Below are positions 1-64,000 of a DNA stretch of 64,000 nucleotides, piece by piece (positions within the stretch are counted from its first letter, which is position 1; every line of letters starts with the position of its first letter). Source of the stretch: Desulfobacterales bacterium. GTDB lineage: Bacteria > Desulfobacterota > UBA8473. The position numbers were made by a program, and so were the translations under genes. The stretch is from assembly GCA_016209225.1 (NCBI GenBank), contig JACQWO010000003.1, positions 13,298-77,297 on the forward strand, written 5' to 3'. The notes under the pieces were generated by a model. The model was given only the letters and a program-made list of their open reading frames with translations, did no database searches and was not told the origin of the DNA.

Positions 1-370
1 CTATCCGAGCTTTAATAGGGCGATAACCGGGCTTCGTTATAAGGCATTTTCATGTTTAGTCAAGCCGGTAGCAAAGAAAAAGCTTTGTCAGGTTGTTGAA
101 TCAGCAGTGAAAAAGAATTCCCTTGAGAAAGAAAAGATACTAAAAGAGACTGTTCCGAAAAAACTGAGGATTCCTTTAACTACTTGTAGTTAGATGTAAT
201 TTGTGATCATTCTAATAAAACTGCAATAAGCATTGTTTTTATGGTCTTTTGGTAAGGTGATTCTTGTAGAATCAAATAGTTACAGATAATCTTATATTAT
301 TTGTATTCTCTCTTTGTAACTCAATACAACCAATAGAGAATACATAATTAAAAATCAAAGGAGGTTTTAA

Positions 371-1537
371 ATGGATTTTTCTTACACGAAGGAACAAGAG
401 GTATTGAAGAATGTAGTGCGGGAATTTTGTGATAAAGAGGTAGCCCCAAGAGCAGCGGAATTTGATAGAACAGCGGAGTTTGACTACAGCATTATTGAAA
501 AGCTTTCCAAACAAGGACTCTTAGGTGTAATCATGCCCAAAGAGTACGGTGGCATGGGAGGCAGCCATGTAGATCAGGCGATAATCTGTGAAGAGATTGG
601 CCGGGATTCTTTGACGGCAATGGTGGCAACTAATATGGCGTGGTATATGGCATATGAGTGTTTGGTAGTCGGAACAGAGGAAAATAAAAAGAGATGGATT
701 CGGTATCTGTTTGATGGAAAAAAGATGGGCGCCCATGCCGGTACTGAGGCCGATGCAGGAACTGATGCAGCATCAGTCAGAACCTGGGCTAAGCTGGAAG
801 GGGATGAATGGGTCATCAATGGCACAAAATGGTTCGTTTCAAACCTTGGCAAGGCAGACTTCTATTTTATTACCCTGCGTACGGCTGATAGTCGTTACGG
901 TGGAATAAGCACAATACTGGTGGAAAAAGACACTCCCGGTATGACTATTGGTAGAAGAGTAGATCTTATAAGCAACCGGGCTATCAGCAATGGCGAGTTG
1001 ATTTTTGAAAATTGCAGAGTACCCAGAGAGAATTTGATTGGCAGACTCAACAAGGGTTTTCTCGACATGATGGTACTGTATGATGTAATAAGGCTTTACC
1101 TGGCTATAGGAGCAGTTGGAATAGCAAGGGGCGCCCTGGAAGAGTCCTTGAAATTTGCTCAGGAACGCCGACAGTTCGGTAAGCCTGTTGGGGAGTTCCA
1201 AATGATCAGAGCAATGCTTGCCGATATGGCTACAGAGATTGATGCTGCACGACTCATGACATACAGAGCCTTAGATATGGAAGAGAAGGGACTCAGACAT
1301 ACAAAGGAGACTTCTATGGCAAAACTCTATGCCTCCGAAATTGCTGACCGGGTGACCTATAAAGCCGTACAGATACACGGAGGATACGGACTTACGATGG
1401 AATTTCCTGTGCAGCGTTATTGGAGAGATGCTAGGCTTTGTTCTATAGGTGAAGGGACGAGTGAAATCCAAAGACTGATAATTGCTGCCGAACTGTTAAA
1501 GAGTCAGAATATCGTACTCGATTCGGCCCTTGATTAA
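371..1537 (+). CDS. acyl-CoA dehydrogenase
   Basis: 388 aa ORF with an N-terminal MDFSYTKEQ...FCDKEVAP region and a C-terminal ...YGGYG...EGTSEIQ signature typical of the ACAD family. A strong AAAGGAGG ribosome-binding site sits 8 nt upstream. Confidence 0.9.
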   Translation: MDFSYTKEQEVLKNVVREFCDKEVAPRAAEFDRTAEFDYSIIEKLSKQGLLGVIMPKEYGGMGGSHVDQAIICEEIGRDSLTAMVATNMAWYMAYECLVVGTEENKKRWIRYLFDGKKMGAHAGTEADAGTDAASVRTWAKLEGDEWVINGTKWFVSNLGKADFYFITLRTADSRYGGISTILVEKDTPGMTIGRRVDLISNRAISNGELIFENCRVPRENLIGRLNKGFLDMMVLYDVIRLYLAIGAVGIARGALEESLKFAQERRQFGKPVGEFQMIRAMLADMATEIDAARLMTYRALDMEEKGLRHTKETSMAKLYASEIADRVTYKAVQIHGGYGLTMEFPVQRYWRDARLCSIGEGTSEIQRLIIAAELLKSQNIVLDSALD

Positions 1538-1550
1538 ATGGTGGTATTCT

Positions 1551-2327
1551 ATGAATATAGTGGTTTGTGTGAAACAGGTGCCTCAAGAGATTCGGATAAA
1601 TAAAACAAAGGGCACTTTGATCAGGGATGGGATAAAAGGGGTTATTAACCCCTGTGACAAGAATGCAATAGAATTAGCGGTAACCTTGAAAGAGAAGCAT
1701 GGAGGTAAGATAACGCTTGTCTCTATGGGACCAAAGGATGTGGAAAATACCCTGACCCACGGGTTAGCCATGGGAGCGGATCAGGCGGTTCTTATCTGTG
1801 ACAGGGTATGTGCCGGTGCTGATACCCTGGCTACTGCGTTCGCTTTGGCAACGGTTATAAAAAAACTGGATGATGTTCAATTAGTGCTCTGCGGCAAAGA
1901 GACCGCTGACAGTGGTACGCAACATGTAGGGCCACAGGTTGCCCATTATCTGGGAATCCCACAGGTTACATATGTTGTAAACCTGTTAATTGAAGGCAGT
2001 AAAATACGGGCAAAAAGACAGTTGAAAGATGAATATGAGACCGTGGAAGCAGGGCTACCGGCTTTGGTTACTGTTGTTAAAGGGATAAATGAACCGAGGA
2101 TGCCGACCTATCTTGACATCTACGAAGCTTCAAAAAAGGATACTCATAAATGGTGTGCAGAAGATCTCGGTCTGAAAGAGGATGAGGTGGGCATCCAGGG
2201 GTCACCCACAAGGATTACTAAAGTCTTTGCACCGGAGGCCAAAAGGGAGTGTAAAATGCTCAGGGGTTCGATAGAGGATATATCCAGCAGTTTAGCCAAT
2301 GACCTAAAAAGTAAGGGATTAGTATGA
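1551..2327 (+). CDS. etfB: electron transfer flavoprotein beta subunit
   Basis: An internal Met gives the canonical EtfB N-terminus MNIVVCVKQVP. The ORF-track start at 1530 is probably too long. The gene is tightly coupled to the acd gene upstream. Confidence 0.9.
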   Translation: MNIVVCVKQVPQEIRINKTKGTLIRDGIKGVINPCDKNAIELAVTLKEKHGGKITLVSMGPKDVENTLTHGLAMGADQAVLICDRVCAGADTLATAFALATVIKKLDDVQLVLCGKETADSGTQHVGPQVAHYLGIPQVTYVVNLLIEGSKIRAKRQLKDEYETVEAGLPALVTVVKGINEPRMPTYLDIYEASKKDTHKWCAEDLGLKEDEVGIQGSPTRITKVFAPEAKRECKMLRGSIEDISSSLANDLKSKGLV

Positions 2328-3301
2328 AAGAAATGGACCGGTATAGAGGTGTTTGGGTATTTGCAGAATGGAAGGACAGCCAGGTAATAAAGGGTAGTCT
2401 TGAACTCTTGTCTTTGGGGCGAGGACTTGCCGATGAGCTTCAGGTAGAACTGTCGGTTCTTTTGATGGGGGATCGTTTAGGCGGCATTCCGGAGGAATTG
2501 ATATACTATGGGGCAGATGTAGTATATGTGATAGAGAACCCTATTCTTGAAAGGTATACTACATCTCCCTACCATAGAATCCTATGTGATTTGATCAGAG
2601 AAAACAAACCAGAGATAGTCCTCTTTAGCACCACGCATCTTGGTATGGATTTGGCTCCCAGGGTAGCCTGTGAACTGAAGACAGGCCTAAGCGCTCACTG
2701 TGTGGACTTAAAGATGGATAAAGAAAATAGACAGTTGCTTCAGATTTGCCCGTATTTTGATTATATGGCGACTATTGTAACCGATACAAGGCCGCAAATG
2801 GCTACTGTTCAGCCTGGCATAACCTCTCCACCAAGGCGAGATGATTCCAGGCAGGGAAAGACAGTAAGGGTTGAATTCAAGATAGAACCCGGAGATATTA
2901 AGATCGTTGAGGTGGAGGCAAAAAAGGAAGAGGATACCGAAAAGATCGAAGAAGCGGATGTTATTGTTGCCGTGGGCCGTGGGCTTAAAGATATGCGCTT
3001 GGCTGAGGAATTGGCTTCTGTTCTTGGGGGAGTCCTTGGTGCGACCCAACCCATTACCGAGGCCGGCCTGTTACAGGAATCTCGTATGATAGGACAAACA
3101 GGCAAGATCGTTCAGCCGAAGTTGTATATTGCCTGTGGAATTTCCGGTGCAGGGCAGCACATTGTAGGAATGCAAAATTCAGGCACTATCGTAGCCATAA
3201 ATACTGATGAAAAGGCCCCTATATTTAAGGTAGCCGATTATGGTATCGTTGGAGATGTTTCTAAAGTAATACCGGCACTCATTGAGTCTTTGAAAGGTTA
3301 G
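2324..3301 (+). CDS. etfA: electron transfer flavoprotein alpha subunit
   Basis: Overlaps the etfB stop. The ETF-alpha FAD-binding C-terminal region reads GISGAGQHIVGM. Confidence 0.9.
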   Translation: MKEMDRYRGVWVFAEWKDSQVIKGSLELLSLGRGLADELQVELSVLLMGDRLGGIPEELIYYGADVVYVIENPILERYTTSPYHRILCDLIRENKPEIVLFSTTHLGMDLAPRVACELKTGLSAHCVDLKMDKENRQLLQICPYFDYMATIVTDTRPQMATVQPGITSPPRRDDSRQGKTVRVEFKIEPGDIKIVEVEAKKEEDTEKIEEADVIVAVGRGLKDMRLAEELASVLGGVLGATQPITEAGLLQESRMIGQTGKIVQPKLYIACGISGAGQHIVGMQNSGTIVAINTDEKAPIFKVADYGIVGDVSKVIPALIESLKG

Positions 3302-3474
3302 AGGAGCGCCTCCATCCATCCGTCTTTACCTTTCTCCACCATTATATATGTCGTTCGTCTAACTCCGGTCACTCCTTATAAACCCATCTTCTAAATTAAA
3401 CCAAAAAATAAACTGTAATTCGGATTACTACCAAAATTAACCTTGCAAATTGAAAGTGTTTGTTTTAATATTCA

Positions 3475-4629
3475 ATGATGATAACACGAAAGGTACAAAA
3501 AACCGTTGAACTTTCTCTGAAACAATATCCTGTTGTTGGAATCCTGGGACCCCGTCAGGTTGGTAAGACGACCCTGGCAAGAGCCATACAAAGTATTCTG
3601 ATACAAAAATCTGTTTATTTAGATTTGGAATTGCCTTCGGATTTGAGTAAACTCCAAGATCCTGAATTGTATATGGGGCAGTTTAAAGATTGTCTTGTGA
3701 TTATAGACGAGATACAGAGAATGCCAAACCTGTTCCCGCTGATGCGGGCGCTGGTTGACCAAAAACGAGTGGCAGGAAGATTTCTTATCTTGGGTTCAGC
3801 ATCGCCGGAGTTGCTCAAACATGCATCAGAGAGTCTGGCGGGGCGCATTATTTACCACGAACTATCACCGCTGATTTTGGAAGAAACCGGTTATGAACGA
3901 ACACAGCAATTGTGGCTCCGGGGAGGCTATCCTCTAAGTTATTTAGCAAATACCGAAGAAGAGAGCATCTCCTGGCGGGAGGCTTTTATCAAGACTTATC
4001 TCGAGATGGACATCCCGCAATTGGGCATTCACGTACCGGCAACGCAGCTCAGAAGATTCTGGACCATGCTTGCTCATGTTCATGGTCAGCTATGGAACGC
4101 ATCACAGATTGCCAAAAGCCTTGGGGTTTCATCCCCCACGGTGCGAAATTATCTGGATATACTTGAAGATACATTCATTGTCAGAAGATTGCCGCCTTTT
4201 TATGCAAATATTAAGAAACGTTTGGTAAAATCCGCCAAGGTGTACATTCGGGATTCAGGCTTGCTTCATGCCTTGTTGAAAAATCGGACTTTGGATGATT
4301 TATACAGTCATCCTTCATCAGGCAATTCATGGGAGGGCTTCGTAATTGAGCAGATTATCGGCATAATCCCTGAATACTGGCAAAGCTTTTTTTATCGAAC
4401 AAACGCAGGGGCAGAAATTGATCTTTTGCTCCTTGATCACAGGAATGAATCAATCGCTGTAGAGATAAAGTATTCCCTGAGTCCGAAGGTTGAAAGAGGC
4501 TTCTGGAACGGTATGGAAGACTTAGGTTGCAAAAAGGGATTTGTCATTTATCCGGGAGATGAAATATACCCGATTGGTAAAGATGTTTTTGCCCTGCCAG
4601 TTAAAAATATGGGGAGAATTTTTGAGTAA
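3475..4629 (+). CDS. AAA+ ATPase with a C-terminal DUF4143-type PD-(D/E)xK-like nuclease domain
   Basis: The Walker A motif reads GPRQVGKTT. The C-terminal segment EIDLLLLD...AVEIKYS matches a D...E.K nuclease motif. The gene lies in an AT-rich accessory stretch. Confidence 0.75.
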   Translation: MMITRKVQKTVELSLKQYPVVGILGPRQVGKTTLARAIQSILIQKSVYLDLELPSDLSKLQDPELYMGQFKDCLVIIDEIQRMPNLFPLMRALVDQKRVAGRFLILGSASPELLKHASESLAGRIIYHELSPLILEETGYERTQQLWLRGGYPLSYLANTEEESISWREAFIKTYLEMDIPQLGIHVPATQLRRFWTMLAHVHGQLWNASQIAKSLGVSSPTVRNYLDILEDTFIVRRLPPFYANIKKRLVKSAKVYIRDSGLLHALLKNRTLDDLYSHPSSGNSWEGFVIEQIIGIIPEYWQSFFYRTNAGAEIDLLLLDHRNESIAVEIKYSLSPKVERGFWNGMEDLGCKKGFVIYPGDEIYPIGKDVFALPVKNMGRIFE

Positions 4630-5106
4630 CTTTTTATGATCATGCGATATATTGGGGAAAATCGGGGCTTCACCATGGTAGAGGTGGTGGTGATGTTGAG
4701 CATAGCATAGAAATCATTGAGGCAGGAGAAGTCTTAGACTTTTTTACGCCACCAAGGGAAGATTATCTATAAAAAGGGTATAACCAATCGTTTCACACGG
4801 ATGCTCATTCTTCGCGCCGGTGAACTCAGTCGATGCCAAGAATCAAAACCATAAACTGTGTGGGATATAATTATGAATATGAATCTGCCATCAGGTCTCC
4901 GACAAGTTTTGGAAGTCTACAGGCTTGTCCGTCACGTCGTCCAAGAATAAAACATTCCTGAAGAGGCGAGACGAGAAATGTCCGAAATCAAGAAACAGAT
5001 TGACACTGCATAATGAGTTGGTCCACAGGGTGCGGCAGAACAGCGTTCCGCGTCTTTGTGCTAGGTAACAAAAACATCTAATATAATGGGCCGCAGGGAG
5101 GCCAGT

Positions 5107-5379
5107 ATGGAATTTGAGTGGGACACCAAAAAAGCTGTCGCAAATGTCCAAAAACATGGCGTCACATTTCAGGAAGCAGCGGCAGTCTTTGGAGACCCGT
5201 TGGCTATTACATTTGGAGACCCGGATCATTCCACGAATGAAAACCGATATATCACTTTTGGGCTATCACCCCAAAAACGATTGCTCATTGTTTCCCATAC
5301 AGAACGTGGTGAGCGAACAAGAATCATAAGCGCGCGTCTTATGGACCGCAAGGAGAGGAAAATTTATGAAGAAGGTTAA
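5107..5379 (+). CDS. brnT: BrnT-family (RelE-like, DUF497) toxin
   Basis: MEFEWDTKKAVANVQKHGVTFQEA matches the BrnT N-terminus. An AGGGAGG ribosome-binding site precedes it. The gene overlaps the downstream antitoxin gene. Confidence 0.7.
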   Translation: MEFEWDTKKAVANVQKHGVTFQEAAAVFGDPLAITFGDPDHSTNENRYITFGLSPQKRLLIVSHTERGERTRIISARLMDRKERKIYEEG

Positions 5380-5614
5380 AGAATCTGATGAACTTCGTCC
5401 TGAGTATAGGCGGGAAGATTTAGGTCAGGGAATCCGCGGCAAGTATTTTGAGGCTTATCAAAAAGGCACCAACCTAGTGCTCCTCAGCCCTGATGTAGCA
5501 AAGGTCTTCACTACAGAAGAAGCCGTCAACGAGGCGTTAAGGTCGCTCATAAAGGTCGCGCAGAAATCAGCTGGCCTAACAAACCACTACCTTAAGGCAA
5601 AAAGAGTCAAGTAA
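5366..5614 (+). CDS. brnA: BrnA-family antitoxin (ribbon-helix-helix)
   Basis: 82 aa ORF overlapping the end of brnT. The sequence EYRREDLGQGIRGKYF is typical of BrnA, and the ribosome-binding site is AAGGAGAGG. Confidence 0.65.
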   Translation: MKKVKESDELRPEYRREDLGQGIRGKYFEAYQKGTNLVLLSPDVAKVFTTEEAVNEALRSLIKVAQKSAGLTNHYLKAKRVK

Positions 5615-5727
5615 AGATTTAGTTTCTCCTTAGGAACGTTGTATAAAATCTCCTTTCAAGCCCTTTGGTAAGTGTTTCTCAACTGGCAACTCTACCAGGG
5701 CAAGAAAGGGGACGTTGTCCAAAGTTA

Positions 5728-5991
5728 TCACTTTTTCTCCTCATCCTTCATTCTCCCTATCGCCATCCCTATCGCTGAGGTCCCTACTCCTAAATTCCTC
5801 GCTATCTCCGCCATCGAAAGCCCCATCTCTTTACTCAAATAGAAGGCAACTTCCCCCCTCACCTTCGTAAGATCAGCAGCAGTATCGAAGACCCATCGGT
5901 GATCCAGGCCATCCTCAATCACCTGGGTATCTGGCTCGTCAGGTCCAGGCCGACGCCGAAAATCGGATTGCTCAACCGGAAGATTGGCCAA
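5728..5991 (-). pseudogene. truncated transposase-like fragment (C-terminal DnaA-C-like helix-turn-helix, as in RAYT/IS200-associated proteins)
   Basis: 87 aa ORF ending ...LSMAEIARNLGVGTSAIGMAIGRM. No HuH catalytic part lies upstream. It sits at the boundary of the AT-rich island. Confidence 0.3.
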
Positions 5992-6098
5992 CCCGATACA
6001 TACCTTCCATTATCACTGATACCGCACCCCATATTTTGTGGTAATTATCCCATTGACACACAAAACTACTTGTCTTATGATTCGTCCGTCATAAAGCA

Positions 6099-8672
6099 AT
6101 GTCTTATCAATTCAATTTTTATGAAACCGTCATAAAAACTGGCTTATATTTAATCATGGAAACCATACATAATCCTCAATTACAACTTGCTTTTGATTTT
6201 GTTCAATACACCGGAAAGAATGTTTTCCTTACCGGGAAAGCCGGTACAGGCAAAACTACTTTTCTTCATGACTTAAAGAAAATATCTCCCAAACGCATGA
6301 TTGTTGTAGCGCCAACAGGCGTTGCTGCTATTAATGCCGGGGGTGTGACTATTCACTCGTTTTTCCAGATGCCATTTTTACCTTACGTGCCTAAAGAACA
6401 AACAGGAAATGAGATAGTTAATAAAGATGGTGATAAGCAAGATACTACCCGTATTCAAAAATTTGGCCGCAATAAAATAAATATTATTAAAAGTCTTGAC
6501 CTGCTTGTAATTGATGAAATAAGCATGGTCAGGGCTGACCTTCTTGACGGTATTGATGAAGTGCTGCGGAGGTTTAAAAACAGGTATAAACCATTCGGCG
6601 GTGTTCAGTTGCTTATGATAGGCGATCTTCAGCAGTTAGCACCTGTAATTAAAGAAGACGAATGGAACATTCTTAAAAATTTTTATGATACTGTGTTTTT
6701 CTTCAGCAGCAAAGCCTTACAGAAAACCCAATATGTAAGTATTGAATTAAAACATGTTTACCGCCAGAGCGACCAGGCTTTTATCGAAATTCTTAATAAA
6801 ATACGTGATAACAGTTTAGACCCCGAAACACTCCGTGAGTTAAATAAAAGGCACATCGCCGGATTCAACCCTGATGAAAGTAAAGGCTATATTACTCTTA
6901 CCACGCATAATATCCAGGCGCAGGAAATAAACAAATCCAAATTGAATAAGCTGAAAGGGAAGGCACATGTTTTTACTGCAACCGTGGATGGCGATTTTCC
7001 TGAATATTCATACCCAACCGATTTCGAACTTACACTCAAAACAGGTGCCCAGGTTATGTTTGTTAAAAATGACATTTCCCGTGAGAAGCTATATTATAAT
7101 GGTAAAATAGGTATTGTTACCAATTTTAAAGAAGATACTATTATTGTAAAATGCCAGGACGATTTAACCGAAATACCGGCACAAAAACTTGAGTGGCAAA
7201 ACACAAAATACTCAATTAATGCTGAAACAAAAGAAATACAGGAAACTGTTGCCGGCTCTTTCTGGCAGTATCCGTTAAAATTAGCATGGGCCATTACCAT
7301 ACACAAAAGCCAGGGATTAACTTTTGAGAAAGCTGTAATTGACGCTAATGCCGCCTTTGCATACGGACAGGTTTATGTTGCCCTAAGCCGCTGCAAAACT
7401 CTTGAAGGACTGGTTTTGAGCACTCCCATTTGTTCTCGTTGCATAAAAAGCGACCCGACAGTTTCGGCATTTACTACCGAAGTTGAACAAAATCCACCCG
7501 GCAATAAGCTTTTAAACGATTCGAAAAATGCCTTTCAGCGCATGCTGCTCGAAGAACTATTTGACTTTAGCCCTATACAAAGACGTTTAGGCTATTGTTT
7601 AAAGCTGATGAACGAAAATATTACAAGCCTTCATGTTAGTTTTCGTGATACTTTTGAAAGAATGAATGTATCTGTAAAAACTGAAATATCTGAAGTTGCG
7701 GAAAAATTCAAACCTCAAATGGAACAGCTTATTGCACAACAAAATTCAATTGAAGAAAATGTTCCTTTGCAGGGACGAATTAAAAAAGCATGTGCTTATT
7801 TTGCTGAAAAAACAGAAAGCCTTGTTTGTGAGGTATTACAGAATGCATCCATTGAAACAGATAACAAAACCGTACAAAAAGCAATCAGGGATGTGTTGGG
7901 TCGGCTGCGTGAGGAATCTTCTGTTAAACTATCCTGCCTGAAAGTTTGCCAGGCAGGCTTTATAATTAAAGATTACATGGAAACCCGGGCAAAATCTGCC
8001 ATTGAAAAACCTGAACCAAAACGTGTGCGCAAAACTGCTGTTGAATCAGTGCCGGAATATATTGTTCATCCGAAACTCTATGCAATTCTGAAAAACTGGC
8101 GTAATGACAAAGCAGATGAACTTGATGTGCCTGTATTTTTTATTTTACCGCAAAAAGCGATGATAGCTCTTATAAATAAACTACCCGTATCAACAGTAGA
8201 ACTGAGAACCGTAAAAGGAATTGGAAATAAAAAGATAAAACAATTTGGCATAGAAATACTTGAATTAATTTCGGCGTACTGTAAAGAAAATAATATTAAA
8301 ATCCCCATGCAGGACATTGAAACATCAACACCACAAAAGACTAAAAAGCCAGATACAAAAAAAACAAGCTATGATTTGCTGAAAGCCGGAAAAACCATTT
8401 CAGAAATAGCTACTGAAAGGAATATGGCTGTTTCGACAATAGAAGGACACCTGGCACATTTTGTGGGCACAGGTGAATTAGACGTGCATCAGTTTGTTAC
8501 CCCGGAAAAAACCACTTTAATTTCCGATTACTTTATAAGTAGTCAAAGCACTTTATTAACACCTGCAAAAATCGTCCTGGGCGAACAGGTTTCTTATGGC
8601 GAATTACGGTTGGTTTTAAAGCATTTGGAATATAAAGGACAGATAGTCAAGATGCAAAAAATGGGATATTAA
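6099..8672 (+). CDS. Pif1-family SF1 DNA helicase with C-terminal HRDC-like and helix-turn-helix domains (Bacteroidetes type)
   Basis: Walker A reads GKAGTGKTT. The Pif1 motifs VAPTGVAA and LVIDEISMV are present, and the C-terminal region reads ...VPVFFILPQKAMIALI...VKGIGNKK. GC content is about 36%, against about 45% for the flanks. Confidence 0.8.
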   Translation: MSYQFNFYETVIKTGLYLIMETIHNPQLQLAFDFVQYTGKNVFLTGKAGTGKTTFLHDLKKISPKRMIVVAPTGVAAINAGGVTIHSFFQMPFLPYVPKEQTGNEIVNKDGDKQDTTRIQKFGRNKINIIKSLDLLVIDEISMVRADLLDGIDEVLRRFKNRYKPFGGVQLLMIGDLQQLAPVIKEDEWNILKNFYDTVFFFSSKALQKTQYVSIELKHVYRQSDQAFIEILNKIRDNSLDPETLRELNKRHIAGFNPDESKGYITLTTHNIQAQEINKSKLNKLKGKAHVFTATVDGDFPEYSYPTDFELTLKTGAQVMFVKNDISREKLYYNGKIGIVTNFKEDTIIVKCQDDLTEIPAQKLEWQNTKYSINAETKEIQETVAGSFWQYPLKLAWAITIHKSQGLTFEKAVIDANAAFAYGQVYVALSRCKTLEGLVLSTPICSRCIKSDPTVSAFTTEVEQNPPGNKLLNDSKNAFQRMLLEELFDFSPIQRRLGYCLKLMNENITSLHVSFRDTFERMNVSVKTEISEVAEKFKPQMEQLIAQQNSIEENVPLQGRIKKACAYFAEKTESLVCEVLQNASIETDNKTVQKAIRDVLGRLREESSVKLSCLKVCQAGFIIKDYMETRAKSAIEKPEPKRVRKTAVESVPEYIVHPKLYAILKNWRNDKADELDVPVFFILPQKAMIALINKLPVSTVELRTVKGIGNKKIKQFGIEILELISAYCKENNIKIPMQDIETSTPQKTKKPDTKKTSYDLLKAGKTISEIATERNMAVSTIEGHLAHFVGTGELDVHQFVTPEKTTLISDYFISSQSTLLTPAKIVLGEQVSYGELRLVLKHLEYKGQIVKMQKMGY

Positions 8673-8788
8673 AGATCAGTCTTCGGAGATGGGGACACCA
8701 TACTGGTTTTTGAAATATTAGAGATAATTGAGGAGATAACGTCCTTCTTAACATATTTTCAGCAAAAATAGAGAGGAGGCTAAAGGTC

Positions 8789-9124
8789 ATGTATGTCGGC
8801 AGAACAAAAGATGTAAAAGTGGACCAGTTGCCTATGGAGGGGGTTAAGAAGGCAACCATCCAATGGCTTATATCCGAAAAAGAAGGGGCTAAACATTTCG
8901 CCATGAGGCTTGTAACCATCAAAAAGGGGGGTGTTATCCCTCTACATTCTCATTCGCAGGTACATGAACAGTATATCTTGAAAGGACAAGGAATAATCTT
9001 TACCAATGATTCTCAAAGAGAGCTAAAACCAGGTGGTTTTGTGTTTGTGGATGAAAACGAGGCTCACGGGATGAAGAACACAGGTAATGAAGACCTTGAG
9101 GTCATATGTTGTGTGAATCTATAG
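8789..9124 (+). CDS. cupin domain protein
   Basis: 111 aa ORF with the cupin metal-binding motifs HSHSQVHE and GFVFV. A GAGGAGG ribosome-binding site precedes it. Confidence 0.8.
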   Translation: MYVGRTKDVKVDQLPMEGVKKATIQWLISEKEGAKHFAMRLVTIKKGGVIPLHSHSQVHEQYILKGQGIIFTNDSQRELKPGGFVFVDENEAHGMKNTGNEDLEVICCVNL

Positions 9125-9335
9125 TAAACAGATTAATGCTACTTACGGAAAAGCACGAAAAGACGATTCTGTGAAGGCAATTATTATTACTGGTGCGGGT
9201 ACTTCTTTTAGTGCAGGACTGGACTTGGTCGCATATTGTGGTAAATACAGCCTGGTATTATGCCCCAAACTTTGCAAGACGTCCTGCATTGGCAAGTATA
9301 ATGGTCATCAGATTAACAGTAGGCTGGCGGCCTAA
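9117..9335 (+). pseudogene. enoyl-CoA hydratase (crotonase) remnant
   Basis: An open frame with no start codon encodes ...DDSVKAIIITGAGTSFSAGLDL, the crotonase oxyanion-hole region. The rest of the gene is absent, and the fragment overlaps the 3' end of apgM. Confidence 0.35.
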
Positions 9336-10466
9336 CCCTCCCTGGATGCAGCTTATCTCATCGAATTTTGTCACCTGATCAACCCGACAAAACTTAGAAT
9401 TAAGTATTACCGGAAGGGTATGCCAGCTATGACCACCCCACTTTGCAGGGGTAGAATGGTCCCCGGTTACCACCAGTACATCAGGGTTTAGTTCGGTTAT
9501 TTGTGGTAAAAAGCCATCAACCTCTTCAATCACCTTCACCTTGGCATCAAAATCCCCATCTTCTCCTCGGGAATCAGTATGTTTGATGTGTAGATAGAAA
9601 AAATCATAATTGTTGTACTGGTCTTTCAATGCCTTAAATTCATCTTCAATGCCCTCCAGAGATGGAAGAACAGTCATCCCCAGTAACCGGGCTATTCCTT
9701 TATACATAGGATAAGTGGCTATGGCAAGGGACTTCAAGCCAAACCTCATTTCTAAAGAAGGATATGCCCTATGTTTGGCAAATCCCCTGAGGAGGATCAT
9801 ATTGGCCTTCTTTTCATCAGCCAGTATTGATTTGGCCTGAGACAGAAAGTCCGAAGCCAAGTTAGCCGTTGCTTTTGATTCGGGATTATTGGCCTTGGGT
9901 TCTAAAGGGAATAATCCAACCTTTTGAGGATCCGTATCTTCTATGTCTCCTTCAAGACCGTCTCCCCTTAATACCAGTACCGCCCTGTGTTCTTTGACTG
10001 GTTCAACAAGAACCTCAGTATTGCCAAGCTTGGCATTTTCTCTTAGTTTTGCACATATCCTATTGTTTTCAGAGGTGGTTATTCTGCCTGCCCTGCGGTC
10101 AATGACCCTCCCTTCTTTGTCGATGGTTGCATAGTTTATCCGAGCTACCACATCTCTGGGTGTTAAAGGAAAAGCTATTCCAGATGCCTCTAGAATTCCC
10201 CTTCCAATATTGCTTTCGAAAGGATCATAACCGAAGAGGGCGAAATGAGAGGGGCCACTTCCAGGGGTGATTCCTGGGGCAATAGGGTCCAATAAACCGC
10301 AGATAGAGTTTTTAGCCAATTCATCCAGGTTGGGTGTGTGGGCAACCTGCAGTTCGGTTCCCCCTTTTCCTTCCACTTCTAGCCCACCGACCCCATCTAA
10401 AATGAGATACACTATCTTAGTGTCATTTTTTATTACCAGTTTTTCAAGAAGACCAGGTAAAAGCAT
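9258..10466 (-). CDS. apgM: cofactor-independent phosphoglycerate mutase, archaeal type
   Basis: 402 aa ORF. IVYLILDGVGG, plus HT...G and GDHSTP, match the ApgM/COG3635 metalloenzyme family. The ribosome-binding site is GGGGGAG. Confidence 0.85.
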   Translation of the reverse strand: MLLPGLLEKLVIKNDTKIVYLILDGVGGLEVEGKGGTELQVAHTPNLDELAKNSICGLLDPIAPGITPGSGPSHFALFGYDPFESNIGRGILEASGIAFPLTPRDVVARINYATIDKEGRVIDRRAGRITTSENNRICAKLRENAKLGNTEVLVEPVKEHRAVLVLRGDGLEGDIEDTDPQKVGLFPLEPKANNPESKATANLASDFLSQAKSILADEKKANMILLRGFAKHRAYPSLEMRFGLKSLAIATYPMYKGIARLLGMTVLPSLEGIEDEFKALKDQYNNYDFFYLHIKHTDSRGEDGDFDAKVKVIEEVDGFLPQITELNPDVLVVTGDHSTPAKWGGHSWHTLPVILNSKFCRVDQVTKFDEISCIQGGLGRQPTVNLMTIILANAGRLAKFGA

Positions 10467-10489
10467 TTATTTCTCCCCCGTTCAAACCT

Positions 10490-10642
10490 GATGGACTCGT
10501 AAAAAGTCAAAATTGGGATGGCAAAGTAAAAAGCTCCAGATGCAAGGCGCGCAAATCCTGAGGAGTGAAGCGTACTTATAGTTACGCTGCAACGACGAAG
10601 GATGCAGTGCAACGCCGCAGATGGACTTTTCAAGAAGCCATC
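10490..10642 (+). repeat. MITE-like element, copy 1 (153 bp, terminal inverted repeats, 6 bp target-site duplication AAACCT)
   Basis: Identical AAACCT hexamers lie at 10484-10489 and 10643-10648. The terminal inverted repeat is GATGGACTCGTAAAAAGTC, matching the reverse complement of the other end. The two ORFs called inside it are artefacts. Confidence 0.8.
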
Positions 10643-11408
10643 AAACCTTCTTTTCTACAAACGCATAGGCATTATGATTGTGAATGCTCTCAAAGTTTTC
10701 TGCCTCCACACTAAACCAGGTAATATTTGTATCGGCATCGAGCTTAGAGGCTACATTCCTGACCACGTCTTCAACAAACATAGGATTTGAATATGCCTTT
10801 TCTGTAACGAATTTTTCATCGGACCTTTTAAGAAGGGAGTAGACTTCACTGCTCGCTGACTCCTCAACATATTTTATAATGTCTTCAATCCAGAGAAATT
10901 TTTCGAAACGCAGTTTAACTGATGCTTTACCCCTCTGATTATGGGCGCCATCCTGGCTAATTTCTTTAGAGCAGGGGCATAAGGTGGTGATGGGGACGTC
11001 TACCTGAATATATAAATCTCTCTCTTCATTGTGGGATGCACAAAATTTGCAGGTATATTCCATCAGGCCCTTTGCTTTCGAAACAGGAGCCCTTTTCTCT
11101 ATAAAATAGGGAAATTCTATCTCCAGGTGAGCGGATTTGGCATTGAGTTTTTCTTTCATCTCGTCAATTATGGTAAAGAGGGTCTTGATGTTTATTCTTC
11201 CCCTGTACTCATTCAGTATCTCAATAAATCTACTCATGTGGGTCCCCTTGAAATGGTGGGGAAGGTTGACATACATATTTATGTTGGCTATTGTATGTTG
11301 AGTCTTATTCTTCCGATCTAAAACGATGATCGGGTATTTGATATTTTTCACACCGACTTTCTCAATCTCTATATTCCGATGGTCAGCTTGGTTTTGAATA
11401 TCGATCAT
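10641..11408 (-). CDS. folE2: GTP cyclohydrolase I type 2 (FolE2/MptA family)
   Basis: 255 aa ORF with the DUF198/FolE2 signature ...CPCSKEISQDGAHNQR. The ribosome-binding site is GAAGAGGAG. Confidence 0.9.
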   Translation of the reverse strand: MIDIQNQADHRNIEIEKVGVKNIKYPIIVLDRKNKTQHTIANINMYVNLPHHFKGTHMSRFIEILNEYRGRINIKTLFTIIDEMKEKLNAKSAHLEIEFPYFIEKRAPVSKAKGLMEYTCKFCASHNEERDLYIQVDVPITTLCPCSKEISQDGAHNQRGKASVKLRFEKFLWIEDIIKYVEESASSEVYSLLKRSDEKFVTEKAYSNPMFVEDVVRNVASKLDADTNITWFSVEAENFESIHNHNAYAFVEKKV

Positions 11409-11431
11409 CTCCTCTTCCCCGCTCTACTCTT

Positions 11432-11584
11432 GATGGACTCGTAAAAATTCAAAATTGGGATGGCAAAGTAAAAAGCTCCAGATGCAAGGCGCACAAATCC
11501 TGAGGAGTGAAGCGTACTTATAGTTACGCTGCAACGACGAAGGATGCAGTGCAACGCCGCAGATGGACTTTTTAAGAAGCCATC
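11432..11584 (+). repeat. MITE-like element, copy 2 (target-site duplication ACTCTT/ACTCTC)
   Basis: About 96% identical to copy 1. It was inserted between the queD stop and the folE2 ribosome-binding site, and its last two bases plus the first base of the duplication form the queD TGA stop. Confidence 0.8.
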
Positions 11585-11957
11585 ACTCTCCTTCATAATA
11601 AGAGGCACAGGAACCCTCAGATTCCCAGACAGCTACCCTGCTTATTACAACATTACCATCGTTGATCTCTTTTTCTAAGTTCTTGAAGATATAAGCCGCA
11701 ATATTCTCAGAAGATGGGTTTAACTCAGCAAAGTAAGGAAGTTCATTTAGATACGTGTGATCTAATCGGTTTAAAATGATCTGGGTTTTTTCCTTCAAGA
11801 TTCTGAAATCTATTGCCATACCAGTGCCATCCAGTTTTTTTGCCCTTGTATGGACGTCTACTCTAAAGTTATGCCCATGGAGACCTTCACATTTGCCTCC
11901 GTACTCCCTAAGGCTATGGGCAGCAGAAAACCCTGATTTAATCATTACCTCATACAT
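11583..11957 (-). CDS. queD: 6-carboxy-tetrahydropterin / 6-pyruvoyl-tetrahydropterin synthase family
   Basis: 124 aa ORF with a CEGLHGH motif, matching the Cx3HGH zinc site of the PTPS/QueD family. Confidence 0.8.
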   Translation of the reverse strand: MYEVMIKSGFSAAHSLREYGGKCEGLHGHNFRVDVHTRAKKLDGTGMAIDFRILKEKTQIILNRLDHTYLNELPYFAELNPSSENIAAYIFKNLEKEINDGNVVISRVAVWESEGSCASYYEGE

Positions 11958-12717
11958 TGAACACCTCTCCTTGTTTTAAGGTAGTAATACTTCGGTTTTT
12001 TATTTCTGCAAGATCATGTTCCAGTTCAGGAAGGTGCTGAGGTTTCATGTGAAAGACAAGGATGGATGCGTCAGGGCTCTTTAATTTATCCAATTGATCT
12101 TTTAGCATCGAAGGGGTGAGATGTCCACTAATCTCAGCCAGCTCACTTAAACGATTTGGGAAAGATGTTTCTATAAATACTGCCTTTAGGTCAGGTAACT
12201 TATTGGCTTCTTCCCAAATCTTGTCGGTAGTGCCTGTATCGCCGGTATATACAATGGAGCTCTTTTTATCCCTGATTATATAGCCCACAGCATCCACTGC
12301 GTGATTGACAGGAATGGCAATGACAGTTAGCCCGGCAATACAGATAGGCTCCCCTGTTTTTATCGGTTTAAACTGCAAGATAGGCTTTTCTATAGTAGGG
12401 AGGACGGTAAAATCCGGGTATATTTTATCGTTCAACAGGTGGGATTTTATATTATCAATGACTTCGGGAATGCTGATTATTTCTACTGAGGTGTTGTTTT
12501 CCCCTACAATTAAATTATCGGCCAGGAAGAGGATATCCTTTGTGTGATCGAGATGAGAGTGAGTGACCAGGATACTGCGGATATTCATCTGCTCGTCCAG
12601 GGTTAAGGCAGACGTTATTGTCCCGGCATCAAGAAGTAGAGTATCATTAATGAGAAATGTTGTACTATGAAAACCCTTCAGTTCCGCTCCATAACAACCA
12701 AGTACTTTTATTTTCAC
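11950..12717 (-). CDS. MBL-fold hydrolase, resembling class II cyclic-nucleotide phosphodiesterases
   Basis: N-terminal KIKVLGCYG and a HSHLDH metal-binding motif. The gene overlaps the queD start, in the same operon as folE2 and queD. Confidence 0.65.
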   Translation of the reverse strand: MKIKVLGCYGAELKGFHSTTFLINDTLLLDAGTITSALTLDEQMNIRSILVTHSHLDHTKDILFLADNLIVGENNTSVEIISIPEVIDNIKSHLLNDKIYPDFTVLPTIEKPILQFKPIKTGEPICIAGLTVIAIPVNHAVDAVGYIIRDKKSSIVYTGDTGTTDKIWEEANKLPDLKAVFIETSFPNRLSELAEISGHLTPSMLKDQLDKLKSPDASILVFHMKPQHLPELEHDLAEIKNRSITTLKQGEVFNV

Positions 12718-12780
12718 GTGTACTCCTAAATACTGAAAGGTTTCACCACTTTAGTGGGCTTTACTGTCTGCTTCAACTTT

Positions 12781-13488
12781 TTATCCTATTCCATCCTTTA
12801 GGCTTTTGACAAACTGCCCCACCTTTTTAACCATATCGGGACTATTTAAGTTATCTTCGATAATCTTTACAATAGCGCTGCCTACGATTACTGCATCAGC
12901 CCACTTAGCTACTTTACCGGCTTGCCCAGGGGTTGAGATACCAAACCCTACCCCAACCGGAAGGTCTGTAAGTTTCTTAACCTTGGTCACATAGATTAGT
13001 TTTATTCTCTCTTCATTACTGGTAGGGGCTGTTAAGAATATAATATCCAGGCCAGCCTTGTCAACATAAACCTTTAATTCGTCTACTTCCTCAGGGGGAA
13101 GATCGACTATAAGTACACCATCTACGCCAGCTTCTTTGGCATCTCTGGAAAATTTTTCAGCACCATAAGTAAAGAAAGGGTTGTAATAACCGAATAGTAT
13201 GATGGGTATCTCTGTATTCATCCGTATTTCACTGACTAAATATAGAACGTCCTTCAAGGAGACACTGTTTGCCAATGCCCGTTCTGAGGCGCGCTGTATT
13301 GTGGGTCCATCTGCCATGGGATCAGAAAAAGGAACACCCAGTTCGATGATGTCTGCCCCACTCTCCTCCAGTTGAAAAATGAGTTTCTTTGTTAATTCCA
13401 GAGATGGATCTCCTGCAGTAATATACGGAATTAGTGCCTTTCCATTATTTGCGCTTAACCTTTGAAAAACCTTGGTTATCCTAGTCAT
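12781..13488 (-). CDS. trpA: tryptophan synthase alpha chain
   Basis: 235 aa ORF with the TrpA signatures LIPYITAGDP and ELGVPFSDPMADGP. Confidence 0.95.
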   Translation of the reverse strand: MTRITKVFQRLSANNGKALIPYITAGDPSLELTKKLIFQLEESGADIIELGVPFSDPMADGPTIQRASERALANSVSLKDVLYLVSEIRMNTEIPIILFGYYNPFFTYGAEKFSRDAKEAGVDGVLIVDLPPEEVDELKVYVDKAGLDIIFLTAPTSNEERIKLIYVTKVKKLTDLPVGVGFGISTPGQAGKVAKWADAVIVGSAIVKIIEDNLNSPDMVKKVGQFVKSLKDGIG

Positions 13489-13623
13489 AATTATAATTGT
13501 ATAGAAATTTCCTTTCTAAAAATTTGGTTCTTCTCCCGCTTAGCCCTTACAGGGCAACCACAAGGGATTGCCCCTACCCCTTGAATCCTTTATTTCAAAT
13601 TGCAACTTTTTTGGAGATGATCC

Positions 13624-14811
13624 TTATATTTTAACCCCCAGGGCTTCGGCTACTGTATTTATATCTTTATCTCCCCTACCTGACAGATTGACGATTATAA
13701 CCTTCTCTTTGTCGAGTTTTGGGGCTAATCTCATTGTATAGGCGATAGCATGGGCGCTTTCCAGTGCAGGTATGATACCTTCAGTTATGGTCAAGAGCCT
13801 GAACCCATCGAGCGCCTCTTTATCAGTGACGGAAGCATATTTTACTCTGCCGATGTCATGGAAGTAGCTATGTTCAGGACCTACCCCAGGATAATCTAAA
13901 CCAGCAGCAATGGAATGGGTATGCTTGATCTGACCATTTTCATCCTGCAAGAGATAGGTTTTGCTTCCGTGGAGGACCCCAACGCTTCCATCCAGGATAG
14001 AAGCTGCGTGCTTACCCGTATCAATGCCAAGTCCAGCAGCTTCCACGCCGGTCATTCCTACTTCCACATCATCCTTAAATGGATAAAATAAACCCATTGA
14101 ATTACTTCCACCACCGACACAGGCAATTAGATGGTCTGGCAATCGTTTCTCCACCTCTAATATCTGCCTTTTTGTTTCCCTGCCAATTACGCTTTGAAAA
14201 TCTCTAACCATCATAGGGTATGGGTGAGGACCTGCCACAGAACCAATAATATAAAAGGTATTATAAATATTGGTAACCCAATCCCGCATAGCCTCGTTCA
14301 TAGCGTCTTTTAATGTATTAGTCCCGGACGATACGGGCTGAACCTTGGCACCCAATAGCTTCATCCGAAAGACATTTAATGACTGGCGCTTTATGTCCTC
14401 CACGCCCATATATATCTCGCATTCCAGTCCAAACATAGCAGCTACAGTTGCAGTAGCTACCCCATGCTGACCTGCCCCGGTTTCTGCTATAATGCGGGTT
14501 TTGCCCATCTTCTTAGCCAGAATGATCTGACCCAGAGTATTGTTTATCTTATGGGCACCGGTATGACACAGGTCTTCTCTTTTAAGATAGATCTTGGGTC
14601 CTCCCAGTCTTTGGGTCAGTCTTTCGGCTAGATATAGAGGGGTTTCTCGTCCGACATATTCCCTGAGATAGTAGTTAAGCTCCTCTTGAAATTCTCTGTC
14701 ATCTTTGTGTCTGTAATATGATTCCTCTAATTCTAAGAGGGCGGGCATTAGAGTCTCTGCTACATATCTTCCCCCATATATCCCAAAATGCCCCTTTTTA
14801 TCAGGTAACAT
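13624..14811 (-). CDS. trpB: tryptophan synthase beta chain
   Basis: 395 aa ORF carrying the PLP-lysine motif HTGAHKINN and the GGGSN loop. An AGGAAGGA ribosome-binding site precedes it. Confidence 0.95.
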
Positions 14812-14833
14812 ATAATTTTCCTTCCTGTTGCTT

Positions 14834-14857
14834 ACGGTTCACAGTTCACGGTTGAGG
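14834..14857. repeat. tandem heptamer array (ACGGTTCAC AGTTCAC GGTTGAG) upstream of trpB
   Basis: Three TTCACGG-like heptamers lie about 12 nt upstream of the trpB ribosome-binding site. Four other sites carry the same motif family. Confidence 0.5.
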
Positions 14858-14864
14858 AGTTATC

Positions 14865-14990
14865 GAGTAACTATTCAGGCACAAAGAGACAAAGGCACAT
14901 AGGCACAAAGGAGATCAGGGTCGTTTCGTTGTTTTTTCCTTCTTTGTGCCTTTGGTACTCTGTGCCTTTGCGCCTGCCTGAATAGTTACT
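14865..14990. repeat. complex palindromic repeat built from GGCACAAAG-type 9-mers and flanked by an AGTAACTATTCAGG arm
   Basis: The outer arms GAGTAACTATTCAGGC and GCCTGAATAGTTACT are complementary. The inner arms are inverted arrays of GGCACAAAG and CTTTGTGCC, and the region overlaps the trpF stop. Confidence 0.6.
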
Positions 14991-15601
14991 TGCTTTTTAA
15001 CTATTTTTATAAACTCTTCTAACTTAGCACGATCCTTTTTGCCTGGTTTAGATTCAACTCCACTGCTTACATCCACCCCATAGGGTTCTGCTGTCTGGAT
15101 TGCTTTCATAACATTGCCAGGATTAAGCCCTCCTGCAAGGATAACTCTGCCGGCAAATCTTTTTGCCTCAGAAGCGAGTTCCCAATTGAAGGCTTTTCCG
15201 CCCCCCCCATAGATTTCTTCATAATATGTATCGAGTAATACAGCGCTTACCTGATAAAAGGGAATAACCTCAAGGCACTTTCTGTCATTAATACTGAATG
15301 CTTTTATCACTTTTTTGTCGAAATGAGAACAGAAATCCGGTGATTCATTGCCATGGAACTGGAGGATGTCCAGGCAACAGTCTGCACTAATCTCTCTGAC
15401 TCTATCCTCTTTCTCATTAACAAACACCCCTACCGAGGATACGAAAGGGGGAAGCTTACGAATTATTTTCTTAGCCGCATCCTTTCGAATATAACGGGGG
15501 CTGTCTTTACAAAACACAAAACCCAGGGCATCAGCCCCAAGGTTTGCTGCCCAGGTAGCATCCTCTATATTGGTTATTCCGCAGATCTTGATCTTTGTCA
15601 T
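14915..15601 (-). CDS. trpF: phosphoribosylanthranilate isomerase, with an unusual 27 aa Lys-rich C-terminal extension
   Basis: MTKIKICGIT and the GVDVSSGVE motif identify TrpF. The last 81 nt of the gene are encoded by a palindromic repeat region. Confidence 0.9.
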   Translation of the reverse strand: MTKIKICGITNIEDATWAANLGADALGFVFCKDSPRYIRKDAAKKIIRKLPPFVSSVGVFVNEKEDRVREISADCCLDILQFHGNESPDFCSHFDKKVIKAFSINDRKCLEVIPFYQVSAVLLDTYYEEIYGGGGKAFNWELASEAKRFAGRVILAGGLNPGNVMKAIQTAEPYGVDVSSGVESKPGKKDRAKLEEFIKIVKKQVTIQAGAKAQSTKGTKKEKTTKRP

Positions 15602-15637
15602 TTACACCAGGACTAACCCCTCCTGAAAAGTGATCCA

Positions 15638-16342
15638 TCAATGGAAGGTCTTATCATTATTCTTCCCACCATCGATGATTTTATAACGCCTTTTAACCCT
15701 TGACCACTTCCATCTCATATAGTACCGGTATAAGAATCTCCATATACCATGGTAATTCAAGTATATTATACCAAAAACCATCCCCCCCAGGTGAGCAATG
15801 TGGGCAATGCCTCCACCTGTTCCAGCTATGGATGCATAGAGCTCAATTGCCCCAAATATCATAACAAAGTATTTTGCCTTGATGGGAAAGAATAGATAAA
15901 TATAAATAATGCGGTTAGGGAAAAACCAACCATAGGCTAAAAGGATACCATAGATTGCTCCAGACATTCCAATAGTAGGAATAAAGAGGTTAGGGGTTAT
16001 AAGCACAGTACATATTGCGGCACCAATGCCGGTAATAAAAAAGTACCTTAGAAATACCCTGGAACCCCAGTACCTTTCCAATTCACAGCCAAACATCCAA
16101 AGGGCAAAGAGATTAAATAATAAATGAAAAAATCCTCCGTGGAGGAATATATAGGTCCCCAATTGCCAAAGAAAATATTTCTGCCATACCAGAGCAGGAA
16201 CCAATCCAAAGATCAGGTTCATCTGCTGACCAACTATTGCTTGAAGCAAGAAGACCGCCCCTGATATGATTAAAAGCTTCTTAACAGTAGGGGTCATTGA
16301 AGGCCCAAAGGAAAGATATGGCCTTCGAGAGTAGTATTCCAT
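15638..16342 (-). CDS. rhomboid family intramembrane serine protease
   Basis: Multi-pass membrane protein with the active-site GMSGAIYG motif and a downstream AHLGG (His) motif. Confidence 0.85.
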   Translation of the reverse strand: MEYYSRRPYLSFGPSMTPTVKKLLIISGAVFLLQAIVGQQMNLIFGLVPALVWQKYFLWQLGTYIFLHGGFFHLLFNLFALWMFGCELERYWGSRVFLRYFFITGIGAAICTVLITPNLFIPTIGMSGAIYGILLAYGWFFPNRIIYIYLFFPIKAKYFVMIFGAIELYASIAGTGGGIAHIAHLGGMVFGIIYLNYHGIWRFLYRYYMRWKWSRVKRRYKIIDGGKNNDKTFH

Positions 16343-16358
16343 CTTATATTCCTTTTTG

Positions 16359-16429
16359 GGTAACCGTTTACGGTTACCCGTTTACGGTTTGTATTCTAGT
16401 AACTGTTAACTGTAAACCGTAAACGGTTT
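16359..16429. repeat. heptamer/palindromic repeat (GGTAACC GTTTACG GTTACCC GTTTACG ... AACCGTAAACGG)
   Basis: Direct TTTACGG heptamers plus an inverted partner lie in the divergent intergenic region 15 nt upstream of the rhomboid start. The region also contains AGTAACTGTTAAC, resembling the AGTAACTATTCAGG arm at the trpF repeat. Confidence 0.5.
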
Positions 16430-16571
16430 TGAAGGTTGAGGTACAAATATACCTGCTCCTTTTCTCAAGTCAAGGTATTTTTTCAGTACAAATAACTATT
16501 TGACAGTGAATGGATTGGATGCTAATCTTCGTATCAAAGTAAGTTTTTTATTTTTCAGGAGGAAATAGAGC

Positions 16572-17213
16572 ATGACGACAATACTCCTTGTTCGACATGG
16601 AGAGACCGATTGGAACAAACAGCAGGTATTTCGAGGAAGGATTGATGTACCCCTTAACTCTGTGGGGCTTGAACAGGCAAGGGCAACCGGTGAAGCCCTC
16701 AGTAATTACAAGATAGATGCAATTTATTCAAGCCCTTTGAGCAGGGCTATGGAGACAGCCAATGCCATCGGTAGGTCCCGCCCCTGTATCTCGATAAAAG
16801 AGGCAGAGGGTTTTATCGATATTGACTTTGGAAAATGGCAGGGTATGCCACATGACAGGGTAAATGAAGAACATAAGGAGCTTTATAATAAATGGCAAAG
16901 AGAACCTCATAATGTTAAGATGCCTGATGGTGAAAGCCTGGATGAGGTAAAACTCCGATCTATGGGAGCTCTAAATGACATACTTGCCAGACATGAAAAT
17001 GAGATCGTCGCAATCGCCTCACACAGGGTAGTAAATAAGGTGATTCTGTGTGCCGTACTGGGGCTGACCAATCAACATTTCTGGTGTATAAGACAGGATA
17101 CATGCGCAATAAACATATTCGACAACTCAGAGAGAGGATTTATTGTCTCTGTGATAAATGATACCTGCCATATCAAAGCACTGGCTGACAGCGCAAACAG
17201 GGCGGATTTTTAA
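16572..17213 (+). CDS. histidine phosphatase family protein (phosphoglycerate mutase-like)
   Basis: The sequence LLVRHGETDWN carries the RHG catalytic motif. The ribosome-binding site is AGGAGG. Confidence 0.8.
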   Translation: MTTILLVRHGETDWNKQQVFRGRIDVPLNSVGLEQARATGEALSNYKIDAIYSSPLSRAMETANAIGRSRPCISIKEAEGFIDIDFGKWQGMPHDRVNEEHKELYNKWQREPHNVKMPDGESLDEVKLRSMGALNDILARHENEIVAIASHRVVNKVILCAVLGLTNQHFWCIRQDTCAINIFDNSERGFIVSVINDTCHIKALADSANRADF

Positions 17214-17308
17214 GTAAGCGTTCATCTGTTAGCCATCAGGTCTCAGTAAAAAACAAATCCTTTAGCTTTTTTAAAAAGCCATTATATGTTTTGATAGAAG
17301 GTTCTGGT

Positions 17309-18085
17309 ATGTTAGTAGATTCTCACGCCCACCTGGATTTGCCTGAATTCGATGATGACCGAAATGAGGTTATCAAAAGGGCAAAAGATAGCGGAATAGA
17401 CTATATCCTTAATATTGGGATCAATTCGGATTCATGCATCAACACCATAAAACTGGCAGACTCTTACGATTTTATCTACGCATCCATTGGTATACATCCC
17501 CATGATGTAAAAAATATAAACAAAAACACCTATGCGGTTTTAAAGTCACTTGCCAATAACAAAAAAGTACTTGCTTTTGGAGAGATTGGCCTTGATTTTT
17601 ACCGTAATCTCTCTCCAAAGGGTACTCAAATCAAGAGGTTTCGAGAACAGATCAACCTAGCCAATGAATTAAAGCTTCCTGTTATAATCCATAATAGAGA
17701 TGCCCATAAAGAGACCCTGGAGATTTTGAAAGAAGACGGCGCCAAGAATCTGGGAGGGATTATACACTGTTTCTCAGGCGATTACTCTATGGCGAAGAGT
17801 TGTATAGATATGGGGTTTTATATCTCAATTCCTGGTACGATAACTTTCCCTAAGGCTGTAGAACTTCAGGAGATAGTAAAAAAACTACCCCTCTCAAAAA
17901 TAATGATCGAGACCGACTGCCCGTTTCTCACACCCGTTCCCTACCGGGGTAAGAGAAACGAACCCTCTTTTGTAAGATATGTGGCGGAAAAGATAGCTTC
18001 CCTTAAAGATACGTCCTTTGAAAAGGTGGCAGAGATTACGTCCCAAAACTTCAGAAGCCTTTTTGCTTCCTCACTAATCCCCTAA
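17309..18085 (+). CDS. tatD: TatD family metal-dependent DNase
   Basis: The canonical start MLVDSHAHL is at the internal ATG; the ORF-track start at 17291 is a TTG. IGLDFYRNLS and IIHCF (contains a His) are also present. Confidence 0.9.
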   Translation: MLVDSHAHLDLPEFDDDRNEVIKRAKDSGIDYILNIGINSDSCINTIKLADSYDFIYASIGIHPHDVKNINKNTYAVLKSLANNKKVLAFGEIGLDFYRNLSPKGTQIKRFREQINLANELKLPVIIHNRDAHKETLEILKEDGAKNLGGIIHCFSGDYSMAKSCIDMGFYISIPGTITFPKAVELQEIVKKLPLSKIMIETDCPFLTPVPYRGKRNEPSFVRYVAEKIASLKDTSFEKVAEITSQNFRSLFASSLIP

Positions 18086-18120
18086 ACACATTGTTTCGCA
18101 AGTAAGGTTGTTAATCCTCT

Positions 18121-18324
18121 CTATAAAACCGCCACTTTTTTCTTGTATGCCTTCCCCAGGTGATCCACAATGTTGCCGATCAGGTTATCTTGATTCTTAT
18201 CCTTCATGACTTTGCGATAGATGTTTCCATGGCAGAAAGCCGACTGTTCCACTTCTGTAAAATAGTTACCCGGGTTACGGTTCAGAACCAGCTTTCCAGT
18301 TAGTTTATTTCTTTTTTCTTCCAT
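18121..18324 (-). pseudogene. catalase remnant with an N-terminal truncation and an internal deletion
   Basis: 67 aa ORF containing the catalase motif LVLNRNPGNYFTEVEQSAF. This is fused directly to a catalase C-terminal-like segment, NLIGNIVDHLGKA. It encodes under 15% of a catalase. Confidence 0.6.
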
Positions 18325-18452
18325 TGACGGCCTCCTTTCTTTGTTTATAAGGTTACATCTGTATAACGCTGCGTATGAGGAGCATACTTTTACGAAAACT
18401 GCATCAGTTCTCTCCGTCTGCTTCCATATGCTTGGTTATGAAATGATCTGTT

Positions 18453-18911
18453 TTAGTGAGAACCTGCCACTGCTTTTATAAGTTCGTCAATCTTGTGGTC
18501 TAATTTTTCAACTGCCAACCAATAATCGTGCATCTTAGAATTGCTGACATCAGTCATCTTCTCTTTCTCAACGTCGATCTGAATCAGCTTATCACCTTTT
18601 GCTTTGACTATCTTCCATGTCTTTTTAATATCAGATAGAGCAGATGCCTTTTTGTCATTTAATTGCATAGTCTCCAGAGCGGAGATCATCCGGTTTATAG
18701 TATCGATATCGTCTTTATAGTCTTGCAATGCTATTCGCTGGTCATTGCGAGCACGGTCAGCGATATGAAAATAGATGGCAGCTGCCGACTCCCATAGGTT
18801 GGCTTCTATCTTGCCCAGTAGAAGCGTTGCCTTCCCTTCGGCAGCATGCACCACAGATAACGATGTAAAGATTATCAGCGCTATGATAATAGCATTAATG
18901 TATTTTTTCAT
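18453..18911 (-). CDS. exported alpha-helical hypothetical protein with a signal peptide
   Basis: 152 aa ORF. The N-terminus has a hydrophobic signal sequence ending VHA-AEG, and the rest is a predicted helical bundle. I recognise no family. Confidence 0.55.
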   Translation of the reverse strand: MKKYINAIIIALIIFTSLSVVHAAEGKATLLLGKIEANLWESAAAIYFHIADRARNDQRIALQDYKDDIDTINRMISALETMQLNDKKASALSDIKKTWKIVKAKGDKLIQIDVEKEKMTDVSNSKMHDYWLAVEKLDHKIDELIKAVAGSH

Positions 18912-18993
18912 AATAGAATGCTCCTTTGCTTTTGTTGGTTTTTTTATTTGTTAGAGATTTCAACATAGAACTGTTCTATTCAATCATTTGCTT

Positions 18994-19520
18994 TCACCTC
19001 CTATCAAAGCATAATGCACCATGCACAAGCACTTCTATAAATGGATTATCACTCATTTCACCATTCCAGTACCGTGATGCACGCTCCTGCCATTGGTCTT
19101 GAGAACCGTTTAACCAAATTGTATCTGCTCGGGAAAAATTTGACCCCTTTATTATTCTGCATTCATGAACTTCTTTGGGATCGTTTTGAAACCATTCTGC
19201 TTGGGCTCTTTCCGCCAAGCTATATTCATCAAAAACATATAAAGTTTTGATTCTTGGAGGGAGGTGGGGGAAATTTTTCGTCTGACTTCCTCGAATAACC
19301 TTTCTTCTAAATCTTCTATTCTTGACAAAGAATACAGAGTTTGAGCATTTTCGAGATGTGGCTCAGCTGCAATACCTACCGAAATAGATAGCAAAGCCCC
19401 CTTCCCGACCCGAACATTATTCTTAAACATATCCACATTAAATCCTGATGGCGGTACGAGGTGCCAATATACTTGGTCTCTAATTTCTTTTAGCCCCCAA
19501 CAAGTATTTACTGTTGCCAT
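18994..19520 (-). pseudogene. hypothetical gene apparently split by a frameshift (two overlapping ORFs)
   Basis: ORFs 19152-19520 and 18994-19218 overlap by 67 nt in different frames on the same strand. I recognise no family. Confidence 0.3.
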
Positions 19521-19633
19521 TATTTTGTGCCTTTATGCATAACAATTAAATATTACGAACTTAATCAATGATATTTGCCATTAATATGTGTCATAATTTT
19601 TAATGGAAAAACAAGAAGTTAGAAGGTAGTAGT

Positions 19634-21121
19634 TTAGTTCTTTATCTTCCAGATTGTGCCTTCAGGTTTGTCTTCCAGAGTAATACCCTTTTCGGTCAGT
19701 CGATCTCTAATATCATCTGCCAGTGTCCAGTTTTTCTCGGATCTTGCCTTCACCCTCTCTTCTATCAAACGAAGGATTTCCTTTTCATCTATCTCTATCT
19801 CAGATATCCCTTTTAGCTTCTGTTTCTCAAAATAATCCTCCGGGTCTGTGTTGAATAAACCAAGAACAGAGCCAATCTCCTTTAATGTCTCTCTTCCATA
19901 TTTCAATATGCCAATGGAGCTCGGTGACCTGTCAAATCCTGTTGTGTCGCTTATATACCTGTTCAGGAGTCTTACCCCCTCATAGATGTGACCGATGGCA
20001 AGGGCAGTATTGAAATCATCGTCCATTGCCTCTTCAAATTTTACAGAGAGAGCAGATAATGTTTCGTATAAATCCTTCTCTATTTTAGTCAGATTCTCCA
20101 ATGGGAGATTTTTGTCCTTGTTTTTGCTCCCTGTAAAATCATCTATGTTTTTTAAGGTAGTATATATCCTATCCAGACCTTTTTTAGCCTCTTCTATATT
20201 TTTATCAGAGAAATCTACAGGACTCCTATAATGATTTGATAGCAGGAAAAGGCGAATCACTTCCGGATGGTATCGCTCAAGTATCTCCTTTATGGTGAAG
20301 AAATTTCCAAGGGATTTGGACATCTTTTCTTTGTCAATATTGACGAAGCCATTATGTACCCAGTATTTAACAAAAGGCTTACCAGTAGCCCCCTCCGATT
20401 GGGCTATCTCATTTTCATGGTGAGGGAATATAAGGTCCTTTCCACCACCATGTATGTCAAATGTCACTCCAAGATACTTCTGGCTCATTGAAGAACATTC
20501 TATATGCCATCCAGGTCTCCCCTTTCCCCAGGGGCTATCCCAGGAAGGCTCCCCTGGTTTGCTTGCCTTCCAGAGGGCAAAATCCATGGGGTTTTCCTTC
20601 CTCTCATCTATTTCCACCCTGGCACCCGCATACATTTCCTCGATGGTTCTTCCGGAAAGCCTTCCATACCCCTGGAATTTGCTTACTGAGAAGAAGACAT
20701 CATCTTCTATCCTGTATGCATATCCGTTTTCAATAAGCCTCTCGATGGTCTTAATCATATCCGGGATATGGTCTGTTGCCTTTGGTTCTATAGTTGGGGG
20801 GGCAATTCCCAGTAGTTGCATATCCTTGTTAAACTCTTCTATGTATCTTTCCGAGATCTCCTGACAGCTGACCTTTTCACTGTTTGCCCTGTTGATTATT
20901 TTGTCATCCACGTCTGTGAAGTTTCTCACATAGGTTACCTCATAACCCTTATGCTTGAGATACCTGAAGATGACATCAAAGACAATTGTTGAACGGGCAT
21001 GACCGATATGGCACAGGTCATATACCGTAACGCCACAGGCATACATTCCAACTTTGCCTTTTTTTAAAGGTTCGAAGTCCTGTTTGGTTTTTGTCAGCGT
21101 GTTATATACCCTCAATGTCAT
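19634..21121 (-). CDS. cysS: cysteinyl-tRNA synthetase
   Basis: 495 aa ORF with HIGH (CHIGHARS) and KMSKS motifs and zinc-binding Cys residues typical of CysRS. Confidence 0.95.
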   Translation of the reverse strand: MTLRVYNTLTKTKQDFEPLKKGKVGMYACGVTVYDLCHIGHARSTIVFDVIFRYLKHKGYEVTYVRNFTDVDDKIINRANSEKVSCQEISERYIEEFNKDMQLLGIAPPTIEPKATDHIPDMIKTIERLIENGYAYRIEDDVFFSVSKFQGYGRLSGRTIEEMYAGARVEIDERKENPMDFALWKASKPGEPSWDSPWGKGRPGWHIECSSMSQKYLGVTFDIHGGGKDLIFPHHENEIAQSEGATGKPFVKYWVHNGFVNIDKEKMSKSLGNFFTIKEILERYHPEVIRLFLLSNHYRSPVDFSDKNIEEAKKGLDRIYTTLKNIDDFTGSKNKDKNLPLENLTKIEKDLYETLSALSVKFEEAMDDDFNTALAIGHIYEGVRLLNRYISDTTGFDRSPSSIGILKYGRETLKEIGSVLGLFNTDPEDYFEKQKLKGISEIEIDEKEILRLIEERVKARSEKNWTLADDIRDRLTEKGITLEDKPEGTIWKIKN

Positions 21122-22665
21122 TCTGTTTTTCTCCTGTCGAAATAGAATTCTCCTGGTTCTTCCCGAAGCTTCCTCAACTCATCCTTTTTTACACGGTGGG
21201 TCAATGTTCTTGGAAAATCCGTTCTATATACAATATATCGGGGAACTTTAAAATAGGCCAGCCTTTCTTCACAGAACTGTATCAACTCCATAGGAGGTAC
21301 GGTTTTATGGGTCTCTCCCTCTTTAAGGATAACATATACCTTTACCTCCTCGCCCCGAAGCTCATCAGGAAATGCAATGACAGCCGCTTCCTCTACCTTT
21401 GGATGAGATCGGATCACCTCTTCTACCTCCAGAGAGGAGATATTTTCACCGCTCCTTCTTATAATATCCTTTTTCCTGTCAACAAAATAGAAGAAGTTGT
21501 CCTCATCTCTATAGGCATTGTCCCCTGTGTGGAACCATCCCCCTCTCATTGAGGTTGAGGTAGTCTCGGGGTCTTTATAATAACCTTTTAAGACCATAGG
21601 TCCTCTCATAACAATCTCACCTACTGTGCCTGCGGGGACTTCTCTGTCATCTTTGTCGAATATCTTGATCTCATTGGGACCATGGGGTCTCCCGCATGAG
21701 CCCTTTTTATGGGGACCATTGATGTGCTCGATGGTTATCCCCCCTTCACTCATCCCCCAGTCCTGAAGCATCTTACATTCCCATCTCTTACCCAGACGCT
21801 CTGCAAGTTCAGGATGCCCGGCGCTCAACGCAACCCGAAGGGTATTATTCTTTTCATCCTCTGTGACCGGCAATTTGTCCAAAAAGGCAAGGATTGCCCC
21901 TATACAGTGAAATACCGTAACCTTGTGTTGATATGCCTGCTCCCAGAATTGCCGTGGGTGAAAACGGTCTATGAGGACAAGACTTGCACCACTGATTAAA
22001 GATGTCATAGTGATAACTACTTGGGCACCGATATGGAAGAGTGGAAGAACACAGATAAAACGGTCTTTTGAGGTTACAAGAAGGTTATCCTTAATCGATT
22101 CTGCAAAGGCGATATAATGGAAATGGCTGAGTACACACCCCTTTGGTTCACCGGTTGTCCCTGAGGTATACATGATGGAGAGAACATTTTCTCCTGTAAG
22201 TTTTTCTTCCGGTATTCGGATGCTTTCCTCGTTTATAATCAGGGAGAAATTGATTACCTCCGGATGCTCCTTATTTCCTACACAGAAAACAGCCTTTAAA
22301 TGGGGAAAATGCCTTCGTTTTTTCTGAATGATGTCTTCATAGAGGCCAGGCTCCGTAATCAATGTGTTTGCCTCGGAGTGGTCCAATATATAGGAAGCCT
22401 CTCTTTCTTTAAAGGCTACGTTTATGGGGACCATAATTGCACCCAGCTTGGCTATTCCAAACCAACTATAGAGAAATTCAGGGCAGTTGTTGAGAAACAA
22501 AGCCACCCGGTCTCCCTTTTTTACACCTTCTTTTTTTAATGCAGATGCCACACTATTGACCCTTTTACCAAAAGTGCTGTAAGAAATTTCGTCATCCTTG
22601 AAGAAGAGAAAGGTCTTATCGGGTTGAATTTTTATCTGGCGTTTCAATACGTCATTCAGATTCAT
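21118..22665 (-). CDS. AMP-dependent synthetase/ligase (fatty-acyl-CoA ligase, FadD-like)
   Basis: 515 aa ORF with the AMP-binding motif YTSGTTGEPKG and a C-terminal ...GK region. It overlaps the cysS start. Confidence 0.85.
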   Translation of the reverse strand: MNLNDVLKRQIKIQPDKTFLFFKDDEISYSTFGKRVNSVASALKKEGVKKGDRVALFLNNCPEFLYSWFGIAKLGAIMVPINVAFKEREASYILDHSEANTLITEPGLYEDIIQKKRRHFPHLKAVFCVGNKEHPEVINFSLIINEESIRIPEEKLTGENVLSIMYTSGTTGEPKGCVLSHFHYIAFAESIKDNLLVTSKDRFICVLPLFHIGAQVVITMTSLISGASLVLIDRFHPRQFWEQAYQHKVTVFHCIGAILAFLDKLPVTEDEKNNTLRVALSAGHPELAERLGKRWECKMLQDWGMSEGGITIEHINGPHKKGSCGRPHGPNEIKIFDKDDREVPAGTVGEIVMRGPMVLKGYYKDPETTSTSMRGGWFHTGDNAYRDEDNFFYFVDRKKDIIRRSGENISSLEVEEVIRSHPKVEEAAVIAFPDELRGEEVKVYVILKEGETHKTVPPMELIQFCEERLAYFKVPRYIVYRTDFPRTLTHRVKKDELRKLREEPGEFYFDRRKTE

Positions 22666-22973
22666 GGTCTCCCCTTGGGAATCTGCTGAGCACTAAAAAT
22701 ATCTTTGTTTTCATCATGGGATCATTATATAATAAGATCAATTGCTGTCAAATTAAATCCAGACCATTTGATATAAATCTCTTCAAGTAACGTAACCATC
22801 AGTTGACAGAGTGGAATCTGAATGTTTACAAAAAGGTCATTTGTCCATGCAGTCTTTTCTCTTTGTAATTTCTTGGCGATCGATTTTCCTTGTCTTTCCA
22901 AGTAGTTGTCGTTTTATCAAGTACGTTTTCCCCTTTGGCACGATTTTTGAGTTATCTAAAAAATTTATAGGGG

Positions 22974-23918
22974 TTGTCAGGTTTTCATATGTTTGAATCT
23001 AGAGTTGATGCCCTTTATAGAATATTAGAAGATTGTGCTTTATGTCCAAGGCAATGCCACGTCAACAGGAGAGTCGGCCAGTTGGGTTACTGCAATGCCG
23101 GATTTAACTTGAAGGTGGCGAAGGTGATTTCCCACTTGGGTGAAGAGCCGGCAATTTCAGGAAACAAGGGTTCCGGTGCAATATTCTTCAGTCACTGCAA
23201 CCTGAGATGTAGCTTCTGCCAAAACTATCAGATAAGCCAACTGGGGATGGGGGAAGAGATGACTCCTGAATATCTTTCAAAAAGGATGCTTTCACTCCAA
23301 AATTCCGGTTGCCATAACATAAACCTGGTGACACCAACACCGTACTTGCCCCAGATAGTAAGAGCCATTTCAATGGCGAAGGCTAATGGTTTGAAGATAC
23401 CGATTGTATATAATACAAACGGTTATGAAAGAGTAGAGACCTTGAAATTACTGGAGGGGATAGTGGATATATACCTTCCTGATGCCAAATACGGAAGTAA
23501 TAAGGCTGCCTCTTTTTATTCTGGTGTAGAGGACTATTTGGAACATAATATATCGGCTTTGAAAGAGATGAAGAGGCAGGTTGGTAATCTTAAAGTGAAC
23601 AATATGGATATTGGAGAAAAAGGTATTATCGTAAGACACCTGGTACTTCCAGGAAATGGCGCAGAATCCTTTTCTCTTTTAGATATGGTTGCTGGAGAAC
23701 TGGGGACAGACATCTCTATAAGTCTTATGGGACAGTACTTTCCCAGGTATAAGGTATTGGATAGTGAGGCACTGGGAAGAAGACTAACCAATGAAGAATT
23801 TGAGGAATACCACTTCGCCCTGGAATCAAAGGGCTTTGAAAATGGATGGGTCCAGTACCCCGACGAGGTTGATGGTGGTTTTCTGCCTGATTTTCAAGTG
23901 AAGGATGGGTGGAATTAG
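22974..23918 (+). CDS. radical SAM protein, PflX-like (COG1313)
   Basis: An N-terminal CALCPRQCHVNR motif, plus CNLRCSFCQN as the CxxxCxxC radical-SAM cluster motif. Confidence 0.8.
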   Translation: MSGFHMFESRVDALYRILEDCALCPRQCHVNRRVGQLGYCNAGFNLKVAKVISHLGEEPAISGNKGSGAIFFSHCNLRCSFCQNYQISQLGMGEEMTPEYLSKRMLSLQNSGCHNINLVTPTPYLPQIVRAISMAKANGLKIPIVYNTNGYERVETLKLLEGIVDIYLPDAKYGSNKAASFYSGVEDYLEHNISALKEMKRQVGNLKVNNMDIGEKGIIVRHLVLPGNGAESFSLLDMVAGELGTDISISLMGQYFPRYKVLDSEALGRRLTNEEFEEYHFALESKGFENGWVQYPDEVDGGFLPDFQVKDGWN

Positions 23919-23923
23919 AACGC

Positions 23924-23947
23924 AAAAATGAATGAATGTTCATTTTT
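23924..23947. promoter_or_regulatory. AT-rich palindrome AAAAATGAA-TGAATG-TTCATTTTT sharing the core TGAATGAA-NN-TTCATT with the site at 63736
   Basis: Perfect 9 bp arms. It lies 6 nt after the radical-SAM stop, is followed by a T7 run, and sits about 150 nt upstream of hdrC. It is either an operator or a weak intrinsic terminator. Confidence 0.35.
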
Positions 23948-24002
23948 TTACTTGACGACACGTAACTTGCGTGTTACAAGTAATATCGTAACTGCGAAGA
24001 AC

Positions 24003-24065
24003 GATAGGCTGTAGCCTATTAGCCTGTAGCCTAACAGCCTTCAGCCTAACGACCTGTTAATCAAC
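24003..24065 (+). promoter_or_regulatory. AGCCT/AGGCT pentamer array upstream of hdrC, duplicated at 29236-29400
   Basis: The sequence GATAGGCTGTAGCCTATTAGCCTGTAGCCTAACAGCCTTCAGCCTAACGACCTG ends 30 nt before the hdrC ATG. A near-identical sequence lies before the flxB-like gene. Confidence 0.4.
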
Positions 24066-24094
24066 TAAATAGTTTAACAGAAGAGAGTTTAACA

Positions 24095-24658
24095 ATGATA
24101 TACCAATTAAATGCCGATGTAAGAAATTTTGGGAAAACCATATCTAAACTCAGTGATGTGGATATATATACCTGTTATCAGTGCGGGAAGTGTACTGCCG
24201 GTTGTCCCATTGTGATGGAGATGAGCCATACCCCAAATCAAATAATGAGATTGATTCAACTGGGACTAAAAGAAGAGGTTTTGAATTCTCTGACACCCTG
24301 GTTGTGTGCCGCTTGCGAAACCTGTACAACCCGTTGCCCTAAAGGGGTGGACATCGCCAAGATTATGGATACCCTGAGGATACTTGCTCGCAAAGAGGGT
24401 TATCAGTCTAAGGAACCAAATGTAGTGAAGTTCAATGATATTTTCTTGAACTGTATAAAGGACAAGGGAAGATTGCAGGAGACGCATTTGGCTATGGTGT
24501 ATAACTTAAAAACCAAGCAGTTTTTTAAGGATGCTGATATAGGCCGGAAGTTATTTATGAAGGGAAAGATATCCCTTTCCAGTGATAAAATAAAAGGTAC
24601 GGATGCGATGAAGAGTATCTTTGAGAGATCAAGGGCGTTTTTGGGCAAAGGGGAATAG
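24095..24658 (+). CDS. hdrC: heterodisulfide reductase subunit C
   Basis: Two 4Fe-4S motifs, CYQCGKCTAGCP and CAACETCTTRCP. Confidence 0.85.
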   Translation: MIYQLNADVRNFGKTISKLSDVDIYTCYQCGKCTAGCPIVMEMSHTPNQIMRLIQLGLKEEVLNSLTPWLCAACETCTTRCPKGVDIAKIMDTLRILARKEGYQSKEPNVVKFNDIFLNCIKDKGRLQETHLAMVYNLKTKQFFKDADIGRKLFMKGKISLSSDKIKGTDAMKSIFERSRAFLGKGE

Positions 24659-24661
24659 ATT

Positions 24662-25537
24662 ATGGTATATGGATATTATCCAGGCTGCTCCTCTCATGGT
24701 ACGGCCAAGGAATATGATATTTCAACAAAGAAAGTTTGTGAGAGATTAGGATTGAAACTGGAAGAAGTGAGAGATTGGAACTGTTGTGGTGCCTCGCCAG
24801 CCCATGCTACCAGTGAAGAACTCGCCCTGGCATTACCCTTCAGAAATCTGGTCCTGGCTGAGAAACAAGGTCTGGATAGCATAATGTCCACTTGTTCCGC
24901 CTGTTACAATCGCCTTAAAGTTGCCCATGAGACACTGAAAAAAGCTCCTGAGATATTGAATAGAATGAGCGAAATAGTTGGAGAACCTTATAATAAGACT
25001 CTTAAGGTTATTCACTTCCTGGATCTTATCTCGAAGGAGTTTGGTGTAGAGAAAATAAAGGAAAGTGTGGTAAAGCCTTTAACGGGTTTAAAGGCTGTAT
25101 CATATTATGGTTGCCTTTTGACAAGACCCCCAAAGCTGGTATCTATTGACCCGGATGGAGAAAATCCCACTATAATGGAGGAGATTATAGAGGCATTGGG
25201 GGCAGAATCACCTTATTGGTCTCACAAAACGGAGTGCTGTGGCGCCAGTTTTGCCCTGGATAGAACGGATATTGTCTTGAGGTTGAGCAACGAAATTCTA
25301 AAAGCTGCCAGGTTTGCTGATGCGGATTGCATTATTGTTGCCTGTCCTTTGTGTTTTGCCAACCTGGATATGAGACAGTCACAGATAGCTTCCAAATATG
25401 GTATTAATTATTCCTTACCTGTCTTATTTATTTCCGAGTTGATGGGTGTAGCTATAGGAATGGGCAATAAGGAACTTGGGATTGATAAGCATATTGTTAG
25501 TGCAAAGAATCTATTAAAAGAAAAGGATTTGATCTAA
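24662..25537 (+). CDS. hdrB: heterodisulfide reductase subunit B (two CCG domains)
   Basis: The two Cys-rich CCG motifs read CCGASPAHA...CSAC and CCGASFAL...CPLC. Confidence 0.9.
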   Translation: MVYGYYPGCSSHGTAKEYDISTKKVCERLGLKLEEVRDWNCCGASPAHATSEELALALPFRNLVLAEKQGLDSIMSTCSACYNRLKVAHETLKKAPEILNRMSEIVGEPYNKTLKVIHFLDLISKEFGVEKIKESVVKPLTGLKAVSYYGCLLTRPPKLVSIDPDGENPTIMEEIIEALGAESPYWSHKTECCGASFALDRTDIVLRLSNEILKAARFADADCIIVACPLCFANLDMRQSQIASKYGINYSLPVLFISELMGVAIGMGNKELGIDKHIVSAKNLLKEKDLI

Positions 25538-25585
25538 AAAAAGGACTTTGGAAAGGTATCCCTTCAAAGTCCTCAATCTAAAGAA

Positions 25586-25741
25586 GATGAAGTCGTAAAA
25601 AGTCAAAAATCAGATGGCACAGTAAAAAGCTCTAGATGCAGCAAGGCGCGCAAATCCAAAGGAATGAGGCGTACTTACCTGCACGCTGCAATGACTGAGG
25701 ATGCAGCGGAACGCCGCAGATGGACTTTTTACAAAGCCGTC
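25586..25741 (+). repeat. MITE-like element, copy 3 (diverged, about 85% identity; target-site duplication AAAGAA)
   Basis: AAAGAA hexamers lie at 25580-25585 and 25742-25747. The element sits between hdrB and hdrA, 17 nt upstream of the hdrA GTG start. Confidence 0.7.
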
Positions 25742-25758
25742 AAAGAAGGGGTGTCACT

Positions 25759-27729
25759 GTGTCAAAAATTGGAGTATTTATCTGTCACTGCGGTGTCAAT
25801 ATCTCAAGCACGGTAGATGTAGAAAAGATTACTGAAGAGTTGGCCAAAGAAGATGGGGTGGCCTTCGCAACAGAATATAAGTACATGTGTTCTGACCCAG
25901 GGCAGAAGATCATCAAGGACGCCATTAAAGAGCACAACCTTGACGGAATAGTGGTAGCCTCCTGCTCTCCCAGATTACATGAGAGAACATTCCAGTTGTG
26001 TATAGAGGCAGGCGGTCTGAACAGATACAAACTCGAGATGGCCAATATTCGAGAGCAGTGTTCCTGGGTACATAAAGACAAAGAATTCGCAACAGAAAAG
26101 GCTAAAGACCTGATCAAGATGGCTGTAGCCAAAGTTCGAAAGAACCAGCCTCTTACCCGGTTTTCCATCCCGGTTTTTAAAAAGGCACTGGTAATCGGTG
26201 GAGGTATTGCCGGGATGCAGGCATCCATAGACATCGCCAAGGCTGGATACAAAGTCACCTTAGTGGAAAGGACTCCGACTATTGGCGGGAGAATGGCGCA
26301 ACTGGACAAGACATTTCCTACCTTAGACTGCTCTGCCTGAATACTTACACCCAGGATGGTGGAGTCATCCCAAAACGAAAATATAGAGATACTTACTTAT
26401 TCAGAGGTTGAAGAAGTCAGTGGATATATAGGCAACTTTGATGTAAGGATTCGCAAAAAGGCCCGTCTCGTTGACATGAAGAAGTGCACAGGATGTGGAA
26501 CCTGTTATCAGAAATGCCCTGTAAAGGTTCCCAGTGAATTCGATATGGAGACAGGCATGAGAAAGGCCATATATATCCCCTTTCCTCAGGCTGTTCCGAA
26601 TGTGCCTGTGATCGATAAGGTAAACTGCAGGATGTTTACCAAGGGAAAATGCCAGATTTGTCAGAAGCTCTGTCAGGCAGAGGCAGTAGATTACGAACAG
26701 GAAGACGAGGTCATTGAAGATAAATTTGGTGCCATTGTAGTGGCAACGGGGTACGACCTTTTCGATGCCAGTGTCTACGGTGAGTATGGTGGTGGAAGGT
26801 TTAAGGATGTTATTAGCGGACTCCAACTGGAGAGGCTGATAAGCCCGGCCGGCCCCACAGGGGGTCATATAGTTAGGCCTTCAGATGGCAAGGAACCGAA
26901 GAATGTTGTCTTTATCCAGTGTGTTGGATCTAGGGATCCTGAAAAAGGATTTCCTTATTGTTCCAGCGTGTGTTGCATGTACACAGCGAAACATGCGGTA
27001 TTGCTTAAGGAACATATACCCGATGTTCAGACGAACATCTTCTATATGGATATCAGATCAGCGGGGAAGAACTATGAGCAGTTTGTGCAGCGAACAATGG
27101 AACAATACGGTGCGTTGTATATCAGAGGAAGGGTCTCAAAGATTTATCAGCGAGGGGATAAATTAATAGTTAAAGGGGCAGATACCCTGGCAGGCAGCCA
27201 GGTAGAGGTAGAGGCGGATTTAGTTGTGCTGGCTACGGCGATAACTGCGCGCCACGATTCAAAGGAATTAGCCAAAATCCTGGGTATCCCTTATGATCAG
27301 TTTGGATTCTTCACGGAGTTGCACCCAAAACTGGCTCCGGTTGAAACGGTCACATCCGGTGTCTTTCTGGCAGGTGCCTGTCAGTCTCCTAAAGATATTC
27401 CAGATACTGTCGCTGCTGCCAGCGGCGCTGCAGTGAAGGTTGCAGCCCTTTTCAGCGGTGACTTTCTGTCGATGGAGCCACTAGTCTCAACTATAGATAC
27501 CTCTGTCTGTTCTATGTGCAAGGCATGTATTGAGGTATGTCCTTACAAAGCTATCCAGGAAGAAGAGATTACCCTACGGGATGGAACCAAGAAAAAGCAG
27601 CTCAAGGTACTGGAAAGCGTATGTCATGGGTGTGGGGCATGTGTTTCCACCTGCAGATCTTCCTGTATTATGCTGAAAGGGATGACCGACGAACAGATCT
27701 TTGAGGAGTTGATGGCAGTAGCTCAGTAA
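25759..27729 (+). CDS. hdrA: heterodisulfide reductase subunit A, selenocysteine-containing (Sec encoded by TGA 26338-26340)
   Basis: ORFs 25720-26340 and 26356-27729 share a frame and are separated only by TGA. The TGA falls where Cys-containing HdrA has the second Cys of FPTLDCS-x-C-ILTPKMVE. The true start is probably GTG 25759 (MSKIGVFICHCG), with AAGGGG as ribosome-binding site. The FAD site reads GGGIAGM and several 4Fe-4S motifs are present. Confidence 0.8.
26354..26370 (+). other. candidate bacterial SECIS-like hairpin (GGATG-GUGGAGU-CATCC) 14 nt downstream of the hdrA UGA
   Basis: Five bp stem with a 7 nt loop containing GG and U, at about the spacing seen for bacterial SECIS elements. 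The stem is short. Confidence 0.35.
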
Positions 27730-27740
27730 TTATAAAGAGG

Positions 27741-27762
27741 GGTAACAGGTTACAGGGTTCAG
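27741..27762. repeat. tandem heptamer array GGTAACA GGTTACA GGGTTCA G upstream of mvhD
   Basis: From the same motif family as the arrays at 14834, 16359, 43253 and 60952. Confidence 0.4.
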
Positions 27763-27842
27763 TTGTCAGAGCTCAGGAAAATACTTTAGCCTGCCTGACA
27801 CCCGATCCCTGACCCCTGTGAACTTTACAAAGAGGTTGTGCT

Positions 27843-28280
27843 ATGGAAGAAACAAAATGGGAACCAAAGGTAGTGGGGTTTTTGTGTCACTGGTGTAGTT
27901 ATGCCGGCGCAGACCTGACCGGTTCAGCTCGCATGGAATATCCCCATAACATAAGGATCATAAGAGTTCCCTGTTCTGGAAGGATAGACCCTATGTTTAT
28001 TCTAAGGGCACTGCAAAACGGACTTGACGGTGTTTTGGTTTCTGGTTGTCACCCGGGGGATTGCCATTATCAGTCTGGGAATTTTCATGCAAGAAGAAAA
28101 TTTGCAGTGACCAGGAAGCTCCTTGAATACGTCGGGATTGAACCGGAGAGGGTTCAGTTTAGCTGGGTTGCTGCATCTGAAGGACCTAAAATGGCTCAGG
28201 TAGTGAAGGAATTTGTGGAGGGAGTGAGGAAGGTAGGTCCCAACAGACTTTTTAAGGATGAGATAAAAGATGGAGAATAA
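27843..28280 (+). CDS. mvhD: methyl-viologen-reducing hydrogenase delta subunit homolog (MvhD/FlxD)
   Basis: 145 aa ORF with the MvhD Cys pattern FLCHWCSYAGADL...RVPCSGR...SGCHPGDCHY. Confidence 0.85.
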   Translation: MEETKWEPKVVGFLCHWCSYAGADLTGSARMEYPHNIRIIRVPCSGRIDPMFILRALQNGLDGVLVSGCHPGDCHYQSGNFHARRKFAVTRKLLEYVGIEPERVQFSWVAASEGPKMAQVVKEFVEGVRKVGPNRLFKDEIKDGE

Positions 28281-29220
28281 ATTAAAGGAAGAGGCCAGGA
28301 AGCTATTAAAGGAAGGTAAAGTTGACTACATAGTGGGGTACGGAAAGGGAACCGTTAAGTTTAGAACTTCCCCATTGATAACTAATAAAGAAGAGGATAT
28401 TGAAGGCCTAGTTATTAATCCTTTTATAGCAAACAATCTGAGCAGATACCCTGCTGAGATAAAAGGGAAGTTAGGAATAGTAGTAAAGGGTTGCGACTCC
28501 AGGTCTCTTGTTAGCCTTATACAGGACAACAAAGTGAAGAGGGATGACATTGTAATATTGGGAGTCCCCTGCGAGGGAGTGGTTGACATAAAGAAATTAG
28601 TGGAACAAATCGGTGCAGATATTGATCAGGTAAAGGAGATAGATAAGGAAGGCGATAACCTTATTGTAAAAATGGATGGTTCAAAAAAGACAGTTCTCTT
28701 TGGAGATGTGATATTTGACAAGTGTTTTGGGTGTGAGTATCCAACCCCTCTCGAATACGACATACTCTTAGGCAGTGAAGTATCTCCAAGGGTTGAGTTA
28801 GAAAAGAGCCTGAAGAAGATAAAAGAATTTGAAGATATAAATGCTCCGGAGAGATGGAGATATTGGAAGGAACAGTTCAGTAAATGTATTCGCTGCTATG
28901 CCTGCAGAAATGTCTGTCCTGCATGCTTCTGCGAAAGATGTTTTGTCGATGTAAACATCCCGCAATGGATTACTACGTATGGAAGTTGGCAGGACAATCT
29001 CGTATTTCAATTGATAAGAACCCTCCATGTTGCAGGGAGGTGTTCAGACTGTGGAGAATGTGAACGGTCATGCCCTGTGGGGATCACTTTGAGAAGTTTG
29101 CAGAGGAAGATGGTGGAAGAGGTCAAAGGCCTTTTCAATTACGAGACAGGTGTGGATAAGGATGCTCCCCCGGTCTTTACCCATTATGAGGCTACAGATC
29201 CAGAGGAATTTATTAAATAA
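28270..29220 (+). CDS. iron-sulfur protein of the Flx module (FlxC-like)
   Basis: 316 aa ORF overlapping the mvhD stop. The C-terminal 4Fe-4S motifs read CIRCYACRNVCPAC and CSDCGECERSCP. Confidence 0.6.
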   Translation: MENKLKEEARKLLKEGKVDYIVGYGKGTVKFRTSPLITNKEEDIEGLVINPFIANNLSRYPAEIKGKLGIVVKGCDSRSLVSLIQDNKVKRDDIVILGVPCEGVVDIKKLVEQIGADIDQVKEIDKEGDNLIVKMDGSKKTVLFGDVIFDKCFGCEYPTPLEYDILLGSEVSPRVELEKSLKKIKEFEDINAPERWRYWKEQFSKCIRCYACRNVCPACFCERCFVDVNIPQWITTYGSWQDNLVFQLIRTLHVAGRCSDCGECERSCPVGITLRSLQRKMVEEVKGLFNYETGVDKDAPPVFTHYEATDPEEFIK

Positions 29221-29235
29221 GGTAACTACTTAGGT

Positions 29236-29400
29236 GGATAGGCTGTAGGCAGTTAGCCTGTAGGAAAAAATAGGAAATTGCATTTGAGTTGGATGTTCCC
29301 TAATGCGATTAGAAAATGGTGGAGACCGAGAAGGTTCTGAGCGCCTTGATTCGGTCAATGCATGACTAACAGCCTTCAGGCTTCAGCCTAAACAACCTGA
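29236..29400 (+). promoter_or_regulatory. second copy of the AGCCT/AGGCT array, split by an approximately 100 bp insertion, upstream of the flxB-like gene
   Basis: GGATAGGCTGTAGGCAGTTAGCCTGTAGG at 29236-29264 and TAACAGCCTTCAGGCTTCAGCCTAAACAACCTG at 29368-29400 align to 24003-24055. The array ends 25 nt before the ATG. Confidence 0.4.
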
Positions 29401-29425
29401 GTAGTTACAAATAAGAGAGATAACT

Positions 29426-30439
29426 ATGGGTTATAAGAAGATCAAAAAAGACCAACTGAATACATTTCTTAGCGAACTGAGCAAGGACTATACAGTAGTT
29501 TTGCCTTCCCGATCAGGAGGACAGGTAGTTTTCGCCCCCTGGGATGGTAAAAATACGGATTTTCTTGACTGGTATAAAAATACAATTATACCCCCTAAAG
29601 CCCTTTTTTTCCCTCCTGTAGAGGAGATGTTTCGTTTTCGTAAGGGGGAAGAGGGATACGAGATAGAGGAGTTAATGCCTGATAAAAGGCAGCAGATTAT
29701 CTTCGGCATAAGGCCATGTGATGCCAGGGCTTTAAAGATCATAGATATGTTATTTGCCGATACTTATAAGGATCCTTATTACCTCAGGAGAAGGGAAAAT
29801 AGTCTTCTTGTCGGTTTGAGCTGTAACGAGCCTTGCGATACCTGTTTTTGCGCCTCCCTGGATATCTCTCCAGGGCAATCTGAAGATGTAGATATATTGT
29901 GTACGGATGTTAGCGATAACCTTTTAATAGAGGCTATATCCGAGAAGGGAAGTAATCTACTATCTGAGATGAGTGGGCTTTCTGATGCCGGCAGTGAGGA
30001 AGAGTCAAAGGCAAAAGAGATGAGGAAATCGGCAAAAGAGAAAATAGCCAGACAGATAAACTTATCCGGGTTACAGGAGAAGATGAGGTCAAATTTTGAA
30101 AACAGGGAGTATTGGGAGAAGGCATCAAAGAAATGCATGGCATGCGGTATATGCACCTATGTATGCCCAACCTGTCATTGCTTTGATATAAATGATGAAA
30201 ATAGGAAGAAGGAGGGCAAAAGGGTAAGGAGCTGGGATAGCTGTAAGTTCCCATTGTTTACCAGAATGCCTATGGAGAACCCCCGTCATGAAAAATGGAG
30301 GCGGATGAGACAGAGGTATCACCATAAGTTTGAATATTATCCTATGAATTTCGGTACCATAGCCTGTACCGGATGTGGAAGGTGCATAAGAGAATGTCCT
30401 GTGAATGTGGATGTTACAGAGATAATAGGAGGGATATAG
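29426..30439 (+). CDS. AsrA / sulfhydrogenase-beta-like iron-sulfur protein (FlxB-like)
   Basis: 337 aa ORF with the family N-terminus (...PPKALFFPPVEE...) and the C-terminal 4Fe-4S motifs CMACGICTYVCPTCHC and CTGCGRCIRECP. Confidence 0.65.
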   Translation: MGYKKIKKDQLNTFLSELSKDYTVVLPSRSGGQVVFAPWDGKNTDFLDWYKNTIIPPKALFFPPVEEMFRFRKGEEGYEIEELMPDKRQQIIFGIRPCDARALKIIDMLFADTYKDPYYLRRRENSLLVGLSCNEPCDTCFCASLDISPGQSEDVDILCTDVSDNLLIEAISEKGSNLLSEMSGLSDAGSEEESKAKEMRKSAKEKIARQINLSGLQEKMRSNFENREYWEKASKKCMACGICTYVCPTCHCFDINDENRKKEGKRVRSWDSCKFPLFTRMPMENPRHEKWRRMRQRYHHKFEYYPMNFGTIACTGCGRCIRECPVNVDVTEIIGGI

Positions 30440-30455
30440 GAGCTTTAGTTTAACG

Positions 30456-30501
30456 TCTCGGAATTTCTATCCCGATAAAATTGGGGCCTGAAATTCCGAG
30501 A
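30456..30501 (+). other. 12 bp perfect-stem hairpin (TCTCGGAATTTC...GAAATTCCGAGA) between the flxB-like and flxA-like genes
   Basis: No T-run follows it, so it is probably an intra-operon RNA structure rather than a terminator. Confidence 0.4.
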
Positions 30502-30604
30502 TAATTCAGAATTCAGGAGTCAGAATCCAGAAGAAAAGCGTATTCTTAGAGGGGAACTATAGTCCATGATGGTTGCGGTTGAAAAGGATAAAGGAGATTC
30601 GTTG

Positions 30605-31441
30605 ATGGAAGGTGACAATGTTTATATACCTCACGTAATGAAAATTGAAAAGGTAATCGAGGAGACCCAGAATATTAAGACCTTTCATTTTAATTTCAAG
30701 GACGAAACCCAGAAGGCTCAATTCAGCTTTAAATCAGGGCAATTCGCTGAATACTCTGTATTTGGGGTAGGAGAAGCCACCTTCTGTATATCTTCAAGTC
30801 CCACAAGGATGGACCACTTAGAATTTAGTGTAATGAGAGTAGGAAAGGTAACCCAGGCTATCCATGAACTCCAGGAAGGAGACGAGATAGGTTTTAGGGG
30901 ACCATACGGGAACTGGTTTCCTTTAGATTCGATTCAGGGGAAGAATCTTGTCTTTGTTGGTGGAGGCATTGGTTTGGCGCCTTTGAGGTCTTTGATCTGG
31001 AATGTCCTCGATAACCGTGATATTTACAAGGACATAGTTATCCTATACGGTGCAAGAAGCCCAGCAGACCTCTCTTTCAAATATGATTTAGAGGCATGGG
31101 ACAAAGATGATAGAGTCAATATGTACACCACTGTGGATAGGGGAGATGAGAGCTGGACTGGCAGAGTGGGACTTATCCCGCCGGTTTTAGAAGAGATAGG
31201 CCCTTCTCCAGAAAATACTGTGGCAATTACCTGCGGTCCTCCCATAATGATAAAATTTACACTGCAATCGTTAGAAAAATTGGGGTTTACCCATGATCAG
31301 ATAATAACCACCCTTGAGATGAGAATGAAATGCGGTATAGGTAAATGTGGAAGATGCAACATTGGGAATATATACGTATGTAAAGATGGTCCTGTCTTTA
31401 CATATTCCCAGATCCGTAATTTCCTTTCTGATGAGTTTTAA
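30605..31441 (+). CDS. FAD/NAD(P)-binding oxidoreductase with a C-terminal 2Fe-2S cluster (AsrB / sulfhydrogenase-gamma / FlxA-like)
   Basis: An FNR-like fold carrying the FAD-site motif RVGKVT, followed by the C-terminal motif CGIGKCGRCNIGNIYVC. I chose the start at 30605 because of its AAAGGAG ribosome-binding site; the ORF track starts at 30566. Confidence 0.7.
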   Translation: MEGDNVYIPHVMKIEKVIEETQNIKTFHFNFKDETQKAQFSFKSGQFAEYSVFGVGEATFCISSSPTRMDHLEFSVMRVGKVTQAIHELQEGDEIGFRGPYGNWFPLDSIQGKNLVFVGGGIGLAPLRSLIWNVLDNRDIYKDIVILYGARSPADLSFKYDLEAWDKDDRVNMYTTVDRGDESWTGRVGLIPPVLEEIGPSPENTVAITCGPPIMIKFTLQSLEKLGFTHDQIITTLEMRMKCGIGKCGRCNIGNIYVCKDGPVFTYSQIRNFLSDEF

Positions 31442-31652
31442 CCTTACATCCCCTCTTATATTCACCCCAATCTTCACACCTAACTGGAGCATCGTTTCCC
31501 CTTTTGCTAGAAGACCTGCAATATAAACCTAAAATACCCTTTGATCTCACAAGTGCCTGACTTTTTGTACGTGAATTCACCCCTTAAGATGTTATCTCAC
31601 TGTCTTGTTTTTAAGCTTAGTTCACAGAAATCATCCTCTGACAATAATTTTA

Positions 31653-31680
31653 TTGACTATATCGCTAAAATGTGTTAAAT
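31653..31680 (+). promoter_or_regulatory. candidate sigma70 promoter for carD (TTGACT, 16 bp spacer, TTAAAT)
   Basis: Hexamers read from the sequence about 45 nt upstream of the carD ATG. Confidence 0.35.
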
Positions 31681-31722
31681 TTCATCAAAAAAAACAATTA
31701 AAGAAGAGGGAGGTACTATCGG

Positions 31723-32205
31723 ATGTTTAAGATCGGAGATATAGCCGTATATCCTTCCCATGGCGTAGGGGTTATTCAGTCTATCGAGAACAAAAAGATT
31801 TTCGAGAATGAACAGACATTCTTTATATTCAGGATATTGGACAGTGACATGACTATAATGATTCCGATAAATAATATTGCAATGGTTGGGTTAAGAAGGG
31901 TGATTCACCTGGAAGAAGTTCCCAAAGTATACGACATATTAAAAAAGAAAGACATTGAGATTGAAAATCAAACATGGAATAGAAGGTATCGTGAGTATAT
32001 GCAAAAGATAAAGAGCGGTTCAGTATTTGAGGTGGCCGAGGTTCTTAGAGACCTCTTCATCTTGAAACTAGAAAAAGACCTTTCTTTTGGGGAAAGAAAG
32101 ATGTTAGATTCAGCCAGGAATCTTTTGGTAAAAGAACTCTCCATTGCTCAAAATAGTTCTGAAGAGATAATAGAAGGTAACATTATGAGTATTTTTAATT
32201 GTTAA
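31723..32205 (+). CDS. carD: CarD/CdnL family RNA-polymerase-binding transcription regulator
   Basis: 160 aa ORF. MFKIGDIAVYPSHGVGVI matches the CarD_CdnL_TRCF N-terminus. The ribosome-binding site is GAGGGAGG. Confidence 0.85.
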   Translation: MFKIGDIAVYPSHGVGVIQSIENKKIFENEQTFFIFRILDSDMTIMIPINNIAMVGLRRVIHLEEVPKVYDILKKKDIEIENQTWNRRYREYMQKIKSGSVFEVAEVLRDLFILKLEKDLSFGERKMLDSARNLLVKELSIAQNSSEEIIEGNIMSIFNC

Positions 32206-32404
32206 GATGTTGCCCTTATGCGTGTGAACTATATCTTACCTATAATTAAGCTTTTTTTACCTAGCCATTTATCCCTGCCCACAGGAGAGGGGTGAATGGC
32301 TGATTTTCATGTGCAGAATCTGACTTGGGGTCTGACCCGACATTTGGATTATATTGCCACGGGGCTGACCCCAAATGCACATAAGAAAGGAGGTGACACT
32401 AAAT

Positions 32405-33436
32405 ATGGGTACTACTGTTTTACGTATTTTTTTGATTTTATCCTGCTCGGCTGTTGGTTACTATACTGCTTATGAGTTTTTGAATTCTGTATACCCAGCA
32501 TTGTCGGGAGCAATAATAGGTTCAATCATTTCAGCCGTAATCCTTATCTTAGAACAACGCATTGTGAGATATCCTTTGAGGGCTATAATCGGAGGGGCCA
32601 TAGGGTTAATCGCTGGTCTTATTGTAGCAAATCTGTTTTCCTATGTATTTTTGCTGGGGTTGCTTAAAGGGCAGGTACCCGGTCTTTTAGTCCATATATT
32701 AACAAACTTCATAATCGGATATCTAGGCTTAAAAATAGGGAGCAAGAAAGGAGAAGAACTTCATCTCTCTGATTTAACGAAGCTTTACAAGAGACAACCT
32801 CTGGGAGAAAGTCCTAAGATATTAGATACCAGCGTGATAATAGATGGCAGAATAGCCGACATCTGCGAAACTGGTTTCATTGAGGGAACATTTATCATAC
32901 CCCAATTTATTCTTCAAGAATTACAGCATATTGCTGATTCTTCTGATTCAATTAAGCGAACCAGGGGCAGGAGAGGTTTAGATATTTTGAATAAGATGCA
33001 AAAACAGGTTGACCTTGACGTAAGAATAGTGGAACATGATTTTCCAAAGATAAAGGATGTTGATACCAAGCTGGTAGCCCTGGCTAAAGAAATGAACGCA
33101 AAGGTTATTACTAATGATTTCAACCTGAACAAGGTGGCAGAACTTCAGGGTATCTCTGTCTTAAATATAAACCAACTGGCAAATGCTCTCAAACCGGTGG
33201 TTTTGCCGGGTGAGGTTATGAATGTCAGGATACTGAAAGAGGGTAAGGAATCAGGACAGGGGGTGGCATATCTCGATGATGGTACTATGGTTATAGTAGA
33301 TAATGCAAAAAAGTATATGGGGAAAAACATTGGGGTAACAGTGACCAGTGTTCTTCAAACTACTGCTGGCAGGATGATTTTTACTGAATTAAAAGACGAA
33401 GCACCGGCTGAGCTTGTTCATAATTTAGGGTACTAG
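32405..33436 (+). CDS. PIN/TRAM domain protein (YacL-like)
   Basis: An N-terminal membrane helix, a PIN domain ([11 protein letters not shown]) and a C-terminal TRAM domain. I chose the start at 32405 because of the AAAGGAGGTG ribosome-binding site. The yacL-ispD-ispF gene order is conserved. Confidence 0.85.
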
Positions 33437-33579
33437 TAGAGCGTTTCGTAATTAAGATGTCATATCGACCGAAGGGAGATATCTTCTAACAATGCATATT
33501 CATTAAGATTTCTCGCTTTGCTCGAAATGACAGTATTGCATATGTATTTATGGAACGATAATCTAGTTAAGAGGATTAC

Positions 33580-34281
33580 ATGAGGGTTATTGCCCTGATC
33601 CCCGCTGCTGGTGTGGGGAAAAGGATGGGTACAAGTATTAATAAGCCGTTTCTTCATATAGGCAATAAACCAGTCTTAGCTCAAACCCTTTTAAGGTTCC
33701 AAGATTCAACAAGTATCAGTGAAGTTTATGTTATTGTCTCCAAAAAAGACGAAATACGTTGCAGAGAAAATATAATAAAGCAGTACAATTTAAAAAAAGT
33801 TACTAAGATAGTTATAGGTGGTATTGAGAGACACGATTCTGTTAAGAACGGCCTGGATGCAATCGAATCGAAGTGTGATATAGTGATGATACACGATGGC
33901 ATTCGCCCATTTATTACCACTCAACTAATAGATAAATCCATATCAAAGACCCTCAAATATGATGCATCTGTAGTTGCCATTCCAATAAAAGAAACAGTTA
34001 AAGCCATTTCTCCTAATGGAGAAATAATAGAAACATTGGATAGGAATAAGCTCTGGCTTGCCCAGACTCCTCAGACTTTTAAGTATGACATTATAAAAAG
34101 GGCTTACGAAAATGCCTTTGAAAAAAATATCTGCTGTACTGACGATTCATCCTTGGTAGAGCTTTTAGGAGTACAGGTTAAAATCATAATGGGTTCTTAT
34201 GAGAACATCAAAATTACAACGCCGGAGGATTTGACTATAGCCGAGGCTTTTTTAAAAAATCAAGAAACTTTAGGCACTTAA
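33580..34281 (+). CDS. ispD: 2-C-methyl-D-erythritol 4-phosphate cytidylyltransferase
   Basis: IPAAGVGKRMG matches the IspD N-terminal motif. Confidence 0.9.
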   Translation: MRVIALIPAAGVGKRMGTSINKPFLHIGNKPVLAQTLLRFQDSTSISEVYVIVSKKDEIRCRENIIKQYNLKKVTKIVIGGIERHDSVKNGLDAIESKCDIVMIHDGIRPFITTQLIDKSISKTLKYDASVVAIPIKETVKAISPNGEIIETLDRNKLWLAQTPQTFKYDIIKRAYENAFEKNICCTDDSSLVELLGVQVKIIMGSYENIKITTPEDLTIAEAFLKNQETLGT

Positions 34282-34302
34282 CTTGAGGTTTGGGGCTGGA
34301 TT

Positions 34303-34782
34303 ATGAAAGTAGGTTTTGGTTATGATGTTCATCAATTGGTAGAGGGCAGGAAACTCATATTGGGCGGTGTAGAGATACCTTATAAAGAAGGGTTGATGGG
34401 ACATTCTGACGGCGATGTTCTTCTTCATGCTATTTGTGATGCTTTACTGGGGGCTATCGGAGCGGGTGATCTGGGTAAACATTTTCCTGAAAACGATCTG
34501 AAATCTAAAGGCATATCCAGCTTAGAATTACTGCAGGTAGTGAAAATTTTAAAAGAAGATAGAGGATTCAGGACAAACAACATTGATTGTACCGTAGTAG
34601 CCCAGAATCCCAAGTTGGCTGAATACATACCCAGGATGGAGAAAAGTATTGCCGGGGTTTTAGGTATCGATGCCAAAAAAGTTAATGTAAAGGCTACTAC
34701 CACAGAGGGATTGGGCTTCACTGGTAAGGGAGAGGGGATAGCTGCCTATGCAGTGGTCTCGGTTAGGTCCATCGAGTTTTAG
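34303..34782 (+). CDS. ispF: 2-C-methyl-D-erythritol 2,4-cyclodiphosphate synthase
   Basis: The conserved IspF motifs GYDVH and HSDGDV are present. Confidence 0.95.
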   Translation: MKVGFGYDVHQLVEGRKLILGGVEIPYKEGLMGHSDGDVLLHAICDALLGAIGAGDLGKHFPENDLKSKGISSLELLQVVKILKEDRGFRTNNIDCTVVAQNPKLAEYIPRMEKSIAGVLGIDAKKVNVKATTTEGLGFTGKGEGIAAYAVVSVRSIEF

Positions 34783-34932
34783 AACCATAGACTGACTGCC
34801 AGAAGAAACTCGAATAAGAAAGTGTTACTGCAACCATACGATTGAAGGCTAAGAATAACACTGTTGTTGGTGACTTAGATATGTTTAGATATAGTTAAAA
34901 GAGTATTAGGGGATTTTTAGAGGGAAATTTTA

Positions 34933-35754
34933 ATGACTGTTTTTCAAGCGATTGTCCTTGGTATCATTCAGGGTTTAACGGAATTTTTGCCTATTAGCAG
35001 CTCAGGCCATTTGGTTATCGCACAGCATTATTTAAAGGGGTTTAATCAGCCAGGACTTCTATTCGATGTTTTATTGCATATGGGGACATTATTTGCTGTT
35101 TTGATATATTATTGGAGGGATATTATCGGTATTCTGAGATCATTCACTACTAGGTTGGGGACACTGGGGGGGCGTAAAAATGGTGATTTTGACACATTTA
35201 AGCCACAGCGGAGACTGGGATTATTAATTATTGTCGGAACCATACCCACTGCAGTGTTAGGGTTTTTCTTCAAGGATTACGTTGTGATATTATTCTATTC
35301 CGTAAAGTTAACTGCTTCCATGCTGATTGTAACGGGTATTCTTCTGGCCATTGCTGACCACGTCAAAGAAAGAAAGCGAAAAGTAAGCTCTTTAACTTTT
35401 AAGGATTCTATCCTTATTGGTTTTGTTCAGGGAATCTCTATTACGCCTGGTATCTCTAGATCAGGTTCTACAATTGCTACTGGTCTTTTCCGAAAGATTG
35501 ATGATGAAGATGCGGCAAAATTTTCTTTCTTACTGTCGATTCCAGCGATACTTGGCGCAATCGTACTGGAGATCCCACACTTCTCTCACGTCCAGGCTGG
35601 TGAAATTCCAGCCTATCTGTTGGGTACCCTGAGTGCTATGCTAACAGGTATTCTTGCCATAAAATTCTTGATTAGAATGCTAAAGCAAGAGAGGCTAAGA
35701 TACTTTGCTTATTACTGCTGGCTTCTTGGATCAGCAGTAATAGTCTTTGGTTAA
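34933..35754 (+). CDS. uppP: undecaprenyl-diphosphatase
   Basis: LTEFLPISSSGH matches the BacA/UppP signature. The protein is polytopic. Confidence 0.9.
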   Translation: MTVFQAIVLGIIQGLTEFLPISSSGHLVIAQHYLKGFNQPGLLFDVLLHMGTLFAVLIYYWRDIIGILRSFTTRLGTLGGRKNGDFDTFKPQRRLGLLIIVGTIPTAVLGFFFKDYVVILFYSVKLTASMLIVTGILLAIADHVKERKRKVSSLTFKDSILIGFVQGISITPGISRSGSTIATGLFRKIDDEDAAKFSFLLSIPAILGAIVLEIPHFSHVQAGEIPAYLLGTLSAMLTGILAIKFLIRMLKQERLRYFAYYCWLLGSAVIVFG

Positions 35755-35827
35755 TCTCTATGATATGTTTTAAAAGCTCTCGTTTCTAAATTAATATAGG
35801 TTCATCTCCCCAAGAGTGGGTCGATGA

Positions 35828-35998
35828 AAAGGATTCAAGGGGTCAAGGATTCGGGTGGAATGATTTGGATTATATTAAAGCCGGAGAACTCAAGAAACTT
35901 CAGGCAGATATAGGAGAAGTTGAAAGGATGCTTAAAGCATTGACTAAATCATTAGAAAACAAACACTTGAATCCTTGAATCCTCGAATCCTATACCAC
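35828..35998. repeat. inverted arrays of tandem octamers (GGATTCAA GGGGTCAA GGATTCGG ... TTGAATCC TTGAATCC TCGAATCC) upstream of ftsK
   Basis: Two 24 bp arrays, each the reverse complement of the other, separated by about 100 bp. They lie 60-230 nt upstream of the ftsK start. Confidence 0.4.
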
Positions 35999-36060
35999 TT
36001 TATTCCAACTAATTGGGAGAAGAACCTTAATATAAAACTATCAGCCAAATTGGAGGTGAG

Positions 36061-38295
36061 ATGAATAAGATAATATCGTTCATCTCTAAAAACAGGATAA
36101 TAAGGGAAGTCTGTGGATTAATAATCTTTGCCGTAACTGTTTTTATCACTTCCAGCCTAATATCTTATGACCCGACAGACCCATCATTTAATAACTATGT
36201 CCCTAATGTAATTAAGGTTAATAACCTATGGGGGGTTGTTGGGGCTTATTTGTCTGACGGCCTTTTACAGGTTTTTGGTTTAGCTTCTTATCTCTTTTCG
36301 ATTATTCTATTTGTTGTTTCTTTCCGATTATTTGTTAGGAAAGAGGTCAAATTCAATTTATACAAGTTGATAAGTTTTGTCTTCTTGCTGTTATCAACAA
36401 CCGGAATTTTGAGCATGGGAGTTACTCAGATAAATTTTTTTGACCAGCCAATCATTGCGGGAGGAGTTTTAGGTGGGGTTTTGGTAAGCGAACTAGTGAG
36501 ATACTTCAATAAAATGGGGGCTTATACGCTACTCATTTTAGCCTTTATATCCTCTTTAATGATTAGTGCAAACATATCTTTTGTATGGCTTGTAAATAAA
36601 ATCAGAGATTTATTAGCGAATACATTAGAGCGTTTTAAGAGTGGTTCTATCATATATAGAGGGAGATCCAAACGTGCCATGGGAAAATCATCGACCATAG
36701 AAAAAAAGAAGATGCCCTGGGTTTCTCCCCCCCCTGTCATTACAGATTCTTCAGGCAAGGATCAAGGAACAAAAGAAGGGAATGCCTTAATACAGGAAGA
36801 ATTTGACTTCCCGAAGCCAAAAGGGACTTATCAATTACCTCCCCTGTCGCTTTTAGAAGACCAGGAACAAAGGACTGCCAAGGTAGATAGAGAGAGTTTA
36901 ATAATGAACTCCAAGATTCTTGAGAAGAAACTCTCCGATTTCGGGGTAGAAGGAAGGGTTACAGAAGTTAGCCCTGGCCCTGTGATAACCATGTATGAAT
37001 ATGAGCCTGCACCGGGGATTAAGATCAACCGAATAGCAAATCTGTCTGATGACTTGGCACTGGCGCTTAGTGCGATCAGTGTTAGGATAGTAGCCCCTAT
37101 CCCTGGCAAGTCTGTTGTAGGGATAGAGATACCAAATTCTATCAGAGAGGCGGTTTTTTTTAAGGATGTAGTCGGTCAAGAGACTTACCAGAAAGCCAAT
37201 TCAAAACTTACTATAGTTTTGGGGAAGGATATATTCGGAAACCCCGTGGTCACAGATCTTGCAAAGATGCCGCATTTGCTGATAGCCGGGGCGACAGGAA
37301 CAGGCAAGAGTATCTCTGTAAATTCAATGATCTGTAGTCTTTTGTATAAGGCCACCCCAGAAGAAGTGAAGATGATAATGATAGATCCCAAAAGGCTGGA
37401 ACTCTCAGCATATGATGGGATTCCACATCTTTTAAACCCAGTAGTAACTGAACCCAAACAGGCTGCTAAGGTATTGAAATGGTTAGTTGAGGAAATGGAA
37501 CGCAGGTATCGGCTGCTGGCAGAAAAAGGGGTTAGAAATATAGACCGTTATAACCATAAGTTGGAAAGTGAATCAACGGGTTCCGCACGGATAGTCCTGG
37601 ACATAAAGAAGGATCATTCATTGGATGAGGAAGGCGAACCCAAAGAGCGACACAAAAGGTTACCTTATATTGCGGTAATTATAGATGAGTTAGCGGATCT
37701 GATGATGATTTCATCGAAGGAAGTGGAGGAATGCATAGCCAGGTTAGCTCAGATGGCAAGGGCGGCCGGGATTCACATGATCGTTGCCACACAGCGTCCT
37801 TCTGTAGATGTATTAACCGGCATGATTAAGGTGAATTTTCCTGCCAGAATTTCTTTCCAGGTGTCGTCCAAAATAGACTCACGTACTATTCTGGATGCAA
37901 ACGGTGCAGAACACCTGTTAGGATCAGGAGATATGCTTTTCCTGTTGCCAGGCACCTCAAAGCTCCAACGAATTCATGGGGCGTATCTTTCTGAGGGGGA
38001 GGTTAAAAGGGTAGTTGCTTTTATTAAAGTGCAAAGTCCACCAGCTTATAACCAATCTATTCTTGAGCATAGAGGAGATGTTTATTCCAAAACCGATAAT
38101 GAGTATGACGAAAAGTATGATAATGCCGTGGAATTGATTGCTAATGCAAGACAGGCTTCAATTTCAATGATACAAAGGCATCTGAGAATAGGTTATAACA
38201 GGGCGGCTAGAATAATTGAAAGGATGGAAGAGGAGGGAGTAATTGGCCCGTCAGACGGGGTTAAGCCAAGGGAGGTTTTGATAAAAAAGCTTTGA
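36061..38295 (+). CDS. ftsK: DNA translocase FtsK
   Basis: N-terminal membrane helices, the Walker A motif GATGTGKS, and a C-terminal gamma winged-helix domain. Confidence 0.9.
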   Translation: MNKIISFISKNRIIREVCGLIIFAVTVFITSSLISYDPTDPSFNNYVPNVIKVNNLWGVVGAYLSDGLLQVFGLASYLFSIILFVVSFRLFVRKEVKFNLYKLISFVFLLLSTTGILSMGVTQINFFDQPIIAGGVLGGVLVSELVRYFNKMGAYTLLILAFISSLMISANISFVWLVNKIRDLLANTLERFKSGSIIYRGRSKRAMGKSSTIEKKKMPWVSPPPVITDSSGKDQGTKEGNALIQEEFDFPKPKGTYQLPPLSLLEDQEQRTAKVDRESLIMNSKILEKKLSDFGVEGRVTEVSPGPVITMYEYEPAPGIKINRIANLSDDLALALSAISVRIVAPIPGKSVVGIEIPNSIREAVFFKDVVGQETYQKANSKLTIVLGKDIFGNPVVTDLAKMPHLLIAGATGTGKSISVNSMICSLLYKATPEEVKMIMIDPKRLELSAYDGIPHLLNPVVTEPKQAAKVLKWLVEEMERRYRLLAEKGVRNIDRYNHKLESESTGSARIVLDIKKDHSLDEEGEPKERHKRLPYIAVIIDELADLMMISSKEVEECIARLAQMARAAGIHMIVATQRPSVDVLTGMIKVNFPARISFQVSSKIDSRTILDANGAEHLLGSGDMLFLLPGTSKLQRIHGAYLSEGEVKRVVAFIKVQSPPAYNQSILEHRGDVYSKTDNEYDEKYDNAVELIANARQASISMIQRHLRIGYNRAARIIERMEEEGVIGPSDGVKPREVLIKKL

Positions 38296-38353
38296 GATGT
38301 TTACCTTCCGCTCATCAAGATGGGTACAAAGGAAAGAAATCTAGGAGGTTGTT

Positions 38354-38572
38354 ATGGAAACTCTGAGAGAAGAGGTTAATGCGAAATTAAGACATATCCT
38401 TCATGATATTAAGGCCCTTCAAAAAACCATAATCAATCTAAGACAGGGAGAAAAGAAGGCTGATAAGGAGCGTGTTTCAAAATGGCTACTTTTGGGAAAG
38501 GAAATATCCGGTAACTGGGAAGGAGCTACCGCAGTAGATGAAATAAGAGAACAAAGAGAAAAGAGATGGTAG
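38354..38572 (+). CDS. putative antitoxin partnered with the downstream PIN toxin
   Basis: 72 aa ORF overlapping the PIN gene start by 7 nt (last two codons plus stop). I recognise no family, so the call rests on context only. Confidence 0.4.
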   Translation: METLREEVNAKLRHILHDIKALQKTIINLRQGEKKADKERVSKWLLLGKEISGNWEGATAVDEIREQREKRW

Positions 38573-38979
38573 AAGCATTCACCATAGACAGCTCAGTAAT
38601 CGTGGCATCTCTTCTCGAACAGGAAAGAGAACATCTCAATGCTCTGAGCATATGGAGAGAAGTGATTACAGGAAATGCTATCGCAATAATGCCTTATACT
38701 GTTCTTGTTGAAGTCGTGGCCGCCGTCAGGCGTAGGACGGGACAGAAGGAACTTGCGCAAAAGGTAAAAGAGGAACTGCTCTCCACGGATACAGTCAACT
38801 TCGTTATCATAGACCCAGAGTCTGCATCGGATGCATCCGATATTGCCATAGAATTGGGAGTAAGGGGAATGGATGCAGTAGTGATTCAGACAGCCAAGGA
38901 ACACAAGACAACACTTGTAAGCCTTGATAAGGAGATGACAGAAAGGTCAGCCACGATTGTTAAGATAAGAGTTTTGTAG
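38566..38979 (+). CDS. PIN-domain ribonuclease toxin (VapC-like)
   Basis: 137 aa ORF with the PIN acidic residues (IDSSVIV ... IDPE ... D). Confidence 0.7.
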   Translation: MVEAFTIDSSVIVASLLEQEREHLNALSIWREVITGNAIAIMPYTVLVEVVAAVRRRTGQKELAQKVKEELLSTDTVNFVIIDPESASDASDIAIELGVRGMDAVVIQTAKEHKTTLVSLDKEMTERSATIVKIRVL

Positions 38980-39185
38980 CAAAGAAATAGGAAGCACCCA
39001 TTAACGTGCTGTTGGCATTTACCGGAATGTGTGTATTCCTTCCGTTTGCGGTGTTAACCGACAAGTGAGTATAATTATATTAATGGGTTATACCGATTTA
39101 TTTTACAAAAAAGCCTATTTTTGCTACACTCGTTTTGTCGCTTAATAACATCGTTAACCATAAACGATAAATAAAGAGAAATAAT

Positions 39186-39797
39186 ATGGATATTTTTATT
39201 TGGCCTTTAGTTGTTATTGTTATTAGTTTTATTGCAATGATTATCTTTAGATCTGCCCTTTCTCGTCTTATTGATCGTGTTTCTAAAGCCAGTAAAAATG
39301 GTATATCCTTCGATAGGGGGCAAGAGAGGGGAATACCAGAAACACCTCCTTTGTCCTTCGATGATCTTATGAAACTCCCAATCACAGCGTCTATTCTTGA
39401 TAGAGAAAAATATCTTAAAACCTATATCGAAACGCTTAAACTTAAATCCGATAGTGAAAAAACTGATGTTCTTATCCGGTTTCTCTCTTTTTCCCGTCTT
39501 GAAGTAGAATTTAATAATATTTCCTATCATATTTTTGGTAGCCAAGTTGGTCTCCTTAATCATTTATCGGGTAATTTATATGGCTTAACATTGGCACAAA
39601 TTGAACCAATTTATAATCTGGCAAAAGAAACATACCCATCTTCTTATGAAGATAGAACCCTTAATGACTGGCTTAATTATTTGATAACTAATAATCTGAT
39701 AATACAAAACAACGATAGAATAATTATCACTCAATATGGCAAAGATTTTTTAAAACATCTCATAGATACAAATCAAGTATATGAAAGATACGGTTAA
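39186..39797 (+). CDS. orphan membrane-anchored hypothetical protein with a possible C-terminal winged-helix domain
   Basis: 203 aa ORF with an N-terminal transmembrane helix, encoded in a markedly AT-rich stretch from about 39000 to 39950. I recognise no family. Confidence 0.45.
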   Translation: MDIFIWPLVVIVISFIAMIIFRSALSRLIDRVSKASKNGISFDRGQERGIPETPPLSFDDLMKLPITASILDREKYLKTYIETLKLKSDSEKTDVLIRFLSFSRLEVEFNNISYHIFGSQVGLLNHLSGNLYGLTLAQIEPIYNLAKETYPSSYEDRTLNDWLNYLITNNLIIQNNDRIIITQYGKDFLKHLIDTNQVYERYG

Positions 39798-39837
39798 CAA
39801 CAGGATCAAGCCGTCCCTGAAAAGCGGGCGGCTTATC

Positions 39838-39938
39838 CTGAACGTTGAGCCTGTAGAAAAACCCTGGATTTCTCTAACAATTACTTTATTAGATAGCAGA
39901 TTTATGATACTATCAATACAATAATATGAAGTCAAACC
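39838..39938 (+). repeat. direct repeat A (about 100 bp), partner of 40822-40917
   Basis: About 85% identical to the partner, and both share the core TAGAAAAACCTGGATTTCTC...AATTACTTTATTAGA...GTCAAACC. Confidence 0.6.
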
Positions 39939-40166
39939 GTTTAACCTTTACACAGGGAGATTGCAGTGGCCCGGTACAAAGATTATTCCTATTCCCAGGG
40001 AAAGTTCATCCCCATCTTTTTCGAGAAACAACTCCTACCAGGCACCTTTGAGTATTCCCTGAATCAAATTAACAACCTGAAAAAGTCTAAGCTGGTCGGA
40101 AAACTAATTCTCTGCCAAAGGACTTCTTCTACAGGCTTGGTATAGATAAAAACAAGAGGATTAACG

Positions 40167-40379
40167 TTGATGGAAAATGAACTACCTCGTATAAATAAGA
40201 CAGTACTGATAGTCACTCAACTTGGTGATGACAGTGAAGAAAAGCAGTATTGGCTGTCACAAACGATAGCCGACCGTTTTAATGCAATTGAATACAACCG
40301 GAGAATGGTTTATGGCATCCATAGAACTTCATCCAGACTTCAAAGACTTCTTGAGACTGCTGAACTCTTACAGCGTTGA
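40167..40379 (+). CDS. small hypothetical protein, possibly the partner of the nucleotidyltransferase
   Basis: 70 aa ORF overlapping the next gene in a different frame. This is a weak call. Confidence 0.25.
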   Translation: MMENELPRINKTVLIVTQLGDDSEEKQYWLSQTIADRFNAIEYNRRMVYGIHRTSSRLQRLLETAELLQR

Positions 40380-40761
40380 GTACCTTGTAGTCGGAGGATA
40401 TGCGGTGGGTTACCACGGTTATCCCCGTGCGACTGGAGACATGGATGTTTGGATTGCAGTCAGCGATGTAAATGCCGAGAGTACGGCAAAGGCTTTCCAT
40501 GCTTTCGGGATACCGGAACCGGAGACAACGAAACGGCTCTTTACTGAAAAGGACAAGGTTATCCGAATGGGTATCCCCCCGGTTCGGATTGAAGTGATAA
40601 CCGGGGCCTCTGGTGTCGAATTTGATGAATGTTACAAACGCCGTGAAATCGTGGAGATTGACGATGTTCTGGTAAACTTCATTTCGTTGGATGATCTGAA
40701 GTTAAACAAACGAGCAGCAGGTAGGCATAAGGATTTAGAGGATATAGAACATATCCCATAA
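40282..40761 (+). CDS. minimal nucleotidyltransferase-fold protein
   Basis: YLVVGGYAVGYHGYPRATGDMDVW carries the hG[GS]...D.D nucleotidyltransferase motif. The protein may start at Met 40312. Confidence 0.55.
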   Translation: MQLNTTGEWFMASIELHPDFKDFLRLLNSYSVEYLVVGGYAVGYHGYPRATGDMDVWIAVSDVNAESTAKAFHAFGIPEPETTKRLFTEKDKVIRMGIPPVRIEVITGASGVEFDECYKRREIVEIDDVLVNFISLDDLKLNKRAAGRHKDLEDIEHIP

Positions 40762-40821
40762 CAACCGCATCAACCAGTACTGACAATTCCGCTGCGCTCC
40801 TTTACAGCCGGTTACACGGAG

Positions 40822-40917
40822 CCTTGAACCTCTAGAAAAAACCTGGATTTCTCCGATAATTACTTTATTAGACGGCAGGTTTATGGTACTATCACTGCAA
40901 TAATATTAGGTCAAACC
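40822..40917 (+). repeat. direct repeat B (partner of 39838-39938)
   Basis: As for repeat A. It is followed by the hairpin CTGCCTGACAGGCAG. Confidence 0.6.
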
Positions 40918-40964
40918 CTGTCTGCCTGACAGGCAGGCGTTTAATCTTTTGACAAAGATATAAG

Positions 40965-41684
40965 ATGAAAAAGCTTTTTATTGATAATTGGAAATCTATA
41001 GAAATCTATCGGTTTATTCTCCTTTTTGGATTAGTATTAATACTCTCGGTTTCTTCCCCCAAACCGGCTTCATGTATTCCTCTGGAAGAAATAGTTGCTA
41101 AGGTTCAAGGGGTTTATCAAAGAACAAAGGACTTTAAAGCCGAGTTCATTCAGGAGTCTACCCTGAAATCCGTTAATAAAACTCAAGTGGCAAAGGGGAA
41201 AATATACTTTAAAAATCCAAGTAAACTGCGTTGGGATTATTATCATCCTAATAAACAGGAGATTGTTACAGACGGGAAGACCCTTTGGATGTATATATCT
41301 CAGGATAAACAGGTGATGATAAGTGAACTGTCAAAGGTATATCGCTCGAATACCTCTACTTTTTTCCTGTCTGGGATGGGAAATCTCAAGAGAGATTTTG
41401 ATGTCCAATTGGTTGAGCCGACTCAAAAAAACGAAGAGAAAGGCTACCTGTTGAGGCTCGTCCCTAAAGAATCTCAGTCGAATCTTAACGAGCTGTTTCT
41501 TTTAGTAGATAAAGTTACCTTTCAGGTAATGGAGACCTATTTTTACGATTTCTATGGAAACCTTATTCGAATTAAATTCAAAAATCCCGTTATAAACCGA
41601 GGATTGTCAGATTTAATATTCGTCTTCACCATCCCTAAAGGTGTTGAGGTTATAGAACCTCCTCAGATGTCCCAGGATCAATAA
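40965..41684 (+). CDS. LolA-like outer-membrane lipoprotein carrier protein
   Basis: A signal peptide plus the LolA-fold motifs (...FKAEFIQES...GKIYFKNPSKLRWDY...). Confidence 0.75.
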   Translation: MKKLFIDNWKSIEIYRFILLFGLVLILSVSSPKPASCIPLEEIVAKVQGVYQRTKDFKAEFIQESTLKSVNKTQVAKGKIYFKNPSKLRWDYYHPNKQEIVTDGKTLWMYISQDKQVMISELSKVYRSNTSTFFLSGMGNLKRDFDVQLVEPTQKNEEKGYLLRLVPKESQSNLNELFLLVDKVTFQVMETYFYDFYGNLIRIKFKNPVINRGLSDLIFVFTIPKGVEVIEPPQMSQDQ

Positions 41685-41808
41685 AAACTTTGTATATGTT
41701 ATGCTTATTGTGATGTATATTCAGAAAGTGGTAAATCCCTAATTTCCCACCATAATTACTCATAATCAGCAAATCCGTTAAGGTATATCAAAAAGGCAAA
41801 AATCTCCT

Positions 41809-43152
41809 ATGGAATTAAAAGAACGTGTGAGCCTGGTCAGTCTGGGTTGTCCGAAAAATCTTGTTGATACTGAGGTAATGCTGGGATTATTAATTGAAAA
41901 CGGCTACCGGGTATCCCAGCGAGAGGAAGAAGCTGAAATAATCATAGTTAACACTTGCGGCTTTATTAAAGAGGCAAAAGAGGAGTCTATAGAGACAATA
42001 CTGGAATTGGCAGAACTCAAGAAGAAGGGGAACTGCCGTCTCTTAGTCGTAGCAGGGTGTCTGCCACAGCGTTATCAGGATGCCCTTGTAGAGGAACTGC
42101 CTGAGGTAGATATTTTTATCGGTACCGGAGAGTTTCAAAAGGTGGTTGAAATTTTAGACAAAGTAAAGGAATCTGCAAATCCGTTAAAAAGTTATATTGG
42201 TGTTCCCCAGTTTATATACACCGATAAAACCCCCAGGGTGAATACCTTTTCTGATTATAGTGCTTATGTCAAGATAGCGGAAGGGTGTTCTAATTCTTGT
42301 TCTTATTGTGTTATCGGGAAAATACGGGGCAAATTTCGCAGTAGACCCCCGGACCATATTATAAGTGAAGTTAAAAATCTGGTGAGAATGGGGGTAAAAG
42401 AGATTAACCTAATTGGGCAGGATACTACCCTATATGGCAGAGACCTTAATCCAGTTACAGATCTGGAAGAGTTGTTGAGGAGATTGACTAAGGTTGACAA
42501 ACTTGAATGGATTCGTACCTTATATACCCATCCTGCCCATTTTACTGAAGGTCTGGTTAAGGTAATAAAAGAAGAGGGAAAGGTCTGTAACTATATAGAT
42601 CTGCCAATACAGCACATCAATAATAAGATATTAGAAGCTATGAACCGAAAGACAAAGGGTAAGTTTATCCGGAAATTGATAGAGAGGCTGAGAAAAGAAA
42701 TCCCAAATATCTGTATTCGTACCTCTCTGATCGTTGGGTTTCCGGGGGAGACTGACGAGCAGTTTGAGGAGTTGTTGAAATTTATTAAGGACGTAGAATT
42801 TGATAGACTGGGTGCCTTTGAGTATTCCAGGGAAGAGGGTACACCGGCATCTACCTTTTCAGATCAAATTTCGAAAAGAATAAAGACAAAAAGATACAGA
42901 AGATTAATGGAAACCCAGAAAGAGATTGCATTGAGGAATAATAAAAGACTTATAGGTACTACTACAAGGGTTCTCATAGAAGGAATAAATGAGGATACTG
43001 GATTATTGAAAGGAAGAATCCCATCACAGGCTCCGGAGATAGATGGGGTAACGTACCTTGCCAAGGGTCAGGCGGATCCGGGTGAAATTTTTGATGTTGT
43101 TATTACGGATGTCCATGAGTATGACTTGATGGGAAAACTAATAATCAAATAA
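41809..43152 (+). CDS. rimO: ribosomal protein S12 methylthiotransferase RimO (MiaB-like radical SAM)
   Basis: An MTTase N-terminal domain (SLGCPKN), the radical SAM motif CSNSCSYC, and a C-terminal TRAM domain. Confidence 0.8.
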   Translation: MELKERVSLVSLGCPKNLVDTEVMLGLLIENGYRVSQREEEAEIIIVNTCGFIKEAKEESIETILELAELKKKGNCRLLVVAGCLPQRYQDALVEELPEVDIFIGTGEFQKVVEILDKVKESANPLKSYIGVPQFIYTDKTPRVNTFSDYSAYVKIAEGCSNSCSYCVIGKIRGKFRSRPPDHIISEVKNLVRMGVKEINLIGQDTTLYGRDLNPVTDLEELLRRLTKVDKLEWIRTLYTHPAHFTEGLVKVIKEEGKVCNYIDLPIQHINNKILEAMNRKTKGKFIRKLIERLRKEIPNICIRTSLIVGFPGETDEQFEELLKFIKDVEFDRLGAFEYSREEGTPASTFSDQISKRIKTKRYRRLMETQKEIALRNNKRLIGTTTRVLIEGINEDTGLLKGRIPSQAPEIDGVTYLAKGQADPGEIFDVVITDVHEYDLMGKLIIK

Positions 43153-43167
43153 AATGCCATTTTTAGA

Positions 43168-43195
43168 TTGACAAAAGATGAATATTTTGTATTAT
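43168..43195 (+). promoter_or_regulatory. candidate sigma70 promoter (TTGACA, 16 bp spacer, TATTAT with upstream TG)
   Basis: It lies downstream of the rimO stop and about 110 nt upstream of the dksA-like gene. Confidence 0.4.
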
Positions 43196-43252
43196 CCGTT
43201 TCCTAATCAGATGCTATTGCTATTGAGAGATGTATACCATGGTAATTCGTAT

Positions 43253-43273
43253 CCGTTCACAGTTTACGGTTGG
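43253..43273. repeat. heptamer array CCGTTCACAGTTTACGGTTGG in the dksA-like 5' leader
   Basis: From the same TTCACGG-family motif as the other four arrays. Confidence 0.4.
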
Positions 43274-43307
43274 CAAAAATTAAAATACAATTTAAAAGGG
43301 AGCTGTT

Positions 43308-43721
43308 GTGTACGAATCAGCAAAAGAACTATTACTGAAAATGAAAGAAGATATACTAAACGAGATAATAGAGAGTATGAAGGAGGAGTCAAGCAAGTCC
43401 CGGTTTGAATTGGGGGATATCATGGATTTAGCTGGTGATGAAAGGGACAGAGAACTATCCCTTCTGCTGTGCGATCGTGACAGGAAGAAAATTATTGAAA
43501 TAGAGGAGGCATTGGAAAAGATTGAGGAAGGAACATATGGTGTTTGTGAAAGATGCAGAAAAAAAATCAATGAGAATCGATTAAAAGTAATGCCTTTTGC
43601 TCGGTTATGTGTGCCTTGCAAGAGCGAGTTAGAAAAAGAAGAACCCAAGATTAAGAGAGTGAGTGAGGGAGTGGTTTATCGGAATCTGGTATATATGGAT
43701 ACTGAGGAAGACGAAGATTAG
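43308..43721 (+). CDS. DksA/TraR family C4-type zinc-finger protein
   Basis: CERCRKKI...CVPC matches the C4 zinc finger. The start codon is GTG. Confidence 0.75.
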   Translation: MYESAKELLLKMKEDILNEIIESMKEESSKSRFELGDIMDLAGDERDRELSLLLCDRDRKKIIEIEEALEKIEEGTYGVCERCRKKINENRLKVMPFARLCVPCKSELEKEEPKIKRVSEGVVYRNLVYMDTEEDED

Positions 43722-43740
43722 TTAAAGGATAAATACTAGG

Positions 43741-44748
43741 ATGAGAAGGATACTGAGTACTAGAAGAGGACTGGAAATTATATCGAAGTTCGAAAAATCA
43801 AAGATCCTTGTAATCGGTGATATAATGGTAGATCAGTTTGTATGGGGAAAGGTATCCAGAATTTCTCCTGAAGCCCCTGTTCCTGTGGTTAACGTTACCT
43901 CCGAGAGCCTGCTTTTGGGTGGTGCCGCTAATGTAGTAAACAACATTTGCTCTTTGGAGGGAAAGGTACTGGTGTGTGGAGTAGTTGGAAATGATGAGAT
44001 GGGGAATAAACTAATTGGTGATCTCAGGAATATGGGAGTTGATCCTGATGGAATAATTATTGAGAATAACCGCCCTACCACGGTAAAGACAAGAATAATA
44101 GCCCATAGCCAACAGGTAGTTAGGTACGATCGTGAAGATATCTCAGAGATTGCTCTTTCCAGTATGCATAAGGTCATTTCGTACCTCAGAAAGAATTTGA
44201 ATGGTTTAGATGCCGTTATTATATCAGATTATGGAAAGGGGGTAGTCTCTGAACAACTTATCAGGGAAGTCCTCCGTATTGTCAGGGACAACGAGAAGAT
44301 CATATCCGTTGACCCAAAGGTAAGCAAATTTTCTTTTTATAAGGGTGTCACAGTAATCACGCCTAATAATAATGAGGCTAGTGAGGCTTCTGGTATTGAG
44401 ATTAAAGATGAGGATACTTTACTGCGAGTTGGGGAGATTTTGTTAAATAAATTAGCCTGTAAATTGCTTTTAATCACTCGTGGTGAAGAAGGTATGACTT
44501 TGTTTGAGGACAACGGAGACGTAACTCACATTCCAACTCTGGCAAAAGAGGTCTATGATGTGACTGGAGCTGGTGACACAGTAATAAGCGCTCTGACACT
44601 GGGATTAACAGTAGGGGCTTCTTTAAAAGAGGCAGCAGTTATTGCCAATTACGCCGCCGGGATTGTAGTAGGAGAGATAGGAACAGCTGCAGTAACCAGG
44701 GGTGAGTTAATAGAAGCAATAAAGAGAAATAAAGTCAGAAAAGGATGA
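43741..44748 (+). CDS. rfaE: D-glycero-beta-D-manno-heptose-7-phosphate kinase (RfaE/HldE domain I, PfkB family)
   Basis: A ribokinase-like fold with the GAGD motif (VTGAGDTV). Confidence 0.8.
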   Translation: MRRILSTRRGLEIISKFEKSKILVIGDIMVDQFVWGKVSRISPEAPVPVVNVTSESLLLGGAANVVNNICSLEGKVLVCGVVGNDEMGNKLIGDLRNMGVDPDGIIIENNRPTTVKTRIIAHSQQVVRYDREDISEIALSSMHKVISYLRKNLNGLDAVIISDYGKGVVSEQLIREVLRIVRDNEKIISVDPKVSKFSFYKGVTVITPNNNEASEASGIEIKDEDTLLRVGEILLNKLACKLLLITRGEEGMTLFEDNGDVTHIPTLAKEVYDVTGAGDTVISALTLGLTVGASLKEAAVIANYAAGIVVGEIGTAAVTRGELIEAIKRNKVRKG

Positions 44749-45272
44749 GTAAACCTAAGACTCCTGAGTCAGTTAAATTGATAGCAAGTGTATTTTCCCA
44801 AACCCAAGAGTTGATTACGGCGGTCATAAAAGAGTTATCTAAGAAATTTGGCAGTGTTGATTTTATTTCCGAGATATTCCCTTTTGAATTCACATCATAC
44901 TATGAAAAAGAGATGGGTGAGGGTTTAATTCGGAGGTTTTTCTCATTTAATAAGATGGTTTTGCCCTATAGTCTGTCCCATATAAAACTCTATACCAATA
45001 AAATAGAAGGGCATTTTTCTAACCATCAGGGAAACAGAAGGTTGAACATTGACCCTGGTTATATTTCTTTAAGCCATCTCATACTGGCAACAGGAAAAGG
45101 GTATGCTCACAGACCCCATTTAAGAGATGGGATATATGCTGATTTAACCCTGATATATGAAGATAAAAGCTTTCATGCTTTAGATTGGACATATCCTGAC
45201 TATAGGTCTAAAGATATAATAGAATTGATGAATACAATTAGAAAAAAATATGTGTTTCAACTTAAGGGTTGA
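44745..45272 (+). CDS. conserved hypothetical protein (DUF4416-like)
   Basis: The motifs NIDPGY and LATGKGYAHR are present. The DUF4416 assignment is from memory and needs a profile search. Confidence 0.5.
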   Translation: MSKPKTPESVKLIASVFSQTQELITAVIKELSKKFGSVDFISEIFPFEFTSYYEKEMGEGLIRRFFSFNKMVLPYSLSHIKLYTNKIEGHFSNHQGNRRLNIDPGYISLSHLILATGKGYAHRPHLRDGIYADLTLIYEDKSFHALDWTYPDYRSKDIIELMNTIRKKYVFQLKG

Positions 45273-45286
45273 AAGAGAAGAGAATT

Positions 45287-46171
45287 ATGTTAAAGAGTAT
45301 GACAGGGTATGGCTCTGGAGAATGTGTCTTCGAAGGTGGTCGTATAGTTGCTGAGGTTAAATCGGTTAATCACAGGTATATGGATATCTCTTGCAAGGTC
45401 CCCAAGAGATTTTCTCCTATGGAAAGTCAGGCAAGAAAGACTATCTCCAAGAGATTTTCCAGGGGGCGCTTTGAGGTTACTATCCAATCAGATTTTGACG
45501 TAGGAGAGAACCAGAGGCGAGGGTTTGAATTAAATCTTCCTTTAGCGCAAGAATATTGTTCTGTTTTAAAAGAGTTAAAAGACAAATTACATCTGAGTGA
45601 AGAAATCAGCTTAAGTTTGCTGGCAGGGGTTAGGGATATAATCGTTGTTAAAGATATAGAATCTAACCAGGAAGGGGAGGAAAAGGCATTTAATGAAGCG
45701 TTTAACGATGCCTTAAATTCTCTGGAAAGGATGAGGGAATCTGAAGGAGAAATACTTTACAAAGACCTTTTGGAGAGATTGAATAGCGTTGAAAAGCTAA
45801 TTGACAGCATTAGGGTTAGGTCCCCGCAGGTATTGGTATTTTACAGAGATAGACTTGCTAAAAGAGTTAAGGAACTGGGCGAAGTTTTTGAACTTGATCC
45901 TCAGCGACTTAACCAGGAAATAGCCTTCCTTGCAGAAAGGAGTGATATTACTGAAGAGCTGGTTCGTATCACAAGTCATCTTGAACAATTCAAGATGATA
46001 ATGAGCACTTATGACTCTGCAGGAAGAAAATTGGATTTTCTGCTTCAAGAGATAAATCGTGAAGTCAATACCATAGCGTCCAAGGCCAACGATGCAGATA
46101 TTTCCCAGAAAGCAGTAGATATCAAAAGTGAGATGGAAAAGATAAGAGAGCAGATTCAAAATATAGAATAA
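45287..46171 (+). CDS. yicC: YicC family stress-induced protein
   Basis: The N-terminus MLKSMTGYG matches YicC. The start is the internal ATG of the ORF-track call. Confidence 0.85.
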   Translation: MLKSMTGYGSGECVFEGGRIVAEVKSVNHRYMDISCKVPKRFSPMESQARKTISKRFSRGRFEVTIQSDFDVGENQRRGFELNLPLAQEYCSVLKELKDKLHLSEEISLSLLAGVRDIIVVKDIESNQEGEEKAFNEAFNDALNSLERMRESEGEILYKDLLERLNSVEKLIDSIRVRSPQVLVFYRDRLAKRVKELGEVFELDPQRLNQEIAFLAERSDITEELVRITSHLEQFKMIMSTYDSAGRKLDFLLQEINREVNTIASKANDADISQKAVDIKSEMEKIREQIQNIE

Positions 46172-46208
46172 CTTATATCAAGTATTCTAAATTCTAAAAA
46201 GTCGGAGG

Positions 46209-46472
46209 ATGTCGATGAGTTTAAAATTATTAAATATCGGATTTGGAAATGTAGTTGTGTCATCAAGGGTGGTAGCAATTGTTTCTCCTAGTTCTGCCCC
46301 CATGAAGAGGCTGAAAGATGAAGCAAAAAAGGATAAAAGACTTATAGATGCTTCTCAGGGAAGGAAGACCAGGTCTATTATTGTTACCGATAGTAACCAT
46401 GTTGTGCTATCTGCGGTCCAGGCAGAAACGGTTGCGCAAAGATTCGATTCTGATGATTCAAAGATAACTTAA
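46209..46472 (+). CDS. DUF370 / RemA-like protein
   Basis: 87 aa ORF ([10 protein letters not shown]...). The gene order yicC, DUF370, gmk is conserved. Confidence 0.8.
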
Positions 46473-46502
46473 AACCTGAACCCACCTATCAGACTGATTT
46501 AA

Positions 46503-47114
46503 ATGAACAAAAAGGGATTGTTATTTATAATATCAGCTCCATCTGGTGCTGGCAAAACATCCTTGTGTAAAGAGGTTGTAAAATTCTTTCCTAACTTATA
46601 TCACTCAGTGTCTTGTACTACAAGGCTTCCTCGGCCAGGAGAGAAAGATGGTGAAGATTATCTTTTTGTCTCTAACGATAAGTTCCAGAAGATGATAGAT
46701 GATAGGAGATTTGTCGAATGGGCTGAGATTCATGGTAATAGATATGGAACAACCATAGATTCGTTAAAAGAGTACCGGCATAAGGGAATTGACATAATTC
46801 TCGACATAGATGGACAGGGGGGCAGACAACTTAAGAATGAGTATCCAGATGGCATCTATATATTTATTCTTCCCCCTTCATGGAAGGATTTGGAAGAGAG
46901 GTTAAGATTAAGGAGTACAGATAGTGATGAGGATATTGAAAAGCGGTTAAAAAATGCAAAAGAAGAACTTCAGTACATTTATAACTATGATTACATAGTG
47001 GTGAATAATGATTTAGAAGAGGCAGTATCCGCACTGAAATCAATAATAATTGCGGAGAAGTGTCGAAAAGATAGGGTTTTACCGTTGGTTAAGGGTCTCT
47101 TTCAACTGCCCTAA
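46503..47114 (+). CDS. gmk: guanylate kinase
   Basis: The P-loop reads SAPSGAGKTS, and the sequence shows the guanylate kinase fold. Confidence 0.95.
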   Translation: MNKKGLLFIISAPSGAGKTSLCKEVVKFFPNLYHSVSCTTRLPRPGEKDGEDYLFVSNDKFQKMIDDRRFVEWAEIHGNRYGTTIDSLKEYRHKGIDIILDIDGQGGRQLKNEYPDGIYIFILPPSWKDLEERLRLRSTDSDEDIEKRLKNAKEELQYIYNYDYIVVNNDLEEAVSALKSIIIAEKCRKDRVLPLVKGLFQLP

Positions 47115-47119
47115 AGTTT

Positions 47120-47272
47120 GATGGACTCGTAAAAAGTCAAAATTGGGATGGCAAAGTAAAAAGCTCCAGATGCAAGGCGCGCAAATCCTGAGAAGTGAAG
47201 CGTACTTAGGGGTACGCTGCAACGACTAAAGATGCAGTGCAACGCCGCAGATGGACTTTTTACGAAGCCATC
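47120..47272 (+). repeat. MITE-like element, copy 4 (target-site duplication AAGTTT)
   Basis: AAGTTT lies at 47114-47119, overlapping the last base of the gmk stop, and again at 47273-47278. The copy is about 97% identical to copy 1. Confidence 0.8.
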
Positions 47273-47314
47273 AAGTTTTAATAATATGCTTTATTAATAG
47301 AGAGGGCAAATTTA

Positions 47315-48055
47315 GTGCTAGTTAAAGGGCTTGACCCGAAGGATAGGCTTATTATAGCCCTGGATGTAGATAACCTCCAAGATGTTAAGAGACTGGTAGA
47401 GCAACTTCGGGATTATGCAGGAATTTTTAAAGTCGGTAAGCAACTCTATACCAATACCGGGCCTGAGATTTTAGAGATAATCCACAAAAATGGGGGGAAA
47501 GTATTCTTAGACTTAAAGTTTCATGATATTCCCAATACAGTTGCCAAAGCTGGACAGGAGGCTGTTAAGCTTAAGGTTTTTATGTATAATCTTCACGCCC
47601 TTGGTGGTTTTGATATGATGAAAATGGCTGTTGATTTTACAAAGACCAAAGCCAAGGAACTGAATATTCCAAGACCTATTGTGTTGGCAGTGACACTGCT
47701 TACCAGCTTGAATGAAAAGGATATTAGAGAGGTTGGGATCAACTATTCAGTAGATGAGGAAGTTCTCCGACTGGCTAAGCTTTCCAAAAAAGCAGGGGTT
47801 GACGGTGTAGTAGCTTCCCCCAGAGAAGTTAGGATAATCAGAGAAAGCCTCAATGAAGACTTTATAATTGTGACTCCTGGAATAAGACCAAAACCTGAAG
47901 TCATTGATGACCAGAAACGGATTATGACTCCTAAAGAGGCGATACTAGCAGGTTCGGATTTTATAGTAATCGGTCGTCCTATAATTGAAGCTTCAGACCC
48001 GGTTGAATCGGCTAAAGGGGTTTTAGAGGATATGAAAAAAGGATTGGTTGTGTGA
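47315..48055 (+). CDS. pyrF: orotidine 5'-phosphate decarboxylase
   Basis: The start codon is GTG with ribosome-binding site AGAGAGGG. The catalytic Lys lies in VFLDLKFHDIPNT. Confidence 0.9.
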   Translation: MLVKGLDPKDRLIIALDVDNLQDVKRLVEQLRDYAGIFKVGKQLYTNTGPEILEIIHKNGGKVFLDLKFHDIPNTVAKAGQEAVKLKVFMYNLHALGGFDMMKMAVDFTKTKAKELNIPRPIVLAVTLLTSLNEKDIREVGINYSVDEEVLRLAKLSKKAGVDGVVASPREVRIIRESLNEDFIIVTPGIRPKPEVIDDQKRIMTPKEAILAGSDFIVIGRPIIEASDPVESAKGVLEDMKKGLVV

Positions 48056-48073
48056 GTTTCATGGGAGGAGTCT

Positions 48074-48583
48074 TCATTTTTTCTCCACTCCAAAATGCCT
48101 TTCCCATTCATCCAAAAGCTGATGCTCTTTTGGACATTCCAGATAGTTTTCTATTCTTCCTATATTAAAATCCCCCAAGGTTTCCACTCCAAAATTTCTA
48201 CTCCAGAGCTTTTTAATTTTGTGTTGTTTTTGAATATCTTTATATCTGCCCATGATCAAGAACGATGTCCTCTCCCTTATATCCTTAACTACATTAGGTA
48301 TGAAATGTGTGGGCTTGGTGCCCAGAATCAGATGGGTATGATTTGGGTGAATAACCAAACCGAAAAGCTCATATCCCTTTGTGGTGGTAACCTCTTTAAA
48401 GATTGCCTCCAATTCTCTTGATATTTCATGGGTAATTATTGGCAGATATCTGGGGGTAAAAAGGATTAGGTGGTAATAGATTCTGTAAACGACGTTTAAA
48501 GATTTCTCCCAATGAATCTCTCTTACGGGCTGGAAATAGGACGACAGGATAGTGTTTATCATAATCTCCTCGCAAAAGATCAA
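48074..48583 (-). mobile_element. tnpA: IS200/IS605-family element: Y1 HuH transposase TnpA
   Basis: HuH reads HPNHTHLIL, the N-terminal beta-strand YHLILFTPRY is present, and the C-terminus reads LWSRNFGVETLG...ENYLE. The gene sits 18 nt after the pyrF stop. Confidence 0.75.
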
Positions 48584-48939
48584 GCTTATGCTTTTTCTAA
48601 ATGGATAGAACTATAACCAATTTTATCTTCTTAGTCAATAAGTTATCTGAATAGGCAAGACTTGCCAGAATATAACCGATATTAAGGAGGCTCCATGAAT
48701 GCCTTATTTGAGGAATAGATACCTGCCTAGCCATAAAAATGCATGCAATATATTTTTCTTGACTTCCAAAACCCTTTAACCTATTATTTTCCTTAAAAAA
48801 GTCAGTTTTTGTAAAGTATATTAGAACTGATATCTTTGCATATTATCTAATACTGTTTCAAATAAATTTGGATAAGATTTGTAGGTGTAATGCTAGGAAA
48901 AGTAATGTGTCCAAAAACCTCTAAATTGGATATAGATAT

Positions 48940-50355
48940 ATGACAATGGATCAAAGTAAAGATAATGCCATTGAGAGACTTTTCCATGAAGTGCAAGACA
49001 CCAAGTATCAAAGGTACCCGCATAATGGACTCTGTGTTGTAATAATATCTGGTCTAAATAACACCAGTAAAGCGGCACTCTTAAACAGAGATCATATCAT
49101 TTGGCACTTCCCTTTCACTATTGGAAGAACCTCACCGGAGGACAGATTTGCTTTTAAGTGACAGGATCTAATTCTTGCTGATAACAGGCCCTACCGTATT
49201 TCACGACAACACCTTTCCGTAGAAAGACGCGAAGATCAAATAGCTCTGGTCGATAGGAACAGCAAATTCGGATCGTGGGTTAACAATACTTTACTTGGGA
49301 AGAATGCAGCAGGTGGTAAGGAGGAGATAACGCTGAGGTATGGGGAAAATGAGGTCATTTTAGGAGGGCAAACTTCTCCCTTTATTTTTCAAATGCGAGT
49401 CATAAAAAGCGAGGACGTAGATGTTCTTTATGACTATGTTAAATGGCGGGATCATATGATCCCTGTCGCAGCACTTTACATCCGACTCTGTCATGCCACA
49501 AGTGATATCATTACCTCTTCGAACTATGATACCCACGATCGGATACAAAGGGCTTTGGATCTAGTAGTGGGTATCATTGCTTATCCAGAAACTATAGACA
49601 TGCTGTATTATTACTCTGCCCATCCTGATACGTTTGAAGACTTAATTGTTGCTCACTCGGTCAATGTAGCTATCTATACCATTAAAATGGCTCTTAGTTT
49701 ATCCTACTCCAAGGATGAGGCAACAATAATAGGCGTAGCCGCCTTACTTCATGATATTGGTTTGTATGATATTCCTAGAAGTATCATAGACAAAAGGAGA
49801 ATTATCTCCAAAAAAGAATACGATGTTATAAAGAAACATTCGAACATAGGTTACGAAAAACTTCTAGAAGTTGCCAATGATTACAAGCTTATTCCCCAGA
49901 TTGCTCTTGAACATCATGAACGTGTGGATGGCAACGGTTATCCCAACGGGATTAAGAAACTCTCGGATAATACAGAACTTATTGGGATGATAGATTTCTT
50001 TGAGGCAGTGACCCATTATCGTCCCCAAAGGGGCCCAATAACTCCTCATGAAGGCATTAAAATACTATTGGACCTGAGACATAGCGTGTTCAGCATTAAC
50101 CTGACTAAGGCTTTCCTCAATGTGTTCTCCACCTTTCCTGCATATAGTGTTATTCGTTTGAATTCGGGAGAAATAGGACAGGTAGTAAAAGTCAAGATAA
50201 ACTGGCCCCTCAGACCTACGGTCAGGATGCTCTTTAGAAACGATGGTCAACCGATAGAGGGAGAAAAAGAGATTGACCTCGTACAGAATAAAGACCTTTT
50301 CATTGCCAAAGATATCTCAGATCGTGTATTCATCGATAATTATTTCAAGTTATAG
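48940..50355 (+). pseudogene. FHA-domain / HD-GYP phosphohydrolase gene interrupted by an in-frame TGA at 49159-49161
   Basis: ORFs 48940-49161 and 49393-50355 share a frame, and the intervening 231 nt are open. The TGA falls inside an FHA domain (...FTIGRTSPEDRFAFK-TGA-QDLILADNRPYRISRQHLSV...). Confidence 0.5.
49393..50355 (+). CDS. HD-GYP domain protein (minimal ORF downstream of the TGA)
   Basis: The HD motif (LLHDIGL) and the GYP motif (HHERVDGNGYP) are both present. Confidence 0.7.
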   Translation: MRVIKSEDVDVLYDYVKWRDHMIPVAALYIRLCHATSDIITSSNYDTHDRIQRALDLVVGIIAYPETIDMLYYYSAHPDTFEDLIVAHSVNVAIYTIKMALSLSYSKDEATIIGVAALLHDIGLYDIPRSIIDKRRIISKKEYDVIKKHSNIGYEKLLEVANDYKLIPQIALEHHERVDGNGYPNGIKKLSDNTELIGMIDFFEAVTHYRPQRGPITPHEGIKILLDLRHSVFSINLTKAFLNVFSTFPAYSVIRLNSGEIGQVVKVKINWPLRPTVRMLFRNDGQPIEGEKEIDLVQNKDLFIAKDISDRVFIDNYFKL

Positions 50356-50421
50356 CAGGGTAGTGGTTTCGTTAGATAGTGGCGGAAGGTTCCTTCCGGG
50401 GGTACAGAAGATATTTAGATA

Positions 50422-51459
50422 TCAAGGGAAGGGAGTAAGGTTATCTATCCCTGAATCTTCAGAGAGTCCACACATAATATTCATATTTTGAACCGCCTGA
50501 CCTGAAGCACCCTTAACAAGATTGTCTATTACCGATATTACTATTATCCTTTTCGTTCTTGGATCGAATTGGATACCTATATCACAGAAATTGGTGCCTT
50601 TTACAAAGGATATATTGGGAAAGTTACCTTCGGGATATATCCTGACAAATCTCTCTTTCTGATAGAAGTCTGTGTATATCCTTATCAGCTCTGATGTCGA
50701 GATATCTTTAAGAGATTTTGAATATATAGTACTCAGTATACCTCTGTTTGTTGGTATCAAATGCGGGGTAAAAGAGATAATTATTTCTTCACCAGCAAGG
50801 AGGCTTAACTCCTGTTCCATTTCAGGGGTATGCCTGTGCTGTCCTATCTTATATGCCTTAAGCCCTTCATTAACTTCACAGAAAAGATATTCCGTTGACG
50901 CTTCCCGGCCTGCTCCTGAGGCACCTGACTTAGAGTCCACAACTATGCTCTTTAAATCTATCATCTCGTTCTTCAGTAAAGGAGCCAGGCCAAGTATGAC
51001 ACTGGTTGGATAACAGCCTGGATTGGCAACCAGTGTTGCCTTTCTTATTTCAGCCCTGTAGAATTCAGGGAGACCATAGACGGCATCCTTCAAGAGACTT
51101 GGAAAGGTGTGTTTACAATACCACCTTTCATAAACCTCATGATCATTAAAACGGTAATCTGCACTCAAGTCTACTATTTTTTTCCCCTTCTCAATGAATT
51201 GGGGAACTATATCCATGGCTACCTTATGGGGTAAGCACGAAAATACGAAATCCGAAAGATCACAGATTGCTTCTGTAGATGGGTGAATGAATTTAATATC
51301 CATCTCTCCTGTAAAGACTGGGAAAGCCTCTGACAGCCTAGCTCCATTAAACCTTCTCGATGTCAATGCAGTGATTTCCACACCGGGATGTCTGAGCAGA
51401 AGTCTGATCAATTCCTGACCGGTATATCCACTGGCACCTATTACAGCAACTCTTAGCAT
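50422..51459 (-). CDS. argC: N-acetyl-gamma-glutamyl-phosphate reductase
   Basis: MLRVAVIGASGYTGQEL and a catalytic Cys region identify ArgC. The internal Met start has a GGAGAG ribosome-binding site; the ORF-track start is 60 nt too long. Confidence 0.9.
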   Translation of the reverse strand: MLRVAVIGASGYTGQELIRLLLRHPGVEITALTSRRFNGARLSEAFPVFTGEMDIKFIHPSTEAICDLSDFVFSCLPHKVAMDIVPQFIEKGKKIVDLSADYRFNDHEVYERWYCKHTFPSLLKDAVYGLPEFYRAEIRKATLVANPGCYPTSVILGLAPLLKNEMIDLKSIVVDSKSGASGAGREASTEYLFCEVNEGLKAYKIGQHRHTPEMEQELSLLAGEEIIISFTPHLIPTNRGILSTIYSKSLKDISTSELIRIYTDFYQKERFVRIYPEGNFPNISFVKGTNFCDIGIQFDPRTKRIIVISVIDNLVKGASGQAVQNMNIMCGLSEDSGIDNLTPFP

Positions 51460-51522
51460 CTTTCTTTCTCTCCAACAAAAAAAGGAAGGCCAGAGGGGCC
51501 TTCCTTTTGGCGCAGCCAAACT

Positions 51523-51915
51523 CTATCTTTTTGAGTACTGGTATTTCGCTCTGGCTCCTTTTTGCCCGTATTTTTTTCGTTCTTTGACCCTAGAATCCCT
51601 GGTAATAAACCCAGCTTTTTTTAAGACAGAACGAAAATCACCGTTTATCTCCAATAATGCCTTTGTAATACCGTGTCTTATTGCTCCAGCCTGCCCGGAG
51701 ATTCCCCCGCCATGAACATTGGCAAGGACATCATACTTCCCTGCTGTATCGGTAAATTCAAATGGTTGTTGTATAATCATCTTCAAGATTTCACGTTTAA
51801 AGTATTCATCAAGGGATTTATTGTTAATCTTAAATTCACCACTACCTGATCTCAACCAAACCCTGGCAATGGATGTCTTTCTCTTGCCTGTTGCGTAGAA
51901 CCTATCTTCTGCCAT
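51523..51915 (-). CDS. rpsI: 30S ribosomal protein S9
   Basis: 130 aa ORF with the C-terminus ...KYQYSKR. Confidence 0.95.
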
Positions 51916-51981
51916 TATAAAAACTCCTCAATTCGGTAGTTCAAAAATTTACCGGAAAGTGATATGAAAGTCGCCATTTTT

Positions 51982-52410
51982 TTAAATAGTTAATATTTCA
52001 GGGTTCTGAGCCTGGTGAGGATGTTCTTCTCCGGCGTATACCTTTAGTTTCTTAATCATATTTCTGCCAAGGCTATTCTTTGGCAGCATACCTTTGACAA
52101 CCAGACTTATAAGGTCTTCGGGTTTTTTTTGTTGTAACTTTTCTGCAGTAGTCGATTTAAGTCCACCAGGATATCCGCTGTGGCGATAATAAACCTTTTG
52201 TTTCAGCTTCTTGCCTGTTAGGAGAACCTTTTCTGCATTTATTACAATTACAAAATCGCCAGTATCTACATGGGGAGTATAGATAGGGTTGTGCTTGCCT
52301 CTCAATCTCACAGCGATTTCACTTGCCATTCTCCCAAGTATTTTTCCATTGGCATCTATTAGGTACCATTTTCTTTCAACTTCACTCTTCTTAGCACTGA
52401 AAGTCTTCAT
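51982..52410 (-). CDS. rplM: 50S ribosomal protein L13
   Basis: [20 protein letters not shown] matches the canonical L13 N-terminus, which begins at the internal Met. Confidence 0.95.
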
Positions 52411-52479
52411 TGTATGCTCCACACTTAAGATAATAAGTTTCATAACTTAATATATTCCCTCACTTTTGTCAAGAAAAAT

Positions 52480-52920
52480 ATGGAGTTTGCCGTGTTAAAG
52501 TTACTTATGCCTTATCACCTCAAGCTAAAGGTAGAACGTTCTTATCAATGGCTTCAAGACAGACTCGTAAGAACCTGTGTACGGGAAGATGTCAAAGATA
52601 TTAGACACGCCCAAACAATTCTTCATCGCAAACTTCAACGATACAACTACAGGCAAGTTCACTCAACCACCCAGGAGGTTCCTTACTATCGGTTTCAAAG
52701 GGCCCTTAACGAAGGCAAATCCCTGTTCCGAGAATTTAAAGTACCTTATATATCTCTTAACGGGATACAACTAAAAGTCAAAAACGCTACCCCCAGAGAG
52801 ACGGTCTCCCTCCGGATTTATCCCCTTAATCAAACCGTCTCTGAGTTTAGACTCTGGCATCAAAATCCTGAAGAGCACTCAAGGGGTACGCGCTCGCACT
52901 GTATCCTGCCCCGTGCTTGA
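52480..52920 (+). pseudogene. C-terminal remnant of a DDE (rve-type) transposase (IS21/Mu-like C-terminal domain)
   Basis: ...LQRYNYRQVHSTTQEVP resembles the end of the integrase core, W.YN.ERPH..LG..TP. A Mu/IstA-like C-terminal domain follows. No catalytic DDE part lies upstream, and the gene is adjacent to the tRNA. Confidence 0.45.
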
Positions 52921-52939
52921 CACGGGGCAGGATACAGTG
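52897..52939. other. perfect 19 bp stem hairpin (CACTGTATCCTGCCCCGTG / CACGGGGCAGGATACAGTG, loop CTTGA)
   Basis: Read directly from the sequence. The 3' arm merges into the partial MITE. Confidence 0.6.
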
Positions 52940-52972
52940 CAACGCCGCAGATGGACTTTTTACGAAGCCATC
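52931..52972 (+). repeat. partial MITE copy (the 3' terminal 42 bp only)
   Basis: GATACAGTGCAACGCCGCAGATGGACTTTTTACGAAGCCATC matches the last 42 bp of the full copies with a single mismatch (GATACAG versus GATGCAG). Confidence 0.55.
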
Positions 52973-52995
52973 AAAGTTGATTTTGGGGGATTTTT

Positions 52996-53072
52996 TGGTG
53001 GCGGTGCAGGGATTTGAACCCCGGACACTGCGGATATGAGCCGCATGCTCTAACCAACTGAGCTACACCGCC
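52996..53072 (-). tRNA. tRNA-Met (anticodon CAT), with CCA encoded
   Basis: A cloverleaf reads directly from the sequence. The acceptor stem is GGCGGTG/CACCGCC, the D-arm GCTC-AGTTGGTTA-GAGC, and the anticodon loop CUCAUAU. I cannot tell elongator Met from Ile2 (lysidine) by eye. Confidence 0.8.
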
Positions 53073-53177
53073 ATAGATAGGCTAATTTCTGATGCTGTTG
53101 ATTTATTTATGCAATAGTTATGCTCGCTTGTAACGGGTCATCATAAGTTTTCAAACCGTCAAATGGTCAGCTTTAGA

Positions 53178-54836
53178 TCAATTTATTAATTTATAGACTA
53201 AGACATAACTCTTGTCACCTTTAAAGATTGAGCCAATAGAGGTTTGGATAATTCCAACCACTAATTCATCTTTTCCGTCGTTATCTACATCCTTAATTTG
53301 AAAGTCCGCAATATACCCATAAATCTTTTTTGTTCTCCAATTCTCTGATAAACCCAGACCATCCCAGGTTAGACTATAAATTTCGCTGTCTTTATACATT
53401 CTAGTTCTTTCAAATAACTTTCCAGCACCTGGAATATTTCTTACAACAACTACTTCATTTTCTCCTTTATGATTTTGAACCAGTATCCGATTTTGAAGGT
53501 ACAATCTAGTTTCAAGCCCTTCAGTGGCATCAGTTGGCTTTGTACCGCTTAGATACTTAGTTAAAAAGTTCTTTGTCCCTCCATATATTTCATCACTCTT
53601 CCACATTAACTCTCCGCTATTAGAAAAAACCTTCAAGTTGTCATAATTATCGATCAGAACAATCTCCTTTTTTCCGTCTTTATCAACATCAATCAAGTTG
53701 AAACCATACACTATGGCACCCGGGGGGAGGGAAATATTTTGTTCTTCCATGTATTTGTTGTCTTTCCATATCAGTTGAGTTACACCACCGTAAAAAATAC
53801 CATCCAGCCCTACCTTTTGGCCAAGAAGCATGGAACCATTTTTGGACGTCTCAATCACCTTAAAAAAATAGTTGATGCCTGTTGCAATCTTTACAAAATC
53901 TCCTTTTTGGAACTCTATAACAAAGGAGTCCAGTCTGGTATCGACAAGGTTGGTTACAAAGATCTCTGAAATTCCATTTTTATTAATATCGGCAACATCA
54001 ATGGATAGATAGTTATCAGATTTCTTTCCTTTAATCTTTTTTATCAATGTCAGCCTATCTTCTGAGTATCTATATATCGATATGCTGTTATTGTCCATAA
54101 CAACCGTTTCATTCTTTCCATCCCCATCCACATCTCCAACAGCAATACCTTTAATCTCCAGGTCCAGTCTTTGACTCTTCCAAAATCCCTTCTTGAGACG
54201 CAGAGGATCACCAGACATTACAAACTCAGAACCGGTATCGGAAGAAGTGCCTTTCCCCTTTTTAGAAACAAGAAATTCTGACATAAAAGCAGATGCCTCT
54301 GCACTGGCAGTAGGAGGTGGAGGAGAAGATGAATAGACAGGATAAGGTTTACCTGTAATCCTGGAATTGGCCTTCAAAGCAAACTCACTGATTTCAGGAA
54401 TTACATTATCCAGTCCTTTGCTTGTGGCGAATAGAGACGTAACAGACTTTTTCTCCTTCAGGTCAAACATCTTGGCATCAATACTAACACTCTCACCTAT
54501 CTTAGTCAGGCTGCCCGAAATAATAAAATCCACACCAAGCTGAGTGCCGATCTTCTTTATTACTTCTTCAGTTATGGGACTCTCGTGAATTCGAGACAGG
54601 ACTTCATTTACTTGTATACCCTCAAGAACTACAACCTTATCCTCTACAGAAATCCTGGATGTAAGCATATCCAGGATCCCCTTCTTCAGATAATCCAAAT
54701 TTTCTGAGCTGTTTATCTGGAATGGAAGCACAGCTACCTTCACTATGTTATCAGCATAAGTGATTGAGTGAAATATAAAGAGATATAATAGGATTAAGGA
54801 AGATAGTTTAATAAATTTTAGAGTCACCTTCTTCAT
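53178..54836 (-). CDS. exported FG-GAP repeat protein
   Basis: A signal peptide plus repeated DVDGDGKNE, DVDKDGKKE and DVDNDGKDE calcium-binding FG-GAP motifs. Confidence 0.7.
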   Translation of the reverse strand: MKKVTLKFIKLSSLILLYLFIFHSITYADNIVKVAVLPFQINSSENLDYLKKGILDMLTSRISVEDKVVVLEGIQVNEVLSRIHESPITEEVIKKIGTQLGVDFIISGSLTKIGESVSIDAKMFDLKEKKSVTSLFATSKGLDNVIPEISEFALKANSRITGKPYPVYSSSPPPPTASAEASAFMSEFLVSKKGKGTSSDTGSEFVMSGDPLRLKKGFWKSQRLDLEIKGIAVGDVDGDGKNETVVMDNNSISIYRYSEDRLTLIKKIKGKKSDNYLSIDVADINKNGISEIFVTNLVDTRLDSFVIEFQKGDFVKIATGINYFFKVIETSKNGSMLLGQKVGLDGIFYGGVTQLIWKDNKYMEEQNISLPPGAIVYGFNLIDVDKDGKKEIVLIDNYDNLKVFSNSGELMWKSDEIYGGTKNFLTKYLSGTKPTDATEGLETRLYLQNRILVQNHKGENEVVVVRNIPGAGKLFERTRMYKDSEIYSLTWDGLGLSENWRTKKIYGYIADFQIKDVDNDGKDELVVGIIQTSIGSIFKGDKSYVLVYKLIN

Positions 54837-54848
54837 AATTCTCCACCC

Positions 54849-55250
54849 CTATTTCTCGCTTATCTCTATTAATACTCCAAAAGTTGATTTGGGGTGCAAA
54901 AAGGCTATCTTTGCCCCTCCTGCTCCCCTTCGGGGAGTTTCGTCAATCAGCTTCACACCCTTTTCTTTTAGCTCTCTCAATGCCTCTTCAATGTTTTCTA
55001 CTTGAAAGCAGATATGCTGAATCCCCTCTCCTCTCTTTTCGATAAACTTAGCTATAGCTCCCTCTGGAGACGTGGATTCCAACAACTCCAGTTCACTGTC
55101 TCCTATTGGTAGAAATACGGTAGTAGCCTTTTGCTCTTCCACGGTTTCTGATCCAACAGACTTCATGCCCAGTATATCTTCATAGAACTTCAAAGCCGGA
55201 GCACAGCTTTTTACTGCTATACCGATATGATCAATCTTCTTTATCTTCAT
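54849..55250 (-). CDS. mce: methylmalonyl-CoA epimerase (VOC/glyoxalase family)
   Basis: MKIKKIDHIGIAV...HICFQV identifies the family. The start is at the internal Met. Confidence 0.8.
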   Translation of the reverse strand: MKIKKIDHIGIAVKSCAPALKFYEDILGMKSVGSETVEEQKATTVFLPIGDSELELLESTSPEGAIAKFIEKRGEGIQHICFQVENIEEALRELKEKGVKLIDETPRRGAGGAKIAFLHPKSTFGVLIEISEK

Positions 55251-55354
55251 TTGTTCTCCCTTTTCACTTCGTGAGCATTCACCTATCACCCGTCAGCTTT
55301 CAGCAAAAAAACAAATCCTTTAACCTTTCACCTTTTGCCTTGTTTATTATAACA

Positions 55355-56320
55355 CTATACATTGGCGTTCTTTGATATCCTTTTGGCTATCGTCTCTACT
55401 GTCTTTTTTGTTAATAGATATGGATCTTCCTTTTTGTTTACGATATCCTCCAGGCGCTGTTCAAAAAAATCCTTATTTTCTGCTATTAAACCATCAAGAT
55501 ACCGGTATATTTCGTGTTCGATCATCTTAATTATTTCGCATCGGATCCTTTCTTTCCGTCGGCAAGCCAGCATACCGCTTTTAATCAAAAAATCTCTATG
55601 TTCATTAATCTTTTCAACAAGGGTGCCGATACCCTGATCCTCTGTTGCCACAGTCTTAATGATGGGAGGGGTCCATTCTCTCTCAACTGAACTCAGTCCT
55701 AACATCATCTTAATCTCTGTAACCAGTCTGTCAGCGCCATCCCTATCAGCCTTATTTACTACAAATATATCTCCAATCTCCATAATGCCGGCCTTTATTG
55801 CCTGGATATCATCGCCTCCACCTGGCATTACAACGAGAATCGAAACATCAGCAGTTCTAACAATGTCCACCTCGTCTTGCCCAACCCCTACAGTCTCAAT
55901 TATAATATAATCCTTACCATAGGCATCGAGGATCTTTACCGTGTCCGATGTTGCCCTGGAGAGACCACCCAGACTTCCTCTGGTAGCCATGCTGCGAATG
56001 AAAACATCCTCATCACTACTTACTCCCTGCATCCTTACCCTATCACCTAACAATGCCCCACCGGTAAACGGACTTGTTGGATCAATAGCTATAATTCCCA
56101 CAGTATGGTTCTGACGCCTAAGCTCTTTTGTAATCCTATCAGTCAGCGTGCTTTTGCCTGCTCCAGGAGGTCCGGTAATACCAATTATATAGGCATTGCC
56201 AGTAAGAGGATATATCTTTTCCATTGCCTCAATCCCACCAGGCATCTCGTTTTCCACTAAGGTAATGAGCTTGGCTAATGCCCTAACCGACCCCTTACGT
56301 ACCTCATCAACCAATTCCAT
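55355..56320 (-). CDS. meaB: methylmalonyl-CoA mutase-associated GTPase MeaB/ArgK
   Basis: The P-loop GITGPPGAGKST, the internal Walker B-like motif ILVVMPGGGDD, and NKAD. Confidence 0.9.
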   Translation of the reverse strand: MELVDEVRKGSVRALAKLITLVENEMPGGIEAMEKIYPLTGNAYIIGITGPPGAGKSTLTDRITKELRRQNHTVGIIAIDPTSPFTGGALLGDRVRMQGVSSDEDVFIRSMATRGSLGGLSRATSDTVKILDAYGKDYIIIETVGVGQDEVDIVRTADVSILVVMPGGGDDIQAIKAGIMEIGDIFVVNKADRDGADRLVTEIKMMLGLSSVEREWTPPIIKTVATEDQGIGTLVEKINEHRDFLIKSGMLACRRKERIRCEIIKMIEHEIYRYLDGLIAENKDFFEQRLEDIVNKKEDPYLLTKKTVETIAKRISKNANV

Positions 56321-56359
56321 AGTAGCTCCCCAATCTATTCTGTTAAATATACCAAATAT

Positions 56360-56782
56360 TTATACCTGAGACAGGCTCTCTCTAATGTAGTTTATTAGTG
56401 TTTGAGAAGACATACCAGGCCCAAAAATCTCAGAGATTCCGAGTTTTTTTAACTCAGGAACGTCGTCTTCCGGGATAATGCCCCCCCCTAAAACCAATAT
56501 ATCACCTAGACCCTTTTTTTTCAAGAGTTCCATTATCCTCGGAAACAAAAAACCATGGGCTCCTGAGAGGATACTCAACAAAATGGTATCTACATCCTCC
56601 TGAAGAGCTGCATCAACAATCTGTTCCGGGGTTTGACGAATCCCTGTGTAAATAACCTCCATCCCTGAATCTCTTAAAGCCCGAGCGATAACCTTAGCGC
56701 CTCTATCATGGCCATCCAACCCGGGTTTGGCCACCAAAACCCTAATCCTTCTATCCTGATTCATCCAGGTCCTCCTTCCCAA
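56360..56782 (-). CDS. acyl-CoA mutase B12-binding small subunit
   Basis: A cobalamin-binding DxHxxG motif ([10 protein letters not shown]) in a 140 aa ORF. Confidence 0.85.
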
Positions 56783-56815
56783 ATCGCCCCTTTTATTGCA
56801 TAGATCAAAGAACCT

Positions 56816-58471
56816 TCATATTACCGAGGTTCCCTCATATTCACCAAAGACTTCTCGGAGCACATCACATGTCTCACCCAATGTTGCATAGGCTTTAACC
56901 GCCTCGATTATCGGAGGCATTAAATTGGCATACCCTTCAGCAGTCTTTCTTAATGCTAAGAGAGTGGATTGAACCTTTTGATTATCCCTATCTGTTTTAA
57001 GTTCTTTGAGCTTTTTTATCTGAATAGCTCCAACCTCAGTATCAACCTTTAGCAAACCTTTGGGAAGTGGTTCCTCTACCTGGTAACTATTCATCCCTAC
57101 CACCACTTTTCCTCCAGACTCCACTTCTTTTTGATAGCGGTACGCACTCTCTTGAATCTCCTGTTGAATATAGCCCTTTTCTATAGCAACAGCAGCTCCT
57201 CCTAATTCGTCTATCCTCTCAATATAGTCGGTTATCTTCTCCTCCATCTTTTTTGTCAGACTCTCTATATAGAAAGAACCGCCCATTGGATCCACTGTGT
57301 CGGTAACCCCGATCTCATGGGCTATTATCTGCTGGGTTCTCAAAGAAAGACGTACTGATTCCTCTGTTGGCAGTGCTAAGGCTTCATCAAAGGAGCATGA
57401 AGCCAAGGATTGAGCGCCTCCCAATATCGCTGCCAGGGTCTGGAATGCTACCCTTACAACATTGTTGAGTGGTTGTTGGGCAGTTAGTGCACTGCCGGCT
57501 GTCTGGGTATGAAACCGAAACATCCATGATCTGGGGTCAGAAGCCCCAAATCTTTCCTTCATAATCTTTGCCCATAGCCTTCTGGCAGCCCTATATTTGG
57601 CTATCTCCTCAAAGAAGTTATTATGAGTATTAAATATCCAGGAAATTCTTGGAGCGAAGTCATCTACCCTCAACCCAGCCTTTATCCCCGCATTTACATA
57701 CTCAATAGCATCTGCAAAGGTGAAGGCTATCTCCTGTACTGCCGTGGCACCGGCCTCCCTCATATGATAGCCTGCTATATTTATAGTATTCCATTTAGGT
57801 ACATGTTTTGAGCAGTACTCAAATATATCGGTAATCAACCTTAGGGACGGACCCACCGGAAATATATATGTTCCTCTGACCGTATACTCCTTTAATATAT
57901 CGTTTTGAATCGTGCCGTTCAGCTTCTCAGGGCCTATCCCCTGTTTCTCTGCAACTGCTAAATACATTGCCAGGAGTATGGCGGCCGGGGCATTAATAGT
58001 CATAGACGTACTCAATTTATCCAAAGGGAGTCCGTTGAAAATCGTTTCCATATCAGCAAGGGAATCAACTGCTACCCCTACCTTTCCTACCTCACCCTGG
58101 GAAAGAGGATGATCCGAATCATAGCCAATCTGGGTAGGCAGATCGAATGCCACACTCAGTCCTGTTTGTCCCTGTTCAAGGAGATACTTATATCGTTTAT
58201 TGGTTTCGTCTGCTGTTCCATACCCGGAATACTGTCTCATTGTCCACAGCTTTCCAAGATACATTGATGGATGGGGAGCTCTAGTAAAAGGATATTCACC
58301 CGGGAAGCCTATCTCTTCAAGATAATTGATATCTTTGGTGTCATCCACAGTATAAAGGGGCTTAATCTCCATACCCCAATCCGTCTCAACCTTCCTGAAG
58401 GTATGCTTTCCCATGCAATCTTTGTTCCACCTTTTTGTTTCTTCTTGTATCTTTTCTATATCCTCTTCCAA
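56816..58471 (-). CDS. methylmalonyl-CoA mutase family large catalytic subunit (split-type)
   Basis: 551 aa ORF with a TIM-barrel substrate-binding domain. The split architecture is typical of archaeal MCM and of IcmA/IcmB. Confidence 0.85.
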
Positions 58472-58536
58472 TGCTAAATCCTCCCACGAGGGCTTCTATA
58501 CTCAAAAAATTGACCGTCGGTCTTTCTGTGCCTTCA

Positions 58537-58767
58537 TTACCCTATTACAGCAATAACCGTATCCGCCTGAACCGTCTGCCCCACTGATACATTTAATTCT
58601 TTTATTGTGCCAGACACAGGAGCAACCACTGGAATTTCCATCTTCATTGCCTCCAATAATGCCATCTGACTGTTCTCTTCTACCTTATCTCCAACTTTTA
58701 CATCTACTGCTACTATCTTTCCCACCATGGGAACCACTACTGGTGTTCCTTTAGATTCATCAGCCAC
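58537..58767 (-). CDS. biotin carboxyl carrier protein (biotinyl domain)
   Basis: 76 aa ORF with the EAMKME biotinyl-lysine motif. Confidence 0.75.
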   Translation of the reverse strand: MADESKGTPVVVPMVGKIVAVDVKVGDKVEENSQMALLEAMKMEIPVVAPVSGTIKELNVSVGQTVQADTVIAVIG

Positions 58768-58810
58768 TTGAGTTTTACCTCCTTCTTTTAATTACGCTTC
58801 TATTAATCTC

Positions 58811-59593
58811 TCACCTTCCCACAAACTTGGGAGCCCTCTTTTCAACGAATGCTGTCATCCCTTCTTTCTGATCAGCGGTTGAAAAGGCAACTCCCATTGC
58901 ATCGATGTCTCTGTATACCCCATCCGGATCAGGAGAATCCTGAGCTTCATTAAGGGCTTGTTTAGCCAGCTTTAAAGTAATCCCACTCTTTGATGCAATA
59001 TTACGGGCCAAGGACTTAACCTCATCCAAAAACTTATCTGCAGGGAAGACCCTGTTTGCCAATCCAATATCTTGGGCGGTCTTTGCATCAATAGGGTCTC
59101 CAACGAAGACCAACTCTTTCGCCATCCTCATCCCAACAGCTCGGGCTAAACGATACATTCCCCCCGCGCCAGGAAACACCCCTATTTTTATTTCAGGGAC
59201 ACCAAATTTTGCTTTTTCTGATGCAACTATAAAGTCACAGGCCAAAGCCAGTTCACACCCCCCTCCAAAGGCAATTCCGTTTACTGCGGCTATCACTGGC
59301 TTAGGCATTCTCCCAATGGCCTCAAATGAATCGAACAATGCCCTGGCCCATTCTCTGGCTTCACAGGAGTTAGCATCTTTAAGTTCTTTTATGTCTGCGC
59401 CAGCGGCAAATGCCCTTCCCTGACCGGTTACAATAATAACCCTCACTTCATCGTCTTCCCTTAAGATTTCTGCTGCTTTTCTCAGGTCTCTACCCACTTC
59501 GGCATTGAGGGCATTCAACGCATCAGGCCTATTCAGGGTTATAACTGCTAGTCCGCCCTCATCTTTTGAAACTATTATGTTCTTATATTCCAT
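58811..59593 (-). CDS. enoyl-CoA hydratase/isomerase (crotonase)
   Basis: GQGRAFAAGADI and AAVNGIAFGGGCELALACD match the crotonase fold. Confidence 0.9.
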   Translation of the reverse strand: MEYKNIIVSKDEGGLAVITLNRPDALNALNAEVGRDLRKAAEILREDDEVRVIIVTGQGRAFAAGADIKELKDANSCEAREWARALFDSFEAIGRMPKPVIAAVNGIAFGGGCELALACDFIVASEKAKFGVPEIKIGVFPGAGGMYRLARAVGMRMAKELVFVGDPIDAKTAQDIGLANRVFPADKFLDEVKSLARNIASKSGITLKLAKQALNEAQDSPDPDGVYRDIDAMGVAFSTADQKEGMTAFVEKRAPKFVGR

Positions 59594-59649
59594 AACAACC
59601 TCTCCTTTTTGACGTCATCCCTTACTGACTTCCACACAACAGCGGGCTC

Positions 59650-59673
59650 AACAGCGGGCTTAAGCCCGCTGTT
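59650..59673. promoter_or_regulatory. perfect 24 bp palindrome AACAGCGGGCTT|AAGCCCGCTGTT, with an extra direct half-site at 59638-59648
   Basis: It lies 57-80 nt upstream of the crotonase start and downstream of a TTGACA hexamer (reverse complement at 59763-59768). I read it as a candidate operator. Confidence 0.4.
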
Positions 59674-59788
59674 ATATGTTCAACATTGAACCAATGAAAC
59701 CAATCAAACAACTCTATTCACCTGTGTCTAAAAAGGAAATTCCTATACGATCTAATTACTATTGTCAAGGGGGTTTTAGAGAATTTTT

Positions 59789-60931
59789 TTAAACGCCCAG
59801 TTCTCTAGCTATGACAATCTGCTGAATCTCTGAAGTCCCTTCAGTAATGGTTAGAAGTCTTGCATCCCGCCAATGGCGCTGAACAGGATATTCCATTATA
59901 TATCCATATCCACCATGTATCTGCATGGCTTCACTGGTAACCCTTTGAGCCACCTCACTCGCGTAGAGTTTTACCATTGAGGCCTCTTTCATACAGTCTT
60001 TCCCCTGATCAAACAACCAGGATGCCCTATATGTCAACCACCTGGCAGCCTCAATCTCCATCGCCATCCTGGCCAGTTTGAATTTGGTTACCTGAAAATC
60101 CTTTATGGGTTTGCCAAATTGAACCCTTTCACCAGCATATCGAATGGATGCATCCAAGGCCGCCCTTGCTACCCCGATACACCTTCCACCATAGGAAATC
60201 CTTCCACTCTTGAGGGTGGCTATCAGGTAGGGGAACCCCTTCCCTTCCTCTCCCACCAACTTATCTTGTGGAACCCTGCAGTCTTCGAAGAGCAACTCTG
60301 CAGTGTCAGCCGAACGGTTCCCTACTTTCTTCAACTTTCTGGTAACAGAATAACCAGGGGTGCCTTTATCCACGATGAGTATGCTTACTCCGCCTTTGGA
60401 ACCCTTGCTTTTGTCAGTGTATGCAGCCACACAGATATAATCGGCAATACTTCCATTGGTGATGAATATCTTCCTGCCATTTATCACATAATGATCCCCA
60501 TCCTTTACTGCCGTTGTCTGTATTGACGCTGCATCAGAACCAGCATTGGGTTCTGTGAGGCCAAAGGCTGATATCCTCTCACCTTTAATGGCCGGGACAA
60601 GGTACTCCTGTTTCTGTTCCTCTGTCCCATGCTCAAGAATCATGGACGTACCAAGGCTAGATTGGACAAGAAGTCCGGAACCTATCCCAGAGCACACCCG
60701 CATAAGCTCTTCTATGTAGATATTTTCAGTGAGCTTATCTGTCCCTGCAGCGCCGTACTTTTCAGGATACCTGACACATAGGAAACCCAGCTTTCCAGCC
60801 TTGGGAATTATCTCCACAGGATAGACCTCTGTCTCTTCTGCCTCTTCAACCAGTGGTCCTATCTCATTTTCAGCGAAGTTTTTTATTGCCTCCCTAAATA
60901 TCCTTTGCTCCTCTGTAAACTCAAAATCCAT
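59789..60931 (-). CDS. acyl-CoA dehydrogenase
   Basis: 380 aa ORF (MDFEFTEEQ...EGTSEIQ). The ribosome-binding site is AAGGAGGGG. Confidence 0.9.
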   Translation of the reverse strand: MDFEFTEEQRIFREAIKNFAENEIGPLVEEAEETEVYPVEIIPKAGKLGFLCVRYPEKYGAAGTDKLTENIYIEELMRVCSGIGSGLLVQSSLGTSMILEHGTEEQKQEYLVPAIKGERISAFGLTEPNAGSDAASIQTTAVKDGDHYVINGRKIFITNGSIADYICVAAYTDKSKGSKGGVSILIVDKGTPGYSVTRKLKKVGNRSADTAELLFEDCRVPQDKLVGEEGKGFPYLIATLKSGRISYGGRCIGVARAALDASIRYAGERVQFGKPIKDFQVTKFKLARMAMEIEAARWLTYRASWLFDQGKDCMKEASMVKLYASEVAQRVTSEAMQIHGGYGYIMEYPVQRHWRDARLLTITEGTSEIQQIVIARELGV

Positions 60932-60951
60932 TTTGTCCCCTCCTTAAGTAG

Positions 60952-61008
60952 TTCAAGGTTCACGGTTCACGGTTCAGGATTTAACGGTGAACGGTAAACG
61001 GTGAACGG
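60952..61008. repeat. tandem heptamer array of about 8 units (TTCAAGG TTCACGG TTCACGG TTCAGG at TTAACGG TGAACGG TAAACGG TGAACGG)
   Basis: It lies in the 5' leader immediately upstream of the acd ribosome-binding site, between the thiolase stop and the acd start. Confidence 0.55.
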
Positions 61009-61019
61009 ATACATCCTCT

Positions 61020-62201
61020 CTAACCGAGATCATTGCCATATAACATTACACAGGATACAGAAGGATGTCCCCCAAGGGTATGAGCCAATCCAATTTCAGC
61101 ATTTTTAACCTGGCGCTTATCCCCTTTCCCCTGTAACTGTTTGTATATCTCATAGCTCATCCGGAGTCCACTTGCCCCAACAGGGTGACCAAAACACTTG
61201 AGCCCACCATCAGTATTGACAGGAAGCTCCCCATCAAGAGCAAAAGTTCCGGCATCGATATCCTCTTTTGCCTTCCCTTTGGGGCTAAACCCCAGATCTT
61301 CATAAATAATAAGCTCAGTAATAGTAAAACAATCATGAACTACAGCAAGGTCTATCTCCTTGCGAGGGTTTTTAATACCTGCCTGCTCGTATGCCTGTTT
61401 GGCTGCTATTTGAGTCACTTCAAAACCTGTCCAATCAAACCCTGGCTGGAAATGAGGCATCATGCTATTTTGAGAAAGTCCTATCCCTTTTATATAGATA
61501 GGATCATCCCTGAACTTCTTAGCCAGGTCAGCCCTGGTAATAATCGCCACAGCAGCGCCATCGCTGTTACCGCAGCAATCAAACAATCCAAGGGGCCAGG
61601 CAATAATAGGAGCTTTTACGGCTTGCTCCAGGGTAATCTCCCTCTGAAAATGGGCCTTTGGATGCATACTCCCGTTTTTGTGATTCTTGACTGCGATCTT
61701 GGCTATAGTTTCTTTGCCTTCCTCTGGACTAAGACCATAGGCATGAAAATACCTGGTAGCAATAAAGGCAAAACTACTGGGGGCTGTTCTCCGCATCTCC
61801 ATCACAGGATGCATCCCCCGCCCAACTCCCAACCCTGGAAAACCTGTATCCTTGAGTTTTTCAAAACCAACGGCGATGGCAATATCATACATGCCGCATG
61901 CCACAGCAAAAGAGGCATTCCTCAGTGCCTCATGCCCGGTGGCACACCAGTTCTCCACTCTGGTTATGGGTATCCCCTGAAGTTTGAGGGGGTCGGCCAA
62001 AGCAAGGCCTCCCATCCCTATCCAATGGGCACCGACTGTTCCAAGCCAGGCAGCCTGAATATCCTTAGGATCGATACCCGCATCCTCATATGCCTCATAA
62101 GCCGCCTCTATTATCATATCTTCAGGGCCTTTATTCCAGTTTTCACCAAACTTACAACACCCCATCCCGATTATGGCAATCTTATCCTTGATACTTTCCA
62201 T
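61020..62201 (-). CDS. thiolase (SCP-x / archaeal-type acetyl-CoA acetyltransferase, the partner of DUF35 proteins)
   Basis: IAIIGMGCCKFGE carries the active-site Cys. The C-terminal motifs GHPVGASG and the Cys and His residues are present. Confidence 0.85.
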   Translation of the reverse strand: MESIKDKIAIIGMGCCKFGENWNKGPEDMIIEAAYEAYEDAGIDPKDIQAAWLGTVGAHWIGMGGLALADPLKLQGIPITRVENWCATGHEALRNASFAVACGMYDIAIAVGFEKLKDTGFPGLGVGRGMHPVMEMRRTAPSSFAFIATRYFHAYGLSPEEGKETIAKIAVKNHKNGSMHPKAHFQREITLEQAVKAPIIAWPLGLFDCCGNSDGAAVAIITRADLAKKFRDDPIYIKGIGLSQNSMMPHFQPGFDWTGFEVTQIAAKQAYEQAGIKNPRKEIDLAVVHDCFTITELIIYEDLGFSPKGKAKEDIDAGTFALDGELPVNTDGGLKCFGHPVGASGLRMSYEIYKQLQGKGDKRQVKNAEIGLAHTLGGHPSVSCVMLYGNDLG

Positions 62202-62213
62202 TTTGTTCCCTCC

Positions 62214-63629
62214 TTATCTTGCCGGCCTGCACTTCCAGAAATAGTTATAAAAACCCCCTTCTCTGTGAAATCTTCTGAAAGTCATCTCCACTGGCAAACC
62301 TACCTTAACCTCTTTTGGATTACAGTCGGTCATCAGGCAATAGATTCTTGCCCCCCCTTCCTCTGATTCGACAATTGTCTGAACTGTTGGAGGATCTACA
62401 CCACCAGCAAGGTTATCCAAAGAATAGGTAAACACCTTCCCCTTCTTATCAGAAAGTCTCACCTCTTCAAACTCATCCCGAGAATGACACCCAAAACACA
62501 CCCTCTGAATTGGGAAAGAAACAAGCCCACAGTGTTTGCATTTGCTCCCGTGGCAGCGTAAGACCCACTTTTGGGTTCTCCACATTACCGATGCTGAGGG
62601 GAAAAGCTTTATAAACTCCTCTGGCAGGGATACAAGCTGCCGATAAGCAAGGTATTTTTCGTAACTAGACAACATCATCTTCAATCCCACACCCCTTTTG
62701 ACCCCTCGCTTGTTTTTTGCTTTTTCAATTGCATCCGTTACCTGTATAACAAAAGCATCGCTTCCATCTCCATAGCTAGCCAGGAGAATCCTATCACCGG
62801 GTTTTGCCTCTTCCAGGGCTGAAACGAGAAGAACCAAAGGCTGCGCACTCCCAACATTTCCAACGGTCGTAATTAAAGGATCCTGAAGCTGGGTCTTGGG
62901 ATCAAAACCCAGGCTCTTTGCCAAATCTATATGACTTCGGGCATCAGGGGTGTACATCACCACTTTGGTAAAATCCTTCGGCGTCAACCCACTTTTCTTC
63001 ATGATCCCAGAGATTGCCGCCTTCATATTCTTTGTGTAACCATTAATCAATACCCAACGATCTTCCCATGAACGGACAAAAGTATCCTGATCTGTTCTCC
63101 AAACATCGGTAATATCATCAGACACGGAGTAAACATCTTCTATAGTGGCTATAACATCTGAATCTCCCAGAAGAAGGGCTGCTGCACCATCTCCAAAGGT
63201 CTGCTCATCAACAGAACGAGGAGTCCCAAGCCTGCAGTCAGCGGCAGTTACCATGATACTCTTTGCTTCACCACTTTTGATGGTATTGAGCGCCGTTCTC
63301 ACCGCAGAAGTCCCTGCCCGAAGAGAGTTAGCAAAATCACTCGTCCAGATTTCCTTGTTTAAATCGGCAACGGTAGCCACTATGGACGAGCATGCCTTCT
63401 CCTTATACGGCGAAGTTGTTGAGGCAAAGAACAACCCTTCAACCTCTTGGCGATCTTCTCCATTTAAACAGTTTATAGCGGCCTCTACAGCCATAGTCAG
63501 GCTATCCTCATCATAATTGGCAACGCTCCTTTCGCCACCTATGGAACGGGTGCCCCATGCATTACCGATCATATCTCTATTCATTCTAGAGATGGGTATA
63601 TACGCCCCGTATGATTTGATTCCAACCAT
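62214..63629 (-). CDS. HMG-CoA synthase-like condensing enzyme fused to a C-terminal DUF35 (zinc-ribbon + OB-fold) domain
   Basis: The N-terminus MVGIKSYGAYIPISR resembles archaeal HMGCS. The C-terminal 125 aa carry CxxC...CxxC (CHGSKCKHCG...CFGCHS) and an OB fold. Confidence 0.75.
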   Translation of the reverse strand: MVGIKSYGAYIPISRMNRDMIGNAWGTRSIGGERSVANYDEDSLTMAVEAAINCLNGEDRQEVEGLFFASTTSPYKEKACSSIVATVADLNKEIWTSDFANSLRAGTSAVRTALNTIKSGEAKSIMVTAADCRLGTPRSVDEQTFGDGAAALLLGDSDVIATIEDVYSVSDDITDVWRTDQDTFVRSWEDRWVLINGYTKNMKAAISGIMKKSGLTPKDFTKVVMYTPDARSHIDLAKSLGFDPKTQLQDPLITTVGNVGSAQPLVLLVSALEEAKPGDRILLASYGDGSDAFVIQVTDAIEKAKNKRGVKRGVGLKMMLSSYEKYLAYRQLVSLPEEFIKLFPSASVMWRTQKWVLRCHGSKCKHCGLVSFPIQRVCFGCHSRDEFEEVRLSDKKGKVFTYSLDNLAGGVDPPTVQTIVESEEGGARIYCLMTDCNPKEVKVGLPVEMTFRRFHREGGFYNYFWKCRPAR

Positions 63630-63735
63630 AATTACCTCCTTAACCTAAAAAACATAAATAAAAAGCTTTCGTATCTCTTAAAATTAAAAAAAATAAAGAG
63701 AACCCTTTATAAACGGCAAGATTAAAGAAAAAATC

Positions 63736-63753
63736 TGAATGAACATTCATTCA
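63736..63753. promoter_or_regulatory. palindrome TGAATGAA-CA-TTCATTCA overlapping a minus-strand candidate promoter (-10 at 63755-63760, -35 at 63778-63783)
   Basis: Perfect 8 bp arms. It sits immediately downstream of TAATTT/TTGACA hexamers on the minus strand, about 110 nt upstream of the HMGCS-DUF35 start. Confidence 0.35.
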
Positions 63754-63905
63754 AAAATTACCACACACATCGAAGGTTGTCAAGATTTTTATCGTCTCTT
63801 ACCCTCTTAATAGATACGATATATTGGCCTTTCAATGTACGCTTTTTTACAACTGGGGCAACGACTAGGAGGGGTGAATCCATCACCGATGAGTGGTCAT
63901 ACACC

Positions 63906-64000
63906 TCACGATCCACCATAGCCTATCTTTACTCTTTCACCTTCCACTATAACCGGCACTTCCCGCACTCCATTGGAAACCTTGAGCATTTCCTTAAGTT
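63906..64000 (-). CDS. partial 3' end of a glutaredoxin-like gene, truncated by the window edge
   Basis: The C-terminus ...GVREVPVIVEGERVKIGYGGS* resembles the glutaredoxin VP.I..G..IGG region. Confidence 0.35.
   Translation of the reverse strand, partial: LKEMLKVSNGVREVPVIVEGERVKIGYGGS

Follow-up and report, generated by a model that had tools for sequence, protein, structure and literature searches.

Several bacterial families of non-autonomous DNA transposons (MITEs) fold into hairpins, including Correia/NEMIS in Neisseria, ERIC/IRU in Enterobacteria, RUP in Streptococcus pneumoniae and Nezha in cyanobacteria, and several of these families duplicate TA. Their members measure ~100-200 bp in a published review table. 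The element analyzed here, found in a 64-kb stretch of Desulfobacterales DNA (the window), resembles them in having terminal inverted repeats (TIRs), short duplications, no coding capacity and a stable hairpin, in lacking a transposase of its own, and in occurring as many intergenic copies, often within operons. It differs from them in duplicating 6 bp at AANNTT, in carrying a third, direct copy of the TIR at its left end, and in having arms that are common to several phyla rather than to one genus or family. Another deltaproteobacterial MITE, Chunjie of Geobacter uraniireducens Rf4 (178-235 bp, 21-bp TIRs, 9-bp direct repeats), likewise lies in operons without disrupting them and has a stable fold. 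The element described here, with 153 bp and 6-bp duplications, is set apart from Chunjie by published features only, and identity between the two was rejected on Chunjie's published size, TIRs and 9-bp direct repeats.

A profile built from four copies and run against the window with nhmmer returned exactly the four full copies reported in a first-pass annotation of this DNA, 153-156 bp long and all on the + strand, plus one 3' fragment. Copy 1 (10490..10642, 153 bp, E 6e-54) occupies the interval from the start of an apgM-like gene to the stop of folE2, and copy 2 (11432..11584, 153 bp, E 1.6e-53) that from the folE2 start to the queD stop. Copy 3 (25586..25741, 156 bp, E 1.2e-47) lies just upstream of the ribosome-binding site of hdrA, and copy 4 (47120..47272, 153 bp, E 3e-53) in the interval between gmk and pyrF. 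Element similarity breaks off precisely at the ends given earlier. Measured against copy 1, copy 2 is 98.0% identical and copy 4 94.8%; copy 3, at 83.9%, represents a divergent subfamily with the tips GATGAAG...GCCGTC. The fragment, previously placed at 52931-52972 with 42 bp, is present but larger: a 5'-truncated copy consisting of the right arm and right TIR, followed by AAAGTT, matches profile positions 103-153 at 52922..52972 (+ strand, E 1.7e-11), and BLAST and nhmmer give it a length of 44-51 nt or more. The covariance model did not recover 52922-52972 as a full core; judged by eye, the similarity may reach back to ~52858, in which case the copy would be a variant into which a small palindrome has been inserted. 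All five window copies lie on one strand, an arrangement with a probability of ~1 in 16 by chance alone.

Beyond the window, an exact 20-mer of the right arm is shared by more than 115 loci from many phyla, and the fetched loci contain 139 profile matches. The element is widespread in uncultured anaerobes, for example members of the Desulfobacterota, Nitrospirota, Peptococcaceae and Selenomonadales. Elements of two kinds contain the same hairpin core, those that have GAYGG tips and duplicate 6 bp and those that have GGAGGCTG or CAGGCTG tips and CTAG flanks; viral contigs gave 0 matches, and plasmids none for either element type. No Rfam family corresponds to the element: only a tRNA passes a gathering threshold in the window, and the best sub-threshold match on the element scores 16 bits against a threshold of 80 bits. 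Literature searches with element sequence strings recovered nothing relevant. The element is thus apparently undescribed, in the sense that it has no Rfam family and no sequence-string match in the literature, and the claim of a new family stands to that extent; the sequence itself is abundant in public metagenome-assembled genomes (MAGs), where it is annotated as hypothetical proteins of variable length (41-83 aa).

The flanks of the copies confirm that the element duplicates 6 bp of its target on insertion. In the window, the hexamer pairs beside every full copy are exactly those first listed: AAACCT/AAACCT at 10484..10489 and 10643..10648 (copy 1, 6/6 identical), ACTCTT/ACTCTC at 11426..11431 and 11585..11590 (copy 2, 5/6), AAAGAA/AAAGAA at 25580..25585 and 25742..25747 (copy 3, 6/6) and AAGTTT/AAGTTT at 47114..47119 and 47273..47278 (copy 4, 6/6). 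Among 54 full copies of other genomes, the flanking hexamers matched at 6/6 positions in 26 and at 5/6 in 9, and control hexamers shifted by 6 bp reached a maximum of 4/6. The duplications, earlier read as a signature of transposition, are statistically solid across the 54 independent copies, and the shifted controls and the sites in relatives contradict the possibility that the hexamers are part of a longer conserved sequence. The target consensus is palindromic, Y-AANNTT-R (duplicated bases between the hyphens). Across 39 sites, its first two positions are A in 36/39 and 27/39, the middle two are N and the last two are T in 27/39 and 33/39, with C or T before the target and mostly G or A after it. 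A transposase acting in trans would recognize the element ends and cut the target with a 6-bp stagger at this consensus, and repair of the staggered cut would produce the 6-bp duplication.

Insertion sites were compared with three relatives at 90-95% nt identity, the closest relative seen being MAG SURF_34. The copy 2 site is empty in a close relative of 93% nt identity (contigs L122/L123), with the hexamer present once, as ACTCTA; the copy 2 ortholog is present in contig L045 and absent from L122, L123 and L124. At the copy 1 site, the full element seen here is represented by a 23-bp remnant in L045 and a 26-bp remnant in L122, which are the products of different deletions and are still flanked by AAAGCT/AAACCT. 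As remnants, the copy 1 insertion is common to all three relatives, and since the copy 2 site is empty in L122/L123, the two insertions date from different times. The first-pass annotation had proposed that these copies form a composite element able to mobilize or delete folE2. The notion that copies 1 and 2 and folE2 arrived or move as one unit draws on a single gene being bracketed by two direct copies with 98% identity, but a separate matching duplication flanks each copy, the outermost hexamers differ (AAACCT vs ACTCTC), and folE2 adjoins queD in relatives without the elements. Because the copies inserted independently, a composite transposon is extremely unlikely and unsupported as history; deletion of folE2 via recombination between the nearly identical direct copies is possible in principle. 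Insertions and decay products that differ between ~93% identical relatives are useful markers of recent genome change. With the duplication counts from the 54 copies, the empty site and more than 115 further loci, the central reading of a noncoding, MITE-like transposable element with 6-bp duplications is upheld, and the copies very probably belong to a non-autonomous DNA transposon that relies on a transposase supplied in trans.

Copies 1 and 2 share one orientation, sit at the folE2 and queD stop codons and bracket folE2, as previously described, and both gene identities were confirmed by Pfam: folE2 (10641..11408, minus strand) matches GCHY-1 (1.4e-101), and queD (11583..11957, minus strand), of the 6-pyruvoyl-tetrahydropterin synthase family, matches PTPS (9.5e-40) and has a stop that spans the end of copy 2. 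In both genes the stop codon spans the element end and the first duplication base; base 10643, in the duplication of copy 1, finishes the folE2 TGA on the minus strand. The junctions are therefore as first described, but the proposed reconstitution of a TGA by insertion is trivial, as the stops lay at the same place before insertion: folE2 already ended in TGA and queD in TAG, the latter shown by the empty site. The gmk TAA stop ends on the first base of the left duplication of copy 4. The earlier view that no copy codes for protein and that the 66-67 aa ORFs are artefacts held up: ORFs over the element have no Pfam or NCBIfam match, the 66-67 aa ORFs continue past the element into unique flanking sequence, and no such ORF of at least 60 aa occurs in copy 3 or copy 4. 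Relative to flanking genes, elements were found in sense (20), antisense (16), divergent (11) and convergent (11) orientation, and this lack of bias fits a DNA-level element. Scans of the copies and their edges for promoters and intrinsic terminators gave nothing consistent. Copies probably persist where they are harmless, between operon genes, at or overlapping stop codons and just upstream of ribosome-binding sites, and they decay through internal deletion.

The anatomy of the element is more complex than the simple layout with 19-20 bp TIRs first assigned to it: 19-bp TIRs are present, but the left end carries a second, direct copy. Along the element, the outer left TIR is followed by a short spacer and then by a ~125-nt imperfect hairpin, whose base is formed by the second TIR copy (element positions 28-46) paired with the right TIR. 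In copy 1, on the + strand, the outer left TIR, GATGGACTCGTAAAAAGTC (10490..10508), is abutted by the duplication; the inner direct copy, GATGGCAAAGTAAAAAGCT (10517..10535), forms the hairpin base with the right TIR, GACTTTTCAAGAAGCCATC (10624..10642, read from the sequence). The conserved hairpin core of this copy (10529..10630, + strand) matches the covariance model with 112 bits and comprises two invariant arms (AAAAGCTCCAGATGCAAGGCG and AACGCCGCAGATGGACTTTT) and middle stems that covary, with GCGTAC..GTACGC at the apex. Predicted pairs join element positions 28-33 and 40-49 with 133-153, and the outer left TIR of copy 1 lies outside the main hairpin, with only a small local stem of 4 bp in the predicted fold. 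The long stem expected from the inverted repeats is thus borne out as a stable ~125-nt hairpin, but the outer 19 nt are not paired with the end and the inner TIR copy takes their place. The predicted RNA fold of copy 1 has an energy of -50.3 kcal/mol (z -4.1) and that of copy 3 -48.8 kcal/mol; the copies folded are stable, with z about -4.

The two mismatches originally counted between the first 19 bp and the last bases apply to copy 4 and the consensus, but copies 1 and 2 have 4 each. The termini GAYGG...CCRTC are conserved in the 54 full copies of other genomes. Between the outer TIR and the hairpin, the spacer measures 8 nt here and up to ~66 nt in other subfamilies, and the form with a 66-nt spacer likewise has duplications. 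Hairpin-only forms with perfect duplications occur at two loci (L025 and L043) and, by inspection of the flanks, at a third (L018).

A mobilizing enzyme was sought in the window and in the 115 fetched loci. Neither yielded an autonomous element with matching ends, which counts against the MITE explanation. By tblastn no transposase lies near the copies in the 115 loci, the ORFs beside solo right ends and those between copy pairs include no transposase, a search beyond 200 nt upstream of each of 85 cores revealed no distant left TIR with a matching duplication, and no multi-copy proteins were found across the 115 loci. The enzyme is probably a DDE transposase and may be related to those of the IS5 family. 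The tips of the Peptococcaceae relatives, GGAGGCTGTTGAAAAAGTCC, match the left end of IS5, GGAAGGTGCGAACAAGTCCC, at 15/20 positions, and these relatives are flanked by CTAG as IS5 of E. coli is flanked by CTAA; the resemblance is confined to ~20 bp. The window copies share only the inner AAAAAGTCC with the IS5-type tips and have GATGG... tips instead, and they duplicate 6 bp at AANNTT, whereas IS5 itself duplicates 4 bp at YTAR (CTAA). No IS5 subgroup is known to be marked by 6-bp duplications, which is a further point against the explanation. An IS5-type transposase with these ends was found neither in the window nor in the 115 fetched loci. The element combines a well-defined 6-bp palindromic target with an unusual asymmetric end structure. 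Identifying its transposase would establish an IS group.

Two transposase genes in the window bear on the origin of the element. The C-terminal remnant of an ISNCY-type (rve) transposase (52480..52920, + strand; NCBIfam transpos_ISNCY_2, 1e-5) ends where the MITE fragment starts, and one ISNCY subgroup makes 6-7 bp duplications, so that the elements might be deletion derivatives of this insertion sequence. However, complete relatives of this transposase have TGT...ACA ends and AATTAAAAGTG repeats, in the form of repeated AATTAAAAGTG(A/C)A motifs, and no MITE profile match; relatives of the transposase occur in 0 of the 115 loci. The remnant also lacks the last ~28 residues of its homologues, and the switch to MITE-like sequence falls at a short shared CAAAAT/CAAAT stretch that looks like a junction rather than a native end. 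We consider a descent from the ISNCY-type element very improbable, and the remnant was rejected as the MITE parent on the unrelated TGT...ACA ends of its complete homologues.

A Y1_Tnp gene (48074-48583; Pfam 3e-21) lies ~800 bp from copy 4. Together with abundant extragenic imperfect hairpins that have conserved mismatches and a folding bias toward the top strand, its presence recalls REP/REPIN elements and raises the idea that a Y1 transposase (IS200-like, RAYT-type), this one for example, mobilizes the copies as REP/REPIN-like hairpins. REPINs, to our knowledge, have neither TIRs in the transposon sense nor target duplications, and HUH/Y1 single-strand transposition (IS200/IS605) yields no such duplications, in contrast to the clear, fixed 6-bp duplications at a palindromic target consensus seen here. 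In addition, no elements flank the Y1 gene, no inverted repeats surround it, and neighboring copies in the fetched loci are mixed in orientation (same in 7 pairs, opposite in 6). The duplications and the lack of elements flanking the Y1 gene led us to reject the Y1 transposase as mobilizer, and such an origin is highly unlikely.

From Desulfobacterota and Nitrospirota to Firmicutes and others, the hairpin arms hardly vary, whereas the tips and the middle do. The most conserved part is therefore the inner arm and not the tip, which is unusual for transposon ends and weighs against the MITE explanation. In a covariance alignment that was itself fitted to the structure, 92.9% of cells were paired, compared with 35-46% when the partners were slid, and compensatory changes were present in 25/30 pairs; the observed values were reached in 0/500 shuffles. 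Diverse members fold into the same architecture, with a conserved tandem G.A mismatch and bulges and with fixed asymmetries between the arms (CAGATG in direct orientation in both arms, a bulged C, a bulged AA). In 78/82 unique cores the more stable fold is that of the top strand, and the G.U pairs of the variable part were counted as 111 vs 51; these counts are not independent because the copies are related by descent. The arm asymmetries and the top-strand bias hint at selection on a single-stranded form and go beyond what simple double-strand recognition would explain.

These features, along with one core residing inside two tip types, could mean that the core is a functional single-stranded module (an RNA, or folded DNA bound by a protein of the host or of a mobile element) that travels as cargo in miniature transposons of two or more kinds, with transposition only the vehicle and selection keeping the core. 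This reading, which overlaps with the MITE explanation and does not exclude it, appears rather unlikely: the orientation to neighboring genes is unbiased, no promoter or terminator recurs and no Rfam family exists. Both tip types also lie 11 nt from an AAAAAG run, which makes common descent of the whole end simpler than capture of a cargo. We regard as unlikely the further claim that selection acts on the ~100-nt core itself as a functional single-stranded module, marked by its invariant arms, tandem G.A mismatch, fixed bulges and covarying stems, and that miniature transposons with two kinds of ends (6-bp AANNTT duplications, and IS5-like tips flanked by CTAG) have carried it into four or more bacterial phyla; if true, the core would amount to a structured RNA or DNA element that is mobile, beyond a mere transposase-binding sequence. 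For a transposon supplied with its transposase in trans, the hairpin may be kept for end recognition in a folded single strand or for a role at the RNA level. Deep conservation and covariation of the core across differing termini are the one feature here that may go beyond the routine, and they make it testable whether transposition or such an RNA-level role is the reason why MITE hairpins are retained.

In public annotation, the element accounts for dozens of small hypothetical proteins in each genome. Contigs end at several of its copies, suggesting that the element breaks assemblies; a named model would clean up the annotation and explain some of these contig breaks.

We built a profile from the four full copies of the element reported in the first-pass annotation, and it recovered their intervals exactly, all on the plus strand: copy 1 at 10490-10642, copy 2 at 11432-11584 and copy 4 at 47120-47272 (E 6e-54 to 3e-53), and copy 3 at 25586-25741 (E 1e-47). 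The same profile matched a 3' fragment at 52922-52972 (+, E 1.7e-11). Identity to copy 1 was 98.0% for copy 2, 94.8% for copy 4 and 83.9% for copy 3, which belongs to a second subfamily. When the copies were aligned with 20 bp of flank, similarity was lost sharply at the element boundaries, where the left/right hexamers are AAACCT/AAACCT (copy 1), ACTCTT/ACTCTC (copy 2), AAAGAA/AAAGAA (copy 3) and AAGTTT/AAGTTT (copy 4). The window has a G+C content of 41.5%, and the neighbors are housekeeping genes, namely an apgM-like phosphoglycerate mutase gene, folE2 and queD on the minus strand and, on the plus strand, an hdrB-like gene with hdrA, followed by gmk and pyrF. Over the 43 kb of 10490-52972 the four copies share one strand with the fragment, an arrangement with a chance of about 1 in 16; no replication-related strand bias can be claimed, as adjacent copies at other loci were in the same orientation in 7 pairs and in opposite orientation in 6.

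The exact 20-mer of the right arm of the element's hairpin, AACGCCGCAGATGGACTTTT, was found in at least 115 stretches of a species-representative genome collection, with Desulfobacterota, Nitrospirota, Peptococcaceae, Selenomonadales, Chitinivibrionales, Baltobacteraceae and others among the matches listed. These loci yielded 139 profile matches, 50 of them full length. Flanking hexamers were equal at 6/6 positions in 26 and at 5/6 in 9 of 54 full copies with readable flanks, and control hexamers moved outward by 6 bp reached 4/6 at best. The target logo of the 39 best sites was A(36/39) A(27/39) N N T(27/39) T(33/39), with C or T before and mostly G or A after; such a palindromic site is expected of a symmetric enzyme making a staggered cut.

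Related folE2 loci record the history of individual insertions. MAG SURF_34 (90-95% nucleotide identity) contains the ortholog of copy 2 with an identical duplication, and its copy-1 site retains just GATGGACTTTTTACGAAGCCGTC between AAAGCT and AAACCT, a remnant explained by a deletion with its endpoints in two direct 8-mers, GATGGACT, which occupy positions 1-8 and 131-138 of the element. Two metagenome contigs, L122 and L123 (91-94% nucleotide identity across aligned blocks), have a different 26-bp remnant, GATGGACTCGTAAAAACTAAGCCATC, at the copy-1 site and an empty copy-2 site with a single hexamer (…CCCCTACTCTAACTCATAATAAGAGG…). At locus L124 (81% nucleotide identity over folE2), the profile search gave no match and element-like sequence was absent at both folE2 ends. 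The remnants and the empty site indicate that copy 1 was inserted before the split of the three lineages and has been decaying, and that copy 2 is younger. The element is thus mobile, and the earlier reading of its flanks as marks of transposition holds, with both further copies and an empty site found.

It had also been proposed that each insertion at folE2 and queD reconstitutes a TGA stop and that copies 1 and 2 form a composite element around folE2. The gene-strand junctions (folE2 GTT T|GA TGG; queD GAG T|GA TGG) confirm that TGA spans the duplication and the element end, but the stops pre-existed the insertions: in silico removal of the element and one duplication gives GTT TGA ACG for folE2 and GAG TAG AGC for queD, and queD ends in TAG at the empty site of L122. 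Both proteins are unchanged, the sole alteration being that of the queD stop from TAG to TGA. Similarly, the duplication of copy 4 shares one base with the TAA stop of gmk, and copy 3 sits just 5' of the ribosome-binding site of hdrA. Placement at such sites is explained by the target consensus YAANNTTR, in which TAA is frequent, and by selection against insertions that disrupt genes. Copies 1 and 2 have separate duplications and are of different age, and so did not originate as a composite transposon. Deletion of folE2 by recombination between these 98% identical direct repeats is possible, although folE2 was kept in all three relatives examined. On metagenome contig Ga0209521_10016580, a distantly related folE2 ortholog (65% amino acid identity) is likewise followed, at a distance of about 66 nt, by a core-type element with CAGGCTG-type tips (L181:1500-1599); it is an independent insertion at a similar kind of place.

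The 19-bp terminal inverted repeat (TIR) is real; the long stem expected between the two ends, however, was absent from the predicted fold. Instead, an inner TIR copy (positions 28-46, GATGGCAAAGTAAAAAGCT) pairs with the right end, leaving the first 27 nt outside a hairpin of ~125 nt, so that the plan of the element is outer left TIR, spacer, then inner TIR copy through right TIR. Folding energies were -50.3 kcal/mol (z -4.1) for RNA, -48.2 kcal/mol (z -4.1) for the reverse strand, -48.8 kcal/mol (z -3.7) for copy 3 and -23.5 kcal/mol (z -2.6) under DNA parameters. Other subfamilies follow this plan with a spacer of 66 nt, again between perfect duplications (AAAGTT in L028, ATTATT in L020), and perfect duplications also enclose hairpin-only forms that lack the outer TIR (L025, L043 and, by inspection of flanks, L018). 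In some copies (L013, L062, L091, L072, L083, L029, L066, L092 and L068) the 3' side of the hairpin is interrupted by small nested palindromes or by larger insertions. Among these inserts are palindromes with CCCTGTTAAAT...ATTTAACAGGG at their borders, small hairpins rich in GC (for example GGGCACGCGCAGCGTGCCC) and a single insert of ~300 nt; these mosaic members are reminiscent of BIMEs.

Within the hairpin, the left arm AAAAGCTCCAGATGCAAGGCG and the right arm were almost invariant in all subfamilies, the right arm having been selected as the search query and the left arm being unselected, and the sequence between them is variable. Single-sequence folds of 27 diverse members gave one architecture: an A/U stem, a bulged C, UCCA/UGGA, a 2x2 GA/GA internal loop (due to the direct orientation of the hexamer CAGATG in both arms), UGC/GCA, bulged AA, GGC/GCC, and then variable stems with an apical hairpin. 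A covariance model on this core structure recovered 114 cores from 99 sources. It matched very short versions of 40-51 nt with both conserved arms and no hairpin middle (L028:7066-7105, L111:6751-6801), possibly mini-derivatives or deletion products. Standard pairs filled 92.9% of cells (35-46% with partners slid by 1-3 columns), compensatory changes occurred in 25 of 30 pairs (about 13.5 in shuffles) and both sides had changed in 242 cells (about 60 in shuffles); none of 500 shuffles reached the observed value for any measure, in an alignment that was fitted to the model and among copies related by descent. Of 82 unique cores, 78 had a top strand predicted to fold more stably than the complement (mean -6.1 kcal/mol), and the variable part had 111 G.U pairs on the top strand and 51 on the bottom strand, a suggestive folding bias among copies that are non-independent by descent. 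The core might be a single-stranded module with a function of its own that more than one transposition system has spread, which we consider rather unlikely. Against a role as a cis-acting RNA, orientation relative to flanking genes was mixed (20 co-directional, 16 antisense, 11 divergent, 11 convergent), scans of the elements gave no consistent promoter-like or terminator-like site, and an Rfam search matched no family.

The sole complete transposase in the window is an IS200-like Y1 gene (48074-48583, minus strand, 169 aa, Pfam Y1_Tnp 3e-21), located between pyrF and an AT-rich spacer. It was rejected as a partner on account of the 6-bp duplications and because the elements do not flank it; no inverted repeats were found around it, and it is possibly a solitary copy or a RAYT-like one. 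An ORF directly upstream of the MITE fragment (52480-52920, plus strand) encodes the C-terminal portion of an rve transposase of the ISNCY type and lies between rplM and the tRNA-Met gene (52996-53072, minus strand). Its homologs make up a large family of elements that are 1.4-1.5 kb long, end in TGT...ACA and contain duplicated AATTAAAAGTG motifs; their genes are frequently predicted as two ORFs or as 'hypothetical' fragments of 238-246 aa. Homology of the remnant is lost about 28 residues before the normal C-terminus, exactly at the MITE-like start, and complete relatives have TGT…ACA ends and repeated AATTAAAAGTG motifs that lack similarity to the MITE; the adjacency is therefore a junction, and this IS was rejected as parent. 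Across the 115 loci fetched, we found no ISNCY-type relatives, no transposase beside solo ends or between copy pairs, no multi-copy protein and no distant left TIR with a matching duplication, and viral contigs and plasmids contained zero copies.

A different lead came from relatives with other ends. In Peptococcaceae BRH_c4a, the alignment of five of six copies begins at CTAG|GAGAGTGTTGCAAAAC…, runs through the shared core and ends at …CAACAGCCTC|CTAG, and the copies have a third TIR copy upstream. The sixth (L010:4823-4990) has a variant left end, with TAGAGACAGTTGCA there and directly after the right end, a 14-bp direct repeat that differs from the other five copies. Nitrospirota and other members have CAGGCTGCTGAAAAAG-type tips, several with CTAG or CTAC flanks, and in both groups 11 nt separate the tip from the AAAAAG run. 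We checked the left end of E. coli IS5 directly (GGAAGGTGCGAACAAGTCCC, with a 4-bp duplication CTAA), and the Peptococcaceae tip GGAGGCTGTTGAAAAAGTCC equals it at 15/20 positions. An IS5-family relationship of these relatives is thereby plausible. The subfamily in the window has only the inner AAAAAGTCC in common with them, and its duplications are 6 bp long in contrast to the 4 bp of IS5; for it, such a relationship is possible by extension, as a lead rather than membership.

The proposed non-coding nature of the element was supported. Searching with the translated element returned 106 clusters of domain-free 'hypothetical proteins' of 41-83 aa, at least 19 of them from a single MAG, indicating widespread mis-annotation. 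No counterpart of the family was found in Rfam, in the literature searched by sequence strings or in a review and a review table of named bacterial MITEs used for Chunjie and for element sizes (one broad literature search by taxon was uninformative), and the Geobacter MITE Chunjie, by its published description, differs in size, TIR length and duplication length. The element is a genuine, apparently undescribed member of a well-known kind; less routine are its asymmetric three-repeat end structure, its defined palindromic target of 6 bp and a covarying hairpin core that is deeply conserved and common to elements with different termini. As a separate observation, hdrA (about 25759-27729, plus strand) is split by an in-frame TGA at 26338-26340 (FPTLDCSA*ILTPRMVE), where HdrA homologs have Cys; this TGA is probably a selenocysteine codon.

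Follow-up and report, generated by a model that had tools for sequence, protein, structure and literature searches.

Short tandem heptamers recur ahead of several genes in a 64,000-nt stretch of Desulfobacterales DNA (the window). Do the neighboring genes use these arrays, did replication slippage produce them where they stand, or did they arrive from elsewhere? We consider it likely that they are the subterminal arms of small nonautonomous insertion elements derived from a four-helix-bundle gene cassette resembling the intervening sequences (IVSs) of rRNA.

Anatomy of the arrays

Heptamer runs of the GTTCAC/GTTTAC type are present at all five coordinates given in a preliminary description of this DNA (14834-14857, 16359-16429, 27741-27762, 43253-43273, and 60952-61008), always in gene spacers. 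The window holds five matches to GGTTCACGGTTCACGG with up to three mismatches (0.21 expected) and six to GGTTYACRGTTYAC with up to one (0.10 expected), counts that no shuffle reached. A strict criterion gives five period-7 arrays, compared with 0.4 in shuffles, and four of the five lie in noncoding DNA, which makes up 16% of the window.

The arrays are thus real, but their description as head-to-tail units without spacers needs correction, as most are inverted pairs that form hairpins. What had been counted as eight head-to-tail units at 60952-61008 consists of four units (GTTCAAG GTTCACG GTTCACG GTTCAGG), a short loop, and four inverted units (..ACGGTGA ACGGTAA ACGGTGA ACGG). The array at 16359-16429, credited with an inverted partner, resolves into two palindromic or inverted blocks, and the run at 27741-27762 (GGTAACA GGTTACA GGGTTCA) resembles the TTCACGG family to which it was assigned only loosely and forms the left arm of an inverted-repeat element of 87 bp. 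Further 7-8-nt arrays in neighboring spacers had been missed, at 23990-24062, 29236-29265/29370-29395, 30503-30532, 35830-35857/35964-35991, and 14877-14911/14942-14975. Inverted arms with strong hairpins (z = -4 to -7.7) are found at 14866-14990, 29222-29408, 35830-35991, and 16359-16429.

At several elements, the termini are formed by a 13-nt inverted repeat, GTAACTA(C/T)T(C/T)AGG, and target-site duplications of 7-8 bp are present; the terminal repeat GTAACTAYTYAGG flanks arrays built of differing units. An AGTA..TTCAGG motif noted earlier beside three arrays is real and specific at 14866, whereas 16398 and 60947 show a weak resemblance; it also occurs, previously unnoticed, at 14977(-), 29222(+), and 29396(-) (six matches with up to two mismatches, 1.05 expected). 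Placement of the arrays in 5' leaders is right for 16359, which has a promoter-like site upstream at 16473-16446(-), and plausible for 43253, but the arrays at 14834, 27741, and 60952 occupy spacers between co-directional, operon-like genes.

Table 1. Heptamer arrays and array-bearing elements of the window
Feature	Position	Strand	Sequence	Setting
Solo 5'-arm remnant	14830..14857	+	GCTTACG GTTCACA GTTCACG GTTGAGG, then RBS-like GAGGAG	
125-bp MITE-like hairpin element	14866..14990	.	terminal inverted repeats AGTAACTATTCAGG / CCTGAATAGTTACT	
Palindromic/inverted heptamer block	16359..16429	.	GGGTAACCGTTTACGGTTACCC; GTTTACGGTTTG...TAAACCGTAAAC	rhomboid 5' leader
TAGCCTG/TAGCCTA/CAGCCTT heptamer array	23990..24062	+	after GTAACTGCGAAG	leader of hdr/mvh-like operon
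87-bp inverted-repeat element	27742..27828	.	GTAACAGGTTACAGGGTTCAG... / ...CCCTGTGAACTTTAC	
187-bp MITE-like element	29222..29408	.	terminal repeats GTAACTACTTAGG / CCTGAGTAGTTAC	
AATTCAG-type heptamer array, about 4 units	30503..30532	+		spacer before FAD/NAD-binding subunit gene
Hairpin with 8-nt-unit arms	35830..35991	+	AGGATTCA.. / CTTGAATC x3	
Solo arm	43249..43273	+	GTATCC GTTCACA GTTTACG GTTGG	dksA-like leader, 35 nt before GTG start
ORF-less inverted pair of GTTCAC-type arms (4 + 4 units, short loop)	60947..61011	.		thiolase/acyl-CoA dehydrogenase (acd) spacer

Presence and absence in relatives

Presence and unit number of the elements vary between relatives, and orthologous spacers are empty in relatives whose proteins are 78-96% identical. 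The trpF-trpB spacer measures about 190 nt in the window and 13-16 nt in relatives. The solo arm in this spacer lies 23 nt before the trpB start; L211/L212 have it with one SNP, and L210/L214, whose spacers measure 16 and 13 nt, lack it. The 125-bp element, missing in L210, L211, and L214, has arms of 8-nt units (AGGCACAA x4), contributes the final 29 codons of trpF, and is predicted to fold as RNA at -54 to -60 kcal/mol (z = -7.6 to -7.7). No clear target duplication was seen at this element or in L131 and L169. Its homolog at another locus, L126:3264-3362 (L126 being a relative whose neighboring operon protein is 94% identical), has perfect 8-bp flanking repeats (AACTTAAG), as does L130:1327-1798 (AAAGATAA); in L123 and L136, 7/8 positions match.

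The block in the rhomboid leader (fold z = -4.2 / -5.6) is followed by GGTTTTGAAGGTTGAGG, a 5'-arm junction, and no arrays lie upstream of rhomboid in L210/L214. In L211-213, relatives with TrpB 96% identical, one arm has one unit fewer and the other one unit more. This difference lends partial support to the earlier suggestion of a slipped-strand hotspot; three metagenomic copies of the acd site are identical to the window.

In the hdr/mvh region, the mvhD spacer is 113 nt long, compared with 19-21 nt in L127, L128, and L129. The 87-bp element (fold z = -2.9) is flanked by a direct repeat, AAAGAGG(G/T), at 27734-27741 and 27829-36, within which the mvhD ribosome-binding site lies; deleting the element and one repeat copy leaves a 19-nt spacer colinear with that of L129. 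The 187-bp element has subterminal inverted AGGCTGN arrays, a target duplication, AAATAAG, at 29215-29221 and 29409-29415, and a predicted fold of -68.7 kcal/mol (z = -5.5). Its spacer spans 205 nt, compared with 40 nt in L126, where the neighboring protein is 94% identical, and 30 nt in L127/L128. The spacer holding the AATTCAG-type array is 126 nt long, compared with 95-102 nt of unrelated sequence in relatives. In L127, the leader of the hdr/mvh-like operon is occupied by another element, bounded by GGTAATAGTTCAG..CTGAACTAATTAC; L129 lacks both this element and the window array.

The element at the acd site lies immediately before the Shine-Dalgarno sequence AAGGAGG, in a spacer of 88 nt, compared with 12 nt in L124 (acd 92% identical); the L125 spacer (86%) holds a different, 149-nt hairpin. 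Its own hairpin is weak (-23 kcal/mol, z = -1.1), with one C.C or G.G mismatch in every 7 nt. No structure is predicted at the solo arm 43249-43273, the GTATCCGTTCAC end of which recurs at 61011-61000(-) and in L093. Terminal repeats and duplications are not recognizable at the acd site or at the solo arms (14830 and 43249); we regard these as mobile because of their arm homology and the empty site.

A four-helix-bundle gene bracketed by the same arms

In other Desulfobacterota MAGs, the terminal repeat and (GGTTCAC)n arms bracket a gene for a four-helix-bundle protein of ~125 aa. It belongs to TIGR02436/PF05635, the family of the "S23p" protein of 23S rRNA intervening sequences, with the cassette ORF matching at 2.2e-28 and 1.3e-29, respectively; this family is related to the DGR protein Avd. 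Terminal repeat, (GGTTCAC)n, and GGTTGGAGAGCG-ATG follow one another in L123, L034, L064, L009, and L109, in which the ORF is intact, decayed, or deleted. In the full cassette L130, the terminal repeats and arms are predicted to form a closing stem (fold z = -4.1).

Profile comparison indicates that the arms in the window are homologous to those of the gene-bearing cassette. The top five window matches of the cassette 5'-arm nhmmer profile are 60951-61010, 14834-64, 29394-408, 16404-25, and 43255-74, with E = 2.4e-8 for the acd-site element, 0.0014 for the trpB arm, and 0.17 for the dksA-like arm. No intact four-helix-bundle gene lies within the window. The hairpin at 35830-35991 (-56 kcal/mol, z = -7.7) appears, from a weak match, to enclose a C-terminal remnant of one, ending in WNDLDYIKAGELKKLQADIGEVERMLKALTKSLENKHLNP at the stop: the translation of 35790-35975 aligns with positions 76-109 of 109 of TIGR02436 at E=0.027, below the family cut-off. 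TIGR02436 is the only NCBIfam family listed for it, Pfam gave no match, and it ranks top among window ORF fragments against a local four-helix-bundle profile (E=0.15).

The gene family is generally bracketed by inverted arrays with a 7-8-nt period. In a reverse test, 80 metagenomic loci were fetched by protein alone and scored for at least three GTTC in the 110 nt upstream and at least three GAAC downstream. The upstream count was reached at 44 of 79 loci and the downstream count at 41 of 74, compared with 30 of 2091 control windows (1.4%); control windows inside the fetched gene loci had arrays at 12%. Successive GTTC cores were spaced by 7 nt (82 cases) or 8 nt (42 cases), and upstream flanks aligned better with reverse-complemented downstream flanks than directly (median scores 17.5 and 8.5). 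Under the criteria used, between about a quarter and half of these 80 loci had no array. The terminal repeat is limited to the closest protein subfamily, the other cassettes having arrays alone. Save for one note on the Coxiella IVS, this general link between the gene family and heptamer arms appears to be undescribed.

Discussion

The elements are best read as derivatives of MITEs or mobile insertion cassettes (MICs) that landed recently in spacers, not as conserved regulatory sites. The parent, present intact elsewhere among Desulfobacterota MAGs, would be a cassette of ~470 bp comprising, in order, the 13-nt terminal inverted repeat GTAACTACTCAGG, (GGTTCAN)3-5, a ribosome-binding site, the ~125-aa four-helix-bundle gene, (NTGAACC)3-5, and the inverted terminal repeat. 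A putative transposase acting in trans would move it and make the 8-bp target duplication, and internal deletion could then yield ORF-less hairpins of 60-190 bp and solo arms such as those in the window. No transposase with matching ends was found, nor any terminal-repeat pairs 1-4 kb apart in 1.3 Mb of fetched DNA, and movement in trans is therefore something that we infer.

The closeness of the arrays to start codons, described earlier as unusual, has a simpler cause if the elements land, or are only tolerated, in the short, purine-rich interval separating a stop codon from the following ribosome-binding site. There, the duplication or the element itself re-creates a ribosome-binding site, and the downstream gene should therefore still be translatable. 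Transcribed arms would pair into a long, periodically mismatched stem like the ends of an rRNA intervening sequence, probably an RNase III substrate or a stabilizing hairpin, and replication slippage may alter the number of units.

It is unlikely that the arrays are instead cis-acting sites at which a protein, be it a regulator or nucleoid protein of the host or the four-helix-bundle protein of the cassette, reads the GTTC core at its 7-8-nt period in DNA or RNA. Such sites would suit the GTTC/GAAC core, period, and gene-relative polarity kept across protein relatives 49-93% identical, and Avd, homologous to the four-helix-bundle protein, works bound to nucleic-acid-handling partners. Regulator sites have also been suggested as the role of heptamers close to start codons in Nostoc (bioRxiv 10.1101/2022.06.06.494920) and Beggiatoaceae (PMC4679880). 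However, inheritance of gene and arms as one unit accounts for the conservation without binding, and one terminal repeat flanks arrays of unrelated units (AGGCTGN and AGGCACAA). A recognition array serving host genes, as once suggested, is unsupported because relatives whose proteins are 92-96% identical lack the sites at orthologous positions; the sites also face either way with respect to the gene downstream. A binding protein encoded by the cassette is conceivable. Host-selected RNA structures (intrinsic terminators, attenuators, or mRNA-stabilizing hairpins) that tune operon expression are highly improbable. Strong hairpins do stand between co-directional genes, just 5' of ribosome-binding sites, but no terminator-like site (GC stem plus T-run) on the transcribed strand coincides with any element, an Rfam search found no known family at the elements, and their absence from corresponding operons of close relatives argues against a selected function. 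We favor insertion elements with no host regulatory role, although secondary effects on mRNA fate are possible as part of that explanation.

Ordinary simple-sequence repeats (SSRs), grown by slippage in situ in AT-rich spacers with neither mobility nor a gene link, are very unlikely to account for the arrays. In most genomes, heptanucleotides outnumber every other class of long SSR (Mrazek et al. 2007, cited in PMC4679880), the 16359-16429 block differs by one unit between relatives, and terminal repeats are missing from the arrays at 30503 and 43255. Slippage, however, makes no inverted partner arrays, 13-nt terminal inverted repeats, 7-8-bp duplications, or nonorthologous copies, and leaves unexplained why the arm-to-RBS junction shares its sequence with the gene-bearing cassettes of other MAGs; for the elements bearing terminal repeats, it is already largely contradicted. 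The proposal of a dispersed, REP-like repeat was correct in substance, as these are inverted-repeat insertions with terminal repeats and duplications that relatives lack, but spread of REP/REPIN elements by a RAYT is scarcely credible. The elements are short, palindromic, intergenic, and arranged as inverted pairs, and a Y1 (IS200-like) transposase gene lies at 48074-48583(-). This gene, the sole Y1 transposase of the window, scores 79.9 bits as IS200/IS605 TnpA (cut-off 55) but 29.8 bits against the RAYT model (cut-off 80), and its flanks hold none of the heptamer or terminal repeats. Moreover, neither Y1 transposition nor REPs are known to make target duplications, whereas elements of the window have duplications of 7-8 bp.

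Among known systems, REP/BIME/REPIN elements with RAYTs are likewise short, palindromic intergenic repeats in inverted pairs and many copies, but each arm here is a tandem array instead of one imperfect palindrome, target duplications occur, and no RAYT was found, the Y1 gene of the window being of IS200 type. MICs are terminal-inverted-repeat elements without a transposase, sometimes with a passenger gene. The elements described here share with MITEs and MICs their terminal inverted repeats, 7-8-bp target duplications, length (60-490 bp), and want of an internal transposase, as well as copies at differing loci, presence in some close relatives and absence from others, and the occurrence of both long forms with the gene and short ones with deletions. 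Subterminal inverted tandem arrays of 7-8-nt units are unusual for a MITE, however, no cognate autonomous IS was found, and the enigmatic four-helix-bundle gene is invariably the passenger.

Cyanobacterial STRRs, the TAACTGA repeats of marine Beggiatoaceae (PMC4679880), and the Nostoc heptamers (bioRxiv 10.1101/2022.06.06.494920) are similar in their head-to-tail arrangement of 2-8 units, almost exclusively intergenic position, often tens of nucleotides from a start codon, and patchy spread across phyla. The TAACTGA repeats differ in being overwhelmingly direct, with a single orientation, and in adjoining the start codon; there is only one inverted set among 170, and that report mentions no four-helix-bundle or IVS gene (PMC4679880). 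The present elements as a rule have inverted pairs, terminal repeats, and target duplications; several unit sequences coexist, and the arrays are tied to a specific gene cassette.

IVSs of 23S rRNA with an S23p ORF occur in Coxiella, Leptospira, Brucella, and Xanthomonas (PMC4990558). In Coxiella, the ORF, which is decaying, lies in a terminal-stem hairpin excised by RNase III and is preceded by two to three tandem heptamers of strain-variable number; the authors describe this IVS as a selfish genetic element and refer to earlier suggestions that IVSs are mobile (PMC4990558). The likeness is a PF05635/TIGR02436 protein encoded in a hairpin loop closed by terminal inverted repeats. The present copies, whose stems would probably be cut by RNase III as well, lie in protein-coding operon spacers and 5' leaders rather than in 23S rRNA helices; many have lost the ORF, and a subset has transposon-like ends and target duplications.

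Heptamer arrays in the window

Tandem heptamers had been described at five sites, preceding trpB (14834), the rhomboid gene (16359), mvhD (27741), the dksA-like gene (43253), and acd (60952), and runs of the GTTCAC/GTTTAC type are present at each. A two-unit probe (GGTTCACGGTTCACGG, at most three mismatches) matches the window 5 times against 0.21 expected from shuffles, and a degenerate one gives 6 matches where 0.10 are expected; neither count was attained by any shuffle. A strict criterion leaves five arrays of period 7, compared with 0.4 in shuffles; four fall in the 16% that a crude gene map assigns as non-coding (84% is coding). Some details of the preliminary description need correction. 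The "eight head-to-tail units" before acd are four units and four inverted units around a short loop; at 16359-16429 an array and its inverted partner are present as described, but the site is palindromic and not simply head-to-tail; and the array at 27741-27762 is real but belongs to the TTCACGG-type family only loosely. Searches for tandem repeats (Tandem Repeats Finder) and for inverted repeats located more arrays of 7-8-nt units in neighboring spacers (TAGCCTG/CAGCCTT, AATTCAG, AGGCACAA, and AGGATTCA), the majority of which are inverted pairs. At least five unit families are found within 64 kb, mostly as inverted pairs and pointing either way with respect to the gene downstream.

Elements with defined ends

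Three elements in the window have clear ends, with terminal inverted repeats on both sides as in a MITE or mobile insertion cassette, that is, a terminal-repeat element without its own transposase. The terminal repeat recurs in other fetched loci (L009, L064, L109, L123, L126, L130, L131, L136, and L169) and is unrecognizable at 43249, 14830, and 60947 of the window.

Repeat elements and related features, with window coordinates unless a locus is named (fold z, single-strand fold against shuffled controls)
Feature	Position	Ends and internal units	Flanking direct repeat	Fold z
Element, 125 bp	14866-14990	starts AGTAACTATTCAGG, ends with its exact complement; terminal repeats at 14867/14977, GTAACTATTCAGG/CCTGAATAGTTAC; four AGGCACAA units per arm inside		-7.7
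Element, 187 bp	29222-29408	repeats at 29222/29396, GTAACTACTTAGG / CCTGAGTAGTTAC; AGGCTGN heptamers inside	AAATAAG at 29215 and 29409	-5.5
Element, 87 bp	27742-27828	GTAACAGGTTACAGGG / CCCTGTGAACTTTAC	AAAGAGG(G/T) at 27734 and 27829	-2.9
Rhomboid-site palindrome	16355-16435			-4.2 / -5.6
Hairpin with candidate gene remnant	35830-35991			-7.7
acd-site element, thiolase-acd spacer	60947-61011			-1.1
Solo arms	14830-14857; 43249-43273			no predicted structure
Second element, ~150 bp, copies	10489-10643; 11431-11585; about 25575-25748; 47119-47273	TGATGGACTCGTAAAAAGTC / GACTTTTTACGAAGCCATCA		
Second element, solo ends	52957-52973 and elsewhere in the window			
Perfect 20-bp inverted repeat, 5-nt loop	52896-52940	GCACTGTATCCTGCCCCGTG / CACGGGGCAGGATACAGTGC		
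Acidobacteriota hairpin, 80-100 nt	L004, L008, L010, L012, L021, L038, L047, L048, L095, L098, many others (Pyrinomonadaceae, other Acidobacteriota)	(GTRAACC)3 GTGACAAG - loop - CTTGTCAC (GGTTYAC)3		
Very long arrays	L050 4860-5110, 5840-5970; L102 5280-5650 (Desulfobacterales bacterium HSG2); L114 (Opitutales); L099	GGTTTAC/GGTTGAC/GGTTCAC		

Two of these elements are bracketed by direct repeats, and removal of the 87-bp element together with one repeat copy leaves a 19-nt spacer colinear with that of L129, a relative's locus. Elsewhere, perfect 8-bp duplications surround terminal-repeat elements in L126 (AACTTAAG) and L130 (AAAGATAA), and the flanking repeats of L123 and L136 match at 7 of 8 positions, so that target-site duplications of 7-8 bp accompany the terminal repeats as in a MITE or mobile insertion cassette; a clear duplication is absent at 14866-14990, L131, and L169. 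Such features are what cut-and-paste or copy-and-paste transposition leaves, here by a transposase that would act in trans. The weak fold of the acd-site pair arises because each heptamer adds one C.C or G.G mismatch. The trpF ORF extends 29 codons into the 125-bp element (14915-15001, minus strand) and encodes 228 aa compared with 192-209 aa in relatives, indicating that its C-terminal tail and stop codon were replaced by the insertion.

Orthologous spacers in relatives

Contigs of close relatives were obtained via the proteins neighboring each element. The thiolase-acd spacer is 88 nt in the window and 12 nt in L124, whose acd is 92% identical; in L125 (acd 86% identical), it holds an unrelated 149-nt hairpin. 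The spacer preceding mvhD measures 113 nt compared with 19-21 nt in L127-129, and the following spacer of this hdr/mvh-like operon measures 205 nt compared with 40 nt in L126, where the adjoining protein is 94% identical to that of the window, and 30 nt in L127 and L128. Between trpF and trpB, about 190 nt in the window, a figure that includes the 29 codons gained by trpF, correspond to 16 nt in L210 and 13 nt in L214 (TrpB 96 and 94% identical, respectively). The same spacer in L211 and L212 keeps the three-unit array with one SNP and lacks the 125-bp element, and a homologue of that element (14866-14990) lies at a different locus in L126. Empty orthologous sites (L124, L127-129, L210, and L214) and a non-orthologous copy (L126) are features of a MITE or mobile insertion cassette. 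The arrays in the window are insertions, not conserved sites.

A comparison of array lengths between strains, which the preliminary description had proposed, is informative at one site. The array upstream of the rhomboid gene is missing in L210 and L214, and L211-213 carry the same element as 16359-16429 with one arm one heptamer shorter and the other one longer; length therefore varies here, but the acd site is identical in three Logan contigs, which are the window sequence and hence uninformative on copy-number variation. The elements sit beside ribosome-binding sites as recent insertions whose unit number is drifting.

Other repeats in these spacers

A second, unrelated dispersed element of ~150 bp gives 11 end-matches in the window against 0.3 expected and two matches in the Desulfobacterales MAG L063. 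A spacer holding it is 182 nt in the window and 27 nt in relatives; the element is present in L211 and missing from the same spacers of L210, L214, L127, and L129. One of its solo ends adjoins the perfect inverted repeat at 52896-52940, which separates the end of the 52480-52920 ORF from a tRNA gene (52999-53072, minus strand). L126 carries a 24-nt palindrome, TGATGGATTTTTACGAAGCCATCA, at the exact position of the 29222-29408 element. The trpB-trpA spacer (13489-13623, 135 nt) contains AGGATTCAAGGGG, which begins like the hairpin arm at 35830, together with a GGGCAATCCC..GGTTGCCC hairpin; this content is common to L211, whereas in L210 and L214 the two genes are contiguous or overlapping. In L214, the PTPS-GCHY spacer is occupied by a similar GGGCAATCC hairpin.

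A four-helix-bundle gene cassette as probable source of the arms

A scan for (GGTTYAC)3 in one genome per species returned at least 120 stretches from many phyla, a taxon list that is a sample; among the matches listed, 43 of 120 have an inverted partner array nearby. In Desulfobacterota MAGs, the arms belong to a cassette with the order GTAACTACTCAGG, array, GGTTGGAGAGCG-ATG, ORF, (GTGAACC)n, CCTGAGTAGTTAC. Its ORF is a TIGR02436 "four helix bundle protein" (2.2e-28; Pfam 23S_rRNA_IVP, PF05635, 1.3e-29); L123 keeps it intact, L064 and L034 have it in decayed form, and in L009 it is reduced by deletion to ATGAAGATTGA. A Verrucomicrobiota, an Acidimicrobiia, and a Bacteroidales locus also pair such a gene with inverted heptamer arrays, among the matches listed. 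The ORFs of L123, L130, and other cassettes end inside the downstream array (..VANREP or ..HLNP, then stop), so the final codons of the protein and its TGA stop come from the (GTGAACC)n arm. In L130, a full cassette, the fold is closed by one stem made of the terminal repeats and the arms (z = -4.1).

An nhmmer search with a cassette 5'-arm profile finds 60951-61010 best in the window (E=2.4e-8), then 14834-14864 (1.4e-3), followed in the top five by the terminal repeat at 29394-29408, 16404-16425, and 43255-43274. Four of the sites originally noticed (60952, 14834, 16359, and 43253) are thereby recovered as top matches. For the gene itself, tblastn of the L123 protein against the window gave no match. 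The hairpin at 35830-35991 encloses ..LDYIKAGELKKLQADIGEVERMLKALTKSLENKHLNP followed by a stop, which matches the last 34 positions of TIGR02436 weakly (E=0.027), below the family cut-off, TIGR02436 being the only NCBIfam family listed; Pfam on the 35790-35975 fragment gave no match. This hairpin is a weak candidate for a four-helix-bundle remnant.

The association also holds in reverse. Eighty metagenomic loci were retrieved by protein family alone (3-sequence alignment), blind to repeats. At least three GTTC occur within 110 nt upstream of the gene in 44/79 loci and at least three GAAC within 130 nt downstream in 41/74, compared with 30/2091 control windows. The interval from one GTTC to the next is 7 nt in 82 cases and 8 nt in 42. 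In 56/80 loci, a short-period array of some kind is located no more than 200 nt from the gene (12% of control windows), and 57/76 of the arrays near four-helix-bundle genes have period 7. Upstream flanks align with reverse-complemented downstream flanks at a median score of 17.5, compared with 8.5 on the direct strand, and flanks are inverted-complementary in 40/64 gene loci. The closest relatives of L123 have GGTTCAN units and the terminal repeat; more distant ones have other GTTC-containing units. Typically, then, a PF05635/TIGR02436 gene has inverted arrays on either side, their period 7-8 nt and their GTTC core conserved. One subfamily moves in the form of a cassette bounded by terminal inverted repeats and duplicating 8 bp of its target, and deleted derivatives are strewn through intergenic spacers.

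Two further kinds of array turned up among the fetched loci. Acidobacteriota genomes each hold many copies of an 80-100-nt hairpin, many directly after a stop codon; with GTGAACC first, its arms reverse the order seen in the Desulfobacterota cassettes, and it may therefore be a separate or convergent family. The very long arrays, of about 15 to >30 units, far exceed those of the window, and in the two loci of Desulfobacterales bacterium HSG2 they have inverted partner arrays that are just as long.

Origin and significance of the arrays

The suspicion of a composite dispersed element was well founded, given terminal repeats, duplications, and empty orthologous sites, but the family suggested for it was not. 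A search for a RAYT, as had been advised, leads in the 64-kb window to a sole transposase gene (48074-48583, minus strand; 169 aa), of the IS200/IS605 Y1 type (Pfam Y1_Tnp 3e-21), which scores 79.9 bits with the NCBIfam IS200 model and 29.8 bits with the RAYT model (cut-off 80). Repeats of neither the heptamer elements nor the ~150-bp element were seen in its flanks. Because it scores as IS200 and its flanks are repeat-free, we reject a REP/REPIN-RAYT origin for the window. An 809-nt non-coding stretch (48584-49392) lies upstream of this gene. Intrinsic terminators, defined by a GC-rich stem and a T-run on the transcribed strand, are rejected as well, with 0/18 terminator-like sites in 14000-31000 coinciding with an element. 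Rfam at gathering thresholds found one tRNA only in the window, with no known RNA family at the elements and no rRNA. As to a cognate autonomous IS, the 1.3 Mb of fetched DNA contains no terminal-repeat pair 1-4 kb apart with a transposase.

The repeats are best read as the arms of elements derived, as MITEs or mobile insertion cassettes, from an IVS-like cassette with a four-helix-bundle gene (IVS, 23S rRNA intervening sequence). A transposase acting in trans would move these elements, and RNase III could process their stems. In annotation of this genome, the heptamer runs should be handled as insertion scars and not as operators, scars that change gene ends (TrpF, +29 codons) and put hairpins into operons.

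The very large family PF05635/TIGR02436, whose function is unknown, is familiar chiefly from rRNA IVSs and as the DGR accessory protein Avd. What causes the 7-8-nt GTTC periodicity we can only infer. It is conceivable, although we consider it unlikely, that the four-helix-bundle (S23p/Avd-like) genes of many phyla are cargo of one hitherto unrecognized class of self-contained hairpin cassette, whose arms, inverted arrays in which a GTTC core returns at 7-8-nt intervals, are functional cis sites that the encoded pentameric protein reads, RNase III cuts, or both, the cassette excising itself from any host transcript, rRNA or mRNA. If so, one element would lie behind rRNA IVSs, the ORF-less heptamer hairpins of Desulfobacterota, Acidobacteriota, and Bacteroidota, and perhaps some "STRR-like" repeats. 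From the flanking arrays, the cassette, and its deleted derivatives, a testable hypothesis is gained for what the four-helix-bundle protein recognizes and how IVSs spread, and one mechanistic source is offered for the puzzling start-codon-proximal heptamer repeats of several phyla.

Comparison with known systems

TAACTGA heptamers occur near start codons in Beggiatoaceae, cyanobacteria, and Bacteroidetes, where a regulatory role was proposed (PMC4679880), as it was for Nostoc heptamers near start codons in the available portion of a preprint (bioRxiv 10.1101/2022.06.06.494920). A link to the four-helix-bundle family is made neither in the former paper nor in that portion of the latter. Repeats of the STRR/TAACTGA type consist of one dominant direct heptamer, mostly "forward" and abutting starts, and the window arrays differ in this respect. 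Literature searches on the repeat sequence, and on the family names with repeats, yielded no description of the general association, the Coxiella IVS paper aside.

In that IVS, terminal inverted repeats close the hairpin that holds the S23p ORF and that RNase III excises, and before the ORF stand 2-3 tandem heptamers (GACAGAT) whose number differs between strains; excision of the IVS hairpin by RNase III is known for Coxiella, Salmonella, and Leptospira (PMC4990558). The copies in the window differ from S23p-type rRNA IVSs in that all lie between protein-coding genes and not in a 23S rRNA helix. The likeness lies in the complementary ends, which pair into a stem enclosing an S23p/four-helix-bundle ORF, as in L130 and the gene loci, and the architecture of the cassette is that of rRNA intervening sequences.

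Follow-up and report, generated by a model that had tools for sequence, protein, structure and literature searches.

Within the window, as we call the whole 64,000-nt stretch of Desulfobacterales DNA analyzed here, the genes hdrC, hdrB, and hdrA follow one another on the + strand, with a spacer of 221 nt between hdrB and hdrA. The hdrA homologues are named heterodisulfide reductase subunit A in their sources, and the proposal that this gene encodes a selenoprotein is borne out by a TGA at 26338-26340 that aligns with the Cys in FPTLDCSA[C]ILTP of Cys-type homologues. In more distant relatives, the hdrB-hdrA spacer measures 23-27 nt, and the Shine-Dalgarno sequence of hdrA is kept there. Two unrelated small repeats have been acquired in this spacer by different relatives of the lineage. 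The features of the locus are as follows.

hdrC, 24095..24658, + strand: 4Fe-4S dicluster (Fer4) domain
hdrB, 24662..25537, + strand: two CCG stretches
Small hairpin after hdrB, 25543..25572, + strand: GGACTTTG ... CAAAGTCC; outside the MITE, without a U-tract, not called as a terminator
Target-site duplication, left copy, 25580..25585: AAAGAA; a single AAAGAA at the empty site of a close relative
MITE copy, 25586..25741, + strand: 156 nt, subfamily B; profile search (nhmmer) E 1.7e-46
Outer left inverted repeat, 25586..25604, + strand: GATGAAGTCGTAAAAAGTC; agrees with the reverse-complemented right end
Inner second copy of the left repeat, 25613..25638, + strand: pairs with the right end at the base of the long hairpin (RNAfold); covarying helix 1 and helix 2
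Right inverted repeat, 25717..25741, + strand: CAGATGGACTTTTTACAAAGCCGTC; holds the spurious ATG
Spurious ATG, 25720..25722, + strand: in frame with hdrA, 13 codons upstream of the GTG, inside the hairpin stem
Target-site duplication, right copy, 25742..25747: AAAGAA; with the last C of the element, turns an ancestral in-frame TAA into CAA
Shine-Dalgarno sequence of hdrA, 25745..25751, + strand: GAAGGGG, as at the empty site; 7 nt before the GTG
hdrA, 25759..27729, + strand: GTG start; Sec codon TGA at 26338-26340

A hairpin repeat lies between hdrB and hdrA

When 25500-25800 was used as a BLAST query against the window, it returned three other full copies (81.5-83.5% identity, E 1e-39 to 1e-44) and one partial copy (52929-52976), all five window copies being on the + strand. 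The repeat is real, far beyond chance, and both this search and the nhmmer profile, which was built from the four full window copies, find a copy where the first-pass annotation had placed one. The distance of 17 nt given there between the element and hdrA is also correct, counted from the end of the element to GTG 25759. The range given for it, 25586-25761, needs trimming: the element itself occupies 25586-25741, and the rest is the right duplication, the Shine-Dalgarno sequence, and the GTG. The other members of the family in the window are listed below.

10490..10642 (BLAST match to 10645), + strand: family copy, subfamily A; duplication AAACCT; antisense to its neighbouring genes (a phosphoglycerate mutase-like gene and folE2)
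11432..11584 (BLAST match to 11585), + strand: family copy, subfamily A; duplication ACTCTT/ACTCTC; common to SURF_34
47120..47272 (BLAST match to 47274), + strand: family copy, subfamily A; duplication AAGTTT; flanked by genes for guanylate kinase and OMP decarboxylase
52860..52976, + strand: right half of a member, joined to a transposase remnant; the start was placed at 52860 by our own reading of the sequence, and the profile match covers 52922-52972

The hdrB-hdrA copy has the termini GATGAAGTCGTAAAAAGTC ... GACTTTTTACAAAGCCGTC. In the commonest form of the terminal inverted repeats, the left GATGGACTCGTAAAAAGTC and the reverse complement of the right GATGGCTTCGTAAAAAGTC match at 17 of 19 positions, and the left repeat is doubled, its inner copy lying ≈27 nt inside the left end of the element. 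The family consensus starts with GATG(G/A)A(C/G)TCGTAAAAAGTC and finishes with GACTTTTTAC(G/A)AAGCC(A/G)TC; the inverted terminal sequence of the family is GATGGNNTCGTAAAAAGTC. We assembled 58 full-length members from the window and from 115 loci recovered by an exact 20-mer scan of species-representative genomes. Most of these full copies are 151-160 nt long, ≈153 nt being typical. As for coding capacity, the only ORFs that cross the hdrB-hdrA copy run on into hdrA, by our reading of the ORF list.

Target-site duplications and an empty site identify the repeat as a MITE

Flanking duplications of 6 bp, such as the AAAGAA on either side of the hdrB-hdrA copy, are perfect in 29 of the 58 full copies and carry one mismatch in 10 more (39 of 58 in total), whereas control hexamers taken one step further out agree to within one mismatch in none of the 58. 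The hexamer differs between sites, with a target consensus of A-A-N-N-T-T. Close relatives, in which the first-pass annotation had suggested looking for the absence of the element, fall into two groups. One MAG (WOUX01, locus L116), ≈95% identical at the DNA level across the hdr region, has an empty site with a single AAAGAA and collinear flanks (...CAATCTAAAGAAGGGGTGTCACTGTG; also given as ...CAAAGTCCTCAATCTAAAGAAGGGGTGTCACTGTG). Metagenome contigs L119, L120, and L122-L124 carry the insertion at the identical site; identity to the window was measured for L119, L120, L122, and L123 and is ≈96%. The insertion is therefore polymorphic among close relatives. By our count from the alignment, the copy in these relatives differs from that in the window by ≈8 substitutions, an indel of 3 nt, and an additional hairpin of 27 nt. 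Its divergence of ≈5% is close to that of the flanks, and the copy has thus drifted at about the flank rate since insertion. The insertion has been kept through ≈4% flank divergence in two lineages, so strong deleterious effects can be set aside. The inverted ends, the 6-bp duplication, and the empty site in a close relative uphold the original identification of the repeat as a MITE, and apart from an identified parent, the element has every testable property of one.

The copy had also been called the most diverged, at about 85% identity, and hence probably the oldest. The divergence is as described, with 83.0-85.0% identity to the other window copies; the age is not. The hdrB-hdrA copy has 95.4% identity to L042_115, from another MAG, and 94.8% to L002_3768, from SURF_34, and the three have in common the diagnostic ends GATGAAG...GCCGTC; by sequence, the copy is a member of a second subfamily (B). 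Because divergence between subfamilies tells nothing of insertion age, the step from "most diverged" to "oldest" fails, and it is ruled out by the subfamily B assignment together with the absence of the copy from the ≈95% identical relative. The copy at 11432 is also present in SURF_34, where its flanks are 90-95% identical to those in the window, and of the copy at 10490 that genome has a solo right end of 23 nt together with the duplication. Since they are wholly or partly present in SURF_34, these two copies are at least as old as a split of comparable depth.

The apparent upstream start of hdrA derives from the element

ATG 25720 comes from the right-repeat motif CAGATGGAC, which is nearly invariant in the family: across 49 members, G134, T136, and G137 never vary, and A135 is kept in at least 90%. 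The right inverted repeat thus supplies an in-frame ATG that lengthens the hdrA ORF by 13 codons, as the first-pass annotation had claimed in arguing that the true start is GTG 25759. No Shine-Dalgarno sequence is visible by eye upstream of ATG 25720. The AAGGGG noted earlier ahead of the GTG is found as GAAGGGG, and the GTG with a purine-rich Shine-Dalgarno sequence is kept in L116, L117, and L118. The best matches to the HdrA N terminus are 193 aa long, and none of them covers the extension. In 119 of 120 homologues, the start lies one to three residues before (K/R)(I/V)GVF(I/V)C, which is the position of GTG 25759.

The empty site explains how the longer frame arose. There, the frame upstream of the GTG reads ...SSI*RRGVTV, with an in-frame TAA six codons upstream; in the window, the same frame is open and reads ...TPQMDFLQSRQRRGVTV. 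The TAA has become CAA because the last C of the element joins the duplicated AA, and with the stop lost and an ATG provided by the right repeat, the 13-codon extension was made entirely by the insertion. Comparison with the homologues and the empty site identifies GTG 25759 as the real hdrA start and ATG 25720 as an artefact.

Gene callers have been misled in the way that was foreseen. Public 206-aa calls that start with MDFLRSRQRRGVTV exist for relatives with the same insertion (P0125 and P0128, in the cluster of the closest homologue). These calls occur only on insertion-carrying contigs, to which P0125 maps, and the other calls on such contigs have the 193-aa form with the GTG start. Orthologues beginning at the extended N terminus had been named in advance as evidence against the GTG. 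The 206-aa calls are of this kind, but the element itself encodes their extension, so they repeat the artefact and give no independent support for a long N terminus.

The family is widely distributed and its hairpin is constrained

The 20-mer AACGCCGCAGATGGACTTTT occurs at more than 115 loci in an exact scan of species-representative genomes. The MAGs concerned are labelled as Desulfobacterales, other Desulfobacterota, Geobacteraceae, Nitrospirota, and Peptococcaceae, and further as Selenomonadales, Bacillota, Chitinivibrionales, Porphyromonadaceae, and Baltobacteraceae. Copies are dispersed, with four full and one partial in the 64 kb of the window (about one copy per 13-16 kb) and several loci per MAG elsewhere. 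Phage records gave no BLAST match to the hdrB-hdrA region, plasmid records gave none to a family copy, and viral contigs gave no match in the exact 20-mer scan. At Rfam 15 gathering thresholds, the whole window yields only a tRNA, and a permissive Rfam 15 scan of 25400-25900 returns nothing below E 0.3. We found no publication describing the element in the literature on MITEs of sulfate reducers, on ISDol1, or on the core sequence.

Alignment of 49 full copies gives a consensus hairpin of 36 pairs, in which 96.9% of cells are a standard pair. Fourteen pairs have changed on both sides (for example, CG 25 / UA 22, UA 20 / CG 18, AU 28 / GC 17, and GC 30 / AU 11). None of 500 column shuffles reached the observed pairing values, and sliding the partners by 1-3 columns lowers pairing to 30-44%. 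Positions left unpaired between the helices hardly vary; by inspection, they resemble a tandem GA/AG loop and an AA bulge. These compensatory changes and invariant internal loops show constraint on the element. Arm covariation is no proof of RNA function, because both arms could be sites for the same protein; the constraint could nevertheless include an RNA-level activity that acts at hdrB-hdrA too. By our count from the pair tables, ≈50 cells are G-U versus ≈28 A-C, an excess that leans weakly, and not decisively, to the sense strand.

The core of this hairpin (AAAAAGCTCCAGATGCAAGGCG ... CAACGCCGCAGATGGACTTTTT) is found with more than one kind of tip. Desulfobacterota elements have GATGG...CCATC tips and 6-bp duplications. 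Peptococcaceae BRH_c4a carries the core within a 187-nt element whose copies are 99-100% identical, with tips CTAGGAG...CTCCTAG and no evident 6-bp duplication; the tips of Nitrospirota copies are similar to these. The differing tips fit either one old family that diverged along with its transposase or a conserved core carried by different vehicles.

Search for an autonomous parent

The partial copy in the window is joined to a transposase remnant (52480-52917; joint feature 52480-52976) beside a tRNA gene. The remnant is ISNCY-type, with an E value of 1.1e-5 to NF033594 in what is a weak ISNCY/IS21-type match, and its homologues are proteins of 160-246 aa. Its intact relatives (L129, L130, and L132-L138) are ≈1.5-kb elements that start with TGTCAT and carry doubled AAAAGTGAAC repeats at their ends. 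As these ends differ from those of the MITE and the MITE profile has no match in the same intact relatives, we regard the joint as probably a nested or deleted junction, which does not prove parentage. Loci L149-L152, which have only 114 nt in common with the remnant, were set aside as not orthologous. Upstream of loci with a right-end match only, there are no transposase ORFs, and these loci hold shorter or differently filled variants of the element. Because neither the remnant nor the partial-match loci led to an autonomous parent, the case for a cut-and-paste mechanism is made by the duplications and the empty site.

A predicted hairpin precedes the hdrA ribosome-binding site

In RNAfold predictions, the inner rather than the outer left repeat pairs with the right end, giving a long imperfect hairpin of ≈128 nt after a 27-nt 5′ tail. 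The hdrB-hdrA copy folds at -50.1 kcal/mol (z -3.8) and the other window copies at -51.7 to -56.0 kcal/mol (z -4.4 to -5.8). Folding thus predicts the large stem-loop that had been proposed directly 5′ of the hdrA ribosome-binding site, and the family covariation agrees with it. We compared accessibility in 25480-25830 with the element and with 25586-25747 removed. In this folding model, GAAGGGG has a mean unpaired probability of 0.71 when the element is present and 0.76 when it is removed; for the GTG, the values are 0.20 and 0.18, respectively. The element is predicted to fold on itself and to leave Shine-Dalgarno accessibility unchanged. The hairpin base, predicted at -18, would reach the margin of the 30S footprint, a point against neutrality that lies outside the folding model.

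A separate promoter and terminator between hdrB and hdrA would have spoken against a shared transcript, and neither was found: a consensus scan for sigma-70-type promoters detected none on the + strand in 25586-25741, and a scan of 23900-26100 for short-loop terminators detected nothing terminator-like. Downstream of the hairpin in its sense orientation comes CAAAGAAGGGG and not a U-tract. The 23-27-nt spacers of more distant relatives indicate that hdrA needs no long spacer, and translation already relied on the gene's own Shine-Dalgarno sequence. Because hdrA has this sequence and keeps it in those relatives, translational coupling across 221 nt is implausible.

In a crude ORF-based survey of the 58 copies, sense and antisense orientations relative to genes are about equally frequent, and between co-directional genes there are about 8 sense and 9-10 antisense copies. 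By our count from the same survey, a cluster of copies lies ≈18-24 nt upstream of start codons, a position that may reflect an A/T-rich target preference combined with selection against hitting the ribosome-binding site.

Discussion

Several families of small bacterial repeats resemble the element described here. Correia (NEMIS) repeats of Neisseria are non-coding, ≈100-155 nt long, and bounded by terminal inverted repeats and target duplications. They occupy many intergenic sites, including sites inside operons, where they are co-transcribed into long RNA hairpins, and both RNase III processing and promoter activity have been reported for them. Our element matches them in size, architecture, and placement, but they duplicate TA rather than 6 bp of the form AANNTT, no sequence similarity was noted, and the doubled left end and the host range of the element differ. 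ERIC/IRU repeats of enterobacteria and Yersinia are ≈127-nt imperfect palindromes that are conserved between genera; they are transcribed as parts of mRNAs and affect mRNA stability depending on their orientation. As with them, sequence conservation in the present family extends well past a single species; it differs from them in hosts, sequence, and duplication length and in its doubled left end, and to our knowledge, the breadth of ERIC is narrower than that of a family found in MAGs labelled as several phyla. With the DDE-derived MITEs Nezha, Chunjie, and RUP, it has in common inverted ends, a fixed-length duplication, high copy number, lack of coding capacity, and presence that is polymorphic between close relatives. 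The described MITEs known to us have ends in common with an identified parent IS; our search found none for this family.

We consider it most likely, with a probability of roughly 0.7 for the explanation as a whole, that the hdrB-hdrA copy is a MITE insertion with an artefactual hdrA extension and a near-neutral passenger of the operon. On this account, a nonautonomous cut-and-paste element of ≈153 nt would have inserted into the AAAGAA in the part of the hdrB-hdrA spacer that directly precedes the ribosome-binding site of hdrA, so that this hexamer now stands on both sides of the element. Neither the Shine-Dalgarno sequence and its spacing nor the GTG start was altered by the insertion. The element would be co-transcribed with hdrCBA in the sense orientation, and its RNA would form an imperfect, self-contained hairpin (≈128 nt) with its base ending 18 nt ahead of the start codon. 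The copy would then most likely be tolerated rather than serve as a dedicated processing or coupling signal, and any effect on mRNA cleavage or stability would, by analogy with Correia and ERIC repeats, be a by-product.

The copy could instead act as a processing or stability element, as the first-pass annotation had proposed; it would then have been co-opted as an RNA element of the hdr operon, through cleavage (for example by RNase III) or 5′ protection of the hdrA-mvhD part of the transcript that uncouples hdrA from hdrCB levels. The stable hairpin predicted directly 5′ of the ribosome-binding site, the conserved and covarying structure with its invariant internal loops, the retention of the insertion in two lineages, and the frequent position of members ≈18-24 nt upstream of start codons are all in keeping with such a role, and Correia and ERIC repeats have been reported to behave so. 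However, the ≈95% identical relative without the insertion and the distant ones with 23-27-nt spacers indicate that hdrA does not need the element. Drift in the copy is about as fast as in the flanks, indels of 3 nt and 27 nt are tolerated, an RNA role selected at many sites would predict an orientation bias relative to transcription that the family lacks, and Shine-Dalgarno accessibility is unchanged in silico. We regard co-option as unlikely. A benefit from the copy may exist, but present evidence leans toward neutrality over a regulatory role.

A broader proposal, suggested by the conserved core, is that the core is a functional folded nucleic acid that travels on varied mobile elements and acts on host RNA or DNA, the hdrB-hdrA copy being a processing or stability module of the HdrA mRNA; we find this distinctly doubtful. 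Separate transcription of hdrA and hdrCB through a promoter or terminator brought by the element would accord with the length of the spacer and with the promoters that Correia elements have been reported to create, but the promoter and terminator scans described above and the CAAAGAAGGGG without a U-tract after the sense hairpin make it highly improbable. REP/BIME repeats are intergenic hairpin repeats mobilized by RAYT that can sit inside operons and affect mRNA decay, but REPs are 20-40 nt long and lack target duplications, whereas the present element has ≈153 nt and 6-bp duplications. Although the repeat forms a covarying hairpin and all five window copies lie on one strand, we give almost no credence to a REP/BIME-like or IS200/IS605-type palindrome or a small RNA gene in place of a transposon insertion, given the clean empty site, a chance of 1 in 16 for five copies on one strand, the lack of an Rfam match, the mixed orientation relative to genes, and the variable 6-bp duplications, which Y1 single-strand transposases are not known to make and which rule out the REP/BIME and IS200/IS605-type class with its fixed tetra- or pentanucleotide target and no duplication.

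For annotation, the conserved repeats of the element bring several ATGs, and the element often lands ≈20 nt upstream of start codons. It will therefore repeatedly give rise to spurious extensions at the N terminus, and stop codons can be gained or lost through it; at this locus, the correct HdrA start matters for structural or proteomic work on the selenoprotein. For the hdr operon, the two unrelated repeats in the spacer indicate that 100-250 nt of structured RNA ahead of hdrA is tolerated. More generally, a dense and widely distributed family with a strongly constrained hairpin is a candidate for the study of spread between subsurface anaerobes.

MITE copies at gene ends

Two genes in the window terminate at the edge of a copy of the MITE, each at a TGA stop composed of the terminal TC of the element and the first A of the target-site duplication.

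Partly MITE-derived stop codons and the related solo end
Window 10641-10643 (- strand): TGA stop of folE2, the gene upstream of antisense copy 10490
Window 11583-11585 (- strand): TGA stop of the PTPS gene, the gene upstream of antisense copy 11432
L045:6600-6630 (SURF_34, a related MAG): solo MITE right end, orthologous to window 10484-10648

When the empty site of copy 10490 was reconstructed by hand, the original stop codon overlapped the target, and the stop was thus kept after insertion. At this site in SURF_34, just GATGGACTTTTTACGAAGCCGTC and the duplication are left, which looks like the product of a deletion between the GATGGACT direct repeats found at both MITE ends. All five MITE members in the window (10490, 11432, 25586, 47120, and 52860) lie on the + strand, with flanking genes running in both directions; such a placement would arise by chance with a probability of 1 in 16 and is therefore not significant.

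Extra hairpins and a transposase remnant

The copy between hdrB and hdrA has orthologues in a group of relatives (L119, L120, and L122-L124); in these orthologues, an additional 27-nt hairpin, GCCTGTCTGCGTGCAGGGCACAGGCAG, separates GATGCAGC from GGAACCCC. The half-copy at window 52860-52976 has an extra hairpin of its own, distinct from that one, at the corresponding position (window 52895-52935), and the L036 copy may have one there too. Extra hairpins at one position in more than one copy suggest a possible hotspot for insertion there.

Features bearing extra hairpins or adjoining the half-copy
L119:1343-1530, and equivalent positions in L120 and L122-L124: MITE copy with the 27-nt extra hairpin
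Window 52480-52976: transposase remnant plus MITE right half, between rplM and a tRNA gene
Window 52999-53072 (- strand): tRNA gene beside the remnant/MITE junction

The remnant derives from an rve-type (ISNCY/IS21-like) transposase, of which it retains the C-terminal third, and is joined to the MITE right half at about 52860; the rplM-tRNA intergenic region appears to be the site of several decayed insertions. Relatives of the transposase at L129:1-1480, L130:2100-3250, and L132-L138 are insertion sequences of ≈1.5 kb whose two ends each bear two tandem repeats of ≈20 nt (..TTAAAAGTGAAC..) and start with TGTCAT / TGTTAG. In L130, the transposase is encoded by two overlapping ORFs of 139 and 246 aa, and database homologues of the remnant-type transposase are mostly unnamed proteins of 160-246 aa.

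The hdr-mvhD cluster

A second small repeat (GTAACTACTYAGGTRGATAGRCTGKAGG...), unrelated to the MITE, occurs on either side of the hdr-mvhD cluster in the window.

Copies of the second small repeat
Window 23982-24044
Window 29216-29263: contains the stop of the upstream gene
L116:2862-2950 (a relative with a MITE-free hdrB-hdrA site): at the 3' end of hdrB, altering its final codons and providing its TAA stop

Within hdrA, the in-frame TGA (window 26338-26340) aligns opposite the Cys of Cys-type homologues. More than 100 HdrA homologues are called as fragments of 193-194 aa, indicating that the Sec codon and the resulting split annotation are widespread. The 70 nt 3' of the TGA contain no clear SECIS hairpin, only a weak structure (-7.8 kcal/mol, RNAfold).

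The MITE core in elements with other tips

In Peptococcaceae BRH_c4a, the MITE hairpin core lies inside a 187-nt repeat whose copies are 99-100% identical across six loci (L010, L030, L038, L051, L059, and L105).

Example copy of the 187-nt repeat
L030:7127-7313 (- strand): core-bearing repeat, Peptococcaceae BRH_c4a

Its tips, CTAGGAG...CTCCTAG, differ from those of the MITE, and no 6-bp duplication is evident flanking the repeat. The core is also present at four Nitrospirota loci (L049, L104, L061, and L017). Its occurrence in a repeat with other tips indicates that the core is common to small elements with different ends, and the MAGs holding such elements are labelled as several phyla.

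Follow-up and report, generated by a model that had tools for sequence, protein, structure and literature searches.

An in-frame UGA in hdrA of a Desulfobacterales metagenome-assembled genome is very probably decoded as selenocysteine

The hdrA gene and its operon

The window, that is the whole stretch of 64,000 nucleotides analysed here, contains an hdrA gene of 656 codons on the forward strand (25759..27729), with a GTG start, a TAA stop and an internal UGA as codon 194. The gene was delimited by translation, by phmmer against the PDB and by Pfam and NCBIfam models. The list of open reading frames breaks it into 25720-26340 and 26356-27729. As the initial annotation had stated, and as we found in the sequence, the two pieces belong to one hdrA, share a frame and are parted only by the TGA at 26338-26340. 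The translated peptide around this codon is DKTFPTLDCSA-(TGA)-ILTPRMVESS. A Shine-Dalgarno-like GAAGGGG (25745..25751, forward strand) was read from the sequence 7 nt 5′ of the GTG. GTG 25759, which the coordinates of the initial annotation also imply, is the likely start; in a 90%-identical relative (L001) the gene call of the homologue begins at the corresponding Val codon.

In the PDB, phmmer matched HdrA chain 5odc_A (E = 4.7e-217, query residues 3-651 against chain residues 5-646), and four further HdrA structures matched with E < 1e-190. This full-length likeness spans all four HdrA domains: the N-terminal Fe-S domain, the thioredoxin-reductase-like FAD domain, and the inserted and C-terminal ferredoxin domains. 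Pfam assigned Pyr_redox_2 and Fer4 to the product. The NCBIfam model HdrA2 (NF040770) gave 820 bits (E = 1e-246) against an equivalog cut-off of 1100, and the model of methanogen HdrA (NF041778) gave 625 bits (E = 1e-187) against a cut-off of 1400. Because both scores lie under the equivalog cut-offs, the product is a member of the HdrA family rather than a demonstrated CoB-CoM heterodisulfide reductase.

The partner genes hdrB, hdrC and mvhD flank hdrA, and all genes of the cluster are on the forward strand. The hdrC-like gene (24095..24658) encodes a 4Fe-4S dicluster protein (Pfam Fer4_17 and Fer4_8; NCBIfam CoB_CoM_SS_C, E = 4e-22, below the cut-off), and the hdrB-like gene (24662..25537) encodes a protein with two CCG domains (Pfam CCG, E = 1e-25; NCBIfam CoB_CoM_SS_B, E = 1e-57, below the cut-off); both are in the same operon as hdrA. 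The mvhD/flxD-like gene (27843..28280) is of the Cys form (CHWC), has no internal TGA and matches Pfam FlpD with E = 6e-55. It corresponds to positions 642-774 of the fused HdrA2 model, so that the last 135 positions of NF040770 are covered by this separate gene. Pfam and NCBIfam further identified a Fer4/FrhB-like electron-transfer gene (28270-29220), a Fer4_22 electron-transfer gene (29426-30439) and a FAD/NAD-binding gene with an Fe-S domain (30566-31441). The three genes, within 28270..31441, together resemble flxC, flxB and flxA. By domain content the cluster has the genes of the FlxABCD-HdrABC type, namely hdrABC, an MvhD-like protein, two Fe-S proteins and a FAD/NAD(P)-binding subunit, and the same gene order also follows the closest Cys-type hdrA. 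Because hdrA sits in this hdrCBA-mvhD-flxCBA-like operon, the product of the operon is probably an NAD(P)H-linked flavin-based electron-bifurcating complex. Such a complex would not be a CoM-S-S-CoB reductase like that of methanogens.

In public annotations, hdrA of close relatives is still split, for example as KAF0121027 and as 457-residue fragments at JGI and ENA. In the genome studied here, hdrB and mvhD carry the accession numbers MBI4618620 and MBI4618622, with the one slot MBI4618621 between them, and exact protein look-up found neither hdrA fragment on record from NCBI. Because one slot is free and no NCBI record of a fragment was found, the numbering suggests that MBI4618621 is a single annotated hdrA product.

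The in-frame UGA and the conserved Cys column

The UGA at 26338..26340 (forward strand), the presumed Sec codon of residue 194, follows a TGC for Cys191 (26329..26331, forward strand), the first Cys of a C-S-A-U (CxxU) motif. In the alignment with HdrA of Methanothermococcus thermolithotrophicus (5odc_A), Cys191 falls on Cys194 and the UGA on Cys197, the second Cys of DCSIC. This column holds Cys, as DC[AS][AS]C-I, in 118 of the 120 best full-length homologues. The initial annotation had placed the TGA at the second Cys of a CxxC motif, and this placement is correct. It had also spoken of a redox Cys. The Cys position stands, and "redox" is too simple a description of it: in the crystal structure Cys197 is reported to coordinate the partner HdrA's N-terminal [4Fe-4S] cluster (PMC9012536), and a 2026 cryo-EM paper proposed a Cys-Sec197 selenylsulfide relay and called the role unresolved (PMC13518236). 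The same position is experimentally Sec (Sec197) in Methanococcus maripaludis HdrA (PMC13518236), and a published family table gives HdrA as CxxU (PMC13188914).

The TGA is kept in 88 metagenome contigs of the same hdrA subfamily. A search of species genomes with KTFPTxDCxx-TGA-I, a pattern which itself fixed the stop as TGA, found at least 120 loci, and the listed matches included Desulfobacterota, Chloroflexota, Bacillota, Planctomycetota and other phyla. The frame stays open past the TGA in 119 of the 120 listed genome loci, the remaining one being a spurious match. Because the same codon occupies the same column in all these species genomes and metagenome contigs, with a long open frame after each, the coincidence of TGA and conserved Cys column is far beyond chance.

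Such a distribution speaks against an error of sequencing or assembly as the source of the TGA, and against a nonsense mutation of recent date that has made hdrA a pseudogene in this organism. Single-base TGA artefacts or variants do exist in the same contig, the TGA at 49159 being one. TGA 26338, however, was recovered twice more from the same strain, in independent Logan assemblies of runs SRR12113399 and SRR12113406. Over 3.4-3.5 kb these agree with the window save for one base elsewhere, and both read TGA here. L001 also keeps the TGA at dS > 1, and dN/dS against this relative was 0.053 upstream of the TGA and 0.034 downstream. An error or a pseudogene is effectively refuted by the independent assemblies and the dN/dS values, and we regard it as extremely improbable.

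A systematic scan of the window for TGAs with at least 60 open codons on each side gave 26338 and 49159 as the only ones within real genes, the same pair that had been noticed initially. The accompanying suggestion, that recoding in hdrA raised the chance of read-through at 49159, is refuted: the codon is GGA (Gly) in an independent assembly otherwise identical over 3107 nt. TGA 49159 was rejected as a candidate Sec codon: there is no Cys close by, no hairpin lies where a SECIS would be expected, the codon interrupts an FHA domain, and it is GGA in that assembly. It is a single-base variant only and should not be annotated as recoding.

The codons that follow the UGA of hdrA were compared in 71 sequences. 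Five codons, for ILTPR, separate the UGA from the next ATG; their amino acids are invariant, while the third positions of these codons vary (1.1-1.4 bits), and the stretch is therefore translated. This result weighs against a gene that is truly split, in which translation would stop at the UGA to give a 193-residue protein and restart at ATG 26356 to give a 457-residue protein. ORF callers yield exactly those two products, and HdrA homologues without the N-terminal domain exist in nature (PMC9012536). Against a split gene, besides the translated ILTPR codons, each of the 119 listed in-frame loci, found with a pattern that required TGA, has TGA as its stop at the Cys column, which fits recoding and not a domain boundary. 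ATG 26356 moreover lies inside the conserved hairpin described below, and no Shine-Dalgarno sequence precedes it. We consider a split gene very unlikely.

A SECIS-type hairpin downstream of the UGA

A SECIS-type hairpin was located within the coding sequence at 26354..26370 (forward strand) by RNAalifold and covariation. Its 5′ arm is GGAUGGU (26354-26360), its loop GGA (26361-26363) and its 3′ arm GUCAUCC (26364-26370). The hairpin had been drawn initially from GGATG (26354-26358) and CATCC (26366-26370); these are complementary, and the stem begins at the 14th base after the TGA. The location was thus retained and the drawing amended to GGAUGGU-GGA-GUCAUCC, a stem of 7 bp with two G.U pairs. 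The hairpin can also be drawn with 6 bp and a 5-nt loop, or with 5 bp and a 7-nt loop.

Published criteria for a bacterial SECIS (PMC13188914) are an upper stem of 4-16 bp that carries an apical loop of 3-9 nt, a G at one of the first two loop positions, 16-37 nt between UGA and loop, and an MFE of -7.5 kcal/mol or lower. The hairpin agrees with three of the four. It has 7 bp and a 3-nt loop; the loop is GGA in the window and in 62 of 63 relatives, with GUU in the other one; and 20 nt (26341-26360) separate the UGA from the loop. The energy falls short: it is -3.2 kcal/mol for the isolated hairpin, -4.2 in context and -4.8 as 6 bp with a 5-nt loop, and the best fold of 26338-26400 reaches -7.0. 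The commonest variant of the subfamily has -8.1 kcal/mol alone and -9.2 in context, which clears -7.5, and the window hairpin is the weakest variant in its subfamily.

In the window sequence alone the hairpin is not beyond chance: one as good or better occurs at 11% of the control positions within this gene, and the RNAfold z-score for 26338-26400 was +0.36. The helix of the RNAfold MFE structure, 26343-26351/26358-26365 (-7.0 kcal/mol), was rejected as unconserved: 71% of its cells were paired, equal to shuffles, and two of its pairs are broken in 57-58 of 63 relatives. Run on the 63 relatives, RNAalifold predicted exactly the 26354-26370 helix (columns 17-33). All 441 cells were paired (100%), and two pairs had changed on both sides, pair 22-28 being AU, GU or CG and pair 23-27 CG, UG or UA. 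Among 500 shuffles, none had as high a paired percentage, as many cells changed on both sides or as high a covariation score. Third-codon-position entropy was 0 bits at the fourfold sites +18, +24, +30 and +33, against 1-1.9 bits at flanking third positions, so that covariation and constrained synonymous sites both speak for this helix. It is the comparison with relatives alone that makes the hairpin significant.

Of the Sec-type loci, 87% have a hairpin with SECIS geometry and an energy of -7.5 kcal/mol or lower; the figure for control positions within these genes was 4% (Mann-Whitney p = 2.5e-76). It was found in none of the Cys-type homologues, a small control set of eight genes (two from the loci compared and six of the closest Cys-type genes). 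The Sec-type hdrA set of about 200 loci carries several unrelated hairpin sequences at one position. The amino acids under the hairpin are RM[TV]ESS in Sec forms versus KMV[DTQ]V in Cys forms, and the protein sequence here seems visibly dictated by the SECIS. These loci offer a clean illustration of a SECIS constraining the codons that it overlaps, and even their amino acids. A search with Rfam found no family at gathering thresholds in the whole window except tRNA-Met, and at E <= 10 on 26300-26440 it returned just meaningless lncRNA and snoRNA matches.

Selenocysteine insertion and comparison with known systems

Taken together, the evidence indicates, with a probability of about 0.93, that hdrA of this Desulfobacterales genome is a single gene for a selenoprotein in which the UGA is recoded as Sec via the downstream hairpin. 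One hdrA with CxxU and a SECIS-type hairpin at the bacterial position was also the core of the initial annotation, and the Cys column, the conservation and the covariation support it. The two reading frames, 25720-26340 and 26356-27729, should be merged as one selenoprotein gene.

In the proposed mechanism, when a ribosome reaches the UGA at 26338-26340, the hairpin 13 nt downstream (26354-26370) would act as a bacterial SECIS. SelB.GTP.Sec-tRNASec would bind the hairpin and deliver Sec into the A site in place of release factor 2. The predicted product is a 656-residue HdrA with C191-x-x-U194. By analogy with Cys197/Sec197 of methanogen HdrA, residue 194 may contact the partner protomer at its N-terminal [4Fe-4S] cluster, form a Cys-Sec bridge near the FAD, or both.

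The UGA implies a selenium-dependent, Sec-decoding organism, and it follows soundly from the Sec reading that the genome must encode selABCD. No tRNA-Sec was found in the 64-kb window (ARAGORN and Rfam gave tRNA-Met alone), nor were selA, selB or selD found there by NCBIfam and Pfam on 20 of the remaining large ORFs. Those 20 ORFs gave housekeeping, acyl-CoA and B12-mutase genes. That the Sec machinery was not located within the window would be compatible with decoding of the UGA as another residue, either Trp or Cys by a near-cognate tRNA or through a reassigned UGA (codes 4 or 25). Against this, TGA is the ordinary stop of 17 of the 60 candidate genes in the window; the genetic code is therefore the standard one, and reassignment was dropped. 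The constrained hairpin, which has SECIS geometry and a loop that starts with G and is present in the subfamily and in most Sec-type loci and absent from the Cys-type genes, also argues against non-Sec decoding, as does the experimental Sec at the same position in M. maripaludis (PMC13518236). We give decoding as another residue very little credence.

Within the Sec reading, insertion may be inefficient or conditional, because the window has the weakest SECIS of its subfamily, with tandem G.U/U.G pairs by the loop (-4.2 versus -9.2 kcal/mol in context). The full-length HdrA would then be made alongside a separate N-terminal Fe-S domain of 193 residues, in a ratio set by selenium supply. This elaboration seems doubtful. 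At least one further lineage has the weak tandem G.U/U.G variant too.

A Sec codon in hdrA is an already known feature and no new biology. Sec-HdrA has been reported in Deltaproteobacteria and Clostridia (PMC1794560), and Desulfobacterium autotrophicum, of the same order as the window host, has Sec-HdrA with the full sel machinery (PMC2702500); together with the M. maripaludis result (PMC13518236), these reports bear out the initial view of hdrA as a rediscovered selenoprotein. Deltaproteobacterial Sec-HdrA/HdrL are found in Syntrophobacter fumaroxidans (seven copies), Syntrophus aciditrophicus, Desulfotalea psychrophila and D. autotrophicum (HdrA1/A2/L1/L3). The window gene is like them in family, CxxU position, recoding within the ORF and mvhD directly downstream (PMC1794560; PMC2702500), and it differs in that its mvhD is of the Cys form. 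Unlike the larger Sec-hdrA groups of the genome scan, whose hairpins are CUGGUCG-AGGU-CGGCCGG or GGAUGCC-GGUC-GGCAUCC, the subfamily of the window has DCSA-U-ILTPRM[TV]ESS and the hairpin GGAUGNN-GGA-NNCAUCC.

Methanogen HdrA (M. maripaludis, Sec197; M. thermolithotrophicus, Cys197, PDB 5ODC) shares the N-terminal Fe-S domain, and the UGA falls on its residue 197. Archaeal recoding differs in that the SECIS is in an untranslated region and not in the ORF (PMC13188914), and unlike methanogens this bacterium has no reason to reduce CoM-S-S-CoB. In common with the bacterial SECIS (bSECISearch model; E. coli fdhF prototype), the hairpin is an in-ORF stem-loop just 3′ of the UGA with a G-first loop and a G(G/U)N core closed by a pair. 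Unlike the consensus, it has a loop of just 3 nt and an energy above the -7.5 kcal/mol cut-off. The NADH dehydrogenase/heterodisulfide reductase FlxABCD-HdrABC (Hdr/Flox) of Desulfovibrio vulgaris has the same gene content as the operon in the window (PMC5947623); the window operon differs in its order, hdrCBA-mvhD-flxCBA-like.

An hdrA frame interrupted by a single TGA

As suggested in the initial annotation, the analysis supports hdrA as a selenoprotein gene whose UGA is recoded via a downstream SECIS-type hairpin, a reading held with high confidence (probability roughly 0.93). Translation of 25759-27729 (+) gave a single frame for a 656-residue protein, with TGA 26338-26340 as the one interruption. 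The split into ORFs 25720-26340 and 26356-27729 was as described earlier and recurs in the mechanical ORF list. GTG 25759, 7 nt past GAAGGGG, is the probable start, and the orthologue in the comparison contig L001 is called from the equivalent codon. A six-frame scan of the window for TGA with at least 60 open codons on either side turned up just two within real genes, 26338 and 49159. The merged hdrA gene model is a useful output of this work; the window proteins are MBI4618616-645 in the NCBI MAG record.

The TGA at 26338 was retained in two independent Logan assemblies from different sequencing runs (SRR12113399 and SRR12113406), which agreed with the window across 3.4-3.5 kb spanning hdrA apart from a single mismatch away from the TGA. 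It was also present in L001, whose protein is ~90% identical. Between the window and L001, dN/dS was 0.053 before the TGA and 0.034 after it at saturated dS (1.3-1.5), indicating that translation and constraint extend over both halves of hdrA. With a degenerate DNA pattern encoding DCSA-TGA-ILTPRM, 88 metagenome contigs matched, and KTFPTxDCxx-TGA-I matched at least 120 species-representative genome loci from Desulfobacterota, Chloroflexota, Bacillota, Planctomycetota and others. Of the 120 listed matches to the latter, 119 kept an open frame past the TGA; the exception, locus L017, was rejected as a spurious match. Since TGA is the ordinary stop of 17 of 60 candidate window genes, the genetic code is standard and the recoding site-specific.

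Alternatively, translation could end at the TGA and re-initiate at ATG 26356, the first codon of the second ORF. Against this, the five codons between TGA and ATG encoded I-L-T-P-R without exception across 71 distinct sequences while their third positions varied (1.1-1.4 bits), indicating that the stretch is translated in frame. The GCC (Ala) codon directly 5′ of the UGA (26335-26337) had a third-position entropy of 0.46 bits across the 71 relatives, where most codons nearby had 1-1.9 bits; codon context may be affecting recoding here.

When the TGA was translated as Cys, the protein matched 5odc_A, the crystallised HdrA of Methanothermococcus thermolithotrophicus, over its whole length (E 4.7e-217), and four further solved HdrA chains at <1e-190. 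The TGA aligned with Cys197 of 5odc_A, the second Cys of D-C194-S-I-C197, and DC[AS][AS]C-I occupied the site in 118 of the best 120 full-length database matches, so the alignment given in the initial annotation was right. Judged from the alignment, the motif is CxxU, as the HdrA selenoprotein family is listed in a 2026 review (PMC13188914). "Redox Cys" is too simple a label: Cys197 has been assigned as a ligand to the N-terminal [4Fe-4S] cluster in the partner protomer (PMC9012536), and a 2026 M. maripaludis structure has density for a Cys-Sec197 bridge whose role its authors call unresolved (PMC13518236).

The downstream hairpin

The GGATG and CATCC arms noted previously are present at 26354-26358 and 26366-26370, but the hairpin is best described as a 7-bp stem with a GGA loop and is weak alone. 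Its energy was only −4.2 to −4.8 kcal/mol, and an equal or better hairpin occurred at 11% of control positions within hdrA. From the window sequence alone RNAfold favoured another helix (−7.0 kcal/mol, z-score +0.36), which was rejected as it is not conserved in relatives.

In 63 distinct relatives of the subfamily the helix was 7 bp long and its loop GGA (GGAUGNN-GGA-NNCAUCC), exactly as predicted by RNAalifold. Standard pairs filled 441 of 441 cells (63 relatives × 7 bp); in alignment columns, pair 22-28 was AU, GU or CG and pair 23-27 was CG, UG or UA. None of 500 shuffles reached the paired percentage, the cells changed on both sides or the covariation score, and pairing fell to 29-58% when partners were slid out of register. 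Third-position entropy was 0.0 bits at +18, +24, +30 and +33 (in Arg, Thr/Val, Ser and Ser codons, each with fourfold or higher degeneracy) and 0.31 bits at +27, compared with 0.8-1.9 bits at nearly all remaining third positions from −87 to +150. The search pattern did not cover positions 24-33 and allowed any base (N) at position 18. Amino acids over the hairpin change (T/V/M/L, S/A/L), yet the pairs are preserved.

The published bacterial SECIS model (PMC13188914, Fig. 2A) has a loop of 3-9 nt, a stem of 4-16 bp, a G within the first two positions of the loop, 16-37 nt from UGA to loop and an MFE ≤ −7.5 kcal/mol. The window hairpin agrees in loop and stem size, in its G residues (GGA) and in spacing (20 nt) but not in energy, whereas the subfamily consensus reaches −8.1 alone and −9.2 in context. 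Because both inner pairs wobble, the window carries the weakest subfamily variant, found also in one other lineage (locus L169). A further useful output is the hairpin as corrected here: 26354-26370, a 7-bp stem and GGA loop whose energy is sub-threshold in this strain.

At the same site, other HdrA/HdrL subfamilies among the genome loci have stems of unrelated sequence, for example CUGGUCG-AGGU-CGGCCGG, GGAUGCC-GGUC-GGCAUCC and GAGGCC-GGUC-GGUCUC. SECIS-geometry hairpins of ≤ −7.5 kcal/mol occurred at 87% of Sec-type loci versus 4% of 3482 same-gene control positions (p 2.5e-76). None of eight Cys-type homologues reached −7.5 kcal/mol and five had no such hairpin at all. These eight genes read KMV[DTQ]V versus RM[TV]ESS in Sec forms; over window 26353-26370, R-M-[T/V]-E-S-S of the Sec type stands against K-M-V-[D/T/Q]-V in the closest Cys-type loci, L210-L215. 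The hairpin appears to determine amino acid identities in addition to synonymous sites.

A Sec-type hdrA/hdrL was also seen on a 6.6-kb Candidatus Bathyarchaeota MAG contig (JAPUUO010000083.1; L010:4759-4794), with a bacterial-style hairpin in the ORF, CUGGUCG-AGGU-CGGCCGG, as in many Desulfobacterota. As archaea normally carry SECIS in the UTR (PMC13188914), either the contig is bacterial and was mis-binned or the gene was transferred.

The TGA at 49159

The initial annotation argued that Sec decoding raises the odds of read-through at this second TGA, a side claim that is refuted here, which is a useful output in itself. TGA 49159-49161 interrupts the FHA domain of an FHA and HD-domain gene (48940-50355; 471 residues), and its flanking sequence held no nearby Cys and no hairpin at SECIS distance. 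The Logan contig L216 differed from the window at a single base in 3107 nt, G for T at 49159, and belongs to SRR12113399, a run in whose assembly the hdrA TGA is retained; its codon is GGA (Gly) and the 471-residue gene is intact. The TGA is thus a single-base variant (nonsense polymorphism) or an assembly error, and selenocysteine was rejected. An IS200-like (Y1_Tnp) transposase (48074-48583, −) lies between pyrF and this gene, a location shared by four independent Logan assemblies.

Operon setting and known Sec-HdrA systems

By Pfam and NCBIfam, hdrA neighbours hdrC, hdrB, mvhD, two Fe-S proteins and an FAD/NAD-binding protein, and the closest Cys-type hdrA, L210, is followed by genes in matching order. 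NCBIfam placed the protein in the HdrA/HdrA2 family yet under equivalog cut-offs (625 vs 1400 bits; 820 vs 1100). The fused HdrA2 model was covered at 1-640 by HdrA and at 642-774 by MvhD, the downstream gene supplying its last 135 positions, so the window pair is a split version of fused HdrA2. mvhD (FlpD family; 27843-28280) is a Cys form, FLCHWCSY; this family is often a selenoprotein, and the gene adjoins Sec-hdrA. The sole difference from both Logan assemblies over 3.4-3.5 kb of the hdr-flx operon was A for C at 29086, a codon first position in a Fer4/FrhB-like gene (28270-29220).

The flanks (1-4629 and 53178-63629) hold acyl-CoA dehydrogenases (371-1537, 59789-60931), the ETF alpha subunit (2324-3301), MeaB (55355-56320), methylmalonyl-CoA mutase (56816-58471) and a gene resembling HMG-CoA synthase/BbsA (62214-63629). 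These are catabolic surroundings of a fatty-acid or propionate type, in keeping with an Hdr complex linked to NADH or ETF.

No tRNA-Sec and no sel gene were found within the 64-kb window; by analogy with the family, SelB would bind and selenium would be incorporated at the hdrA UGA. Sec-HdrA itself is already known, and the initial annotation rightly spoke of a rediscovery: reports from 2006 onwards place it in Syntrophobacter, Syntrophus, Desulfotalea and several Clostridia (PMC1794560), and it is also reported in Desulfobacterium autotrophicum, together with selA, selB, selC and selD (PMC2702500). The gene content of the window operon equals that of the Hdr/Flox-type bacterial complex of Desulfovibrio and Syntrophobacter (PMC5947623).
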